Source: a virus
Taxonomy: Duplodnaviria > Caudoviricetes
Virus record (IMG/VR): IMGVR_UViG_3300022173_000136
Span: 1 to 50,704 of that record
Direction: 5' to 3' (one strand)
Length of the DNA stretch: 50,704 bases
Made by a program: the position numbers and the translations under genes. The stretch's first letter is position 1. Every line of letters begins with the position of its first letter. Shown piece after piece: positions 1 through 50,704 of the stretch. The notes under the pieces are model-generated. The model had not been told where the DNA came from. It saw nothing but the letters and a program-made list of their open reading frames with translations, and did not search any database.

Positions 1-3
1 AAG

Positions 4-129
4 ACAGCCCGCATAGCCCACGATGAACGCATGGTCAACCCGGCGAACTGCCGAACCTGTGGCTGCAATCTCTGGCAGCACAAGTGCGAAGAGAAGGACG
101 GAAAGTATACATGGACATGCAAATGCGGG
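4..129. repeat. Terminal direct repeat, left copy (126 bp); circular assembly overlap or genome terminal redundancy
   Basis: 4-129 is identical to 50577-50702 (offset 50573); the flanking bases differ. Confidence 0.95.
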
Positions 130-174
130 AAGTGTCAGAAGTTCGTGCCGAGCGGCCCGATGCCGAAGATGTGA
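31..174 (+). CDS. 47-aa Cys-rich putative zinc-finger microprotein (absent from ORF track)
   Basis: MVNPANCRTCGCNLWQHKCEEKDGKYTWTCKCGKCQKFVPSGPMPKM; ATG lies 6 nt after a -10-like CACGAT; the stop overlaps the next GTG start (ATGTGA). Confidence 0.6.
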   Translation: MVNPANCRTCGCNLWQHKCEEKDGKYTWTCKCGKCQKFVPSGPMPKM

Positions 175-395
175 ACGGCCGTCCGCCTTCTTGTGAGCCG
201 TCCGCCTTCTTGCCGGCGGAATCGTCGTCCGCCTTCTTCGTGGCGGCCGGCGGCCCGCGCGACATCATGGCCGACCTCCGGGCGATGCTGGCCGAGCACG
301 CGCGCCACGCCGAGCGCCGCCGCGACCCTCGGGAGCCCGCGCGCGCCGTGGTCGATGAGATCACCGCGCGGTTTCGCGCCGGATGGCGAGACTAA
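171..395 (+). CDS. Hypothetical protein
   Basis: GTG start coupled to the upstream stop; 3' part of ORF 84..395. Confidence 0.4.
   Translation: MNGRPPSCEPSAFLPAESSSAFFVAAGGPRDIMADLRAMLAEHARHAERRRDPREPARAVVDEITARFRAGWRD
178..239 (+). repeat. Three direct repeats with core CGTCCGCCTTCTT (iteron-like); two more copies at 50049 and 50356
   Basis: GCCGTCCGCCTTCTTG at 178-193 and 197-212; GTCGTCCGCCTTCTTC at 224-239. Confidence 0.8.
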
Positions 396-415
396 GGTGA
401 ATCCCTATTGAAATC

Positions 416-489
416 GGTACTTTGGTACTCTTGCACCGTGCGAGCGCGCCGCTTATTCTGGCCTTGGTCCTGAGGAGGGCTTACAACAA
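416..489 (+). promoter_or_regulatory. Sigma70-type early promoter with upstream GTAC-N4-GTAC site and RBS
   Basis: GTAC 417-420 and 425-428; TTGCAC 431-436, 17 nt, TATTCT 454-459; GAGGAGG 472-478; ATG 490. Confidence 0.75.
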
Positions 490-1329
490 ATGCTACGCAG
501 AAATGAACCACTGACCAACGACATGTTACGCGCCGCCGCGCCTTCTATCTTCGCGGTTGAGCCGTGGCAGAAGATGAGCGAGAAGTACGCGTTCATCCCC
601 ACCATTGATGTAGTCGAAGCGATGCGCGCCGAGGGTTTCCAACCCGTGATGGCGACGCAGGCACGGACGCGGATTCCTGGGAAGCAGGAGTTCACCAAGC
701 ACGTGATCCGGTTCCGCGACATGCGCGCCGGGAACACGCCGCAACTCACGCACCTGGGGCAAATCTTCCCCGAGCTGATCCTGACCAACTCGCACGACGG
801 AGCGAGCGCTTACAAGCTCGACGCTGGCCTCTTCCGGCTCGTATGCCTGAACGGGCTCACGGTCGCAGCGGGCAACGTGTCGCAGATCAACGTCACGCAC
901 CGAGGCGGGAACGACGCCGCCCACGCCGTCATCAATGCCAGCTTCCAAGTGGTCGAGGACTTCCCCGAGGTTATCGACAGCGTGGAGACGTTCGGAGCGT
1001 TGCAGCTCAGCGCGCCCGAGCAGAACGCATTTGCCGAGGCCGCTCTGATGTTGCGGTACGACACGCCCGAGGCCGCCGCCGTGCGCGCCGCCGACCTGCT
1101 CAGAGTGCGACGCAACGCCGACGCCGCGCCGACGCTCTGGAACACGTTCAACACCGTCCAAGAAAACATCATCGCGCCGCGCAAGGGCACGCGCGGAGTG
1201 TATGACCCGACGACCGCGCGCCGCAAGGTTGTACGCGGCGTGAACGGCATCAGCGAGGACGCCCGCATCAATAAGGCCCTGTGGCAGCTTACCGCACGCA
1301 TGGCCGAGATTCGCGGCACCACGAACTAG
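490..1329 (+). CDS. DUF932/DUF945-family protein (plasmid leading-region/phage early type)
   Basis: Motifs APSIFA..SEKYAFIPT..FTKHVIRFR..LILTNSHDG.SAY.L.AGLFRLVCLNGL..LWNTFN.VQEN..INKALW. Confidence 0.9.
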   Translation: MLRRNEPLTNDMLRAAAPSIFAVEPWQKMSEKYAFIPTIDVVEAMRAEGFQPVMATQARTRIPGKQEFTKHVIRFRDMRAGNTPQLTHLGQIFPELILTNSHDGASAYKLDAGLFRLVCLNGLTVAAGNVSQINVTHRGGNDAAHAVINASFQVVEDFPEVIDSVETFGALQLSAPEQNAFAEAALMLRYDTPEAAAVRAADLLRVRRNADAAPTLWNTFNTVQENIIAPRKGTRGVYDPTTARRKVVRGVNGISEDARINKALWQLTARMAEIRGTTN

Positions 1330-1334
1330 CCAGC

Positions 1335-1459
1335 GAGCGCGCGCGCCGGTTGCCATACCCACGCGCGCGCGTTCCTCGGGGAGTCGCGGCCCTTGCTGGA
1401 CTAGCGCGACAAAACACGACGCCCGCCCCGGACCTCCGCCGGAGCGGGCTAAGTGTTTT
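1335..1459. other. Three tandem stem-loops (terminator or structured RNA/ssDNA element)
   Basis: Arms 1335-1345/1364-1374, 1383-1388/1405-1410, 1411-1426/1444-1459. Confidence 0.55.
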
Positions 1460-1460
1460 T

Positions 1461-1545
1461 CTAAGGTGAATTGGTACTTTCGGCCCATTCCCCCATGCAA
1501 GACCGGCCCGCATAATAGAGCTGGCCCTGAGGAGGGCTTACTACT
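1461..1545 (+). promoter_or_regulatory. Second early promoter/RBS cassette, paralogous to 392-489
   Basis: CTAAGGTGAAT, GTAC-TTTC-GGCC 1474-1485, -10 CATAAT 1511-1516, and CCTGAGGAGGGCTTAC shared with the first cassette. Confidence 0.7.
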
Positions 1546-1932
1546 ATGGCTCAGATTGCAGAACCGAAGTTTGAACTCTACCGCGAAGCGTTGCACGCGG
1601 GCACGGCATGGGCGGAAGCTCTGAAGGTCGGCGACCTGTTCACGGGAGCCCGCCCCGCAGCAGAGGCCGCCTACCCGGAGAACAAGACCGCGCAGCGCTT
1701 GTTTATGAACGCAGCGCTTGACGTGCTCGGCGGGCTCCGCATCGTTACCAACATGAGCGGGCACCTGATCGAAGACCCGCACCCGCACCGCGTCGCGGAG
1801 AATGACGCGCGCCCCATGCAGCCCGCGCCGCAACCGTGCGACGCCGCCAACCCGCGCGACACGTTCGCCCAGGCGGGCACCTGTGACGAATGCGGGCACG
1901 CGCTCGCAGTCCACACGAAGGGAGGCCGCTAG
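1546..1932 (+). CDS. Hypothetical early protein with C-terminal C/H metal-binding motif
   Basis: Strong RBS; C..CDECGH....H at the C-terminus. Confidence 0.75.
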   Translation: MAQIAEPKFELYREALHAGTAWAEALKVGDLFTGARPAAEAAYPENKTAQRLFMNAALDVLGGLRIVTNMSGHLIEDPHPHRVAENDARPMQPAPQPCDAANPRDTFAQAGTCDECGHALAVHTKGGR

Positions 1933-1934
1933 AC

Positions 1935-2597
1935 ATGCAGGCCATCATCGTTAGCCACATTGGAGCAAACAGCAGCCGAGGCGGGCGTTACGTGGCGAAG
2001 GCCGCGAGCGCTCGCGGGCGGTTCTCAGTACAAGACAACGACCCGACCATCACGCGCAAGACCGTGGAGGCGTTAGCAGACGCCGCCGCGCTCGGCCTGT
2101 GTCGCAAGCTCGACTGGCTCGACTTGCCGCTAGTACGCGGAGGGCTCAACGGTCGCGGCGACTTCGTTTACGTGCTGCAAGCGCCCGAATGCACACTCTA
2201 CCCGTCGAAGAAGGCCGAACCCGACAGCGTGCTGATTGACCCTAAAGAGTTCACCGACTCGGAATGGTCGGACCTGTTTTACGCTTGCGAGCTGATACCG
2301 CGCGCAACGATAGCGCGACGCAGCGCCGACAATCGGCACGACGCGGACGCCTTCAACGCATCGCGCGCCGACGTGGTGGAAGCAATCAACAGTTGCAACG
2401 CGAAGGCCGACAGCGTGCGCGCCGGTGAGCTTGGCGACTCTGAAGAGGCCGAAGACCTCGACATCGAAGAATGGGCGGACCAGCTCGAACAGATCGCGAT
2501 TAGGCTCGCCGACCTGCTCGGCTCTTGCTCATGCAGTGGCCGCGCGTGGGAGGCCGTACACTACGCCGATTGCGACCTCGCAGGGGTGACGCGATGA
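1935..2597 (+). CDS. Hypothetical acidic early protein
   Basis: GGAGG RBS at 1921, ATG 1935; coupled ATGA to the next gene. Confidence 0.7.
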   Translation: MQAIIVSHIGANSSRGGRYVAKAASARGRFSVQDNDPTITRKTVEALADAAALGLCRKLDWLDLPLVRGGLNGRGDFVYVLQAPECTLYPSKKAEPDSVLIDPKEFTDSEWSDLFYACELIPRATIARRSADNRHDADAFNASRADVVEAINSCNAKADSVRAGELGDSEEAEDLDIEEWADQLEQIAIRLADLLGSCSCSGRAWEAVHYADCDLAGVTR

Positions 2598-2980
2598 GCC
2601 GCCGCAAGCCATTGACCGCCGAAGAGCGCGCGAGCGCGTTCGAGTTCCTCGCCGACGCCCTGCAATCGCATCAACTGGAGTTCGAAGCGGTAAGCGAAGC
2701 GTTCAGCGACTACACGCCCGAGGACATCGCCGAGCGCAAGCGCCGCGACCGGCTCGCGAAGCGCCTACTCTTGGAGCTGATGAAACCAGCCGCGCCCGTT
2801 GTTGTGGACATCGACACGACGCCCGACAGCATCATAGTACGCGCGCGCCGAGGCCGCCGCACGTTGTACCGCGCCGCTGATGACGTTTGCGGGGGGATGC
2901 TGACCGGCTCGGAGCTTTCCGACCTGCTCGACGCCGTCGGCGTGCCGAACGATTACACCTTCCGGGAGCCCGCACGATGA
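2594..2980 (+). CDS. Hypothetical early protein
   Basis: ATGA coupling at both ends. Confidence 0.7.
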   Translation: MSRRKPLTAEERASAFEFLADALQSHQLEFEAVSEAFSDYTPEDIAERKRRDRLAKRLLLELMKPAAPVVVDIDTTPDSIIVRARRGRRTLYRAADDVCGGMLTGSELSDLLDAVGVPNDYTFREPAR

Positions 2981-3138
2981 CACCACAACACGCGCCGATC
3001 ATCGCCGCATGGCTTCGCGACCTACGCAACGCAGTGGACGCAGCCCAGGCCCCGCCCGCCGCCAGCATCGCCGACCGGCTCACCGCCGAGGCAATCGAGG
3101 CCGCCATCGAACGCCGACGAAAGAAGGCCCAAGCATGA
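2977..3138 (+). CDS. Hypothetical small protein
   Basis: ATGA coupling at both ends (MTPQHAP...KAQA). Confidence 0.6.
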   Translation: MTPQHAPIIAAWLRDLRNAVDAAQAPPAASIADRLTAEAIEAAIERRRKKAQA

Positions 3139-3323
3139 GCGCCAACACATACCACGTCTGGAGAATCACCGCGCAAAGTATGGACTATCTCGGCAAGGTT
3201 GACGCCAGCAGCGAGAGCGCCGCCCTTGTGAATCTGGAAGATACTAGCTTCGCGGTTCACTACGCATGCGACGAGGCACAACACGCCGCCATGCTCAAAG
3301 AGAAAAGAGAGGCGACAGCATGA
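3135..3323 (+). CDS. Hypothetical small protein
   Basis: ATGA coupling (MSANTYHVW...EATA). Confidence 0.65.
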   Translation: MSANTYHVWRITAQSMDYLGKVDASSESAALVNLEDTSFAVHYACDEAQHAAMLKEKREATA

Positions 3324-3544
3324 GCCGCGCCCGCCGCCCGTTGAGTGAGACGCGCCACATAACCGCCGAGCTATTCCCCGACGCATTCGAGCGCGCCGGG
3401 GAGACGCTCGCCGGATACGACCGCGCCCAGGCGCAAGCCTTAACGCTGGAAATAACCCACGGCCGCCGGCATTGTGGCAGTGTTTCCGGCCCGTTGTTTG
3501 ACGATCAATTGAAACTGGAGGATAACCCCGATGTCCCGTTCTAA
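3320..3544 (+). CDS. Small protein ending in an SSB-like acidic tail (EDNPDVPF)
   Basis: ATGA coupling, GAGG RBS; C-terminal DVPF. Confidence 0.65.
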   Translation: MSRARRPLSETRHITAELFPDAFERAGETLAGYDRAQAQALTLEITHGRRHCGSVSGPLFDDQLKLEDNPDVPF

Positions 3545-3839
3545 GACGCTCACCGAGAGCAACCGCGAGGCCGTCGCCGCCGCGCTCGACATGGCCGCCG
3601 AGCTGTATCTGAGGTACGCCGAGGAATGCAGCCAGCAGGCAACCGACGCGATGCCCGCGACGCGCGCCACCTTCCGCCGCATGGCCGAGCAATTCCAGCG
3701 GCAGGCCGCCGACGCTCTGGAGCTGGCCGCCGACTACCGCAACGCCGACGCCGCGACCCTCGACGGACTGCCCGACGATACCCTCGACGCGCAGCTCGAA
3801 CGCCCACGGAACGAGGCCGCCAGCGGCCCGCCTCAGTAG
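3531..3839 (+). CDS. Hypothetical helical protein
   Basis: GGAGG RBS at 3517; last gene before a terminator. Confidence 0.7.
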   Translation: MSRSKTLTESNREAVAAALDMAAELYLRYAEECSQQATDAMPATRATFRRMAEQFQRQAADALELAADYRNADAATLDGLPDDTLDAQLERPRNEAASGPPQ

Positions 3840-3899
3840 CGCTTACGGCTCGCCAGCCGAACGCCCTCGCCTACTACACCACTACAGAGGCCACCACCT

Positions 3900-3942
3900 A
3901 CGCCGACACCGTCCCCGGATTGTGTCGGCGTTCTTTTTTTTT
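3900..3942 (+). terminator. Rho-independent terminator ending the early operon
   Basis: ACGCCGACAC...GTGTCGGCGT stem followed by a T9 tract. Confidence 0.85.
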
Positions 3943-3981
3943 AACAACTTGCGTGGACAATTTGAGCTTCCCCCGCTCATG

Positions 3982-3997
3982 TGTTCCACGTGGAACA
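3982..3997. promoter_or_regulatory. parS: parS centromere-like site (ParB-binding palindrome)
   Basis: TGTTCCACGTGGAACA, a perfect 16-bp palindrome (18 bp with flanks) matching the conserved bacterial chromosomal parS consensus; intergenic. Confidence 0.85.
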
Positions 3998-4018
3998 CTC
4001 CCCACCACCGCACCACCG

Positions 4019-4048
4019 CCGGGAGCCGCGCGAGCGGCCCGGTTTTTT
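4019..4048 (+). terminator. Second Rho-independent terminator
   Basis: CCGGGAGCCGC-GCGA-GCGGCCCGG followed by T6. Confidence 0.75.
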
Positions 4049-4085
4049 CCGCGAAATCAGCGCGCTATTTCTATTCCTAGAAATC

Positions 4086-4100
4086 TGGTAGCATTCCCAC
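4086..4100 (+). promoter_or_regulatory. Extended -10 leaderless promoter of the packaging operon
   Basis: TG-G-TAGCAT (4089-4094), 6 nt, ATG 4101. Confidence 0.6.
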
Positions 4101-4292
4101 ATGACGGCCCATTGCTCAAAGTGCGGACGCGCGCGCCACGGGACCGGGGAGCCTTTGCCCTCGGCGAAGGGTTTCGCGCTGTTCACGTGTGACATGTACG
4201 GACACCGGACGCTATTCAAAGAGCAGCGCAACAAACGCGGCAAAGTTACTTGGAAGGTCGCGCTCGCGCCGCGCTTCAAAGTGGCAGCATAG
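4101..4292 (+). CDS. Small Cys/His zinc-binding protein
   Basis: CSKC...CDMYGH; leaderless start. Confidence 0.6.
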   Translation: MTAHCSKCGRARHGTGEPLPSAKGFALFTCDMYGHRTLFKEQRNKRGKVTWKVALAPRFKVAA

Positions 4293-4301
4293 GCGGGAAG
4301 C

Positions 4302-4829
4302 ATGGCGACACTAGGACGCCCGCCGGGGTACCCGAAGACCGGCGGCAGGAAGAAAGGCACCATCAACAAGCCGCGCCCAGGCGTGGGCTACGTGCGCGAG
4401 CTGATGGAGTCTTTAGGCGTCAACACGTTTGAGAATCAAGTGAAGATCGCGCTTGGCAAGGTGCCCTGTACCCGATGCAAAGGGAAGGGAGACGCAACGC
4501 TCATAGTTGCCCGCAAGCCGCGCAAGACTGACCCGGAAGACGCGCCAGCAACCGAGCAGATAACGGTCACGTGTACGCACTGCCAAGGCTCGAAGCTGGA
4601 GCCCGTTTCCATCGGACTGAGTGCGAAGATTTACAGCGACCTGAACCAATACCAGCAGCCGCGCCTATCGCACGCGACCATTGACGGAGAGCTGAAAGCG
4701 CCCCCAGGCGAGACGCTCGCCGAGTTCCTTAGCAGGTCCGAAGCGTTGCGCGCCATGTATCCAGAAGCGAAGGCCGCCGCGCTCGCGCCGCGCGACACAA
4801 CGAAGCGACTACCGCAGAGTCAGCAATGA
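4302..4829 (+). CDS. terS: Terminase small subunit (GGRKKGTxNK type) with an inserted zinc finger
   Basis: N-terminal KTGGRKKGTINK; directly upstream of and coupled to TerL; CTRCKGKG and CTHCQG. Confidence 0.7.
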   Translation: MATLGRPPGYPKTGGRKKGTINKPRPGVGYVRELMESLGVNTFENQVKIALGKVPCTRCKGKGDATLIVARKPRKTDPEDAPATEQITVTCTHCQGSKLEPVSIGLSAKIYSDLNQYQQPRLSHATIDGELKAPPGETLAEFLSRSEALRAMYPEAKAAALAPRDTTKRLPQSQQ

Positions 4830-6553
4830 TACTGCCGTCTCAACTCCCAGGCCCGCAGGCCGCCGAGCTACAATTCGCGTTTGAAGATCATCCGACGTAC
4901 TGCCGAGAGTGTCTGAAGATCCGCGACCTTGGAGGCTCAAAGGTTCCGCTAGAGCTTGGAGCAGGACAGCGTAAGCTATCCGAAGAGATTGCACGACAGA
5001 AGGCCGCCAAGCGGCCCGTAAGGATCATCGTCCTAAAGACGCGCCGCTCTTGGTTCACAACGGGAGCATGCGCGGAGGCGTTTCGAGAGGTTCCACAGTG
5101 GCCCGGTAGACGAGGCGTTGTCATCGCCAACACGTACCGGCCCGCTGGCCTTGAGGCGTTCGACTACCTGAAGCAATTTCAGCAGAGCTACACGCCCTTA
5201 GAGAGACACGGCGCGCAGATCATCCTTCCGCAGCTCATCAAAGATACCGAGATGGAAATGAAGTGGGACAACGGTTCCACCATCGAAGTATTGAGCGCCG
5301 AGTCTGGAGAGCTTCGCGGAGGCGGGCGACAGGTCGCAGTGTTCGACGAGGTCGCATTCTGGCGTAACGCTGAGATGACGCTCACGGGCGCTATGAACAT
5401 GGTTCCGAAGGAGCCGGGGACTATGGTCCTTGTCCTCTCGACGGCGAACGGTGTCGGAGGCGAGTTCTATGACCTCTGGCAGCAGGCGAACGACCCGCAA
5501 TCAGACACGCTGTTTGTACCGTTGTTCTTCGGATGGCTGGAGCATGAAGCCTACCGCATGCCGGTTCCTGATCCGGCAGCCCTGCAAGCGACGCTAGATC
5601 CTGAAGAGCGCCGCCTTATGGAGATGCACAACGCCACGTTGGAGCAGCTCCAGTGGCGACGTGTGACGATTGCGACAGAGTGCCGGGGCAAGGTCGAGCT
5701 GTTTCACCAGGAATACCCGACGACAGCCGAGGAAGCCTTTATCAGCTCCGGCAGGCCCGCGCTAGACCTCGAAGCGTTGAGCCGTCACCCGATCATTGAG
5801 CCGATGAACGGCGACCTTAGACTCTTCGAGGAGCAGACGCGCCGCCGGTTGACTTGGGTACCGAACCCGCACGGAGCCTTAAGCGTGTGGCAGAAGCCGC
5901 AACAAGGCCGCCGCTATGTGATCGGCGCCGATCCGTCGCACGGTCGCGACGTGAGCGAGACGAAGCTCGGCAGGAATCCAGACTATGCGGTTGGATTCGT
6001 GGCGGACCAGGGGACCGGCGAGCAGGTCGCAATGCTTCGCGCGCGCCTGAGGCCGGGAGCCTTTGCCGAGTATCTCGCGTTGCTCGGCATCTACTACAAC
6101 TACGCCTACATGAACCCGGAAGCGAACGACACCGGATTCATTGACGCGCTCTTGAGGACGGGCTACCCGTTGGAGCTGTTCTATCAGAGGGAACGCGACC
6201 CGAGCGACCGCAACCCGGACCAGCCGGAGAAGCTCGGCTTCTATACGACGGCCCTCACGCGGGACTGGCTCATCAATGCAGCCGATGACGCTATCCGACA
6301 GATGACGATTACCATTCACTCGGCAGTAGTCAGAAGCGAATGTCAGACGTTCGTAGTGAAGCCGGACGGGAAGCGCGAGCACATGGACAACCACCACGAC
6401 GACACCGTCATAGCCTTAGGGCTTGCAGAGCTGGCGAGGCGACGCGCGCCGAGGCGACCGCCAACGCTCGGCGAGATCGGCGGTACTCGCGTCGTGATGT
6501 ATGGCGAGAAGGCACGCAAGGCCCGCAATGGCGACGACGAAGACGACGACTAA
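4826..6553 (+). CDS. terL: Terminase large subunit
   Basis: IIVLKTRR Walker-A region, VAVFDEVAFW Walker B, LSTANG motif III, QEYP, YVIGADPSHG and HDDTVIALGLA nuclease motifs. Confidence 0.95.
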   Translation: MILPSQLPGPQAAELQFAFEDHPTYCRECLKIRDLGGSKVPLELGAGQRKLSEEIARQKAAKRPVRIIVLKTRRSWFTTGACAEAFREVPQWPGRRGVVIANTYRPAGLEAFDYLKQFQQSYTPLERHGAQIILPQLIKDTEMEMKWDNGSTIEVLSAESGELRGGGRQVAVFDEVAFWRNAEMTLTGAMNMVPKEPGTMVLVLSTANGVGGEFYDLWQQANDPQSDTLFVPLFFGWLEHEAYRMPVPDPAALQATLDPEERRLMEMHNATLEQLQWRRVTIATECRGKVELFHQEYPTTAEEAFISSGRPALDLEALSRHPIIEPMNGDLRLFEEQTRRRLTWVPNPHGALSVWQKPQQGRRYVIGADPSHGRDVSETKLGRNPDYAVGFVADQGTGEQVAMLRARLRPGAFAEYLALLGIYYNYAYMNPEANDTGFIDALLRTGYPLELFYQRERDPSDRNPDQPEKLGFYTTALTRDWLINAADDAIRQMTITIHSAVVRSECQTFVVKPDGKREHMDNHHDDTVIALGLAELARRRAPRRPPTLGEIGGTRVVMYGEKARKARNGDDEDDD

Positions 6554-6758
6554 GGCCCGCCCGTGGGAGCTGATCGAGCATAAGCTCTTGGCCCAATGTT
6601 GGAACGTCGAGCAGATACAGCCCGACGGGAGTATCCGCGTCGTTGCGTTCATGGGAGCCGATGCCGAGCAGCTCGCGCGCGAGTATCTCGACTGGAAGAA
6701 CGGCAAAGGCCGCGCGAAGCTGTTCGCCATGTCCCCTGCTCGACTGTGTGAGGACTGA
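6528..6758 (+). CDS. Hypothetical protein
   Basis: Fills the gap between TerL and portal; typical codon usage. Confidence 0.55.
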   Translation: MATTKTTTKARPWELIEHKLLAQCWNVEQIQPDGSIRVVAFMGADAEQLAREYLDWKNGKGRAKLFAMSPARLCED

Positions 6759-6773
6759 GTTATCATTGCGGGC

Positions 6774-9023
6774 ATGGGCCAGCAAGTAACGAAGCAGATC
6801 ATCGTAAGCGACATCGAGCGCCGCCGGTTGCAGGGTCACATCGACGAGCAGGTCAGAGCCGCGAAGGACAACCACGAGACGAAATGCGAGCGGTTCCGCC
6901 GTTACTATCGCATGTGGCGCGGCCTGATTCAGACCAAGGGCAACCGCAAAGACGGCGCGCCGTTCCAATATCCAATGCTGAAGTGGATCGTCTTCGGACA
7001 ATGGGCGCGCGTGATGCAGGCCCTACTCGGCGACGACAAAGAAATCATCGCGCGACCCTCTGGACCGATCGAACAAGGCAAGGCGAAGAAGGTCGGCGCG
7101 TACATGACGTGGCGATTCTTCGACTACATGGAAGCCACGATTGCACTATCGACGTGGGTTTTCCGCGCGCTGATCTTCGGACGGGCTCACGCCGAAATCA
7201 TCTACGAGATGGAGACGTACTGGGAGCGCGGAAACATCGACGAAGTAGACATGGAGCAGCTCGAAGAGAACCGAGCTGGCGACATGGCCCTCGAATACAT
7301 CGACAACAAAGACGGAACCGTCGATTACGAGTGTTTGGTCTATGACGGCCCGCGAATCCGCCCGCTGTGGCCCTCGCAATTGATCGTTCCCGCGCAAGAT
7401 AGCGTTGTTGACGACGAAGACTTCGAGTGGAAATGCCGCCGCGACCGCGTCACGCCTGAGCAACTGCTCGTCGAAGAGCGCCGAGGCCGCGCCTATGGCG
7501 TCAAAGACAACTGGAACAAGATCACAGCGAGCGCCAACGAACGACAAGAGCGTGACTACCTGTGGGACCAGGAGCAGAACGACCGCGACGAGGCCGAAGG
7601 CGTGCAACATGCGTCTTTGATGGGCAATCGCGACAGCTTGGAGCGCTGGAGATGGTACGGAAAGTGGCGTTTCCTGAAGGGTAAAGCCGATGGAAGCAAG
7701 ACGAACCTCGACCGGCGGGAAGATTACGAGCGCGAAGTCGTTGTAACGTACCTTCCCGACGTTCAGCTCATCATCGGTATCGAAGACTTGCGCGCCAAGT
7801 ACCCGCGCATGCGGAAGCGTGACCCGATTCTGAGCTTGTCGAGCGTGAAAGACGGCTCGTATTGGTCGCCAGGGCTCGGCGAGCTTGTCGAGGACCTCCA
7901 GAACGAAGCGAGCGTCAATTATGCTGTGTTCCGCAAGGCTGGCATGCTCTCTATCGGCCCGATTTTGTTCTTCAAGCCGTCGAGCGGCTTCGATCCCGAC
8001 ACCTTCGAGTACAAACCAGGGCAGGCGATCCCTTCGGAAGACCCGGAAGGCGTGCGCGCTATCGAGATGAAGGCGAACCTCGAATATCCCCAGTTCATGC
8101 AGCAGGTCTTGAAGGCCCTCGCGGAGCTGGTAACGGGCGTGAGCGACCAAACACTCGGCAGAGTGAGCGACAGACCGAACGCACCGCAGACCGCGAGCGG
8201 TCAGGCGATGCTCATTCAGGAAGGAAACACGCGCGTATCGCTCGACATGAACATGTTGCGCGAAGACATCGGCAAGGCCATCAATTACGTGTGGCAGCTC
8301 GACCGCGAGTACGCTCCGCCCGAGGTATTCTTCCAAGTCACCGGCGACGACGCGCCGTTCGACGTGAATCACGGCTTCGGGAAGATGACCGCCGAGGAGC
8401 GGAATCACCCGTTCAGCTTCAGCGTGAAGTTTGCCACGTCGTTCTGGAGCCGCGAAGCGAAGAAGCAAGCGCTGATCCAGATTTACGGCCTGAGCATGCA
8501 GAATCCCATCGTGCAGACGAACCCGCGCGCGCTGTGGACTCTGCTCAATCGCATTTGGGAAGCCTACGGGGAGATGGACTTCAAGGACATCATTCCCGAG
8601 CCGCCGAGCCCGGAGGTTCCGAAGACTCCGAAGCAGGAATGGGCGCTCATGCTGAAGGGCGACGAAGTCGAAGTCAACCCGATGGACGAGGACGACGTTC
8701 ACTTGATCGACCACCGGCGACGGCTGCAAGCGTGCATGGATCAAACGCCGGAACGTCGCGATAGAGCGATGGAAGCCGGAGTCGTCGAGCACATCATGAT
8801 GCACGAACGCCAGAAGCGCCAGAAGATGCTATTGCAGAAGGTCGCGGCGCTCGCGATTCAGCAGATGCAGGCTCAAGGCGTGCTACCGCCGGGAGGACCC
8901 GGCGGAATGATGCAGCCCTCGCCGATGGGCGACGGACTGAACCCCGCAGCTCCGCCGGTTCCGGCAGCTCCGGGACCTGAAGCGCCGGTCGGACCCGCTG
9001 ACCAGGGCCTCGTGCAGCAATGA
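6774..9023 (+). CDS. Portal protein
   Basis: 749 aa after TerL; YWSPGLGELVEDLQ, ELVTGVSDQTLG, TASG motifs; Q/P-rich C-terminal extension typical of podovirus-like portals. Confidence 0.85.
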   Translation: MGQQVTKQIIVSDIERRRLQGHIDEQVRAAKDNHETKCERFRRYYRMWRGLIQTKGNRKDGAPFQYPMLKWIVFGQWARVMQALLGDDKEIIARPSGPIEQGKAKKVGAYMTWRFFDYMEATIALSTWVFRALIFGRAHAEIIYEMETYWERGNIDEVDMEQLEENRAGDMALEYIDNKDGTVDYECLVYDGPRIRPLWPSQLIVPAQDSVVDDEDFEWKCRRDRVTPEQLLVEERRGRAYGVKDNWNKITASANERQERDYLWDQEQNDRDEAEGVQHASLMGNRDSLERWRWYGKWRFLKGKADGSKTNLDRREDYEREVVVTYLPDVQLIIGIEDLRAKYPRMRKRDPILSLSSVKDGSYWSPGLGELVEDLQNEASVNYAVFRKAGMLSIGPILFFKPSSGFDPDTFEYKPGQAIPSEDPEGVRAIEMKANLEYPQFMQQVLKALAELVTGVSDQTLGRVSDRPNAPQTASGQAMLIQEGNTRVSLDMNMLREDIGKAINYVWQLDREYAPPEVFFQVTGDDAPFDVNHGFGKMTAEERNHPFSFSVKFATSFWSREAKKQALIQIYGLSMQNPIVQTNPRALWTLLNRIWEAYGEMDFKDIIPEPPSPEVPKTPKQEWALMLKGDEVEVNPMDEDDVHLIDHRRRLQACMDQTPERRDRAMEAGVVEHIMMHERQKRQKMLLQKVAALAIQQMQAQGVLPPGGPGGMMQPSPMGDGLNPAAPPVPAAPGPEAPVGPADQGLVQQ

Positions 9024-9283
9024 AGGGAAAGCGCGAGCTTGACCAAGTAGACGTTGAGGCTATCAACGCTCTCACCGCCATGCGAGGCTGGCATCTCTAC
9101 CGGCTTCGCATCGCTCACATGCTCGAAACCGCATTGCGCGAGCTGGAGCAAGACCAGGACCATGTAACGACGACCGCGACGCGCGCCAAGATCCGCACCT
9201 TGCGCGCCGTGGCCGCGATTCCTGATATTCTTCTGACTGAAGCGAAGCGCGGAGAGGCCGCGCGTCGAGAGAGTGAGGAGTGA
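9020..9283 (+). CDS. Small post-portal protein
   Basis: ATGA coupling; conserved gene position. Confidence 0.7.
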   Translation: MKGKRELDQVDVEAINALTAMRGWHLYRLRIAHMLETALRELEQDQDHVTTTATRAKIRTLRAVAAIPDILLTEAKRGEAARRESEE

Positions 9284-9285
9284 GC

Positions 9286-9408
9286 ATGTTCCCACTGAAG
9301 AAGAAGTCGGCGAAGCAGGTCAAAGCGATCAAGGCGAAGTCGAAGAAGAAGAAGTCGGCACCGGCACCGTTCGCGGCGAAAGTCGGCGCGATGATGATGA
9401 AGGCGTAA
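9286..9408 (+). CDS. 40-aa lysine-rich peptide (absent from ORF track)
   Basis: GAGGAG RBS 9275-9280; MFPLKKKSAKQVKAIKAKSKKKKSAPAPFAAKVGAMMMKA. Confidence 0.6.
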   Translation: MFPLKKKSAKQVKAIKAKSKKKKSAPAPFAAKVGAMMMKA

Positions 9409-9410
9409 CC

Positions 9411-9650
9411 ATGAAGCCATCCATCGGAAAGATTATTCACGTTCGAGCTTTAGACGGCTCTTGCGTTCCGGCTATCGTGACAAAGGTTCACGGGGACGGA
9501 GCGGTTAATGCGTGCGTATTTCGCGACCCGGAGTACGCGCTCAGTCTGCCCAATCTTCCTATCGCGATGCGGGAGACGTTGCAGGGCAGTGGTGACATGA
9601 CTCCGGGGACGTGGCACTGGCCGGAAATTGAAAAGGTTCGGGAGGACTAA
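9411..9650 (+). CDS. Hypothetical phage protein (KPSIGKIIH..PAIVTKV..GTWHWPE type)
   Basis: Recurrent small phage protein pattern; ATG 9411. Confidence 0.75.
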   Translation: MKPSIGKIIHVRALDGSCVPAIVTKVHGDGAVNACVFRDPEYALSLPNLPIAMRETLQGSGDMTPGTWHWPEIEKVRED

Positions 9651-9655
9651 CGAGT

Positions 9656-9901
9656 ATGGCTGGACTATTGGACTTCGTATTCGGCAAAGGGCCTTTGAAG
9701 AAGGCAGCAGGCGCGACGGAGGCAGCTCCGAAGGTCACGACACCGGCTGGTATCGACATGGCGGCCGAGGCCAAGAAGAACGCCATGCAGAAGGTCGGCG
9801 CGGGCGTGAAGAACTACGGCAAGGCCAAGATCGAAGAGCGCCGCAAGAAGAACCGCGAGTCGCTCCCAGGCCGTCTCGCTTCGCAGTTCATGGAGCAGTG
9901 A
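9656..9901 (+). CDS. Hypothetical basic protein
   Basis: GGAGGA RBS. Confidence 0.65.
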   Translation: MAGLLDFVFGKGPLKKAAGATEAAPKVTTPAGIDMAAEAKKNAMQKVGAGVKNYGKAKIEERRKKNRESLPGRLASQFMEQ

Positions 9902-10260
9902 TGCAGCCGATTGACCAGCAGAGAATGGCCTCGCCGATCATCATTTCGGTGCAATGCTTCTACTGCTCGAAGTGGTTCCCCGAATCGCAGCTCCGCACCA
10001 TCGGCGAATCGGTGAAGATGTGCGAAGCCTGCCAGCACAAGCATATGAAGAACATGCTGGAGTTCGAGCCTCCGCCTTACTGCCAATCGTGTTTGACGAC
10101 GACGCAGGCGCTCGCAGCGCGCGGCGACGACCGTCTCGCCGTCCACTACAAGGACGGCATCTACCAAGTTCTCTGCATGGCGTGTGATGCGGTATACGTT
10201 CAGCAGCGGAAAGACTTGTATGCACGAACCGAGTTCGGATACAAGGAAGCAAAACTCTAA
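9901..10260 (+). CDS. Zinc-finger protein (four CxxC pairs)
   Basis: CFYC, CEAC, CQSC, CMAC; TGATG coupling. Confidence 0.7.
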   Translation: MQPIDQQRMASPIIISVQCFYCSKWFPESQLRTIGESVKMCEACQHKHMKNMLEFEPPPYCQSCLTTTQALAARGDDRLAVHYKDGIYQVLCMACDAVYVQQRKDLYARTEFGYKEAKL

Positions 10261-10274
10261 GGAGAAATCACCCG

Positions 10275-11219
10275 ATGCGATTCTTTGACTACCTCCCGCG
10301 GCTGTTCGCACCCGCGGGCGAATCAGACGCCGGAGGTCCCGCAGTCATCGACGGCGGCCTTCCGCACGAACACGACAACGACGAGACGGACGACACGCGA
10401 GACGAACCGGAGCAAACGCCGGAACAGAAGCGCATCGCAGAGCTGGAAGCGCAAGTCGCGAACGAGAGGACGGAGAAGGAACGCGCGCGCCGCGACGCCG
10501 ACTACTGGGCGAACCGTGGACGCGGAGCGACCGACGAAGAAGAGGAGCTTGGCGCTCGCGTTGGCGACGATGACGAGCTATCGCCCGAGGCGAAGGAAGC
10601 GGCCGCTCTTCGCGAGAAGCTGACTCCCGAGCAGATGCTCGAAATGTTGACGACCGATGGACCGAAGGCGCTCGCGAAGCTCGGCTTCGTGACTGCCGAG
10701 CAGCTCCACCGGGAAGTACGCGCCGCTGAAGAGCGCGGAGTCCGTCGCGTCGGAGCCGAGCGCGCCGACGAACGCTACGAGCGCTTGCTGTCCGAAGAGT
10801 TCCCGGACATCATTCAAGACTCGAACCGCGTCGCGGCCGGCAAAGCTCCCGTCTCGCGACTGTTCACTCGCTCGGGAGAAATCTACCGCGAAGCCGTCGA
10901 GCTGGACCCGCAGCTCAAGGGCTCGAAGTCGCTGTTGCTCACCGCAGCGCGGCAGGCGGCCGCCGAGCTTGGCATCAAGCGCGGTACGCGCGAAGGTCCA
11001 CGGCAAGCCGAGGAACCTCGCGGCGAACGCACCGAGCGGCCCTCGCGTCGTGATCGCGTGGACGCACAGCGTCCGCCCGTGGATCGCAGCGACGGCAACG
11101 ACGAGGAGCGCGGCCCGAACGAAGACCAGCTCCACGTTGCGAAGATGTTGAGAGTGTCACCGAAGGAATTGTCCGCGCACGTGGGCGGCGGGCGTCCCGG
11201 TCGAAGGGGAGGACGATAA
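10275..11219 (+). CDS. Putative capsid scaffolding protein
   Basis: Acidic N-terminus, coiled coil, position between portal and head genes. Confidence 0.65.
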   Translation: MRFFDYLPRLFAPAGESDAGGPAVIDGGLPHEHDNDETDDTRDEPEQTPEQKRIAELEAQVANERTEKERARRDADYWANRGRGATDEEEELGARVGDDDELSPEAKEAAALREKLTPEQMLEMLTTDGPKALAKLGFVTAEQLHREVRAAEERGVRRVGAERADERYERLLSEEFPDIIQDSNRVAAGKAPVSRLFTRSGEIYREAVELDPQLKGSKSLLLTAARQAAAELGIKRGTREGPRQAEEPRGERTERPSRRDRVDAQRPPVDRSDGNDEERGPNEDQLHVAKMLRVSPKELSAHVGGGRPGRRGGR

Positions 11220-11222
11220 ACC

Positions 11223-11969
11223 ATGTCGAAGACTCAAGTCGGCGGAGGAACGAAGGCGCTTCGAGAGAGCCCGGTCATTCCCGAGTCGAAGCCACACGCA
11301 GACCCGCAGCCTCCGGCGTATGACTGGAGCCTGTTCACCATCAACGGCCAGCCGATCCCGCAAGAGCTGTGGCCGAACATGAACTACCACTTGACCGACC
11401 AAGCCTACGAGGAACGGCAGAAGGCGGCCGGCCCGAAGCCGGTTGTCACTGTGTTGCGCGACGCCGACGACAAGCGGCTCGACACGTTCAAGGACGGACT
11501 GAAGACGAACAACCTCGTGCTCGGCTCCGACCCGCTCAAGATCGCGATGGACAAGCATCTTCCTCCGGGAATGCGCGGCCTCTGGATCGGCGCGAAGAAG
11601 GCGGAAGAGGCCGGCCTCGTGCGCGGCGTGCTGGAGTTCACTCCGGTCATGATCGACGATCCCGAGAAGCCGGGGACGAAGAAGCGCGTCCAGCAAAACG
11701 GCATGTTCCTCGCGATGGTTCCCGAGGAGCACTTCAAGCAGGCCGAAGCCTTCTATCAAAACATGGCCGACGAGAAGCAGCGGCAAACGGTCGAGAAGGT
11801 CACGGAGCAGACCGAGCGCATTCTCACCGACGCCGGCATGAAGGACCTCGCGCGCAAGAAGCGCGTCGACGGTTCGTTGCTCACGGGCAACATCGAGGTC
11901 GACGACGGCGACGCAGCCGACCGCGAACTTGAATCGCTCGTGCCTCACGAAATGGCCGCAGACCTGTAG
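11223..11969 (+). CDS. Hypothetical head-module protein
   Basis: GGAGG RBS; NGMFLAMVPEE..AEAFY pattern of post-scaffold proteins. Confidence 0.7.
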   Translation: MSKTQVGGGTKALRESPVIPESKPHADPQPPAYDWSLFTINGQPIPQELWPNMNYHLTDQAYEERQKAAGPKPVVTVLRDADDKRLDTFKDGLKTNNLVLGSDPLKIAMDKHLPPGMRGLWIGAKKAEEAGLVRGVLEFTPVMIDDPEKPGTKKRVQQNGMFLAMVPEEHFKQAEAFYQNMADEKQRQTVEKVTEQTERILTDAGMKDLARKKRVDGSLLTGNIEVDDGDAADRELESLVPHEMAADL

Positions 11970-11987
11970 ACTCTTGCACTCCAACTT

Positions 11988-12023
11988 GCGGCCGTCCGGG
12001 ACTTCCCAGGCGGCCGCTTTTTT
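11988..12023 (+). terminator. Rho-independent terminator
   Basis: GCGGCCGTCCGGG-ACTT-CCCAGGCGGCCGC followed by T6. Confidence 0.85.
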
Positions 12024-12031
12024 ATTGGCGC

Positions 12032-12061
12032 TTGACACACCGTTTCGTTTCGGTGTAGTCT
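12032..12061 (+). promoter_or_regulatory. Sigma70-type promoter for head genes with an inverted repeat in the spacer
   Basis: TTGACA 12032-12037, 18 nt, TAGTCT 12056-12061; ACACCG-N8-CGGTGT at 12037-12056. Confidence 0.65.
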
Positions 12062-12067
12062 CGCAAC

Positions 12068-12190
12068 TGAGCAGCAAGGAAGTTCCGCTCGGCCGTGAAG
12101 CTCCCCGCTTCCAACTGAACTTCCGCCGGATAGCCTGATGCCGGCAACGTCTCGAAGCAAGGCAATTCTTGTTTTGGAGGCGTTACCAGC
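12068..12190 (+). ncRNA. Candidate structured 5' leader RNA that occludes the RBS
   Basis: Stems GGAAGTTC/GAACTTCC, GCCGG/CCGGC and CGTCTCGAAGCAAG/CTTGTTTTGGAGGCG, the last covering GGAGG. Confidence 0.45.
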
Positions 12191-12730
12191 ATGGCGAACA
12201 TCGACAATCCGCATGGCCTCATGCCGCTGAACCGGAACTTCAAGGGCGGAGCATCGACCCTGAGCCGGTACATCAAGCAGGCCAGCTACGCATACGCAAT
12301 TTTCAAGTGGGACCCCGTTACCCGGTTGGCCGGCTATCTGAACGGTCCCGCGAGCGGCATCACTCCGGGAACCACGAACCTGCTCGGCGTCGCCGCGCAG
12401 CATTCCCTCGCGAGTGTTCTCGCTGACGACTTCGAGGTCTACGACCAGCCCGACGCGCTGTTCGACGTGCAGGAAGACAACTCCGGCGCGGCGAACGCGG
12501 TTCAAGCCAAGATCGGCTACCTCGGCAACCTCACCACCGGAGCGGGCGGCTCCCCGACTCGCGACGTGTCCGGCGTCGAGCTGTCGGGTACTTCGATCAA
12601 CACGACGAGTTCGCTCGACGTGAAGCTGTTGAAGCTCGTTCCCGACCCGTCGAATGCGTTCGGCGCGTGGGCTCGATTCGAGGTGCTCATCAACAAGCAC
12701 TTGCTGAACCCCGGAGTGACCGCGACCTAG
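12191..12730 (+). CDS. Capsid decoration/cement protein
   Basis: MANIDNPHGLMP..VYDQPDALFDVQED..EVLINKH pattern; immediately upstream of MCP. Confidence 0.7.
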   Translation: MANIDNPHGLMPLNRNFKGGASTLSRYIKQASYAYAIFKWDPVTRLAGYLNGPASGITPGTTNLLGVAAQHSLASVLADDFEVYDQPDALFDVQEDNSGAANAVQAKIGYLGNLTTGAGGSPTRDVSGVELSGTSINTTSSLDVKLLKLVPDPSNAFGAWARFEVLINKHLLNPGVTAT

Positions 12731-12778
12731 TCGCCGGCTATCCACAAGAGAGACGACGAAAAGGAGACAACACACACC

Positions 12779-13696
12779 ATGCAAGTCACCGGCAATTACA
12801 GCGACTTCTACGGGGAGACTCTACTTCCCGGCCTTCGGGCAGTCATCGACCGCGGCTACAAGAAGCGGCCTCCGCAGTTCACGCGCATCTTCAACGTCAA
12901 CCCGTCGAGCAAGAGCATCGAGCAGTTCTCGCAGGTTTCGGGCGTTGGCCGATTCCGCGCCATCAGCCAGGGCGGGAAGATCGGTTACGACCAGCCCGTG
13001 CAGGGCTTCAAGTCGACCTTCAAGCACACGCGGTACGGCTTGGCGGTTCCGACGACCATCGACGTTGTCGAAGACGACGAGTGGCAACTCATCAACAACA
13101 TGCACCAGGACCTCGGTTGGTCTTGCGCCGAAACGCGCGAGATTGACGCAAGCTCCACGCTGAACAATGCGTTCAGCGGCTCCTACACCGGCCCGGACGG
13201 TGTCGCCCTTTGCAGCGCGTCGCACCCGCTGTACAAGATCGGCGGCGTGCAGAGCAACCTCATGGCGAGCGCCGACCTCGACATGTACAGCTTGCAGCTC
13301 GCGCTCATCGCGTTCGAGATGCAGAAGCGGCCGTCGGGCGAACTCATCCACGTTGCGCCGGCGAACCTGATTTGTCATCCGACGAATCGGTTCATCGGTA
13401 CGGCGCTGACTCGCTCGAAGGACGACCCCACCACGGCCGACCGCTCGGTGAACCCGCTCAACGGCGCAGAGGACGGCATGCCCGAACTCTTCGTCTACCG
13501 CTACCTCACCGCGCCGAACTCGTGGTTCCTCACCGCACGCCCGGACGAAACCGGCCTCGTGTGGTTCGACCGCAAGAAGCCTTACACGAAGTCGTGGACC
13601 GACGACGAGACGGAAGTCGGCGTCATCGGCATGCGGTACAAGAAGAGCCACGGCTGGAACAACTACATTGGCGTAGTTGGCAACCAGGGCACCTAA
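12779..13696 (+). CDS. Major capsid protein (HK97 fold, Mu gpT-like)
   Basis: 305 aa; GPDGVALCSASHP, YRYLTAPNSWFL, ending in IGVVGNQGT. Confidence 0.9.
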   Translation: MQVTGNYSDFYGETLLPGLRAVIDRGYKKRPPQFTRIFNVNPSSKSIEQFSQVSGVGRFRAISQGGKIGYDQPVQGFKSTFKHTRYGLAVPTTIDVVEDDEWQLINNMHQDLGWSCAETREIDASSTLNNAFSGSYTGPDGVALCSASHPLYKIGGVQSNLMASADLDMYSLQLALIAFEMQKRPSGELIHVAPANLICHPTNRFIGTALTRSKDDPTTADRSVNPLNGAEDGMPELFVYRYLTAPNSWFLTARPDETGLVWFDRKKPYTKSWTDDETEVGVIGMRYKKSHGWNNYIGVVGNQGT

Positions 13697-13803
13697 ACGC
13701 AATCAGCCAGGGGCCGCCTTCACCGGCGGCCCTCGACCTTTAACCCTTTGACTCTGGCCTAATCAGCCGTAACAAGGCTTCGAGCCTTGAGGAGAAAAAC
13801 AAC

Positions 13804-14808
13804 ATGCCCGGCTCCCACTTCCGCGCTCCCCTTTCCGTGAAACTGCTCGACGGTTCGAGCGTTACGATTGTCAATTCTGCCGGCGAAGTAACCGGCGCGA
13901 TCACGCCCGAGAGCTTCACCGCCGACCAGCTCATCACCGCTGCCTACAAGTGGCAGTTCCGCGATACCGGCATCTACATCCACTCGGCCGCGGACGGCAA
14001 AATCACCATCTCTGCCGACGGCGCGGGAGCCGACGACATCACCCTTGAGGGCGGCGTCACCATCACGAGCACGCTCGCGGTCACTGGGGCAGTCGCCCTT
14101 GCCGCGGCCGTCACGATGGCGACCAACGTCAAGATTCAGTTCCGCGATACCGGCATCTTCATCAACTCGGGCGCGGACGGCAAGCTCACCATCTCTGCCG
14201 ACGGCGCGGGCGCTGACGACATCACTCTCAGCGGAACCGTGACCCTCGACGACAACGTGACCCAGGCGACGGACAAGAAGTTCATCTTCCGTTCGACTGG
14301 CATCTACATCAACTCCCCGGCGGCCGGCAAACTTCAAATCGTTGCCGACGGCGGCGGAGCCGACGACATCACGCTATCGGGTGGCGTGACGATTAGCGGC
14401 TCCGTCGCCATGACGGGGACCTTCACGCTCACCGGCGCACTCGTCGCGAGCGTGGGAGTCCAAGCAGCGGCCGTGGCTCGCACTGCGACCGCGGACGGCA
14501 CCGGAACCGGCACCATCGCCGACAACACTTCGCACGTGACCGTGACCTCGGACGACGCGAACAAGATCATTGTTCTGCCGACCCCGACCCCCGGCCGCAA
14601 GGTGACGATCTTCGTCGGCGCGACAGGCTTCGAGCTTCGCAGCTCCGCGCCGGCGACCGTGAGCATCAATGGCGGCGCGGGAGCCTCCGCGGAAAGCGCC
14701 ATCGGCGCGAACGTCGTCGTTCACATGACCTGTGTCTCGGCGACCGCATGGACTGGATTCCAGCAGTCCTCCGACGGCACTCTCGCCGCGGTCGAGGCTG
14801 CCGCCTAG
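13804..14808 (+). CDS. Head fibre/decoration protein with three internal repeats
   Basis: FR(D/S)TGI(Y/F)I.S.A.GK..I.ADG.GADDITL three times; DNA repeat at 13954 and 14137. Confidence 0.7.
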   Translation: MPGSHFRAPLSVKLLDGSSVTIVNSAGEVTGAITPESFTADQLITAAYKWQFRDTGIYIHSAADGKITISADGAGADDITLEGGVTITSTLAVTGAVALAAAVTMATNVKIQFRDTGIFINSGADGKLTISADGAGADDITLSGTVTLDDNVTQATDKKFIFRSTGIYINSPAAGKLQIVADGGGADDITLSGGVTISGSVAMTGTFTLTGALVASVGVQAAAVARTATADGTGTGTIADNTSHVTVTSDDANKIIVLPTPTPGRKVTIFVGATGFELRSSAPATVSINGGAGASAESAIGANVVVHMTCVSATAWTGFQQSSDGTLAAVEAAA

Positions 14809-14833
14809 TCGCTCTCAGTGGTAGGATGAACCC

Positions 14834-15109
14834 ATGTCTATCACCCGAGAGTTCCTCGAAAAGAGGATCGCAAATCTAAGGGCCGAGCAAGCGAAGCATT
14901 CGCAGGCGGCCCAACAACACACGACGATGGTTCACACCCTATCGGGTGCGATCCAAGACGCAACGCACATTCTCCACGTGTTTGACGGGAAGGCTCCGAA
15001 CACCGGCGATGTTCCTTCGCAGATGCCGGGACAGGGGATGGGTCCGCAGATCGTGAAGACCGATGTAACGATGGACGCTGAAGTTCAGAGCGGCCAGAAA
15101 GCGAGCTAA
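14834..15109 (+). CDS. Small coiled-coil protein (possible fibre chaperone)
   Basis: Leaderless: TG-G-TAGGAT, 6 nt, ATG. Confidence 0.65.
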   Translation: MSITREFLEKRIANLRAEQAKHSQAAQQHTTMVHTLSGAIQDATHILHVFDGKAPNTGDVPSQMPGQGMGPQIVKTDVTMDAEVQSGQKAS

Positions 15110-15113
15110 GGTT

Positions 15114-15479
15114 ATGGCGTTTCCAGTCACGACGAACACAGTAACGATTGCGGCCAGCGCCTCGCTGTCCGGCAAGACGTTTGTCGGTCACGGCCAAGTG
15201 GTCGGCTTCGTGCTTCCGTCGGGATGGGACGCGGCAGACATTACGCTCCAAGCCAGCATCGACGGCGAGACGTTCTACAACCTGCACGACGAGACGGGCG
15301 ATACCGAAGTCACCGTTCAGGCCGGCGCGTCTCGCCATATCTGGCTCAAGACTCCGATTCGCGGCGTGCCGTGGATCAAGGTTCGCAGTGGTACCGCGGG
15401 CGCGGCTGTGAATCAAGCGGACGCCGTCGACGTGATTGTCGTCGTCTCCAAAGACCCAATGCCTTCTTTGAGGAGCTAA
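15114..15479 (+). CDS. Virion structural protein (small beta-sandwich)
   Basis: LPSGWDAADITLQASIDG..IKVRSGT pattern. Confidence 0.7.
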   Translation: MAFPVTTNTVTIAASASLSGKTFVGHGQVVGFVLPSGWDAADITLQASIDGETFYNLHDETGDTEVTVQAGASRHIWLKTPIRGVPWIKVRSGTAGAAVNQADAVDVIVVVSKDPMPSLRS

Positions 15480-15480
15480 C

Positions 15481-16035
15481 ATGCTAGGAAACATCACCCA
15501 GGCGAACCCCGGCGTCCAGTTCGAGAACGTCTACAAGTTCGAGTGCCGCGACAAGAACGGCAACTTGAAATGGACCGAGGAGATTCACAACCTCGTTCCG
15601 ACGGCCGGCTTGAACGATGTCTTGACGAAGTACCTCAAAGGCTCCAGCTACACGGCCACGTGGTACGTCGGCCTGATCGACAATAGCGGCTTCGGCGCGC
15701 TCGCAGCGACCGACACCGCGGCGAAGATCACCGCGGCGGCTCCGAACGCTCCGACCACGAACGACTGGGCGGAATTGAGCGAGTACGACGAATCCGTTCG
15801 CCAGACGCTCACGCTCGGAACCGCGGCGAGCGGCTCCATTGACAACACCGCTTCAAAGGCCGTCTTCACGATCAACGCGACCAAGACCGTGTACGGCGGC
15901 TTCATCATCTCCGACAGCACCAAGGACGGAACCTCCGGCGTGCTCTTTGGCGAAGCAGCCTTCAGCGCGGCGCGCGCCGTCGTCGACAACGACACGATTA
16001 CCGTCACGGTCACGGTCACAGCAGCAAGCGCCTAA
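15481..16035 (+). CDS. Virion structural protein
   Basis: KWTEEIHNLVPTAG..WYVGLI..AVFTINAT..VYGGF..SGVLF pattern seen in phage tail modules. Confidence 0.75.
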   Translation: MLGNITQANPGVQFENVYKFECRDKNGNLKWTEEIHNLVPTAGLNDVLTKYLKGSSYTATWYVGLIDNSGFGALAATDTAAKITAAAPNAPTTNDWAELSEYDESVRQTLTLGTAASGSIDNTASKAVFTINATKTVYGGFIISDSTKDGTSGVLFGEAAFSAARAVVDNDTITVTVTVTAASA

Positions 16036-16051
16036 GAGGAGGCCCGCATAA

Positions 16052-18574
16052 ATGGCGAGCCTCATCTCGGCAGCGACAGGCAATTTCACTGCCGCCGGCT
16101 CGTGGGGAGTCGTCGGCAGTCCCGGCGAGATCGACTCGGAAGCCGGGACTGTTGCTATCAGCACGTCGAATATCGACAGCCCGGTCTTCACGCCAGGAGC
16201 AACCGCCATTGACGGTATCGCGCTGAAGATGTCGGCGCGCGCCGCGAGTCCTTCCGGCACGTTCACAGTCACCCTCCGCAACTCGACGACGGCTACCGAT
16301 GTGCTTTCGGTCACGGTCAACGTGAGCGACCTTCCTTCCGTCGCCGGCAGCAAACCGGAATGGGTCTTCTTCAAGTTCGGATCGACCACCACGCCGAACG
16401 GCACCGACTCCTACGTCGTGCGTGTCGTCTGCTCGACGACTGGCTCCCAGGTCACGCTCTACCGCTCGACCTCGGGAACCAACAACATCAGCAAGAAGGT
16501 TCGCTTGACGACGACCGGCGCGCCGGCCGCGGGCGATCACTTGATTGTTTGCGCGCAGCTCCTCTCTGCCGGCTCCAGAACCGATGTCACGATCACGCTC
16601 GACAACACGGCGACGACGAGCTTCGGCCCGACCGTGTCCGGCGGCCCGCCTCAGGGCATGGTCATCAGCGGCTACGGAGTTCTGTCTTGCGGAACCACCG
16701 CGAGCACGGCTTATGCTCTGAAGATCAAGGGCGTGTTGCTCATCTCGGGAAGTGGCACGTTCAATTGCGGCTCGAACGGCTCGGAGCTTCCGGCCTCGTC
16801 GTCGCTGACCGTCACGTTCGATTGCGTGGCGAACGTCGACAGCGGGCTTGAGTGCGTCGGGACGCTCGGTATCTTCGGCGCTCCGAAGACCGCTTGGACG
16901 ACGCTCACGGCGGACGCAGCGGCCGCGGCGACAACCATATCGGTTGCAGACAAGACCGGATGGGCGGACTCTGACGAGCTATGCTTCGCGCCAACCGGGA
17001 ACAATACGACCGAAGGCGAGAAGAAGACCATCAATAGCGCCGCGACGCCGACGCTGACCGCGGGCTTGACCTATGCCCACAGCGGGACCTCGCCGCGCGC
17101 CGCGGAAGTCGGCAACCTCACCAGGAACGTGCTCTTCACGGGCGCGAGCAGCTCGCTCCGCGGGTACCTCTACTTCGGACCCTCCGCCGGCGGGACGATG
17201 CGGCACTACAAGATTACACATTGCGGCACCGGAACCACCAACAAGCGTTGTATGGACGTGCAGACGACAGCGGTTTCCGCGGGCTTGAACCTTGAGGACT
17301 GGGTAGTCGTCGACCTCGGAAACAACGTGTCCGAGTGCGTGCGAATCTCCGGCTCTGCCTCCGACAAGTTCTACATTCGGCGCGGCATCCAATACAACTG
17401 CAATCGCGAAATCATCAACCTCGCGGCGGCGACCACCGGCACGGACTGGGAGGTTAGCTCTTGTCTGAGCGTTGGCGTGAACGGGGCGCATGATGCGTTG
17501 GGCCGCTTCGTGTTTGTCGATTGCGGCGGCATCATCAAGAACAATGTTTGCAGCGGAGCTACTCAGGATGTCGTCGCTATTGCCTTCTCCGATGCCGGCT
17601 CGTTCACCCTCGACGAAACGAACCACGGCGGCAACGTGTCGCACAACAACGCTTCTATCGGCATCACCATCGGGACCACCGGCTCGACGTACTCGGGCAC
17701 GCTCGCGAACCTCAGATGCTACTTCAACGGCCGGCAAGGAGTGACGTTCGCTGGATCGGCGCTCAATGTTGTGCTGAAGACGCCGGCACTCTTCGGGAAC
17801 CTCGGCGGCAATGGCGGAAATCTGAGCTTCGTAGGGCCGTTCGCCGTCATGACTGTTCTCGACGGCTATATCGCGAACACCTCAGTCCGCACGGCTCCGC
17901 TCGGCGCAACCTTTGGCGGAGCGGCGACGTTCTCCTACGCGCGCGTGACCTTCCGCAATACTACCTTCGGCGTGTCGTCGGGCATCCTCTCGGGACACTC
18001 GACGGCAGACTTCGGCTATGACACTGGCGGCAACAATACGCTTGCCGTCGTCCTGATCGCGCTCGACAACGTGACGCTTGCATCGTCGACGTTTCTTCAA
18101 AGCGGATTCCTCACCACGACGCCGCTCAATGACGAAAGCAAGCTGACCTCGCAGAAGCACAACGCGACCGAGGACGATCATCGGCACTACGTCCGGTACG
18201 GCGTGGGGCAGATTGACGCGGCCGTCTACCAGACCGCGGCACCATCTCAGAAGCTCACGCCGAACAGCGCGTCGGGCAAGCTGCAATCGTCCGTCTTCAG
18301 GAAGCCCGGAAACGATGGCGGCACCGTCACAATCGAAGTGGCCGTTCGGAAGAACGCATCGTACAACGGCAACCAGCCGCGCTTGATCCTGAAGGCGAAC
18401 GCGGCTATCGGAATCGGAACCGCCGACATTGTGTGTGACACGATGACCGTCGGGCTCTCGACGTGGGAGACGCTGACCTACACCACCGGGACGCTCACTG
18501 ACGACGGTATCCTTGAGTTCTATGTCGATTGCGACGGCACCGCAGGGGCGATCAATGTCGATGACTGGGCGTAG
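16052..18574 (+). CDS. Tail fibre/spike with probable G8-like and beta-helix regions
   Basis: 840 aa, T/S/G-rich; AEVGNLTRNVLF motif followed by N/G-rich repeats. Confidence 0.7.
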   Translation: MASLISAATGNFTAAGSWGVVGSPGEIDSEAGTVAISTSNIDSPVFTPGATAIDGIALKMSARAASPSGTFTVTLRNSTTATDVLSVTVNVSDLPSVAGSKPEWVFFKFGSTTTPNGTDSYVVRVVCSTTGSQVTLYRSTSGTNNISKKVRLTTTGAPAAGDHLIVCAQLLSAGSRTDVTITLDNTATTSFGPTVSGGPPQGMVISGYGVLSCGTTASTAYALKIKGVLLISGSGTFNCGSNGSELPASSSLTVTFDCVANVDSGLECVGTLGIFGAPKTAWTTLTADAAAAATTISVADKTGWADSDELCFAPTGNNTTEGEKKTINSAATPTLTAGLTYAHSGTSPRAAEVGNLTRNVLFTGASSSLRGYLYFGPSAGGTMRHYKITHCGTGTTNKRCMDVQTTAVSAGLNLEDWVVVDLGNNVSECVRISGSASDKFYIRRGIQYNCNREIINLAAATTGTDWEVSSCLSVGVNGAHDALGRFVFVDCGGIIKNNVCSGATQDVVAIAFSDAGSFTLDETNHGGNVSHNNASIGITIGTTGSTYSGTLANLRCYFNGRQGVTFAGSALNVVLKTPALFGNLGGNGGNLSFVGPFAVMTVLDGYIANTSVRTAPLGATFGGAATFSYARVTFRNTTFGVSSGILSGHSTADFGYDTGGNNTLAVVLIALDNVTLASSTFLQSGFLTTTPLNDESKLTSQKHNATEDDHRHYVRYGVGQIDAAVYQTAAPSQKLTPNSASGKLQSSVFRKPGNDGGTVTIEVAVRKNASYNGNQPRLILKANAAIGIGTADIVCDTMTVGLSTWETLTYTTGTLTDDGILEFYVDCDGTAGAINVDDWA

Positions 18575-18576
18575 CG

Positions 18577-19980
18577 ATGATTCAATACTGGGGCAACGGC
18601 GAACCGCAGCGCGGGAAATCCAACAACGGAGCCATGCTCTATTGGGGGAGCGGCGAGCCGTCCGGCCAGCTCTTCTCTTCCAACGCCGACTACCCGGAGT
18701 CCTTCTCCGTCGGCTCCACCCTTAGCCTCTCCGTTCCGACGCAGCTCGCGGCCGTCGATGCCTTCTCGATCGCTTCGACGTTCTCGCCGGCACAGGTCAC
18801 GCAGCTTGCGGCCGTCGAAGCCTTCAGCGCCGGCGTCGTCATCGAGCCGTTGCCGCGCATCGACGGAGTCAACTTCCCAGGCGAACTCACCATCGCGGCA
18901 ACCGTCGCGACTTCTCTGTCCGCCATCGTGGGACACGCTCTCCCGTTCACCATCGCAAGCAGTTACTCTCTGTCGTTGGCGACGCAGCTCGCGGCCGTCG
19001 ACGCGATCACGGCCGGAGCCGTGTTCGACCTCGTCTACCACGCATCGCAGCCGTTCCATGAGTCCTTATCGTTCGGCACGACGCTCGACGCCACCTTCGC
19101 CGCGCAGCTCGCAGCAACCGGAGCCATCACCGCCGGAGTGTCGCTCGCGCTCGTCTACGCGACGCAGCTCGCGACCTTCCCGTCGCTCGACGCGGGAGTC
19201 AGCATCACATCGGGCATCGCGGGAATGGCGAACATGCCGGTTGCCTTCGCTGCCGGCGTCGAGCTGGAGCAAGCCGCGGCGTTCGGATACGCGGCCGCCT
19301 TCTCGTTCGGAGCAGAGTTCGACGCGACATTCCCGGCCGTAAGACTCGATGCTTCTGGAGCCGTTTCGCTCGCGGTCACGCTTGCCGCCTCCAGCGCCTT
19401 GACGCTCGCGGCTATCGGCAGTGTCAGCGTTGGAGTCGAGTTCATCGTGCCGCCGGACGGCCAGTTCTTGCGCGCCAACGTAGCGTATAACATTGCCCTA
19501 ACAATGGCATTGTTATTCGACACCGCGGCCGTCGTCGCGCAGCTCTACGCCGACTCGTTCACGGTCGCCATGACCGAAGGCGTGAGCTTGACCGGCAACG
19601 CCGGCTTCAAGGACGCCATCAGCGCCGGCGTCGTCTTCTCCATGAGCGCGACGCCTATCGGGAACATCCCGGAAGGGCTCACGTTCGGGACATCGTTCGA
19701 GGTCGCCCAGGCAGCGCAGCTCGCCGCGGTTGCGGCCATCAGCGCCGGAGCCGTGCTGTCCGCGGATATCATCGGAGGCCGCCGGTACCCCGAGGAGATG
19801 ACGCTCGCCGTGGGCGTCGCCTCGGCCTTCATTCCGTTGACGGGGCATGGCGGCCCAGGCATCTTTATCACCGACGAGGACGGGACTCCCGGCGTGTTTA
19901 TGTCGGTCAGTTCCAGCACTCCCGGAATCTTCTTGCCGAGCGAGGACGACACCCCCGGAGTGTTCAAGCCGCAGAGCTAG
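18577..19980 (+). CDS. Repeat-rich fibre-like structural protein
   Basis: QLAA(V/T)xA(F/I)(S/T)AG repeats; four C-terminal PG(I/V)F repeats. Confidence 0.65.
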   Translation: MIQYWGNGEPQRGKSNNGAMLYWGSGEPSGQLFSSNADYPESFSVGSTLSLSVPTQLAAVDAFSIASTFSPAQVTQLAAVEAFSAGVVIEPLPRIDGVNFPGELTIAATVATSLSAIVGHALPFTIASSYSLSLATQLAAVDAITAGAVFDLVYHASQPFHESLSFGTTLDATFAAQLAATGAITAGVSLALVYATQLATFPSLDAGVSITSGIAGMANMPVAFAAGVELEQAAAFGYAAAFSFGAEFDATFPAVRLDASGAVSLAVTLAASSALTLAAIGSVSVGVEFIVPPDGQFLRANVAYNIALTMALLFDTAAVVAQLYADSFTVAMTEGVSLTGNAGFKDAISAGVVFSMSATPIGNIPEGLTFGTSFEVAQAAQLAAVAAISAGAVLSADIIGGRRYPEEMTLAVGVASAFIPLTGHGGPGIFITDEDGTPGVFMSVSSSTPGIFLPSEDDTPGVFKPQS

Positions 19981-19999
19981 GGAATGGTACTATTTGCTC

Positions 20000-20932
20000 A
20001 TGACCTACGGAGCTATCAGACTTCGCCTTTCTAAGCTCGCTCCGAGCGTGGCGGCCGACTTGGAGCTTCTCGACGGCTGGCTGAACGACGTTTACCAGGA
20101 GATCCTCGACCGGCTCCCGTGGAAGCGTTCGGAAGCCGACTTCGTCTTTCAGGCTCCGCAGTCCTACGACACTGGCACCGTGGCGGCGACACAGGGCCTT
20201 GCAGCCATCACCGGCACCGGCACCGCATGGACGGCCGGCATGAACGGCCTCGTGATTCGCTTCGCCAACCAGGACGCCTACTATCAGCTCACGGTCACGA
20301 ACGGCACCGCAGCGACGCTCGACCGGCCCTACGAAGGGGCGACGGACGCGGCGCTCACCTACCGCATCGACCAACCCGTCTATGTCATGCCTTCAAATTG
20401 CCGCATTATTCGCGCAGTTGCTCCGATGCACGATAGGCTCAAGCCTCTGGAACTCATCACTCCGGCGGAGCTGGATCGTCGCTGCATCTCTCGCAACGAG
20501 TATGGAGTGCCGCGGTACGCCGTCCCCCACTGGGACAACTTCAGCGACCCGCCTCGGATGCAGCTCGAACTCTTCCCTATTCCCGACTCCCCGAACAGCG
20601 CCGGCGAGATTCCCTCGTGGGCCGTCGACTACGTCTTCGACCAAGCCGAGCTGGACCCGGATGTCACAGGCAAGACGCTCCTCCCGTGGGTCCGGCCGGC
20701 AGCGATCCTTGAGGGCGTACTAGCCAAGGTCCGCCGGCACGAAGAGAAGATCCAGCTCGCGCAGGAACACGAGCGGCAATTCGAGAAACTCGTCAAGGCA
20801 ATGATGATGACGAACGCGCTCCAGCGCGGCCCGCAAGAGATCCGCCTCGCGCCGGAACTTCGCCGGCAGACTGGCAAGTTTGCGGAGAACCCCTTTAGCA
20901 AAAACTTCGACGAGCTGGTTGACGACGAATAG
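20000..20932 (+). CDS. Head-tail adaptor-like protein 1 with an inserted beta domain
   Basis: Start 20000 (TG-G-TACTAT, 6 nt, ATG); WLNDVYQEI..PW, YVMPSNC, LELFPIPD adaptor-type motifs. Confidence 0.7.
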   Translation: MTYGAIRLRLSKLAPSVAADLELLDGWLNDVYQEILDRLPWKRSEADFVFQAPQSYDTGTVAATQGLAAITGTGTAWTAGMNGLVIRFANQDAYYQLTVTNGTAATLDRPYEGATDAALTYRIDQPVYVMPSNCRIIRAVAPMHDRLKPLELITPAELDRRCISRNEYGVPRYAVPHWDNFSDPPRMQLELFPIPDSPNSAGEIPSWAVDYVFDQAELDPDVTGKTLLPWVRPAAILEGVLAKVRRHEEKIQLAQEHERQFEKLVKAMMMTNALQRGPQEIRLAPELRRQTGKFAENPFSKNFDELVDDE

Positions 20933-20934
20933 CC

Positions 20935-21615
20935 ATGACTGGACTAGAGCTATCAGAACGAGTGATCGAGCGCGCCGGGGATGACCCGGCGCTCTTGCCG
21001 TCTCAGCAATACTACAAGCCGCAGGAAGCGCTCGCCTGCATCAATCAGGCGCAACGCCTCTTCGTGCTCATCTCCCTGTGTCTGGAGACGACCGCGAACA
21101 TGCAGCTTACCGGCGACCCGTTCTATCGCGCGCTGACCTTCTTCCCGGACTGGATTGTCCCGCTTCGGTTCCGGCTCCCAGGCGGAGCCAAGCTGAAGCC
21201 GAGCCGCCTTCGCGACCTCGCGGCGCTCGACACGCAATGGACGAACCGCGCCGGCACGCCGATCCGCTACACGCATTCCGGCTTCGACCTGCTCGGCTTC
21301 TACAAGCAGGATTCGAGCATCGTCACTGTGACCTACGCGCGCAGTCCGGCGGAGCTGATCTTCACCGCGGAACCGGAGATTCCCGAAGAGTACCAGCCGG
21401 CATTGATCGAGGGCGCCATCCCGATCATGCGCGCGAAGGAAGGGCAGCAGGAGTGGCAGAAGACTTTGCCGATGTGGGGCCGGTTCATGGAATCGGCGAG
21501 ACAATGCGCGGAAGCAGTTCGAGCGCGTAATCTGGAACAAGGGCTTGACCGCATCCCGGTTGAGATTCGGCGCTTCGACATGAGCGCAGTCCTGAAGAAG
21601 AAAGCGAGCAAATAA
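20935..21615 (+). CDS. Head-tail adaptor-like protein 2
   Basis: INQAQRLF..LAALDTQW..GTP..EPEIPEEYQPALIEGA. Confidence 0.7.
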   Translation: MTGLELSERVIERAGDDPALLPSQQYYKPQEALACINQAQRLFVLISLCLETTANMQLTGDPFYRALTFFPDWIVPLRFRLPGGAKLKPSRLRDLAALDTQWTNRAGTPIRYTHSGFDLLGFYKQDSSIVTVTYARSPAELIFTAEPEIPEEYQPALIEGAIPIMRAKEGQQEWQKTLPMWGRFMESARQCAEAVRARNLEQGLDRIPVEIRRFDMSAVLKKKASK

Positions 21616-21616
21616 C

Positions 21617-22729
21617 ATGGCCGACAACGTAAATATTACTCCCGGAAGTGGCGCAGTCATCGCGGCCGACGATGTCGGCGGCGTCGCATACCAGCTCATC
21701 AAGCTCGCCCTCGGCGGCAACGGCGCGGCCGACTTCGCTCCCGGCGACGCGACCTATGGCCTCGACGTGGACGTGACGCGCGTAGGCGGCCACGTGAGTA
21801 CGACTCCGAAGGCCGGCGAGACATGGCCTATCAGTGCGGCCGCGGCGATCCCGGTCAGCGACAATGCCAGCTCTCTCACGGTCGACGCGCCGGCGGCGAG
21901 CCCGGTTGCTGTGCGCTTGAGCGACGGCTCCGCCTTTATCGCCGGCCTGCCGGTCAGTGGCACCGTGACGGTCGAGCAGGGAACCGCGGCCGCGGCATCG
22001 AGCGGCTGGCCCGTCAAGCTCACGAACGGGACCGACATCGTCGGCATCACCGACGTAGGCGGCGCGAAGGCGATCAAGGTCGACGTTATCCAGTCCGTCG
22101 AAGGCTCGGCCAGCTCCGCGGATCTTGCGACGCTCGGCAACATCACGCCGATTGCCGGCCTGTACAACGAGTCCGCCACGGACCCGACGAGCGGCCAAGC
22201 TGGAGCCGTGCGGATCACGGCAGAGCGCGGCCTGCATATCAACCTTCGCAACGCCTCCGGCGCTGAAGTGGGCCTCTCGGCAGCTCCGCTCTACATCGCC
22301 GCGGCCGCCTCGCCGGGTACCTTCCCGGTCAGTGGCACGATCACTGCGAACCTGAAGGACGCGAGCAACGCAGCCTTCAGCGCCACGAACCCGCTTCCCG
22401 TGCTCGTCACAGGCACCGGCCGGACCCGCGTCACGAAGACCGCAACGCTCACGGCGAGCCAGACGGCCGTAGACCTGTGGACCCCGGCCGCCGGCAAGAA
22501 GTTCGTCATCACCAAGGTCATTGTCGCGATCACCGGAGCCGGCACACTGACCCTCTTCGATGGAACCAACACCGCGGCGAACAACGTCTTCGCCGGAACC
22601 CAGGCGACCGGCAACCGCGAGTACAACTTCATCGACCCGTTCCCGTCGGCGGCCATCAATACCGTGTTGCGTTGGACGACCGGAACCGGAACCGCCGGCG
22701 AGCTGACCGTCCACGGCTACGAGGAGTAA
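21617..22729 (+). CDS. Tail/virion structural protein
   Basis: MADNVNITPGSGAVIAADDVGGVAYQLIKL N-terminus recurrent in phage virion proteins. Confidence 0.7.
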   Translation: MADNVNITPGSGAVIAADDVGGVAYQLIKLALGGNGAADFAPGDATYGLDVDVTRVGGHVSTTPKAGETWPISAAAAIPVSDNASSLTVDAPAASPVAVRLSDGSAFIAGLPVSGTVTVEQGTAAAASSGWPVKLTNGTDIVGITDVGGAKAIKVDVIQSVEGSASSADLATLGNITPIAGLYNESATDPTSGQAGAVRITAERGLHINLRNASGAEVGLSAAPLYIAAAASPGTFPVSGTITANLKDASNAAFSATNPLPVLVTGTGRTRVTKTATLTASQTAVDLWTPAAGKKFVITKVIVAITGAGTLTLFDGTNTAANNVFAGTQATGNREYNFIDPFPSAAINTVLRWTTGTGTAGELTVHGYEE

Positions 22730-22732
22730 GAC

Positions 22733-23410
22733 ATGTTGCTCTTGTTGTTCGCGCCTCAACCTGCCGTCGCGCAGGTCGGCTATGCGAATCTGTCGCTGTC
22801 GCTCGACGATTGCTGGTTCCCGCTGAACGCGGCCAGCTCCGCCGACGCGCTCTTCTGGACGGCAGACGAGCTTATCGGCTACATGGACGAAGCGGCGAAG
22901 CGCCTCGCGCGCGTCGCCGGCGTCTTCGTCGAGCGCAACGAGTCGATTACTGTCACGTCCGGCCAGGGCAGCTACAGCCTGCCGGCGCGCCACATCGAGA
23001 CGCTTCAGGCGGACCTCGCGAACCGCACCTTGCGGCCGCGCAACGTGCAGCAGCTCGAAGCGCTCGACGCCGACTGGCCCGACACGCTCGGCGACGCCGA
23101 CAACGTGCCGAAGGCGTTCGTTCAGGACACGCAGGGCTTCGACAAAATCGCCATCTACCCGAAGCCATACGTTGACCCGGAGACGGTCGGCCTCGTGCGC
23201 TCGACCTTCCCGGAGACGCTCGAAGCGTCCGACTTGATTCTCCCGATTCCTCCGATCATGCGCGACTACTTCACGTTTGCGGCGCTCGCGTCGGCCCGCG
23301 CGAAGGAAGGGCATGGTTCAATGGACGAAGTGGTTCCGTGGCTCCGTAGTATCGTTGAAGTGTACGACCAAGCCGCAACCGGACTTTGGGGAACCACCAC
23401 GGGAGAATAA
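22733..23410 (+). CDS. Head-tail adaptor-like protein 3
   Basis: WTADELIGYMDEA..GQGSYSLP..LEALDADW..IYPKP. Confidence 0.7.
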   Translation: MLLLLFAPQPAVAQVGYANLSLSLDDCWFPLNAASSADALFWTADELIGYMDEAAKRLARVAGVFVERNESITVTSGQGSYSLPARHIETLQADLANRTLRPRNVQQLEALDADWPDTLGDADNVPKAFVQDTQGFDKIAIYPKPYVDPETVGLVRSTFPETLEASDLILPIPPIMRDYFTFAALASARAKEGHGSMDEVVPWLRSIVEVYDQAATGLWGTTTGE

Positions 23411-23415
23411 CGCAC

Positions 23416-26400
23416 ATGGCGCGAGCTGAAACTCAACGAATGATCTTCGGAGGGATGCAGCTCGCGGCTCCATCCGACAAACTCCCCGAGGGCGACTCGC
23501 TCATCATTCAGAACTTCAGCACGGACAAGAATAACCAGCTTGTCTCGCGCAAAGGCTCCGTAAAGGTGTGTGGTCCGATCGGCAGCGGCCGCTTCCATAC
23601 CCTCTTCCGCACCAACAACGACGAGTATGCCGGCATCGGCACCGGCCTCTATCACGGCCCGCAGCTCGGCTCCACGGTCGCGACGGGCTTCGACGGCGAG
23701 AAGCTCGGCATGACCGCCTACAACAATGCCGTGTGGGTCATGAACCGCGGGAAGCGTGCGCGCGTCGTCGGCACCGAGGAACACAAGTGGGGCGTCGAGG
23801 CTCCGAGCAACGCGCCATCGGCGACCGGCGGCGGCCAGCTCACGCAGACGCTCGACGAGTTCACCGGCGGCTCGACCGTGCTCATGGGCGTGGTGCAGAA
23901 GAAGGACGCCGACACAGGCGAGGAGCCCGAGCCGGTCTACGCGATGCAGGGCGGCTCGCCGGTCGACAACGACTACGCGGAAGCATCTTACGACGGCGAC
24001 GACGGCACGCTGAAGGTCAAAGTACTTTCGGCGCAGTCGCTCAGTTGCTACACCGAATCGGGCGGCTCGCTCATCGCCGGCAGCGAGCGGGACGACGACG
24101 TTATCCGCGTCAAAATCTTCTGTTCCAACCCGCGGGCGCTGGAGAGCGCGACCATCTTCGCGAAGAGCGGCAGCGGGTACGTCGAGTTCTCCATCACGGA
24201 CCCGGCGAAGTTCCTCAATCAAGCGATGGACTCGTGGACCGACGTTCGCATCCGTCGCCGGCTGAACCTCGACGACTACACGACGCGCATTCAGCAAGCG
24301 ACCGTCGACGGCAACCAGCAGACCATCTCCGACATTCAATCTCAGCTCGCCGTAGCGATCCAGACGCCGACGTTCGTCTACACCGGCGCAGGCTGGCCGC
24401 AGACCGGCATCGGTGCGGTTCCGCCGGCGAACTATCCGCCTTCCCAGGCGATGCTCGACATGTCGTGGGCCGGCATCTCGAAGTTCGGAGTCAGCTTCAA
24501 ATGCAAGGAAGCCGTCGTCGTCGGAATCGGCAAGGTCGACGCGGTAGGGACAGTGGGAGAGAACTCCAGTGGCGCGATCACCTATTGGTACAGCTACGTC
24601 AACATCTACGGCGAGGACTCGAATCCGTCTCCAGCATCGAACCCGGTTATCGCTGGAAATCAGACGATCACGGTCGGCGGCCTTGCGGCGTCGTCGGACC
24701 CGGACGTAGTTTCCAAGTACATTTGGAGATCCGGCGGCGGCCTCACGCAAGCCTACCGAGTCGCCGTAGTTGGCAACGCCGTCAGCTCTTGGGAAGACCT
24801 CACCACGAACGCCAGGGCGCAGGCCGACAACATCATCATGCCGATTGACCGCGACCTACCTCCGCCGGCTCGCGGCGTGGCAGGCCCGATCTATGGGAAG
24901 CTCATCGCCTACAGCTCCGACGCTCACCCGGCGCGCTACTGGTGGACCCCTGCCGGCCGCCCGTGGTGCTTCTTCGGCGCGGACGACGAGGAGGTCGGCG
25001 ACTGGGAAGACGCCGGCAATCACGACGACCCAATTCTCTTCATCACCGATCACCGGCCCGTGACGGTCATCTACAAGCAGCGCTCTATCTGGCGGCTCGT
25101 CGGCGACCCGGCCACATCTTCGCCATCGAAGACGAACGCCCAGGCGAGCGCGTTCGGAGAGTCCTCCGTCTGCAACGGTGGCGGCGTCGACTTCTACGCC
25201 GGACCCGAGGGCGTCTTCCGCTTCGACATGGACAACGAGACGAAGCTCTCGCGGGACATCGACCCCATCTTCAAGGGCGAGTACGTGCAGCTCTATGACG
25301 GGACTGTTCTCCCGCCGTTGTCCTACGATCACCAGAAGAAGACTTGCGTCGAACGAATCGGCGACCGCCTTCGTGTGAGCTATGTCGAGCACGGCTACAG
25401 CTCGCCGAACGTCGTCTTGATTTACGACCTCGCGAACGGCCGTTGGTATCGCGAGGAGTACACCAACCTGCAAGGCAAGGCGTTCTCGGCCATGCTGAAC
25501 GAGGGCTTCGGCGGCGGCCGCGGATTCATCGCCGGCGTCGACGGCGGCTACCTGTATCAGATTGAGCTGTACGGTCACTACCTCGACGACGGCCAAGCGG
25601 CGCGCGCGGTTTGGCAGAGCCGCTACTTCCATCAGGGCTTGCCGCACAACAACAAGGTGTATCTCGATCTTGAGGTAGACCTGCAAACGCGCTTCGGCTC
25701 TTCGCCGAACTCGCCGGTCGAGGTCTACATCCTGTACGACGACGGGACCCGCGTCTCGCTCGGGACCATCTCTTCGGCCTCGGCGACGAAGCCGCGGTTC
25801 AAGCACACGTTCCGGCTCATGAGCGCCGACGGCTCCGAAGTCGGGCGCACAGCGAAGAACTACTCCGTCCGCATCGAGTCCGACTTGCTCGGCATCATCA
25901 TCATCTACGGCGTCGCGATGCACTGGTATCCAGAAGAGCGCGAGGCGCGCTCTTACGACACCGGCCCGACGAACCTCGGCACCGAACAGGTAAAGCAGGT
26001 CGACCACGTCGAGCTGTTCATGACTGCATCCGGCCAGACACTCAAGCGGAACATTCATAGCGATCTTCCCGGCAACCTGCTCACCGTCCGGGAGTCGACG
26101 ACGTTCGCGGCTCCGAACGGCCGCGGCACAGAGCGCCGGCGACTGGACGACATCGTCGAAGGACGGAACCTCCGCTTCACGTTGAGCGATGCGCCGAGCG
26201 GAAGCCGGTTCCAAGTTCATCAAGCGCGCGTCCGCATGCGGACCATCGGCGAGTATCTCGATGGCAGCAAGGGCGAGTACTTCGAGTCGGCCGAGTTCAG
26301 CGTCGCGCCAGGGCGCGTCGCGGAGCTGAAGGACTTCCTGCTCGACTACGACACGGCCAGCTCGGGCGGCTACATTGAGCTGTTCACTGACCTACCGAGC

Positions 26401-27060
26401 CACACGATGTCATCGCGCCGGACGCTGACCATTCCGGTTCGCGACCGGGCGCCGTTCGTCTTCGCGTTCGAGGACCCGACGCTTGTCGCTCCGTCGGACT
26501 CGACGACAGTCTTGCCACAAGGCCAGCTCTTCAAGGTGCGGATCTATCCGCCACCGGGCGGAGTACTTCGGCTCCACGGCCGCGCGATGTTCCGCGCGCG
26601 CATCCTCGGAGTCTACTCCGATGGCACCGCCGGCGAAGTGTGGGAGACGCAGCCGCTCGACTTGCTCAACGGCATGGCGCTCTATCGCGAAGTCTCGATC
26701 ATCACCGAGACGGGCGGCCCGATGACTCTCGAAATGAGCACGGACAAACCGAACGGGACCATGCGCGTTGCGGCTCGCGTGGACGTGGACACGTCCACCG
26801 GCCGGCGGGAAATCAGTCAACGGCTCCCAGGCAACACCAAGGGCCGCATGACGCAGTTCCGCCTCGTGGGTCCGTATGTCGGTCGCGTCCTGAGCTGCAA
26901 GGTTCTGGCGCGCCGGACGGAGATCAACGACAGCCCGTGGGACTGGGTACAAGTTCCGCTGGAGCTGACGCCGAACTCGTGGACTGAGGTCAATGTCCCG
27001 ATGCGGCAGACCCCGGAAAACTTCTCGTGGGTAGAGCTTCCCGTCGACGCGATAGAATAA
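23416..27060 (+). CDS. Tail nozzle/stabilisation protein (P22 gp10/T7 gp12-like)
   Basis: About 1214 aa; FGGMQ..NF..L.SRKG N-terminus, beta-propeller-like strands, W.SRYF..K.Y motif; GGGAG RBS. Confidence 0.7.
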   Translation: MARAETQRMIFGGMQLAAPSDKLPEGDSLIIQNFSTDKNNQLVSRKGSVKVCGPIGSGRFHTLFRTNNDEYAGIGTGLYHGPQLGSTVATGFDGEKLGMTAYNNAVWVMNRGKRARVVGTEEHKWGVEAPSNAPSATGGGQLTQTLDEFTGGSTVLMGVVQKKDADTGEEPEPVYAMQGGSPVDNDYAEASYDGDDGTLKVKVLSAQSLSCYTESGGSLIAGSERDDDVIRVKIFCSNPRALESATIFAKSGSGYVEFSITDPAKFLNQAMDSWTDVRIRRRLNLDDYTTRIQQATVDGNQQTISDIQSQLAVAIQTPTFVYTGAGWPQTGIGAVPPANYPPSQAMLDMSWAGISKFGVSFKCKEAVVVGIGKVDAVGTVGENSSGAITYWYSYVNIYGEDSNPSPASNPVIAGNQTITVGGLAASSDPDVVSKYIWRSGGGLTQAYRVAVVGNAVSSWEDLTTNARAQADNIIMPIDRDLPPPARGVAGPIYGKLIAYSSDAHPARYWWTPAGRPWCFFGADDEEVGDWEDAGNHDDPILFITDHRPVTVIYKQRSIWRLVGDPATSSPSKTNAQASAFGESSVCNGGGVDFYAGPEGVFRFDMDNETKLSRDIDPIFKGEYVQLYDGTVLPPLSYDHQKKTCVERIGDRLRVSYVEHGYSSPNVVLIYDLANGRWYREEYTNLQGKAFSAMLNEGFGGGRGFIAGVDGGYLYQIELYGHYLDDGQAARAVWQSRYFHQGLPHNNKVYLDLEVDLQTRFGSSPNSPVEVYILYDDGTRVSLGTISSASATKPRFKHTFRLMSADGSEVGRTAKNYSVRIESDLLGIIIIYGVAMHWYPEEREARSYDTGPTNLGTEQVKQVDHVELFMTASGQTLKRNIHSDLPGNLLTVRESTTFAAPNGRGTERRRLDDIVEGRNLRFTLSDAPSGSRFQVHQARVRMRTIGEYLDGSKGEYFESAEFSVAPGRVAELKDFLLDYDTASSGGYIELFTDLPSHTMSSRRTLTIPVRDRAPFVFAFEDPTLVAPSDSTTVLPQGQLFKVRIYPPPGGVLRLHGRAMFRARILGVYSDGTAGEVWETQPLDLLNGMALYREVSIITETGGPMTLEMSTDKPNGTMRVAARVDVDTSTGRREISQRLPGNTKGRMTQFRLVGPYVGRVLSCKVLARRTEINDSPWDWVQVPLELTPNSWTEVNVPMRQTPENFSWVELPVDAIE

Positions 27061-27064
27061 GCGC

Positions 27065-27724
27065 ATGCCGGCAACGCCGACCAGCCGAATTACAATTCAG
27101 GAGCTTCCGCCGGACACCAAGCCCGACCAGCTCTTGCCGTTGCTCAACAATCGGCTTCGCGAGCTGGAGCAGTCCCTCAAGGCCGTTGTCGTTCAGGAGT
27201 CGCTTGTCAACGTCGACGCCGGCGGCAAGCGAGTCGTCAACGTCGGGGACCCGCGGGACGATCTTGATGTAGTGAACCTCCGCACGCTGAAGCGCGGAGC
27301 CGGCAGCCGCAGAAGCGAGGAGCAGCAGACGACGACGGCGGCGGCCGCGGCTCCAGAGCAGCACTACGCGATTGTATTCACCAAGGACGGCTTCGTCTCC
27401 GACGAGGAAGAGTCTCCTTGGTTGACCATCGACGAGCATCGCGAGGGCTACCCGGTATCGGCGCTCATCACTTCCAAGGTCGAGCCGGCCGGCGTCTCGC
27501 TGAAGGTTCAGTTCAAGGTGCGCCGGAAGGATGCTATCGAAGACGAGGACCTGCTCGAACTCCCGCTTGAGATCGAGGCCGGCTCGAACGGACCCGTCTA
27601 CTCTGACCTCGGCTTGCTCATCACCGACAAGCTCCAGAAGGGGACGCGAATCTTCATGCTCATCGTGCAGGGCGGCGACGCGGAGAAGGTCGTCGGGCAA
27701 ATCGTCATGAGGCGGGCGCTGTAG
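27065..27724 (+). CDS. Tail-associated protein
   Basis: Leaderless TAGAAT, 6 nt, ATG; RVVNVGDPRDDLDVVNL resembles an adhesin/fibre neck motif. Confidence 0.65.
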   Translation: MPATPTSRITIQELPPDTKPDQLLPLLNNRLRELEQSLKAVVVQESLVNVDAGGKRVVNVGDPRDDLDVVNLRTLKRGAGSRRSEEQQTTTAAAAAPEQHYAIVFTKDGFVSDEEESPWLTIDEHREGYPVSALITSKVEPAGVSLKVQFKVRRKDAIEDEDLLELPLEIEAGSNGPVYSDLGLLITDKLQKGTRIFMLIVQGGDAEKVVGQIVMRRAL

Positions 27725-28749
27725 TGGCCTGCCTGAATAGCGTCGACCTCATCGCGACCCCAGGCCGCCGGCACACCAGGGTATTTCAAGCGACCACCGG
27801 CGCGGCTCTTCGCATCGCCTTAGCGGACTGCCTTTCAACTATCGGCTGGACGGTAGAGCGCGCCGACAACATGGGGGAGGTCGGCTACAAGGCCACGTCC
27901 GCGGCTTCGCCGTGGTGCGCGAGCGGCGACGCGGACCCCGACTACGTGGGCAAGTGTCGCGTGTGGTTCCGAAGGGACTTCGGCGGCTCGGGGATGTTCG
28001 CGCAGTTGACGGGCTTCTACTGTATGAACGCCGCCGAAACGATCGTGCAGAGCGCGAGCAACATCCATCTCCAGCCGAACGCCAGCAACTCGGTAGGCAA
28101 CTACGCGCCGTACAGCTACATGTTCGTCGGCACGCCTTACGACTTCAAGCTCTTCATGCTCGGCGTGCAGCATCGCGTCACGGCCGGAACCTCGAACGAG
28201 CGAACGGCCGTCTTCTGTGGCGTGCCGCAGATTCCCGGCTTCCTCCAGGCCCGCGGTGCTTGGTGTCAGTACGGCATCAACGAACTCTTCTATTGCGTCG
28301 ACTCCAGCGCCATGAGGACGGGCGGGACCTTCTGCGACAACCGCTACTTCTATGGGGCAATCTCGTCGTCGGCCGGCGGGACAAAGGCCAATCCGAACTC
28401 TGCCGGCGGCAACCGCTTCGGCTGGTTCATGACCTACGGCGTCGACGGCGGCGACGGTTCGTTCCAGAGCCTTGAGTCTGGAAACTGGGTATACGACGCG
28501 GCGCTCTCGCTGGCGAACTCTGTTCCCGAAATCTGGCCGTCCATCATCGTGTGGGCGAGCGACCCGGCCGTGACGACGGTCAAGCGCATGAAGGGTTTTA
28601 TGTGGGACACGGTCATCGTGAACAAGGCATTCCCCGGCGACTGCCTGCTACGATTCGATGACAAGGTGTTCGTGAACTTTAACAACAACTCCGTCGGCAG
28701 CCAGTTCCCTTTCCGCCCGCCGGCGGCAATTCTCATTCGAGTGGCCTAA
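27724..28749 (+). CDS. Putative tail-tip/receptor-binding protein
   Basis: GTG start overlapping the upstream stop; aromatic-rich; lies in the tail module. Confidence 0.6.
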   Translation: MACLNSVDLIATPGRRHTRVFQATTGAALRIALADCLSTIGWTVERADNMGEVGYKATSAASPWCASGDADPDYVGKCRVWFRRDFGGSGMFAQLTGFYCMNAAETIVQSASNIHLQPNASNSVGNYAPYSYMFVGTPYDFKLFMLGVQHRVTAGTSNERTAVFCGVPQIPGFLQARGAWCQYGINELFYCVDSSAMRTGGTFCDNRYFYGAISSSAGGTKANPNSAGGNRFGWFMTYGVDGGDGSFQSLESGNWVYDAALSLANSVPEIWPSIIVWASDPAVTTVKRMKGFMWDTVIVNKAFPGDCLLRFDDKVFVNFNNNSVGSQFPFRPPAAILIRVA

Positions 28750-28750
28750 C

Positions 28751-30088
28751 ATGGCGAACCTCTTCTACAAGCGCAGCATGAGCTACTTCCCGGAGTCCCC
28801 GCCGTGGCCTCACTGGGAATCAGACAACGACAACGTGCTCTATGAGCTGGCGAACAACCTTTACAATTGCGGTTGGGCCGTGCAGTATCGCTACCACTAC
28901 GGCAAGATCCGAACCGCAACGAACATGAGCCACTTCGACCCGATCAGCGGCGGCTACGTGTTCTGGCAGGTCACGCCGGGAGTCGACTCGGGATATGCCG
29001 GCCTCATCCCGCTCATCGTGGACGATCCCGGTTCCTTCACTCCTCCGCCGACACACTTCATTTTCGAGATCACCGGGACGACGGACAAGGCTGTAGTTCA
29101 CGACGCCATCATCCGTTGCATTAAAACCTTCAGTAACAAGATCAAGGAAGCCGGCAGCGACCCGGACGACGCGGAGCCGAACACGTACTTGCAGTGGAAG
29201 GAATACGACAGTGAAGGCGCTTTCCCCGCGGGCGTTCTCCACCGCGACAGGGACATCTTCGGTTCGTGCGCCGTCGGCTTGCACACGAGCGTCGAGAGGC
29301 TGGCGAATGGAGGGTACGCTTGCACGACCGCGGCGAACGGATCGTCAGACAACACGACGAGCGTCTTCTTGTACCGCAACACCACCGGCGGCATTGAGCC
29401 GAACCATCCGTCGCTATTCTTCGCGAAGTCGATCCCGCAGCAGCCCGTCTTTATCAACACGACCGAGGGCGTCAACCGCACCACGCAGTTGACAATCCAG
29501 ATGACGCGCGCCGACCTCATGATTGCGATGGGTCCGCACTACTTCTATCTGGCGCAGACATCGAACGGCCTGAATGCTCACGCGGAGATGGCGGCGCTCA
29601 CGCTTCCCGTGGCCGGGTCCGGCCTCACCGAAGCGACCTTCTCCGTCGGCGGATCGAGCGCGCTCACCGCGTCGGCCAGCTTCAGGAACAGCCCGCTTAC
29701 TGCGACGACCTCCGGTTGCAGCCACCTATCACGCAACGGCATTTCAAGGTACGGCAACGTCGGACTAGCGAACCGGCCGCGCTTTATGACTCTCTTCGGC
29801 GTGCTCCCCGGCGGCCACCAGTGGGAGAATCAGCTCGGCCAGATCAGCGAGCCGTGGGTAGGGTTTCAGCACGAGATAAGCGGCATCGCTCCCGTTCTCG
29901 GCAAGCTCCCCGAGGCTATCGTCGTTCACAAGTCGCTCGCCGACACCGGCGCGTTCTTGTGGGACAACGTCAGCTACAAGCCGTGGGGCTACAACGTCGA
30001 GGTTACGGGCTCTCTCAGCGTTCACGGACTCGGGACCCTGTGCCTGAAGACCGAGGACGTGGCCGGCGAGCCGGACTGTGTACCATAG
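28751..30088 (+). CDS. Putative tail-tip/receptor-binding protein
   Basis: 445 aa, tightly packed, aromatic-rich. Confidence 0.6.
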   Translation: MANLFYKRSMSYFPESPPWPHWESDNDNVLYELANNLYNCGWAVQYRYHYGKIRTATNMSHFDPISGGYVFWQVTPGVDSGYAGLIPLIVDDPGSFTPPPTHFIFEITGTTDKAVVHDAIIRCIKTFSNKIKEAGSDPDDAEPNTYLQWKEYDSEGAFPAGVLHRDRDIFGSCAVGLHTSVERLANGGYACTTAANGSSDNTTSVFLYRNTTGGIEPNHPSLFFAKSIPQQPVFINTTEGVNRTTQLTIQMTRADLMIAMGPHYFYLAQTSNGLNAHAEMAALTLPVAGSGLTEATFSVGGSSALTASASFRNSPLTATTSGCSHLSRNGISRYGNVGLANRPRFMTLFGVLPGGHQWENQLGQISEPWVGFQHEISGIAPVLGKLPEAIVVHKSLADTGAFLWDNVSYKPWGYNVEVTGSLSVHGLGTLCLKTEDVAGEPDCVP

Positions 30089-30092
30089 CGAT

Positions 30093-30377
30093 ATGGCGCT
30101 CATCGGACAAGGCGTTTGGGATGTCGACGTGAAGCTCTTCGACGCCGGCGCGCTCGACTGGCCCGGTTCATGGAACGGCGAGGACGAGGACGACTGGACG
30201 CAGAATGCCTACAAGCTCTACTCGGGGCAAGCCTACCAGCTTCCCGCCGACGTTACGTGGGTCAACAAGCCGACAGGATCGTCGGCAGTCAACGGAGTGA
30301 TTATGGGCTTCCCGCGGTCAGCAGAGGCGAACCCGGACCAAGCCGGAACGATAAAGTGGTACATCACTGAATCATGA
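30093..30377 (+). CDS. Hypothetical protein
   Basis: TACCAT, 6 nt, ATG 30093; ATGA coupling to the GNAT gene. Confidence 0.6.
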   Translation: MALIGQGVWDVDVKLFDAGALDWPGSWNGEDEDDWTQNAYKLYSGQAYQLPADVTWVNKPTGSSAVNGVIMGFPRSAEANPDQAGTIKWYITES

Positions 30378-31141
30378 GAATCGAAATAGAGACACCTTTC
30401 CCGAAGGCCGCTCTCCCGCGCATTTGGAGCTGGATAGAGATGTTCCGCTCGCGCTTCGCGGACGACTTCTTCCCGACCGATATCGACACATTTGTCGACG
30501 ACTGGATTGAACGAGAACGGCGCGGCCGCCGTTCGTGGGGCGTGCGACGAGACGGGGCTCTCGGCGGCGTCATCACGTCCGAGCGCACTCACCCTACCGT
30601 CGCGGACTTCCATTGCATCTTCTCCCCGGACTTTTGGGGAAGGGATACCGTCGTCCCGGCGCTCGGGCAGGCGTGCGATGCGATCTTCCAAGACCCGACC
30701 ATCGACAAGCTCAGTACCGTTGCTTTTGCGAAGAACATGTCGCTTGCCGGCATGATTCGCCAGTTCGGAGTGACCCGTGAGGGACTGCTCCGCGGCCACA
30801 CCCGGCAGGGTGGAAAACTTGTAGACTTACAAGTGTTAGGGTTGCAGAGGGAGAGATTCTATGTCGTTTGGGATCAGCAAGGGCGGGAGCGAGAACAGCA
30901 CGTCGAATATGAGCGAGCTGGTGAACCAGCTCTTCAATCAGTTCACGAGTTCGACGAACACGGGGACCAGCACGGGAACGACGACGAACTCGGGCGGATC
31001 GCAGGGAACGAGCGCGGGCAGCCGCGAGCGGAGCCTCACGCCGTACCAGCAGCAGGTCCAGCCGCAGCTCTTCAAGATCATGCAGGCGATGGCGACCGAT
31101 CCGAAGAGCTTTCTTGCGCCGGCGCAGAACGCAGGGCGTGA
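30374..31141 (+). CDS. GNAT (RimJ/RimL-like) N-acetyltransferase
   Basis: FWGRDT, FAKNMSLAGMIRQFGVTREGLLRGH..GGKLVDLQVLGL. Confidence 0.75.
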   Translation: MRIEIETPFPKAALPRIWSWIEMFRSRFADDFFPTDIDTFVDDWIERERRGRRSWGVRRDGALGGVITSERTHPTVADFHCIFSPDFWGRDTVVPALGQACDAIFQDPTIDKLSTVAFAKNMSLAGMIRQFGVTREGLLRGHTRQGGKLVDLQVLGLQRERFYVVWDQQGREREQHVEYERAGEPALQSVHEFDEHGDQHGNDDELGRIAGNERGQPRAEPHAVPAAGPAAALQDHAGDGDRSEELSCAGAERRA

Positions 31142-31535
31142 AGACGTAAACGCCAACTACTCGCGCGCGAGCGACATGATTCGCCAGCAGTTCATGAGCA
31201 ACGCCACCGGCAACGGCGGCGGCAAGCAAGGCAAGGCGGCCGTCATGAGCGACCTCGCTCGACGCGGCGACTTGTCCAAGGTCGACAACTCCTTCGCGCA
31301 GCAGGCAGCTCAGATGCCAGTCACCGCGGCACAGCTCATGCAGCAGTTCCTCGGCATGGACTTCGGAGAGAAGACCTCCGGCGTCACGTCCGGCACCAAC
31401 ACAGGCGTATCGACGAGCACGGGCTCGACCACCGACACCGGCACCGTGTCGACGACCGGCGGTTCTACGAGTACTCGCGAAGTCGACCAGCGCGGCAGAA
31501 CGACCCGCGGCGTGGGCTTCAACGTCGGTATCTAG
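30861..31535 (+). CDS. Ejected internal virion (pilot-like) protein, S/T/G-rich
   Basis: GGAGAG RBS; position after the GNAT, as in P22/T7-like ejection modules. Confidence 0.65.
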   Translation: MSFGISKGGSENSTSNMSELVNQLFNQFTSSTNTGTSTGTTTNSGGSQGTSAGSRERSLTPYQQQVQPQLFKIMQAMATDPKSFLAPAQNAGREDVNANYSRASDMIRQQFMSNATGNGGGKQGKAAVMSDLARRGDLSKVDNSFAQQAAQMPVTAAQLMQQFLGMDFGEKTSGVTSGTNTGVSTSTGSTTDTGTVSTTGGSTSTREVDQRGRTTRGVGFNVGI

Positions 31536-31544
31536 GGAGGGAAC

Positions 31545-32843
31545 ATGGGCGGATTCGCGCACGGTCTAGCTCAGGTCTTGAAGACCGGCTTCGACCTCAC
31601 CAACGTAGGGCAGCGGTACGACGAGCTGAAGCGGCGACGCTCGGCCGATGAAGAATTGCGTAATCAGGCAGACACCGAGTTTGCCGAACTCATCGCCACC
31701 AAGGGCCGGCCGGTTCTCCCCGGCGGACTCGTGCAGAACGACGACGGCACCGTCCGGCGCGCCGATCCGTCGCGGCTCGCGAAGCACAAGACCGCGAAGG
31801 GCGAAACAGTCATGGGAGAGCTGTACACTCCCGAGGAGCAAATCGGCAAGCAGGCCGAGCGGCTCATGAAGCAGTTCCAAGCCGAAGCGGAGATCCGCGG
31901 CGCGCAGAACACCGAAGCCGTCAACTTCGAGGGCCAGAAGGCGACCGCACGCAAGAACGCGGAGACGGCCGCCGACGCCCAGGCGCGCGAGCAGAACGGC
32001 ATCCCGATTCCCGCGGAACTCGACAAGGTGTTCCCCGGTATCAGCTTGGGCGGCCGTGCGCGGCCGGCAGCCGCAGCGCCGATGTCCGAAACCAGCTCGC
32101 CGGGCACCTTCGCCGGCCGCGAGCAACGCAAAGTACTTCCGACCGAACTCGACGACTTGATTCGCAGCGCCGGCAGCTTCTCGAACTACCAGTCGCAAAT
32201 CGAGCAGCGCGGCCAGCCGAAGGCCCGGACGATCAAGTCTACCGACAAGATCGAGGACAAGAGCACTGGCAAGGTGACTCAGGTCATCACATACGACGAC
32301 GGCACCATCGAAGAGAAGCCTCTCAGCGCGACCGTCGCCAAGGAGAAACCGGGCGGAGCTGGCGGCATCACCGCCTATCAGCAATTGCAGCTACAGGAGC
32401 GCGCCGAGAACAAGAAGGCCGCGACGCTGAACTCGTGGCAATCGAAGCTCGACAAGATCCAGCAGGACCAGGACGCCATCGTTAAGGAAACCGAAGCGGC
32501 ATCGTCCGAGTACGAGGACCTGCAAACACAGCTCGCGTCGGGAGCGTTCGACGAGTCCGTCGCTCAGAAGGCGAACGCAATCAAGAAGTCGGGACAGCTC
32601 AAGGCGAAGATCGTCTCGAACCACGCGGCACATGCGGCGCTCGAAGAGAAGAAGAAGGGCGTCGACGTGATCCGCACTGGATTGATGCGCGGAACACAGC
32701 AGGCGGCGACCGACGCCACAGCAGGAGCAGACGCGGCCGCGGCCAGCGCGACCGACGCGAATCCCATCGCACAAGACGCCAAGGGTAACATGGTGCAATG
32801 GGATGGAACAAAGTGGGCTCCAATCAAAAAGGCGGGCAGGTAG
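31545..32843 (+). CDS. Internal virion/ejection protein
   Basis: GGGAGG RBS; MGGFAHGL start, coiled coil, C-terminal VQWDGTKW motif. Confidence 0.65.
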   Translation: MGGFAHGLAQVLKTGFDLTNVGQRYDELKRRRSADEELRNQADTEFAELIATKGRPVLPGGLVQNDDGTVRRADPSRLAKHKTAKGETVMGELYTPEEQIGKQAERLMKQFQAEAEIRGAQNTEAVNFEGQKATARKNAETAADAQAREQNGIPIPAELDKVFPGISLGGRARPAAAAPMSETSSPGTFAGREQRKVLPTELDDLIRSAGSFSNYQSQIEQRGQPKARTIKSTDKIEDKSTGKVTQVITYDDGTIEEKPLSATVAKEKPGGAGGITAYQQLQLQERAENKKAATLNSWQSKLDKIQQDQDAIVKETEAASSEYEDLQTQLASGAFDESVAQKANAIKKSGQLKAKIVSNHAAHAALEEKKKGVDVIRTGLMRGTQQAATDATAGADAAAASATDANPIAQDAKGNMVQWDGTKWAPIKKAGR

Positions 32844-35800
32844 CAATCCCGCCTCCGCCTCCGGGCTTTAGCATCGTCAAGCAGGCCGCGGCGGTTCCTC
32901 CACCGCCCAAGGGCTTCGAGGTCGTTCCGCCGGCAGCAGTTCAGCCGCCGGACCCGCTGAAGCGCAACATCACCCGCGCCGAGGATCTTCCCGGACAAGA
33001 CGAGTTCGACGCTTCGCATGAAGCCGCGGGCGCCGCAATGGAGCAGATGCTCACGCACCCGCCGACGCCTAACCCGCAGATGCGCGCGCCGGCAGCCAAG
33101 CAGGGCATGGGCGGACGGCCGCCCGCATCTCCGGGCGTGGCGCGCACGTTCTCCGACTTCGCCGCCGGGGTCAAGGAGTTCGCCAACACTCCGGGCTTGC
33201 CTGTGACTCAGCTCGTGCCGGACCTGAAGCCGACATCGAAGGTCGGCAAGGCCGCGCTCGGCGTGACCAGGGGAGCCGCGGAACTTGTCGAGGGACTCTC
33301 GACGCCGCTGAATGTCGGCATGCTCGTCGCCGGCGGACCCGCGGCGAAGATTCTCACCAAGGTATCGCCGCTGTTGCCGCGCGCCGTCTCTGCCATCTTC
33401 TCGCTCGACATGCTCAATGGACTGTCGCAGGAAATCCCCGAAGTGGCGGACGCCGTCAAGTCTGGCGACCCGGAGCGCATCGCGAAGAGCGTAACGAAGG
33501 CCAGCGGTACGGCAGCGTTCGCGACCCTCGCCGGCAAGCATGCCATTCGCGGAGAAGGGCGGCCGTCGAGCGCGCAGCTCCGCGACCGAGTACTCGAAGG
33601 GGATCGCGCGCCGAAGCCGACCACTCCGCCTACTAGCGCGCAGCTCCGGGACCGAGTACTCGAAGGCGAACCGCTCAAGCCGGAAGCCACCGTCGCCGAG
33701 AAGCCGGGACGGACCTCGCGGACGGACCTCGCAGCGATGGCCCGCGGCGGAGTGAAGAAGCGCCTCACTGCCGACGACTTGCGGAAGATGAAAGAGTCCC
33801 TGCCGGAAGGCTTCTCCATCGTGGAGCCGAAGGCGGACGCCGGCGCTATCGTCGAGAAGCAGACGAAGCCAGGGAAGACGGCCGCGGATTCCGCGCAGGT
33901 CTTTGACAAGGCCGGACCCACCTACACGGAGCTGTTCGACGAGGCGGTCAAGGGGGCGCCAGGGGAGCAGCGCAAGGCGGCGCTCGCGGCTATGGCCCGG
34001 AAGCCGGCAGCGGACAAAGCCGCGGCGAACAAGAAGACCGCCGACATGCTCCGCGGCATGAAGACCGGGAAGCCGGAAAGTTCCGCGGAACTCGCGGAAC
34101 TTCCCGCGGAACTTTCTCCAGAAGCGGCCGTTCCGCCGGAAGTGATTGAAAAGGCGGCTCCTAAAGTTGTTTCCGAAACCCCAGGGGAAATTGCCGCGGA
34201 AAGTGGAAAGATTGGAAACAAAGAGGTTCCGCCGGCCAGCGGGAAAATTCCCGCTGGAACGCCCCAGGAAGCGCCGAAGCCGGCGGAGGTTCCAACCCCC
34301 CAGGCGGCGCCGGAGAGCGTCACGCCGCCCGCGGAACCTGCCAAATCTGCCGTTCCAGAGCGTCTCCCCAAGACGCCGCCGGTCGCCGGCAAGACGGTCG
34401 AGGTCAAGGTCCCAGGCGAGGAGACGCCCTACCCGGCCCGGTACGTGGTCCGGGAGATGGAAGACGTTCAGGCGTCGCACAACGGCTTGAACTTCGAGCC
34501 GAACCCGAACTACGAAATCAAGAACGACCGGGACTACCAGAGCAACGAGCACTTGCAGGCGGCCGTCGTCGAGCGTTCCGGCGACAAGTTCGACCCGTCC
34601 TTCACCGTCGGCGACTACCCGACGGCGGAGCATGGCCCTTCGATCATCGACCAGCGCGGCAACGTGCTCGGCGGGAACTCGCGCGTCCAGACCATGCAGC
34701 GCGTCGACGAGTACAACCCTGCCGGCCGCGAGAAGTACAACGCGGCGCTCAAGGAGAAGGCCGCGTCGCTCGGCATCGACCCGGAAGCCGTCGGCAAGAT
34801 GAAGCGGCCCGTCCTGCTCCGCGAGCTGACCGGCGAGCATGACTCGCAACGCGCCGTGACCGACTTCAACAAGGGAGCGCCGGCGAAGCTCAAGCCACAC
34901 GAGCAGGCAGTCGCCGACGGCCGCCGGCTGTCGCCGAAGACCGTCCAAGACATCGCGGCTCGGCTCGGGGACCTTGGCGACTCCGGCACGATGGCGGAAG
35001 CTCTTCGCGGCGACAACGGCGCGGAGGTTCTCAACCTGCTTGAGAAGGACGGCGTCATCACCGCACAGGAGAAGGGCGGACTCGTCGACCAGCGCGACCA
35101 GCTCACGCCGGAGATGAAGTCTCGCATCAGCAAGGCCCTCGTCGGCCGGTTGTTCTCGACGCCGGCGGAGTACTCGAACACGCCGCCCGCGGTTCACGCG
35201 AAGCTGGAGCGCGTCGCGCCTCAGGTTCTCCGCGTCGAAGGGCGCTCCGGCTGGAACATCACCGAGCACGTTCGCGACGCCGTGAGCTTGCTCGAAGAGG
35301 CGCGCGCTCACAAGTCGAAGGTCGCCGACACCGCGGCGCAAATCGACATGAGCGGCGAGCGCAAGGTCTACAGCCCGGAAGCGGTTCGTATCGCCGAGGT
35401 CATGGAAGAGAGCCCGCGGAACGTCGAGTACGCCTTCCGGCGCTACGCGAACGACGAAGCCTTGTCTCGCCCAGGCGCTCAGGGGTCCATGTTTGAGCCG
35501 CCGCCGCAGCACGTCGCATTCGCCGACGCCTTCGGGGATCTTCCCCCGCGGGCGGAGACGCCCATCGAACAGCCGATGCGCGGACTCGAAGACAAGGTCG
35601 CGCGGCCGTCGAAGAAGAACAGCAAGAAGGCCGGAACCAAGGGCTTCATCGAGAAGCTCGTATCGGACGAGTCCGGCGAGGCTCGCATCCCGACGCGCGC
35701 CGACATTGAGAAGATCAAGCGCGCCTACGAGGACTCCGACACGAAGGTCATCGTCGACGCCGGCAAGAGCGTTCTCCGATCGCTCGGCGCTCGCGTGCGT

Positions 35801-37612
35801 GCCGAGGGCGGAGGAGCCGGCCGCGTCCTCATGAAGATGATCGAGAAGGCCGATGACTACGGCGACCTCGAAGCTGGCCGCCTGCTCGTTCGCATCGCCG
35901 ACGCGCAGCCGTCCCGACTGTCGAGAGCGCAGCGGTTCGACATCGTCGACGCGCTCGAAGGCCGCATCCACCCGAACAAGCTCGACTCACGCGCTCGCGT
36001 GGCATACGACGCCTACAAGGAAGCCGATACCGAGCTTGGGCTTCAGGCGACGGGGCTCGGCATCGAGGTCATGACCAAGAACGGATGGCGGCCGTTCTCG
36101 ATGATGGAGAACCACTATCCGCACGTGCTGAAGGCCGCTCGTGAGCTGAAGCGCGGAGCTGTCCGGCGCGATGTCATCGACAACATCGTCCGGCTCGGCA
36201 TTAAGGCTGACAAGGCAGAGGCGACCGCATTCGTCGACGACTGGGTGAGCTACCTCGAAAGCGGCAAGCGCAAGGAGTCCATCATTCAGCACATGGTCGA
36301 GACGAAGCAGGCCAAGACCGAAGCCGAGGCGCTCGCGAGACTGGAGAAGTATCGAAGCAACATCGCGCGCCACGGCTCGCTGGAGTACTCGCGCGAGCTG
36401 AACCTTCCGTTCTATGACCCGGACCCGGTTCGCGTGATGCCGTTCACGCTGGCCTCGGGCGCGAAGCGGCTCGCCCAGGTCGCCGTATTCGGCCAGGATC
36501 ACCACGTTATCAACCAAGAGATTCTGAACATCGGGCGTGCCGGCGGAAACACCGACTTCGTCCGCGACGCCGTCGATAGAATGATCGGCAAGAAGGTCGA
36601 CACCACCGACGAGGCCGTCGTCTCGCGGTTCATTCGCTCGCTGTCGACGCTGAAGATGTCGCTCGCGTCCATTCCGAACTCGACGCAGGTTCTCAACGCT
36701 CTGACCGCGTCGGACCTGCCGAGCTTCGCGGCCGGACTCAAGGGCGGCTTCACGGCGAAGGGCCGGCGGCTCGCCATCGAGAGCGGCGCGGCCATCGACC
36801 CAGTTCTCAAGGAAGCGATGAAGCAGGCCGGCGGCTCCGAGCTGATGGACAATTACCTCAAGCTATCCGGCTTCCAAGCGACGGAGCGGTTCAACCGCGC
36901 AGTGTCGGCGAACGCCGGCGTCACGTGGGCGAAGCGCAATCTCGCGAAGGCGTCCGGCAGCGGCCGCGGAGCTGAACAGGCGAAGGCGTTCTTGACGGAG
37001 CTTGGCATCGACCCGGCGAAGGCCGTCAAGCGCGGCAGCCTCACCGAACAGGAGATGCTGACCGCGGCGAAGAAGTTCGCCGACGCGACGCAGTTCCGCA
37101 CTCGGCCGCAGGATCTACCCGCGCTCGCGACCGAAAGCGCGTGGGGCAAGGCATGGTTCCAGTTCAAGGGATTCGCCTATCAGCAGGCCCGTTTCGCAGC
37201 CAAGCAGACATACGGGGAGTTCAAGGCAGGGCGTCCCGAGCGCGGCATGCGGAACCTGCTCTTGCTCGGCGTGCTCTATCCGTACACCACCGGCGAGCTG
37301 GTTCGCCTGTTGCGGGAGAAGATCACCGGGCGCGAAGACAAGTTCAAGTCTGGACTCGAACGCTACTACAACAACCTCGCGGCGAGCAGCTCCGCCGGCA
37401 TCCTGCTCGACGCAGTGAACGCGGCAGAACAGAACCGAGTGCCGGAGTTCGTCGGCGGTCCTGCCGTGGGCCAAGTGACAGACTTCGCAAAGATGATGCG
37501 GGAGCTTGCCGACAAAGACAAGAGCCTCAAGGCGAAGGAGAAGGCCGTCGGGCGCTACGCGCTAACGCGGTTCGGCTCGTTGCCGCGGCGCGCTGTTACT
37601 GCGTTGAAGTAG
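32798..37612 (+). CDS. Large polyvalent ejection protein with a ddrB-like ParB domain
   Basis: 1604 aa; PPPPGF N-terminal repeats; ARYVVRE..QASH..NDRDY..GPSII..VLGGNSR motif (about 34400-34900); helical C-terminus with FQFKGF. Confidence 0.75.
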   Translation: MGWNKVGSNQKGGQVAIPPPPPGFSIVKQAAAVPPPPKGFEVVPPAAVQPPDPLKRNITRAEDLPGQDEFDASHEAAGAAMEQMLTHPPTPNPQMRAPAAKQGMGGRPPASPGVARTFSDFAAGVKEFANTPGLPVTQLVPDLKPTSKVGKAALGVTRGAAELVEGLSTPLNVGMLVAGGPAAKILTKVSPLLPRAVSAIFSLDMLNGLSQEIPEVADAVKSGDPERIAKSVTKASGTAAFATLAGKHAIRGEGRPSSAQLRDRVLEGDRAPKPTTPPTSAQLRDRVLEGEPLKPEATVAEKPGRTSRTDLAAMARGGVKKRLTADDLRKMKESLPEGFSIVEPKADAGAIVEKQTKPGKTAADSAQVFDKAGPTYTELFDEAVKGAPGEQRKAALAAMARKPAADKAAANKKTADMLRGMKTGKPESSAELAELPAELSPEAAVPPEVIEKAAPKVVSETPGEIAAESGKIGNKEVPPASGKIPAGTPQEAPKPAEVPTPQAAPESVTPPAEPAKSAVPERLPKTPPVAGKTVEVKVPGEETPYPARYVVREMEDVQASHNGLNFEPNPNYEIKNDRDYQSNEHLQAAVVERSGDKFDPSFTVGDYPTAEHGPSIIDQRGNVLGGNSRVQTMQRVDEYNPAGREKYNAALKEKAASLGIDPEAVGKMKRPVLLRELTGEHDSQRAVTDFNKGAPAKLKPHEQAVADGRRLSPKTVQDIAARLGDLGDSGTMAEALRGDNGAEVLNLLEKDGVITAQEKGGLVDQRDQLTPEMKSRISKALVGRLFSTPAEYSNTPPAVHAKLERVAPQVLRVEGRSGWNITEHVRDAVSLLEEARAHKSKVADTAAQIDMSGERKVYSPEAVRIAEVMEESPRNVEYAFRRYANDEALSRPGAQGSMFEPPPQHVAFADAFGDLPPRAETPIEQPMRGLEDKVARPSKKNSKKAGTKGFIEKLVSDESGEARIPTRADIEKIKRAYEDSDTKVIVDAGKSVLRSLGARVRAEGGGAGRVLMKMIEKADDYGDLEAGRLLVRIADAQPSRLSRAQRFDIVDALEGRIHPNKLDSRARVAYDAYKEADTELGLQATGLGIEVMTKNGWRPFSMMENHYPHVLKAARELKRGAVRRDVIDNIVRLGIKADKAEATAFVDDWVSYLESGKRKESIIQHMVETKQAKTEAEALARLEKYRSNIARHGSLEYSRELNLPFYDPDPVRVMPFTLASGAKRLAQVAVFGQDHHVINQEILNIGRAGGNTDFVRDAVDRMIGKKVDTTDEAVVSRFIRSLSTLKMSLASIPNSTQVLNALTASDLPSFAAGLKGGFTAKGRRLAIESGAAIDPVLKEAMKQAGGSELMDNYLKLSGFQATERFNRAVSANAGVTWAKRNLAKASGSGRGAEQAKAFLTELGIDPAKAVKRGSLTEQEMLTAAKKFADATQFRTRPQDLPALATESAWGKAWFQFKGFAYQQARFAAKQTYGEFKAGRPERGMRNLLLLGVLYPYTTGELVRLLREKITGREDKFKSGLERYYNNLAASSSAGILLDAVNAAEQNRVPEFVGGPAVGQVTDFAKMMRELADKDKSLKAKEKAVGRYALTRFGSLPRRAVTALK
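33569..33666 (+). repeat. 32-bp direct repeat (1 mismatch), period 66
   Basis: 33569-33600 and 33635-33666; both encode SAQLRDRVLEG. Confidence 0.85.
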
Positions 37613-38309
37613 GCGGCGCCGGGAGTTCGTTCGTCCATGTCCACGTGCCATTGACGAGCCAGCACAGACCGAACTTCGAGTTCACGAGGCGCATGATGCC
37701 TTGCATCTCGGGTCCGCACACCGGCCCGGCCGCGGCCAGGGCGTTGACGTAGTCCTGCAACGTCGTTTGATGCACGTCGACGAAGCCGCCGTTGGCGAGG
37801 CGAACGCTTCCGTCAACGACGGGGCCGGAGTGCAGCTCCGTCAATTGCACCGTGCCGCCTTGCGGCAAGAGCTGTGTAACGACGATGTTCGACACGACGG
37901 CATTGCCGACGGACGCGCGGAAGTCGAGCCGAAGCACGCCGTTGTTTACGGCCGTGAAGAGCTTCACGAGGTAGCGAGTGCGAAGGCCCGCCAGCTTGAA
38001 GAGGTCGAGCGGAGCGGAAGACGATCCGTTCGCCGACACGGTAAAGATGCGCTGGCCGGCCGCGGTCTTGTTCGGCTCCATCAGCCACAGCTCGACCATG
38101 TAGAGGCCGTTCGGCTCCGGGATCGAGTAGGAGAAGGACTGCCCGTATCGCAGGTCCTCCCACGGGATCGCTCCGAGGTAGACGTAGCCGGCAACCGTCG
38201 GATTCCAGACCAGCCCGCCCGTGTAGTTCGCGTCGGTCGTTCCGCCGGCGTCAATCGCCTGCCCGGTCGCCGCCAAGGTCGCCATAAGTAGCCATGCGAA
38301 GAGTCTCAT
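37596..38309 (-). CDS. Secreted malectin-domain carbohydrate-binding protein
   Basis: Signal peptide; RYG.SFSYSIP..NG.Y.V.L...EP....GQRIFTV..NG....LDLF..AG..G.L.L.F....GNA.VS.I. Confidence 0.85.
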   Translation of the reverse strand: MRLFAWLLMATLAATGQAIDAGGTTDANYTGGLVWNPTVAGYVYLGAIPWEDLRYGQSFSYSIPEPNGLYMVELWLMEPNKTAAGQRIFTVSANGSSSAPLDLFKLAGLRTRYLVKLFTAVNNGVLRLDFRASVGNAVVSNIVVTQLLPQGGTVQLTELHSGPVVDGSVRLANGGFVDVHQTTLQDYVNALAAAGPVCGPEMQGIMRLVNSKFGLCWLVNGTWTWTNELPAPPTSTQ

Positions 38310-38622
38310 TCCTTAACCTCCATAACTGACAAGTCTTTGTGTCCCCGTGCCGGCGGACGATCTTCGTAGCGTCGCACCACTTGACCATGAAGTCGGCGCA
38401 GCGGTTCGCCATCCACGTTGCCCACGACGCCGGCAGCATGTCCGGCAGGTAGAGCGGCAGAAGCAGCGGCCACAGGAAGACGAACGCAACCCACGGCCGA
38501 AACCTCGTATTGAAGAAGAGCAGGACATCGCTCGCGAGACAGATCACCGATACGACGGCGTACACCGCCCACAAGATCACCATGAATGAATACCCTACCC
38601 CTAGCCAGAACTTCCGCTTCAT
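38251..38622 (-). CDS. Membrane protein (about two TM segments)
   Basis: ATGA coupling at 38619-38622; hydrophobic N-terminal half. Confidence 0.55.
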   Translation of the reverse strand: MKRKFWLGVGYSFMVILWAVYAVVSVICLASDVLLFFNTRFRPWVAFVFLWPLLLPLYLPDMLPASWATWMANRCADFMVKWCDATKIVRRHGDTKTCQLWRLRNETLRMATYGDLGGDRAGD

Positions 38623-39446
38623 TTGACCACTAGCCTTGTTTTGTTCGTGAGCAACCTCGCTCCGGGAATGCGACGCTTGCCGGTTCCGCCGCACTTCGGA
38701 CAGTCGACCATCTCGATTCCCTCTGGATTCTCTTCGCTCGCGAAGGTCGTCGAGAGCGTCTTGCCGGCGGGACAGCCGTCGTCAACGGAGCACGCTTCGC
38801 ACGGTTCCTTAAGCGCGGCCAGCAGCTTCTTCTTGTCGACAGCATACTCGCAGTTGAAGGTGATAGCGTCGCTCGTAGATAAGACCGCAAGTTGAAGCGC
38901 AGCTATACGTTTGGTCGTGTCCTTCTCGTTGAAATCCGCAATGCAAGCCTTATTCCACATGTCCCCCGGCATTCTGGCTGTCAACTCGACAGTCTTAAAC
39001 TCCAGCGGGACAAGCGACTCGTCGGTCACTTCGCAGGAGTCGGCGACGCCGGCCGCGGTCAAGGTGTAGTTCACGCCTTCGAGCGGCAGGCGCTTACCCT
39101 TGTTGTCGCGACCGAGCGAGTCGATGACGAAGAGAGCGAAGTCGCCCAGGCGACGCGCGTCGGCCTCGGCGCGCGTGATGCGCTTCTTCAGTCGCTCCGT
39201 CTCGATCTTGACGAACGCCTCCAGCTCGCCTTTAGCGGCCGCGGCGCGCATCGTGAAGTAGTGAATCAGCTTCGCGTAGTTGTCGACCTTCTCGCCCTTG
39301 GCGAGCAGGGTATCTCGAACCTCTTCCCGGAACTCGGCGAGCAGCTCGTCGGGGACGGCCCCTTCGGTGTCTTCGAGGTAGGCGACGTGCTGGACGAGGT
39401 CGAGCAGGTTCCGCTTGCGTGGTTGCTGTTCCAGTTCTTTCGACAT
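38619..39446 (-). CDS. Siphovirus Gp157-like protein with an inserted zinc finger
   Basis: KVDNYAKLI..ERLKKR..DESLVPLEFK..VDKKKLLAALK..IPGARL; CEAC and CPKCGGTG insert. Confidence 0.75.
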   Translation of the reverse strand: MSKELEQQPRKRNLLDLVQHVAYLEDTEGAVPDELLAEFREEVRDTLLAKGEKVDNYAKLIHYFTMRAAAAKGELEAFVKIETERLKKRITRAEADARRLGDFALFVIDSLGRDNKGKRLPLEGVNYTLTAAGVADSCEVTDESLVPLEFKTVELTARMPGDMWNKACIADFNEKDTTKRIAALQLAVLSTSDAITFNCEYAVDKKKLLAALKEPCEACSVDDGCPAGKTLSTTFASEENPEGIEMVDCPKCGGTGKRRIPGARLLTNKTRLVVK

Positions 39447-39811
39447 TAGACGGGCTCCCCTTTCGATTCGCTCGGCTGTTGCGGAATCATCCCGAGTTGA
39501 GCGCCGGCGCGAAGGCCGGTTCCGAAGAGGACAATCAGGGTCCCGACAAGAACGTCCGGGTTGTCCGTCATTACGACCGTTTGAATGGCCGTCCTCAAGT
39601 TCATGTTGATGAAGCCGGAGACTTCCTTGTCTTCGCGCATCGCCTTTCCGAGCGGGTTGCTCAGGCCGAGAAACCCGTGCTGTCCGTTCGTGGAGATGGT
39701 CAGGTCCCGCTCGTATTTTAGGAAATCGCCCACCTTCTTCATGTACGCCTTTAGCTCTTCGTTTGGCTCCGGCGCTGTCAGTTTGATGTCGTGCAGATCG
39801 TCGATGTTCAT
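39446..39811 (-). CDS. Hypothetical protein
   Basis: Tightly packed operon ORF. Confidence 0.65.
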   Translation of the reverse strand: MNIDDLHDIKLTAPEPNEELKAYMKKVGDFLKYERDLTISTNGQHGFLGLSNPLGKAMREDKEVSGFINMNLRTAIQTVVMTDNPDVLVGTLIVLFGTGLRAGAQLGMIPQQPSESKGEPV

Positions 39812-39823
39812 TATGATGACCCC

Positions 39824-40534
39824 TTAGAACGGTACGTCGTCGTCGGTAATCTCATCGGACGCGCGATGATGCGGCTCGGGAGCTTCCGGCTCGGGCGGGT
39901 ACTCGTTGCCGAAGTCTTCGACGTGCGCCGGCTTGACGGGCGGTTCGATGCGCTTCCCGGCTTCCTCGATCGCTGGCACGGTCACGGCTTTGAGCTGACC
40001 CACCAACCAACGATGTTGCTCGCGGAAATCCCACTCGTGAGTATCCGGGTCCTGCTTCGCCGACGGCATGCCGTTCGGTTTCTCGCGCGTGTAGAACGCG
40101 CGCACAGTCTCGCCGCTTTGCTGGAACCAGACGCCCAGTTCCTCGGAGCCGTCCTGCTTCTTGCCCTTGAAGACGGTAATCGAGAGCGGCAACAACCAAT
40201 TGATGTTCGGAGCCACGCGCAGGAACCGGCGGAGAAGCTGCGACTGATACGGCATGTCGAGAACGTACAGGTCCTCGCCGTCCTTCAAATGCAGCTTGAA
40301 GCCGAAATAGCGAGTCGAGTACTTCTTCTCGGTGTCGTATTTCTCCAGCTTCACCGCGCGGCCGACGACGGAGTTGTATTTGAAGCCATGCTTCGTTGAT
40401 ACAACATCGGTCTTCGGATTCTTCACTTCGACGGCTTCGCAGCCCTCGACCGGGTGTTTCAGTTCTTGCCACAGGCAATAGTGCTTGGCCTGCAAGTAGA
40501 CGGTCGTCGATTCGCTTCTTCTGGTGAGTGCCAT
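39824..40534 (-). CDS. Putative single-stranded DNA-binding protein
   Basis: Beta-rich core with an acidic tail EITDDDVPF; GAGGAA RBS. Confidence 0.7.
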   Translation of the reverse strand: MALTRRSESTTVYLQAKHYCLWQELKHPVEGCEAVEVKNPKTDVVSTKHGFKYNSVVGRAVKLEKYDTEKKYSTRYFGFKLHLKDGEDLYVLDMPYQSQLLRRFLRVAPNINWLLPLSITVFKGKKQDGSEELGVWFQQSGETVRAFYTREKPNGMPSAKQDPDTHEWDFREQHRWLVGQLKAVTVPAIEEAGKRIEPPVKPAHVEDFGNEYPPEPEAPEPHHRASDEITDDDVPF

Positions 40535-40543
40535 AGTTCCTCT

Positions 40544-40963
40544 TTACTTGAAGTCTGCCGCGTCCATCGGGTCTGCGCCGATGCCGCGACGTTGTTGGTG
40601 TTCTTCGTAAGCGCGCGCGTTCGAGCGGCTCACAGGATGGGGAGTAGGGTCGCCGCCGATAGGGAACGGATTGACCTCGTGCCGGCTGGCAGTGATCGCG
40701 GTCGCCGTGTCGTTGAACCGCTTCAACACCGCCCGCTTGCAGTAGGCGTAGGCGGCTTCCATGCGCGCATCGAACGCGGACGCTGGAGCCGTGACCTTCT
40801 GCGATTGGAAGAAGTCGACCTTCTGGTACTTCATGCGCGGGTCGAATTGATCGCACTGGAGATTGAGAGAAAACGAGGCCGTACCTTCGAGCATCTCTTC
40901 GGTAGGCATGATGAACCCCGGCGTCGGAGCCTTGAGTAGTTTCTTGGCGTGGCGTGCTTTCAT
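40544..40963 (-). CDS. Hypothetical protein
   Basis: Leaderless promoter TTCCAC-17-TAAAGT-7-ATG with upstream GTAC-N4-GATC. Confidence 0.65.
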   Translation of the reverse strand: MKARHAKKLLKAPTPGFIMPTEEMLEGTASFSLNLQCDQFDPRMKYQKVDFFQSQKVTAPASAFDARMEAAYAYCKRAVLKRFNDTATAITASRHEVNPFPIGGDPTPHPVSRSNARAYEEHQQRRGIGADPMDAADFK

Positions 40964-41003
40964 GCTTTCGACTTTACGAAGCCGGTTCGTTTTGTGGAAT
41001 AGA

Positions 41004-41291
41004 TCAAAGGTACTGTTTTTTGGGAATGTAGGTGGGCTCGCTCTTCGTTACGTCGAGCACCATCTCGATTCTGGCCTTGCGCGCCGAGGTCGGCGTCTCC
41101 TCGCCCATGTCCCAGGCGACGCGCGGCTCGCTCCGCGGCGTCGCGTTCATGTACATGTCGCGGAAGTAGCCGCCATCGCTGCCGGCCGTCGTCGTGAATC
41201 TCGGGGACCAGTAGGCTGTGCGCCGTCTCGACTCTTCAAGCACGCGCGCCATTCTCTCTACTTGCTCTGGCGTGAAGAGAGGCTTATTCAT
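41004..41291 (-). CDS. Hypothetical protein
   Basis: ATGA coupling. Confidence 0.55.
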   Translation of the reverse strand: MNKPLFTPEQVERMARVLEESRRRTAYWSPRFTTTAGSDGGYFRDMYMNATPRSEPRVAWDMGEETPTSARKARIEMVLDVTKSEPTYIPKKQYL

Positions 41292-41872
41292 CGAACCTCG
41301 AAGGCGATGCCGCTGCCCTTGTCTGGCTTCAGGCCGAGTACTTGGCCGTTCCAGCAGTCTTGCCGAGCGGCAAGGTTCGCGGGGTCCGGCAGAACGAACC
41401 CCGCGACTTTGTCCGGTTCGAGCGTCGCGCCGGCCACTTTCCCGTGGAGGAAATGGAAAAGGCCGGCCGCCATCGCTAAACCGAAGGCGTACTTCGCGCG
41501 CTTGTCGTCGCGAATCGTGATGACTTGGGCGTTTGTGATGACGGCGCCGCCGATGGTCGTCAGCTCGCCGACATCGGCCAGGATCGAGCGTATCGACCGC
41601 GCGCTCGTGTTCTTGACAATGGCGTCGAGCGCGCCGGCAGAGAAGACCACCAGCCCGCGGGAGTGAATCTCGCGGAGCACGGTCGCCGCCGGCAGGCTGA
41701 TAGCCTCATTGCCAGAACAGAGGGTCACGTCGAATACTGCGATGTCTTTCGGCGCTCGGCGTCCAAGCGTGGATCGCGCGGAGCTGCGACCTTGGTCGAC
41801 GAGGGAGACGGCCCAACGTGGCTCTTGCGCGAGCAGCGGCAGGCATAACAAAAAAAGAATAGCTCGGGTCAT
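41288..41872 (-). CDS. Exported hypothetical protein
   Basis: Signal peptide MTRAILFLLCLPLLAQ; AAGGA RBS. Confidence 0.7.
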   Translation of the reverse strand: MTRAILFLLCLPLLAQEPRWAVSLVDQGRSSARSTLGRRAPKDIAVFDVTLCSGNEAISLPAATVLREIHSRGLVVFSAGALDAIVKNTSARSIRSILADVGELTTIGGAVITNAQVITIRDDKRAKYAFGLAMAAGLFHFLHGKVAGATLEPDKVAGFVLPDPANLAARQDCWNGQVLGLKPDKGSGIAFEVR

Positions 41873-42090
41873 TCCTTGATCTTAACCGGCTTGGCCTTGC
41901 GACGGGCTTCGGCGCTGAAGACGTGCTTCGTAATCAGGCGGCAGGCAAACAGCTCGTTGACAACGGCGTCGAGCCGGTCCCGTTTGTTGATGACTTGCGC
42001 CGCAGCGTGGATCTTCTCGAAGCATGCGTCGAGCTGATTCATGGCCTTCTGGATGGAACTCAGGACGGGTTTCTTGGTTGCAGTGGACAT
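41869..42090 (-). CDS. Hypothetical protein
   Basis: Leaderless TAGCAT, 5 nt, ATG; ATGA coupling. Confidence 0.65.
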   Translation of the reverse strand: MSTATKKPVLSSIQKAMNQLDACFEKIHAAAQVINKRDRLDAVVNELFACRLITKHVFSAEARRKAKPVKIKE

Positions 42091-42095
42091 GAGCC

Positions 42096-42184
42096 ATGCT
42101 ACCCGAAGGCCGGAGCCGATTCTATCACCCGAATGTACCGTCAGTACTATTGACGGTCACAGGTCCGAACGGCACAATCGACGC
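42096..42184. promoter_or_regulatory. Divergent promoter pair around a GTAC-N5-GTAC/ACCGTCA-N7-TGACGGT site
   Basis: Rightward TTGACG(42150)-17-CACAAT(42173)-6-ATG 42185; leftward -10 TAGCAT (42096-42101). Confidence 0.75.
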
Positions 42185-42373
42185 ATGAAAGTAGAACTTC
42201 ACTCAAACGGAACGCTCCAGATTCACTTGACCGCGCAAACGCCGGTCGAAGACGCCTACTTGAAGACCATGCGCGACGCTGCCGAGAAGGGAACCGCGGT
42301 TCGCTTGACCCAAGCGCCGTTCGGCGGCCTCGCTGACAGCCCGATATCTGTCGTGGTTTCGATGGAGGTATAG
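42185..42373 (+). CDS. Hypothetical protein
   Basis: Leaderless start MKVELHSNG. Confidence 0.65.
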   Translation: MKVELHSNGTLQIHLTAQTPVEDAYLKTMRDAAEKGTAVRLTQAPFGGLADSPISVVVSMEV

Positions 42374-42380
42374 TAAGCAC

Positions 42381-43286
42381 ATGAGCAAAATCCCGATTCT
42401 CGAACGCCTTCAATTCCCGATTTACAACGACGCCGCTCACTATACCGCTGTGACCGGCCGGCATGCACCTTGGGACCCGACGAAACCCGTCCGCCACTGG
42501 GAAGCCCTCGGCGAACCCGGCCCGTACAACACCATCCCGAACGATCAGGTCGGCCTCGGTGTGTTCGACGGCGACGCGACGCTCGTCAACATCCCTTGCG
42601 TGCCCTACACCGTCTCGTGGGCTCCGCCGTCCGTCGATGTCACGGTGAACGGCCAGCCGCGCGCCGACGTGCTCTTCAGCACGCGCGAAGAGGCAATCGC
42701 CATCATGGAGGAGATGAACGTCGCGGCGAAGGGGACCTCGAACCCTGCAATCGTGATGTCGTCGCTCCGCGAGAACCAAGGCTTGTTCTTGTTCCGCTAC
42801 GTCTACGGCTCCGCCGAGAAGCGCCGTTGTTGGGAGTTCTTCGACATGGCCGGAACCGAGTACAACGCGGGCGAGCGGATCGCGCATCGCAACCGCGCCG
42901 GCTCCGCCATCCTCCGCGCCACGTGGAACGCCACGCTGAACCGCGCCGAAGACAAGGCTCTTCCGCCGGGAGTCTGGACCTACGCGAGCGATACGAAGGT
43001 CTGGTACTTCAAGCTCGAAGCCGGCCTTGAGTCGAACGAACCTTTGCCGGCGAAGGCTGGATCGGTTCGGCCCGCGGTCAAGCTGTTACCCGGCGAGTCT
43101 CTCGTGTGGGCGCCGTCGACCATGCCCGGAGTGCTTGAGCCGGTGGTCCAAGGTCAAGCCGACATCGAAAGCAAGTACGGCCCGCTCTCGGCTCTCGACA
43201 AGGAGCTGTTGCGGATCGGCCAGGAAACCGCCGCGCGCGTGGCGAACATCGAAGCGATGCTCAAGCGTGCGACTGGCGTACAGTAA
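42381..43286 (+). CDS. Hypothetical protein (301 aa)
   Basis: GGAGGT RBS; typical codon bias; followed by a hairpin. Confidence 0.75.
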   Translation: MSKIPILERLQFPIYNDAAHYTAVTGRHAPWDPTKPVRHWEALGEPGPYNTIPNDQVGLGVFDGDATLVNIPCVPYTVSWAPPSVDVTVNGQPRADVLFSTREEAIAIMEEMNVAAKGTSNPAIVMSSLRENQGLFLFRYVYGSAEKRRCWEFFDMAGTEYNAGERIAHRNRAGSAILRATWNATLNRAEDKALPPGVWTYASDTKVWYFKLEAGLESNEPLPAKAGSVRPAVKLLPGESLVWAPSTMPGVLEPVVQGQADIESKYGPLSALDKELLRIGQETAARVANIEAMLKRATGVQ

Positions 43287-43312
43287 TTCAACCAACGCAA
43301 GGTAGTAGACGC

Positions 43313-43341
43313 GGCCGCCGGGGTAGTGAACCTCGGCGGCC
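43313..43341. terminator. Hairpin between convergent genes (probable bidirectional terminator)
   Basis: GGCCGCCGGGGT-AGTGA-ACCTCGGCGGCC. Confidence 0.65.
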
Positions 43342-43350
43342 GTCGGTGTT

Positions 43351-44076
43351 TTATGCGCGCCAGTAAGACGGATCGAAGACGGCGTCCACGTCCTTGTAGG
43401 CTCCGTGATTGTCGACGACCGCGGTCATGTCGCGAACGGCCACGCGGAGCGGCTTCGGGGATTCCGGCCCGACCAGCCCGAGCGCCGGCGTGAACCAGTT
43501 CAGCGCGCGGTACGCGAACTTCAGGACGCTGTCACGCTTCGAGTGCATGACGGTGAACTTGCCCGCCTTGTACACGGCATTCTGGAACTCGCCGCTGAGT
43601 GCGAGCGAGTCGTAATCGACGGCCGGCGCGGTAAGGATCAGGCAATCGACGGAAGGCCCTTCCTTCAGCGCGCACAGGGCGACGCGAGCGCCCAGGCTAT
43701 GAGTCTCGACCGTAACCTTGCAGCCGGCGAGCTTCAGGTAGTCGATCAGCTCCGCCAGCTCCAAGCCGGCACGCTTCGCGCGAGCGACTGCCATCGAGAA
43801 GCCGACGCGCGCCCAGGACCCAGGCCAGAAGAAGCCAATGCGTGCGCTGTCGGTCATGCCTTTGCCGTCGAGCTGAGTAGAAAGGGTGTTGTAGGCGTTG
43901 GCCGCGCCCTCAAACTCGTTGCGGTATCCGTGGACGAAGATGTCGACCTGCCGGCCGGCAAGCATGTCCTGTAGCTGGCCCTTTGTGATCGCCTCGCCGG
44001 TGTCGCTGATACGCAACTGCAACGGGGCTAGGAAGGTCGTCGAAGTGAAGTTCTGGCGGCAGGAGGCATGTATCAT
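43351..44076 (-). CDS. Alpha/beta hydrolase (DUF900 esterase/lipase family)
   Basis: FVHGYRN, FFWPGS, nucleophile elbow THSLG, APAVD, SKRDSVL, catalytic H in NHGAY. Confidence 0.85.
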   Translation of the reverse strand: MIHASCRQNFTSTTFLAPLQLRISDTGEAITKGQLQDMLAGRQVDIFVHGYRNEFEGAANAYNTLSTQLDGKGMTDSARIGFFWPGSWARVGFSMAVARAKRAGLELAELIDYLKLAGCKVTVETHSLGARVALCALKEGPSVDCLILTAPAVDYDSLALSGEFQNAVYKAGKFTVMHSKRDSVLKFAYRALNWFTPALGLVGPESPKPLRVAVRDMTAVVDNHGAYKDVDAVFDPSYWRA

Positions 44077-44079
44077 GCC

Positions 44080-44553
44080 CTACAGTCTACCGCGGTCCCC
44101 GGCTTCTTTGCTGTGCTTCAGGGCGGAGTTAATTTGCTCTTGCGTTGGGAAGGAGCGACTCTGGAACCAGCTTTCGACGAGCTTCGCGAAGCGGTCTATC
44201 CACGGTGCGCCAGGGCCGCCAATCTGTCGGTACTTCGACGCGCAGCTCAGGAACTCGTAGATGGTCACGGCGCGCACGAAGTACTCGGCCGGGTCCCAGG
44301 AGAGCTTGAAGGCTTCTTGCGTCACGGCCGATAGCGCGCCGAGGATGAAGAACACGGCGACCTTTCGCATGATGCCTACGCAGAGCTTCCGATTCTCGTA
44401 TGATCCTTGCTGCAATGCGAGTCCGGCTCCGAACAGTAGGTCGGTGAACATGAGGAACACCATCGGCCCAACTGCCGGCGGAATCGCGGCCCACTTCATG
44501 AGAAACGTCGCAACTATGGATGTCCAGAACCGCTCCCAGGTAAATTCGCTCAT
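44080..44553 (-). CDS. Phage holin (holin_4_1/toxin-secretion type)
   Basis: TM segments; D...G..A..S..L..G..RK and YEFLS motif; leaderless TACAAT, 6 nt, ATG. Confidence 0.75.
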   Translation of the reverse strand: MSEFTWERFWTSIVATFLMKWAAIPPAVGPMVFLMFTDLLFGAGLALQQGSYENRKLCVGIMRKVAVFFILGALSAVTQEAFKLSWDPAEYFVRAVTIYEFLSCASKYRQIGGPGAPWIDRFAKLVESWFQSRSFPTQEQINSALKHSKEAGDRGRL

Positions 44554-44576
44554 GGGGAAATTGTACCCCGTTGGCG

Positions 44577-44966
44577 CTACCGTCCGGCAAAGAATGCAGC
44601 CTGAAGCCGGCCGATGATCGCCTCTACGTCGATTCCCCAGTAAGCGCCGAATCGTTTCTTTAGCGATTCTTGAGAGAAGAGGCCGTCTTGGTGGTGTTGC
44701 CTGCATAGCGGTAGTCCTCGCAAGTTTGGGGCCTTTGCCGCTGAGTTGCCGCCGTAGTGAGCGAACTCGCTCACGCCGACGCGCGCCGGCAGCCCCTCCC
44801 GATATTCTAGGAAATAACAGGCCGCGCAGGGATAGCCCTTGACGAACTCCATGAAGTCGAGCCCGTCTTGGTCGACATTGCGGGTCCGCCGGCTGAACGG
44901 GCGGAGGGCGGAAGGCGGCCGCTTCTTGTGCTTCTTGGCGGCCGCTCGCGCCTTCGCTGACCTCAT
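44577..44966 (-). CDS. HNH-like nuclease (DUF968/Ref-like)
   Basis: PCAAC..AH..LPLCRQHH..FGAYWGID. Confidence 0.7.
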   Translation of the reverse strand: MRSAKARAAAKKHKKRPPSALRPFSRRTRNVDQDGLDFMEFVKGYPCAACYFLEYREGLPARVGVSEFAHYGGNSAAKAPNLRGLPLCRQHHQDGLFSQESLKKRFGAYWGIDVEAIIGRLQAAFFAGR

Positions 44967-45178
44967 TCGGCCAGCTCCCAGTAGGACTCGTGGAACGCGC
45001 GAGCGCGGTCGGTGCCGTCGATGTCGACCATGACGAGCCAGGGCGTATTGCAGCGGGCGACGAACGTCCCGCGGATCGTGCGCGGATCGTGAGGAATGCG
45101 GGTCACGGGGTCGATGAAGTGCTCGGCCAGCTCGCGTATTCCAGACAAGCTCAACTGAACGCGCGCGCCGTAGGTCAT
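44963..45178 (-). CDS. Hypothetical protein
   Basis: ATGA coupling at both ends. Confidence 0.6.
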   Translation of the reverse strand: MTYGARVQLSLSGIRELAEHFIDPVTRIPHDPRTIRGTFVARCNTPWLVMVDIDGTDRARAFHESYWELAE

Positions 45179-45405
45179 CGCGCCGATTCTCTCACGCCGA
45201 CCTTGCGGCCGCTGAAGACCTTCCCGTCGAGCATGGTGATAGCCTTCTTGCCTTGTTCCTTCGGCACGTTGCAGAACGCATACGGCCCGCCGGTTTCCGG
45301 CCGGATGAAGGTCAAGCTCATCACAGTGATGCCCCACTTCTCCAGCCACTCACGAAGGCGCTCTTCCGTCGCGCCGTGGTCGATGTTACCGATGAACAGT
45401 CTCAC
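45175..45405 (-). CDS. RNA-recognition-motif (RRM) RNA-binding protein
   Basis: RNP2 LFIGNI, RNP1-like GPYAFCNV, AITMLDGKVFSGRKVGVRESAR; own -10 TACGAT and GGAGAGG RBS; GTG start. Confidence 0.85.
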   Translation of the reverse strand: MRLFIGNIDHGATEERLREWLEKWGITVMSLTFIRPETGGPYAFCNVPKEQGKKAITMLDGKVFSGRKVGVRESAR

Positions 45406-45558
45406 TCTGTAGCCCTCTCCAGATATTCCACAATCGTACCGCGGCTCCCCACTTGCGCCACGCGATGACCCTCGCCGGCAGCTCGCCGGATTCCGACGCG
45501 ATGACCGCGGCCCGCGCGTCGGCCAGAATCGTGAGCATCATCGCCCGCGGCATGCTCC

Positions 45559-45900
45559 TCAAGCGAGTTTTCGCTTGGCGAGCGTCTTCTCCATCTCCCG
45601 TACCCATGCGCGATGTTCCTCCATCTCGGCTTCGGTCGGCGGCGTCCCGAGGTCGAAGACCGGCTCTTCGTCGACGCCGTTGTGCTTCCGCACGAGTCGA
45701 TGAATGTCCGCCGGCGCCGGCCGCTCTGTCTGCTCGACAAGCCACTCGTCGATGACCATAGCCGCGACAACGTCGTTCTTCGCGCGCATGAGCGCGCTCG
45801 TAATCTCGGCGAAGTACTCCTCGCCGTCGGCCTGAACGAAGTACTTGCAGAAGCGCAGCCGCCGCGCCTGTGTGTTTGCGAACCGCCGGTCGACGCTCAT
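45559..45900 (-). CDS. Replication-module protein (possible helicase-loader inhibitor-like)
   Basis: Follows the initiator-like gene; W....ERPAPADIH motif. Confidence 0.5.
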   Translation of the reverse strand: MSVDRRFANTQARRLRFCKYFVQADGEEYFAEITSALMRAKNDVVAAMVIDEWLVEQTERPAPADIHRLVRKHNGVDEEPVFDLGTPPTEAEMEEHRAWVREMEKTLAKRKLA

Positions 45901-46385
45901 GCCGTCCGCCAGTCCACGGCGCGCCCGGTGCGCCTGTATAGCTCGATGGCACGGTCAAGCCGCTGTCGCTCTTCCCAGGCCGCAGCGTCGCGGGCTTCGG
46001 CTTCGGGGCTTGGCGGTTTCGGGGAAGGTGTTTTCGTAGAAATAAACCCCGAAGGGATAATACAAGGACGCGCGGCCGAAGACATCTCATTTTGAGGTAT
46101 CACTTCGTAGCGGGCGGAGGTCGGCCCGCGTCGGATAACTCGAATCAGGCCAGCGCCTTTGAGTTGGGAGATCCAGCGCGCTATCGTGGCGCGCGACTTC
46201 TTGAACTGTGCCGCGAAATAGGCGACGGAACAGAAGCAGCCAGCCGGCCGCGCAGCCATCGAACGGATGCGCGCGAGCAGGTCGGATGGTCCGAACCGCT
46301 TAGGCTTCTTTGGTGGACGCCACTCGGCGACTTCTGAGGCGGGGAAAAGTTCTCTTTGGGCGGGGACGACTTCGAGCGTCTTCAA
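45897..46385 (-). CDS. Winged-HTH protein, putative replication initiator
   Basis: CFCSVAYFAAQFKKSRATIARWISQLKGAGLIRVIRR..SARY; TTG start with GAGGAG RBS. Confidence 0.7.
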   Translation of the reverse strand: MKTLEVVPAQRELFPASEVAEWRPPKKPKRFGPSDLLARIRSMAARPAGCFCSVAYFAAQFKKSRATIARWISQLKGAGLIRVIRRGPTSARYEVIPQNEMSSAARPCIIPSGFISTKTPSPKPPSPEAEARDAAAWEERQRLDRAIELYRRTGRAVDWRTA

Positions 46386-46500
46386 CGGTGCAGCTCCTCT
46401 ACAGATTGAAACGCGGGCGGCCGTCTGTAGTCAGCAGCCCGCGCCTCAGGATTCCTCGATTGCGGCGAGGGTCCGGTATGCCTACCGAACAGGGATGATC

Positions 46501-46839
46501 TTAACCCAGGCGGCCCGTCTCGCGCAAGTACTCGGATCGACGCAGCTCCCACGCCTTCGGCGGCTTGTGCTGATGTAGGCGAGGTTGGCCGCCGCGGTTG
46601 CGCTTCTGTCGTTGCGGGGTGTCGGGCGGGGCGACTGGATTCTTGTAAACGTCTTTGCCGGCGAGCAGGTCGAGCGCTTGCCGAACGGTGTAGCGCTTCC
46701 AAACGTCACGGTCTGGATCGTGGATGTAGATTTTCTCCGCGTCGACGCGGAGGCGGAGGCCGTGCGCCTTGCAGTGAGCGAGTAGCTCACGTGCAAGGTC
46801 CACGGTGAACGGCAGCGACGGGGGAGGATGTCGCAGCAT
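46501..46839 (-). CDS. Hypothetical protein
   Basis: Operon ORF. Confidence 0.55.
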   Translation of the reverse strand: MLRHPPPSLPFTVDLARELLAHCKAHGLRLRVDAEKIYIHDPDRDVWKRYTVRQALDLLAGKDVYKNPVAPPDTPQRQKRNRGGQPRLHQHKPPKAWELRRSEYLRETGRLG

Positions 46840-46846
46840 AACGGCC

Positions 46847-47320
46847 CTAGCTCATGTCGACCAGCTCGCCTTGCTTCGGCTCGCTGGAGTCTTCGCTTTC
46901 GGTTTCGATCTTGTCGTATTCGATGTGCAGGTCGCCTTGCGCGCGCGACGTGGTATCGGCGTACTTCTCGGCGATGGCAGCGATGCCCGGTAGGTGCGTC
47001 GTATACTGACCGCGCAGCTCGAACTTCGGCCGCTTCCCTTCCGACTCAATTCGGATGACCTTGAATTGCTCGAACAGGCCAGACCCCAGGTTGAAGGTCT
47101 TGCCGCCGGCCTCGAACGTCATCGTGTGCGCGGCCATGCCGCCTTGGAGCTGAACGGACTCTTGTCCTTCCGCTGGAGCGGTCCAGCCGAGCGCGTTCGC
47201 GACGCGCGCCGTCCACTTCATCGTGAAGTTCAGCGAGACAGTCTTCGCGCCCTTCTTCTTGTCTAGGGCCATGTGGCCGGAGTTGAGATACGCCCCTTCG
47301 AGCGTTATCGTCTTTGGCAT
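46847..47320 (-). CDS. Hypothetical protein
   Basis: AAGGA RBS, strong codon bias. Confidence 0.7.
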   Translation of the reverse strand: MPKTITLEGAYLNSGHMALDKKKGAKTVSLNFTMKWTARVANALGWTAPAEGQESVQLQGGMAAHTMTFEAGGKTFNLGSGLFEQFKVIRIESEGKRPKFELRGQYTTHLPGIAAIAEKYADTTSRAQGDLHIEYDKIETESEDSSEPKQGELVDMS

Positions 47321-47335
47321 CGGGTGATGTTCCTT

Positions 47336-47824
47336 CTATCGTATTTTCCGTGCGAGTCCGCTCTTCGCGTACTTCTCGCGGAATCCCTCTATTGTAGGCT
47401 CGAAGTCAACCGTTGCAACCCACACCATCGCGCCGCGCGCGCGTTCGGTGGTCGCCCACTGCAATTGCTCCGGTTTCGGCTTCCCATGCAGGCTCTTGAA
47501 CTCAACCCATAGGACCTCGGCGTCCTGATGCCCGGTCATGTTCGTGTAGCGAATGAACAGGTCGTCGGCCATCCCAGGCTCACCGAAACCCTTGCCGCGC
47601 GCGTTGAGCAGCTTCGCGACGGCCGGTATGAGTAGGCCAGCCTTCGCCAGCGCCGCGCGGATCGCGCCCACGGTCGCCCGGTCGCTGACCGGGTCCGTCC
47701 GAAGATGCCGCCAGTCGTCGAGGACGAGCAGCTCGGTACATGTGGCTTGAATGCTCGCCTCGCTCGGCGTGTAGACTCCCGGCTTGCGTGTCTTGATGAA
47801 GTACTTCTCGCGCGGAATGCTCAT
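47336..47824 (-). CDS. VRR-NUC (PD-(D/E)xK) nuclease
   Basis: [36 protein letters not shown]. Confidence 0.8.
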
Positions 47825-48105
47825 AGTAGCTTGTGAATCCCCATCGCGACGTAGCCAGGGCGGAGGCCGTCGGGGAAGTGGGTAATGTACGTGACCTCGA
47901 CGCGAACTTTGGTTCCAAGGTATTTGCTCGCTCTTCCGTCCGCTGGAGATTCCCACTCTTGCAGAACCAGGATGTCGCCGACCTTGAACCCGCGGTCGTC
48001 GCGGCGAATCTCGAACGTCTTCGTGCCGTTCTTGACGGCAGCAAAGTACTCCGGCCAGCATTTGAGCGTGTGCGTCACAGGAGCCTCATTTGTTATTTTT
48101 TCCAT
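47821..48105 (-). CDS. ASCH/PUA-like DUF3850 protein
   Basis: [51 protein letters not shown]. Confidence 0.9.
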
Positions 48106-48344
48106 GATGGGATGAACTTCGGGGTGCCGCCGGAAACGAACGCTTCCGCGTCGTCGGGCTCGGCGAAGAGTGTTGTTTGCTCAGGCTTCGGTGGCTTCGG
48201 CTTCGCCGGCGGCCGCTTCGCGCGGTGATTGTCGCGACCAGGGCAGTCGATGAAGTGATTCTCGCCGGCAGCGTTCAGCGGAACCGCCTTGTTGTTGGCG
48301 TTGCGGGTCCACGTGATCGGCGCGCCGCAGCTCCTACATTGCAT
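48093..48344 (-). CDS. Small zinc-binding protein
   Basis: [16 protein letters not shown]. Confidence 0.7.
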
Positions 48345-48663
48345 GGCGCAGGTTCTCCAACTTGTAATGCTTTACGTTGTAGTTGTTCGCGTCGCCGACA
48401 TGGATCGCCGGCTTGTCGTCGTCCCAGTGGACGGACGCGCGGCCGCTATTGCGAAGCTCCCATATCTTGCCGATGCGCGAGATGTCGCCGCGGTAACAAA
48501 CGCGGTCGCCCAGGCGGAACTTCTTCGAGGACTGCACACACGTATTGAGCAGTAGCGAGCGCCGGCTTCCGCTCCAGCCGCAGCAGTGGAGGCAGCGCCA
48601 GACGGTGTCGCCGTCGCTGTCGACGCCATCGCGCCGAGGAACGCAGCGTTCCGGTTTGTTCAT
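48334..48663 (-). CDS. Hypothetical protein
   Basis: ATGA coupling; SH3-like C-terminal part. Confidence 0.55.
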   Translation of the reverse strand: MNKPERCVPRRDGVDSDGDTVWRCLHCCGWSGSRRSLLLNTCVQSSKKFRLGDRVCYRGDISRIGKIWELRNSGRASVHWDDDKPAIHVGDANNYNVKHYKLENLRHAM

Positions 48664-48866
48664 ATCAGCGATACCTCCGCTTGCATAGGTCGCTTGATCT
48701 TCTGGCCTTCTTTTGTGAATGTATAGCTCACCGAGAAGACCTTGCCGGCCGCGAGCACGTCGTCGACGTAGAAACTAACATGGTCCCCGACGTGTGGCAG
48801 CGACTCTAGCCACTCGTCGAAGTAGACAGAGGTCTTCCGGGTTTCGTCTTTGAAGCGGACCTTCAT
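48660..48866 (-). CDS. Hypothetical protein
   Basis: ATGA coupling. Confidence 0.6.
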   Translation of the reverse strand: MKVRFKDETRKTSVYFDEWLESLPHVGDHVSFYVDDVLAAGKVFSVSYTFTKEGQKIKRPMQAEVSLI

Positions 48867-49075
48867 CCGTTCGCCTCAAGGCAGCCAGCGCAAAGCACGA
48901 TGCCGTCGAGCGTCATGATGCAGCAGCCCTCGCAGAACATCTTGTTGCAGCCCTCGCACTTGTGCAGCTCTTCGTCTTCGCTCGTGGCTCGGCAGGTCTT
49001 CACGGCACACGGAGTATACTCCGGCATGTCGTGTTCTTCGTCGAAGCTGTAGTCGCGGCCGTCGTCAATCATCAC
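48863..49075 (-). CDS. Cys-rich zinc-finger protein
   Basis: C....C..CEGC....CEGC..CAGC. Confidence 0.65.
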   Translation of the reverse strand: MMIDDGRDYSFDEEHDMPEYTPCAVKTCRATSEDEELHKCEGCNKMFCEGCCIMTLDGIVLCAGCLEANG

Positions 49076-49317
49076 AATACGCCTCGTTGTGCGAGCATCT
49101 TCGTCCGCTCGGCGGCCGCGCGTTCAGGCCAGCTACCGAAGGCAGGATCGCCATAGATGCCGCGAAGGATTGACTCGACCTCGCGCCGGTGTTCTGCGAT
49201 CGCTTGGCCCTTGCGCGCGGCTTCCTTCGGTATGCCGGCTTCGTTGCAAAGGTGCATCGCGTCAATCATGCCGCGGGTCATGAAGATGCGTTCGGCTTGC
49301 TGTGTGAGTGAGTCCAT
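49072..49317 (-). CDS. Hypothetical protein, first gene of the middle operon
   Basis: Leaderless TTGCGC-17-TACTGT-6-ATG. Confidence 0.7.
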   Translation of the reverse strand: MDSLTQQAERIFMTRGMIDAMHLCNEAGIPKEAARKGQAIAEHRREVESILRGIYGDPAFGSWPERAAAERTKMLAQRGVL

Positions 49318-49366
49318 GCAGAAACAGTAAACCGCCGGCTTGCTTCGCGCAATAGTACCGGCGGTT
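49318..49366 (-). promoter_or_regulatory. Leaderless sigma70 promoter with a GTAC site, enclosed in an inverted repeat
   Basis: GTAC 49355-49358, TTGCGC, 17 nt, TACTGT 49324-49329; AACCGCCGG (49330-38)/CCGGCGGTT (49358-66). Confidence 0.75.
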
Positions 49367-49435
49367 CATTTTGTGCGTCGGGGCGGTTAAGCCTCGTGCC
49401 GTTGCCCGACAAGTCGACGAGACACGACCGGCTCG

Positions 49436-49918
49436 TTAGAGAGGCAGCTCGATAATCTGAATGGGAAGCTCGCCGATGCCGGCCGTTTCCAGCCAGGAGA
49501 TAAGTTCCTTCTCGTCGTCATCGGTGAGACGCAGGCAGCCGTATGTCGGGCGGAACCAGCCGGCAGCGTTGAGCGCGCCGCCGTGGATCAGGATATTGTA
49601 GCGGTCGCCGTCGCCGTCTTTGTTCTTCGGGGACATCGCAATCAGCGCGTCGCCGGAAACCGCGGTCAGCAGAATGCGCTTGTGCGGTCCATAGACTCGC
49701 CCAGGCCCGCTCGCGGGAACGATGCGGCCCTTCCATTCGCCGGCGGGAATGTCGCCGAACGGCCGCAGCGGGTTTCGCTCGGGATTGCCGGCTTCCTTCG
49801 CGCGCGTGTTGTCGCTCTTGCCATAGCAAGGGGCTCGCCATGCGATGTTTGCGCCGTCGGTGAGTATGATGACGCCGGGATTCGTGCGGTCTTTGTGGAG
49901 AAATACGGTAAGTTTCAT
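49436..49918 (-). CDS. YkuD-family L,D-transpeptidase-fold protein (candidate endolysin)
   Basis: GDIPAG.W, ILIHGG..PTYGCLRL catalytic His/Cys motif. Confidence 0.85.
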   Translation of the reverse strand: MKLTVFLHKDRTNPGVIILTDGANIAWRAPCYGKSDNTRAKEAGNPERNPLRPFGDIPAGEWKGRIVPASGPGRVYGPHKRILLTAVSGDALIAMSPKNKDGDGDRYNILIHGGALNAAGWFRPTYGCLRLTDDDEKELISWLETAGIGELPIQIIELPL

Positions 49919-50068
49919 CGGGTGTTGGTTCCTTCCGGTCGGCGTCCTTCGCTGCAAGCTCGCGAGCATTCCCTTGTAAGGCGCGGAGCGCGAGAGCGAC
50001 CACGTAGCGACGCCGGCCGCAAGAGAGGCGAACGCGCCAGGAAAAGCGCGTCCGCCTTCTTTACCGCG

Positions 50069-50311
50069 CTACGGTTGCGGCGTGGGGTCGGGCGTCGGCG
50101 TGGGGCCGGGAGCCGAAGGGGTGTTGGTCACGACGGCCGCGGCCAGCGCGTCGGTGGAGAGCCGCAGGCGGTCGACAAACGCCTGAAGAGCTACCGGGTC
50201 ATTTTTGGACGCCTCGACTTCGGCGGCCAGTGCGCGCATGAGCTGAATCGCGGACGAATCCGCTTGCTCGTTGCGCTCGATCTCTGCTTGCAATTGGGAC
50301 AGGTCTAACAT
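50069..50311 (-). CDS. Small coiled-coil protein with a Pro/Thr-rich tail
   Basis: AAGGAG RBS; TAA-ATG adjacency to the upstream gene. Confidence 0.7.
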   Translation of the reverse strand: MLDLSQLQAEIERNEQADSSAIQLMRALAAEVEASKNDPVALQAFVDRLRLSTDALAAAVVTNTPSAPGPTPTPDPTPQP

Positions 50312-50485
50312 TTAGTGCTTCTCCTTAAGGTCGGCGACCACTTCCGCCAGTTTGTCGTCCGCCTTCTTGAGTCGCTCCGTGAGTTGGTCGATTGCCGCTT
50401 GCGTCGTGCCATCGAGATAGTCGAGCAGACGGTCAATCCGGTTGCGGTCTTCGGGTGCGATGGAGATTACGAACAACTTGAACAT
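50312..50485 (-). CDS. 57-aa coiled-coil protein (absent from ORF track)
   Basis: MFKLFVISIAPEDRNRIDRLLDYLDGTTQAAIDQLTERLKKADDKLAEVVADLKEKH; GGAAGGA RBS. Confidence 0.65.
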   Translation of the reverse strand: MFKLFVISIAPEDRNRIDRLLDYLDGTTQAAIDQLTERLKKADDKLAEVVADLKEKH

Positions 50486-50523
50486 GTCGGGTGCAGTCCT
50501 TCCGTTGTGTTGAACACTCTTGC

Positions 50524-50597
50524 ATCGTATCAGGCTTTAACCCTACGAAAAATAGTACCGATGGCCCATTTTCAAAACAGCCCGCATAGCCCACGAT
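50524..50597. promoter_or_regulatory. Divergent promoter pair sharing one GTAC-N4-GGCC site
   Basis: Leftward -10 TACGAT (50524-29) and rightward -10 CACGAT (50592-97); the site at 50555-50566 begins 37 nt upstream of each. Confidence 0.7.
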
Positions 50598-50702
50598 GAA
50601 CGCATGGTCAACCCGGCGAACTGCCGAACCTGTGGCTGCAATCTCTGGCAGCACAAGTGCGAAGAGAAGGACGGAAAGTATACATGGACATGCAAATGCG
50701 GG
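50577..50702. repeat. Terminal direct repeat, right copy
   Basis: Identical to 4-129. Confidence 0.95.
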
Positions 50703-50704
50703 CT

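Follow-up and report, generated by a model that had tools for sequence, protein, structure and literature searches.

A single host-type parS site in an integrase-less phage genome suggests possible borrowing of the host partition protein

ParB is a CTP-dependent clamp, and the extrachromosomal prophages P1 and N15 carry a parABS system instead of an integrase. Among Cluster A mycobacteriophages about 20% are described as having parABS in place of an integrase, so that members with and without an integrase alternate, the latter being equipped with a replicon and partition elements (PMC7157519). A second theme is provided by phi29, which is described as having parS sites bound by the host ParB protein Spo0J and Spo0A boxes at promoters (PMC2731898). 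In that account the host supplies factors that replace phage genes, and a phage without ParA or ParB would ride on the host segregation machinery by means of host-type parS; phi29, whose 19-kb genome is linear and protein-primed, has five such sites, which serve to bring it into the spores of a sporulating Bacillus host. The genome studied here presents a variant on both themes. The window, i.e. the whole stretch of 50,704 nucleotides that was analysed (IMG/VR record IMGVR_UViG_3300022173_000136), has one parS, a circularly assembled genome of ≈50.6 kb and a winged-helix (wHTH) initiator, and its host lineage is acidobacterial and non-sporulating; the phi29 combination of several parS with host-regulator boxes at early and late promoters was not found in it. 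The parABS prophages encode their own ParA and ParB together with a private parS, whereas in the window the cis site stands alone, and this site is of the host-chromosome type. One relative, G006, differs from these prophages in having a ParB-like protein and a site but no ParA. The window shares an identical 16-bp palindrome with chromosomal parS, the site of ParB-CTP clamp and SMC loading, and sites of this kind adjoin parB in the host family; it differs in that the site is single, lies on a viral genome and adjoins neither parAB nor an oriC.

The window comprises an entire phage genome; it was assembled as a circle, with overlapping contig ends (positions 1–129 are equal to 50574–50702). 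A whole-genome scan found one exact copy of parS, TGTTCCACGTGGAACA, at 3982–3997; it matches the consensus TGTTNCACGTGNAACA at 16 of 16 positions, just as the initial annotation had reported. No second parS-like site with up to three mismatches is present anywhere in the window, and 9 of 100 shuffles contained a site at this level of up to three mismatches. The palindrome is intergenic. It lies in a gap of 354 bp (3840–4193) between two terminator-like hairpins on the + strand: the first, with a stem of 10+3 pairs followed by U9, ends the rightward early operon just upstream (3900–3942), and the second, followed by a T-run, is located just downstream (4018–4048). The bacterial genomes that hold relatives (G001–G004) have TGTTTCACGTGAAACA, CGTTCCACGTGGAACA and sites like them ≈1 kb upstream of chromosomal parB, and the parS of the window matches variants sited in this way in Bryobacteraceae and Solibacteraceae.

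The surroundings of the palindrome allow for a different reading, namely that it merely resembles parS and serves a purpose of the phage itself, as an operator of a regulator of the late or packaging operon, as a hairpin in a small RNA between the terminators or as part of a packaging signal beside the gene in the small-terminase position. The packaging operon begins ≈100–200 bp downstream, the stretch 3890–4050 folds far better than its shuffles (z = −5.7) with the palindrome itself as a hairpin between the terminators, and G006 shows that a clade member can bring its own ParB-like binder. However, the host consensus is matched in full, the one-mismatch sites of G006 and G007 are located elsewhere on the map and not beside the terminase, the window has no gene for a canonical ParB or another candidate binder, and the RNA of the parS region matched no Rfam family. 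We consider such a private function improbable.

Relatives were found with the large terminase as query (4826–6553, + strand; phrog_2, 3.3e-22). They occur in genomes of Bryobacteraceae and Solibacteraceae, and the host of the window genome is assigned through them only. The clade is temperate, as follows from the proviruses G008 and G009 and from integrated copies in Bryobacteraceae/Solibacteraceae contigs of 68.8 kb and 569 kb, the former consisting in part of a putative host flank, as judged from synteny with the G009 provirus. We compared 14 genomes of at least 90% completeness, the window (G000) included. Nine of them encode an integrase (PF00589), and some are integrated. A parS with at most one mismatch is present in three of the five genomes without PF00589 (G000, G006 and G007) and in none of the nine with it (Fisher one-sided p ≈ 0.03, with at most 2–3 independent events underlying the association). 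The initial annotation had named integrated relatives as evidence against its idea of a non-integrating temperate phage; those that we found all have an integrase and lack parS, a distribution that fits a borrowed partition function and does not refute it. G018 and G029, which are complete and integrase-less, have no parS.

The three parS-bearing genomes span two of the three subclades. In each of them the site is located between genes, at a distance of 0.8, 5.2 or 12.5 kb upstream of TerL, and represents a different sequence variant; the early genes around it share almost no homology. A functionless site that is present by chance is conceivable, since in a scan of very many windows chance alone should yield any particular 16-mer a few times (1/4^16 per position). 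For a single genome, however, the chance expectation is only ≈1e-5 for an exact site and ≈0.008 per 50 kb at one mismatch, yet three related genomes have one between genes, and the exact site recurs far above control palindromes in IMG/VR (see below). We regard chance as very improbable. Because the two nearest complete integrase-less relatives, G006 and G007, each have an intergenic one-mismatch parS and the nine integrase-bearing ones have none, the comparison supports the view that the site of the window is of host type and no lone accident.

We therefore propose a mechanism in which the single perfect parS, flanked by two terminators and located before the packaging operon, would load host ParB onto the phage DNA. 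The phage wHTH initiator would start replication by using the host replisome, the unintegrated genome would persist during host growth as a plasmid-like prophage or in a carrier state, and the ParA/SMC machinery of the host would pass it to both daughter cells. That loading of host ParB at parS leads to inheritance of the unintegrated genome is our tentative reading. The same tentative grade applies when it is taken jointly with the description of the window as a complete tailed-phage genome that belongs to a temperate clade infecting Bryobacteraceae-like Acidobacteriota and has no integration module. The claim of a temperate lifestyle based on cis elements is thus partly supported: temperate life is established for the clade, and for the window genome itself temperate life, in a plasmid-like or carrier state, is predicted.

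In favour of this mechanism, the window has an initiator and a gene for an SSB-like protein but no polymerase, as in host-dependent temperate replicons, and in G006 parS is accompanied by an orphan ParB-like protein of the phage itself, whose CTPase and HTH parts are 35–42% identical to those of host ParB. An ectopic parS in the middle of the chromosome is reported to be disfavoured in Caulobacter (PMC5815017), which would explain why parS is missing from the integrating relatives. Against the mechanism stand the absence of any recognised repressor, antirepressor, toxin-antitoxin or multimer-resolution function in the window, the two integrase-less genomes without parS, and the presence of one site only, compared with five in phi29.

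Borrowing of host ParB need not be harmless, since plasmid-borne parS is described as toxic or lethal in Caulobacter, where ParB controls MipZ (PMC5815017). This observation favours a strictly lytic phage, perhaps a formerly temperate one that lost its integrase, in which the replicating parS copies would soak up host ParB, together with ParA, SMC or division regulators, and thereby block segregation or division of the host or organise the phage DNA, with nothing being inherited. The searches of the window revealed neither a repressor nor any other lysogeny gene, and phi29, the one known case, is lytic according to the account cited above. This alternative has to explain why parS tracks the loss of integrase within an otherwise temperate clade, why G006 couples parS with its own HTH-bearing ParB-like protein in the fashion of plasmid prophages, and how the window could be lytic while depending on the host replisome; moreover, with one site per genome the phage could soak up little ParB before its copy number is high. 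We judge a lytic role somewhat less likely than inheritance via host ParB, although it draws further support from unrelated phages.

Exact parS is present on at least 120 viral contigs of IMG/VR, compared with 3 and 12 for control palindromes, and is thus at least 10–40 times commoner than the controls. The parS-bearing contigs range in GC content from 0.23 to 0.71 and fall into 93 sequence clusters, and this excess and breadth suggest a general trick of infection. An integrase was found in 0 of 15 unrelated complete parS-bearing genomes, ParB_N was absent from 14 of them, and three have their own family-A polymerase (PolA). Such a polymerase is a feature of many virulent phages, so that these three genomes count for the lytic reading and against inheritance. 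Together with the integrase-less relatives, the many unrelated phage genomes suggest that phages may commonly borrow the host partition protein. It is possible, though rather doubtful, that bare host-type parS represents a widespread and so far undescribed strategy by which non-integrating phages of many lineages load the host ParB-CTP clamp, and that in the acidobacterial clade a 16-bp site has replaced the integrase for inheritance of the dormant genome, partition being reduced to a cis element. If inheritance via host ParB is true, lysogeny-like persistence could be achieved by 16 bp alone, with neither partition nor integration genes, and lifestyle callers that rely on integrase or ParAB would misclassify such phages as lytic. 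Host ParB would be a common dependency or target of phages, there would be a first handle on the persistence of phages in slow-growing soil Acidobacteriota, and a simple, testable rule could be offered, by which non-integrating phages tolerate parS and integrating ones experience selection against it.

The gene content of the window agrees in part with what had been noticed initially. Six-frame HMM searches of the whole genome found no integrase (PF00589, PF00239), HTH_3 (PF01381), ParA (PF13614, PF01656), ParB_N (PF02195) or PolA (PF00476), and the same families were absent when the called ORFs were compared with Pfam, PHROG and NCBIfam. Searches that also covered PDB, Atlas and AF2 revealed no repressor in the window, and antirepressor, toxin-antitoxin and multimer-resolution functions were likewise not detected by family and structure searches. 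The missing repressor says little, as a recognisable HTH_3-type repressor is not seen in the proviruses G008 and G009 either. By these searches the window has neither the tyrosine or serine integrase of integrating temperate phages nor the ParA and ParB of plasmid prophages. The single wHTH initiator-like gene that had been pointed out (45897–46385, − strand, 162 aa) was confirmed by matches to HTH_36 (1.1e-5) and to phrog_270, 'replication initiation protein' (6.6e-8); it also matches O-like and DnaD-like PHROGs. A probable single-strand DNA-binding protein (39824–40534, − strand) has an acidic tail, ...DDDVPF, seen by eye; it has no family match and a 58% identical homologue in G007. Further genes encode a DUF932 protein, the first large gene of the rightward early operon (490–1329, + strand; PF06067, 1.3e-41; phrog_12094, 7e-74), a Mu Gam-like/Gp157-like protein (38619–39446, − strand; phrog_253, 3.9e-10; PF05565, 1.1e-5) and a nuclease or Holliday-junction-resolvase-like protein (47336–48061, − strand; phrog_5702, 4.6e-6) with homologues in G006, G007 and G008. 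Two genes of 62 and 301 aa (42185–43286, + strand) are opposed in direction to the leftward early genes; they gave no family, PDB or Atlas lead and are a candidate moron or lysogeny-type island.

The initial statement that no ParB is encoded holds for HTH-type ParB and has to be amended in one respect. A protein of 1604 aa at the end of the virion module (32798–37612, + strand) contains a ddrB-ParB domain of the ParB superfamily (PF18763, 1.4e-14; 54.7 bits at a cut-off of 27.6) at residues 542–677, corresponding to DNA positions 34421–34828 in the six-frame search. The protein thus belongs among the very large virion-module proteins of phages that contain a ddrB-type ParB domain and resembles orphan proteins of the ParB-CTPase fold on mobile elements. 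Orphan ParB-like genes that lack a ParA-binding motif are described as common on prophages and plasmids (PMC12704722). Unlike the readers of parS, the domain has no recognised parS-reading HTH, and it is present in clade members with and without parS. It was found in 9 of 15 clade genomes regardless of integrase, where the homologous domains lie in frames of 914–4763 aa, and in 0 of the 15 unrelated parS-bearing genomes.

Five co-oriented copies of the 13-mer CGTCCGCCTTCTT had been described around the divergent junction promoter, and these are indeed exact and all on the + strand. Three are in tandem (180–238; starts at 180, 199 and 226, spacing 19 and 27), the fourth lies between two leftward early genes (50049–50061) and the fifth within the first leftward gene (50356–50368), where it codes for KKAD on the − strand. 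As the contig ends overlap, all five are located within ≈760 bp around the divergent early control region (50486–50603), and the spacing of 19, which is not divisible by three, excludes one coding repeat. At up to two mismatches 13 matches were found against 2.5 expected, a number reached by 0 of 100 shuffles. The proposed role as iterons is unproven: the repeats lie ≈4 kb from the initiator gene, at which a scan of the window found no repeat array, and they are not conserved in the relatives. DnaA-box-like sites at one mismatch number 5 against 2.6 expected, none of them at the 13-mers. Most likely the 13-mers are places where a DNA-binding protein of the phage would bind in the early control region, as operators or iterons.

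A GTAC site at eight promoters had been taken for a shared operator and a host transcription factor for the lytic switch. Nothing implicates such a factor, and bare GTAC shows no intergenic enrichment (11 of 130 copies, with 8.7% of the sequence being non-coding). The longer box GGTAC[TG]NT is enriched between genes (7 of 10 copies), and all five matches to CGGTACTATT with at most one mismatch are intergenic. We count seven promoter-like places, at 50551–50560, 49351–49360 and 45432–45441 on the − strand and at 42142–42151, 19985–19994, 415–432 and 1473–1480 on the + strand, and by its sequence the box looks like the −10 part (TACTAT) of phage promoters.

The perfect parS claimed for the window by the initial annotation is indeed exact (3982-3997) and single. 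It is located within a 354-bp gap, 3' of a strong terminator (a hairpin followed by U9) and 5' of a second, terminator-like hairpin, and the whole parS/terminator stretch folds with z = -5.7. We consider it unlikely that the palindrome has a role of the phage's own (operator, RNA hairpin or packaging signal).

The accompanying claim that integrase, ParA, HTH-type ParB and polymerase are missing was borne out by six-frame searches of the whole genome, which were negative for tyrosine and serine recombinases, HTH_3, two ParA families, ParB_N and family-A polymerase. A search of 48 non-structural ORFs against NCBIfam likewise revealed no lysogeny or partition family. Neither phmmer searches of three ORFs against the PDB for hidden regulators nor an Atlas search with the 301-aa and 57-aa ORFs gave a usable lead. 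A by-eye assignment of the 57-aa protein, the first of the leftward arm, to the ribbon-helix-helix type was unsupported; single-sequence AF2 predicts one long helix (pLDDT 76).

Metagenomic homologues of the large terminase (TerL) number in the hundreds; many lie on 46-50 kb contigs, and a few on larger ones (69-570 kb) that bear the name Bryobacteraceae or Solibacteraceae. The nearest TerL relatives show 72% and 67% identity. The loci of the relatives came from alignment-based scans, single-protein scans having yielded none. One related copy is found inside a 569-kb contig with integrases adjoining. Another, on a 68.8-kb contig, matches the IMG/VR provirus G009; an integrase of the G009 type would fall just past the start of this contig, and the ≈27 kb on the other side of the copy presumably represent host flank. 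The virion genes of the window are 30-75% identical to those of the four nearest complete relatives, and the early genes are nearly all unrelated. With the nearest MAG contig (G005:C282) TerL alone is shared, and this contig has no parS-like site. Genomes of the host family carry canonical parS, including C/G variants like that of the window, about 1 kb upstream of the chromosomal parB. Judged by its relatives, the host of the window is probably a member of the Acidobacteriota.

Presence of parS and of an integrase was scored in all relatives of at least 90% completeness (n = 14 including the window), with at most one mismatch allowed for parS. A tyrosine integrase is encoded by nine of the 14 genomes, and none of these nine has a parS. 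Among the five integrase-less genomes three carry the site: the window with no mismatch, and the relatives G006 (TGTTCCACATGGAACA) and G007 (CGTTTCACGTGAAACA). All three sites are intergenic and differ in map position. Sites with at most one mismatch are expected by chance at a rate of ≈0.008 per 50 kb, and we regard a chance occurrence of parS as very improbable. Two genomes (G018 and G029) have neither integrase nor parS and count against the pattern. Forty further relatives, 31 of which are fragments, were all negative for parS. The three genomes with parS are placed by a TerL tree in two of the three subclades of one well-supported clade; the association can thus reflect two or three events at most. 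G006 additionally encodes an orphan ParB-like protein of 524 aa, the CTPase and HTH parts of which are 35-42% identical to the host ParB; no ParA was found in this genome. The gene spans the contig origin (L132 1-814 plus the contig end). By eye, its product shows a GxRRxRA-type motif, an HTH resembling that of chromosomal ParB and a long Cys-rich C-terminal part, and lacks a ParA-binding motif. Both ends of the G007 contig (45765-46028 and 1-100) are occupied by an 18-bp unit repeated in tandem about 20 times, which is either an origin-like array or the cause of the assembly break at this place.

ParB loads at parS and subsequently recruits ParA and SMC. We tentatively propose that the window is an integrase-less member of a temperate clade which is partitioned while unintegrated via its single parS: if host ParB acted through this site, the unintegrated phage genome would be partitioned. 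Two precedents have been reported: phi29 is segregated through parS and host Spo0J (PMC2731898), and about one fifth of the cluster A mycobacteriophages have parABS replacing the integrase and live as episomes of one or two copies (PMC7157519). Alternatively, parS might soak up or redirect ParB during lytic growth. We consider this possible but somewhat doubtful; it fits the missing repressor as well as the toxicity of parS in Caulobacter, where an extra mid-chromosome parS is disfavoured and a plasmid-borne one is toxic (PMC5815017). The absence of parS from integrating relatives would be explained by partition through host ParB and by a lytic diversion of ParB alike. A full-text literature search retrieved phi29 and parABS prophages; a bare host-type parS as a common phage feature was not found, nor was an alternation of parS and integrase, which is no proof of its absence from print. 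The present finding is a variation on the known themes of phi29 and parABS prophages.

Viral contigs carry the exact chromosomal-type parS far more often than control palindromes. The site of the window type occurs on at least 120 IMG/VR contigs, compared with three for the reversed palindrome and 12 for an inside-out arrangement of the same half-sites, and a T-rich variant on at least 119, compared with 21 for its inside-out control. The 120 loci listed for the window-type site form 93 sequence clusters with a G+C content of 0.23-0.71; plasmids or host fragments may be present among the parS-bearing IMG/VR contigs. From the first 80 of the at least 120 matches the 50 longer contigs were taken for a survey of gene content, and ParB_N was detected in two of them. 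Fifteen of the surveyed contigs are at least 90% complete; ParB_N was present in one, a tyrosine integrase in none and a family-A polymerase in three, numbers that describe the parS-bearing set alone. About one third of the IMG/VR sites fall within the lowest decile when ranked by the length of the spanning ORF, and since small control sets behave alike this result is not decisive for an intergenic placement. Some contigs (e.g. L324 and L363) bear arrays of three to five parS within ≈1 kb; phi29, too, has several parS. In L226, an unrelated complete phage genome with its own family-A polymerase, a homologue of the DUF932 protein of the window (44% identity; L226 8992-9771) is located 1.75 kb from an exact parS. 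The corresponding distance in the window, where DUF932 is encoded at 490-1329, is 2.65 kb; the pairing was seen in one of 120 cases and is possibly a coincidence.

The statement of the initial annotation that no ParB is present needs a qualification: ParB_N was found in none of the six frames, but a ddrB-type domain of the ParB superfamily is contained in the protein of 1604 aa that closes the virion module (32798-37612), which is probably an injected multi-domain protein. The same domain was detected in eight relatives within frames of 914-4763 aa. It is present in nine of 15 genomes of the clade irrespective of parS and in none of 15 unrelated parS-bearing genomes. The domain is thus a trait of the clade and not a partner of parS, and as a candidate parS binder it was dismissed because it is present regardless of the site.

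Five exact copies of a 13-mer (180, 199, 226, 50049 and 50356), all on the + strand, are found within ≈760 bp spanning the divergent early region. The spacings of the tandem triplet (19 and 27 bases) exclude a single coding repeat, and the fifth copy falls inside a coding frame. The copies are genuine DNA repeats. The suggestion that they are iterons found no backing: there is no repeat array at the wHTH initiator gene, no good DnaA box was found, and relatives have no counterpart, their repeat arrays being different and not comparable. Tandem 13-mer pairs on 49 metagenome contigs were rejected as a marker of relatives because all their spacings are multiples of three, as in coding repeats of the lysine/alanine type. 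The GTAC site had been interpreted as an operator for a host factor. GTAC alone shows no intergenic enrichment; the longer box GGTAC[TG]NT does, seven of its ten copies being intergenic, and nothing implicates a host transcription factor. The core of this longer box (TACTAT/TACGAT/TACTTT) presumably matches TAnnnT of the -10 hexamer, and the GGTACTAT boxes are candidate -10 promoter elements. At two promoter-like places (408-432 and 50549-50572) TTGAAA is followed after 12 bases by TAC(T)NT, and a third, weaker case was read by eye at 50510-50533. The usual sigma-70 spacer is five bases longer than the 12-base spacing of the former two.

The window is a single contig of 50,704 bases (G+C 0.60-0.66), rated 100% complete by CheckV. 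Its ends overlap (1-129 and 50574-50702, 99% identity), which indicates a circular assembly and a true length of ≈50.6 kb. Megablast gave no match to cultured phages, and TerL (4826-6553) and portal (6774-9023) are at most 30% identical to cultured-phage proteins. Neither Rfam families nor tRNAs were detected in the window; the stretch between the terminators (3946-4048), with the parS palindrome as central hairpin and no Rfam match, is possibly a small RNA gene. Genes are organised in two arms. The rightward arm (31-37612) comprises a short early operon followed by packaging and virion genes, among them those for the major head protein (12779-13696) and, within 19847-20932, the N-terminus of a tail fibre. 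The leftward arm (37596-50485) contains the early genes and is interrupted by a small rightward island (42185-43286). It encodes the initiator-like wHTH protein (45897-46385), which matches HTH_36 and phrog_270, and a 76-aa RRM_1 RNA-binding protein (45175-45405; Pfam 1.8e-7), which is probably also the source of an NCBIfam 'RNA-binding regulator' match (7.5e-8). Other non-structural ORFs encode Mu Gam/Gp157-like, HNH/Ref-like and holin-like proteins, a resolvase-like nuclease, a DUF900 hydrolase and, by a weak match, a YkuD-like protein. A 236-aa protein ends, as read by eye, in DDDVPF, a tail which we take to be typical of single-strand-binding proteins. A stand-alone DUF3850/ASCH protein is encoded at 47821-48105; ParB-CTPase-DUF3850 fusions adjoin parA in prophages, according to a 2025 survey (PMC12704722). 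A moron-like gene (37596-38309), opposed to the end of the tail genes, encodes a protein with a malectin domain and a start resembling a signal peptide. Internal repeats are present in two genes of the virion module (13957-14434 and 18735-19755): a stretch of ≈148 nt occurs three times and a 46-nt unit six times.
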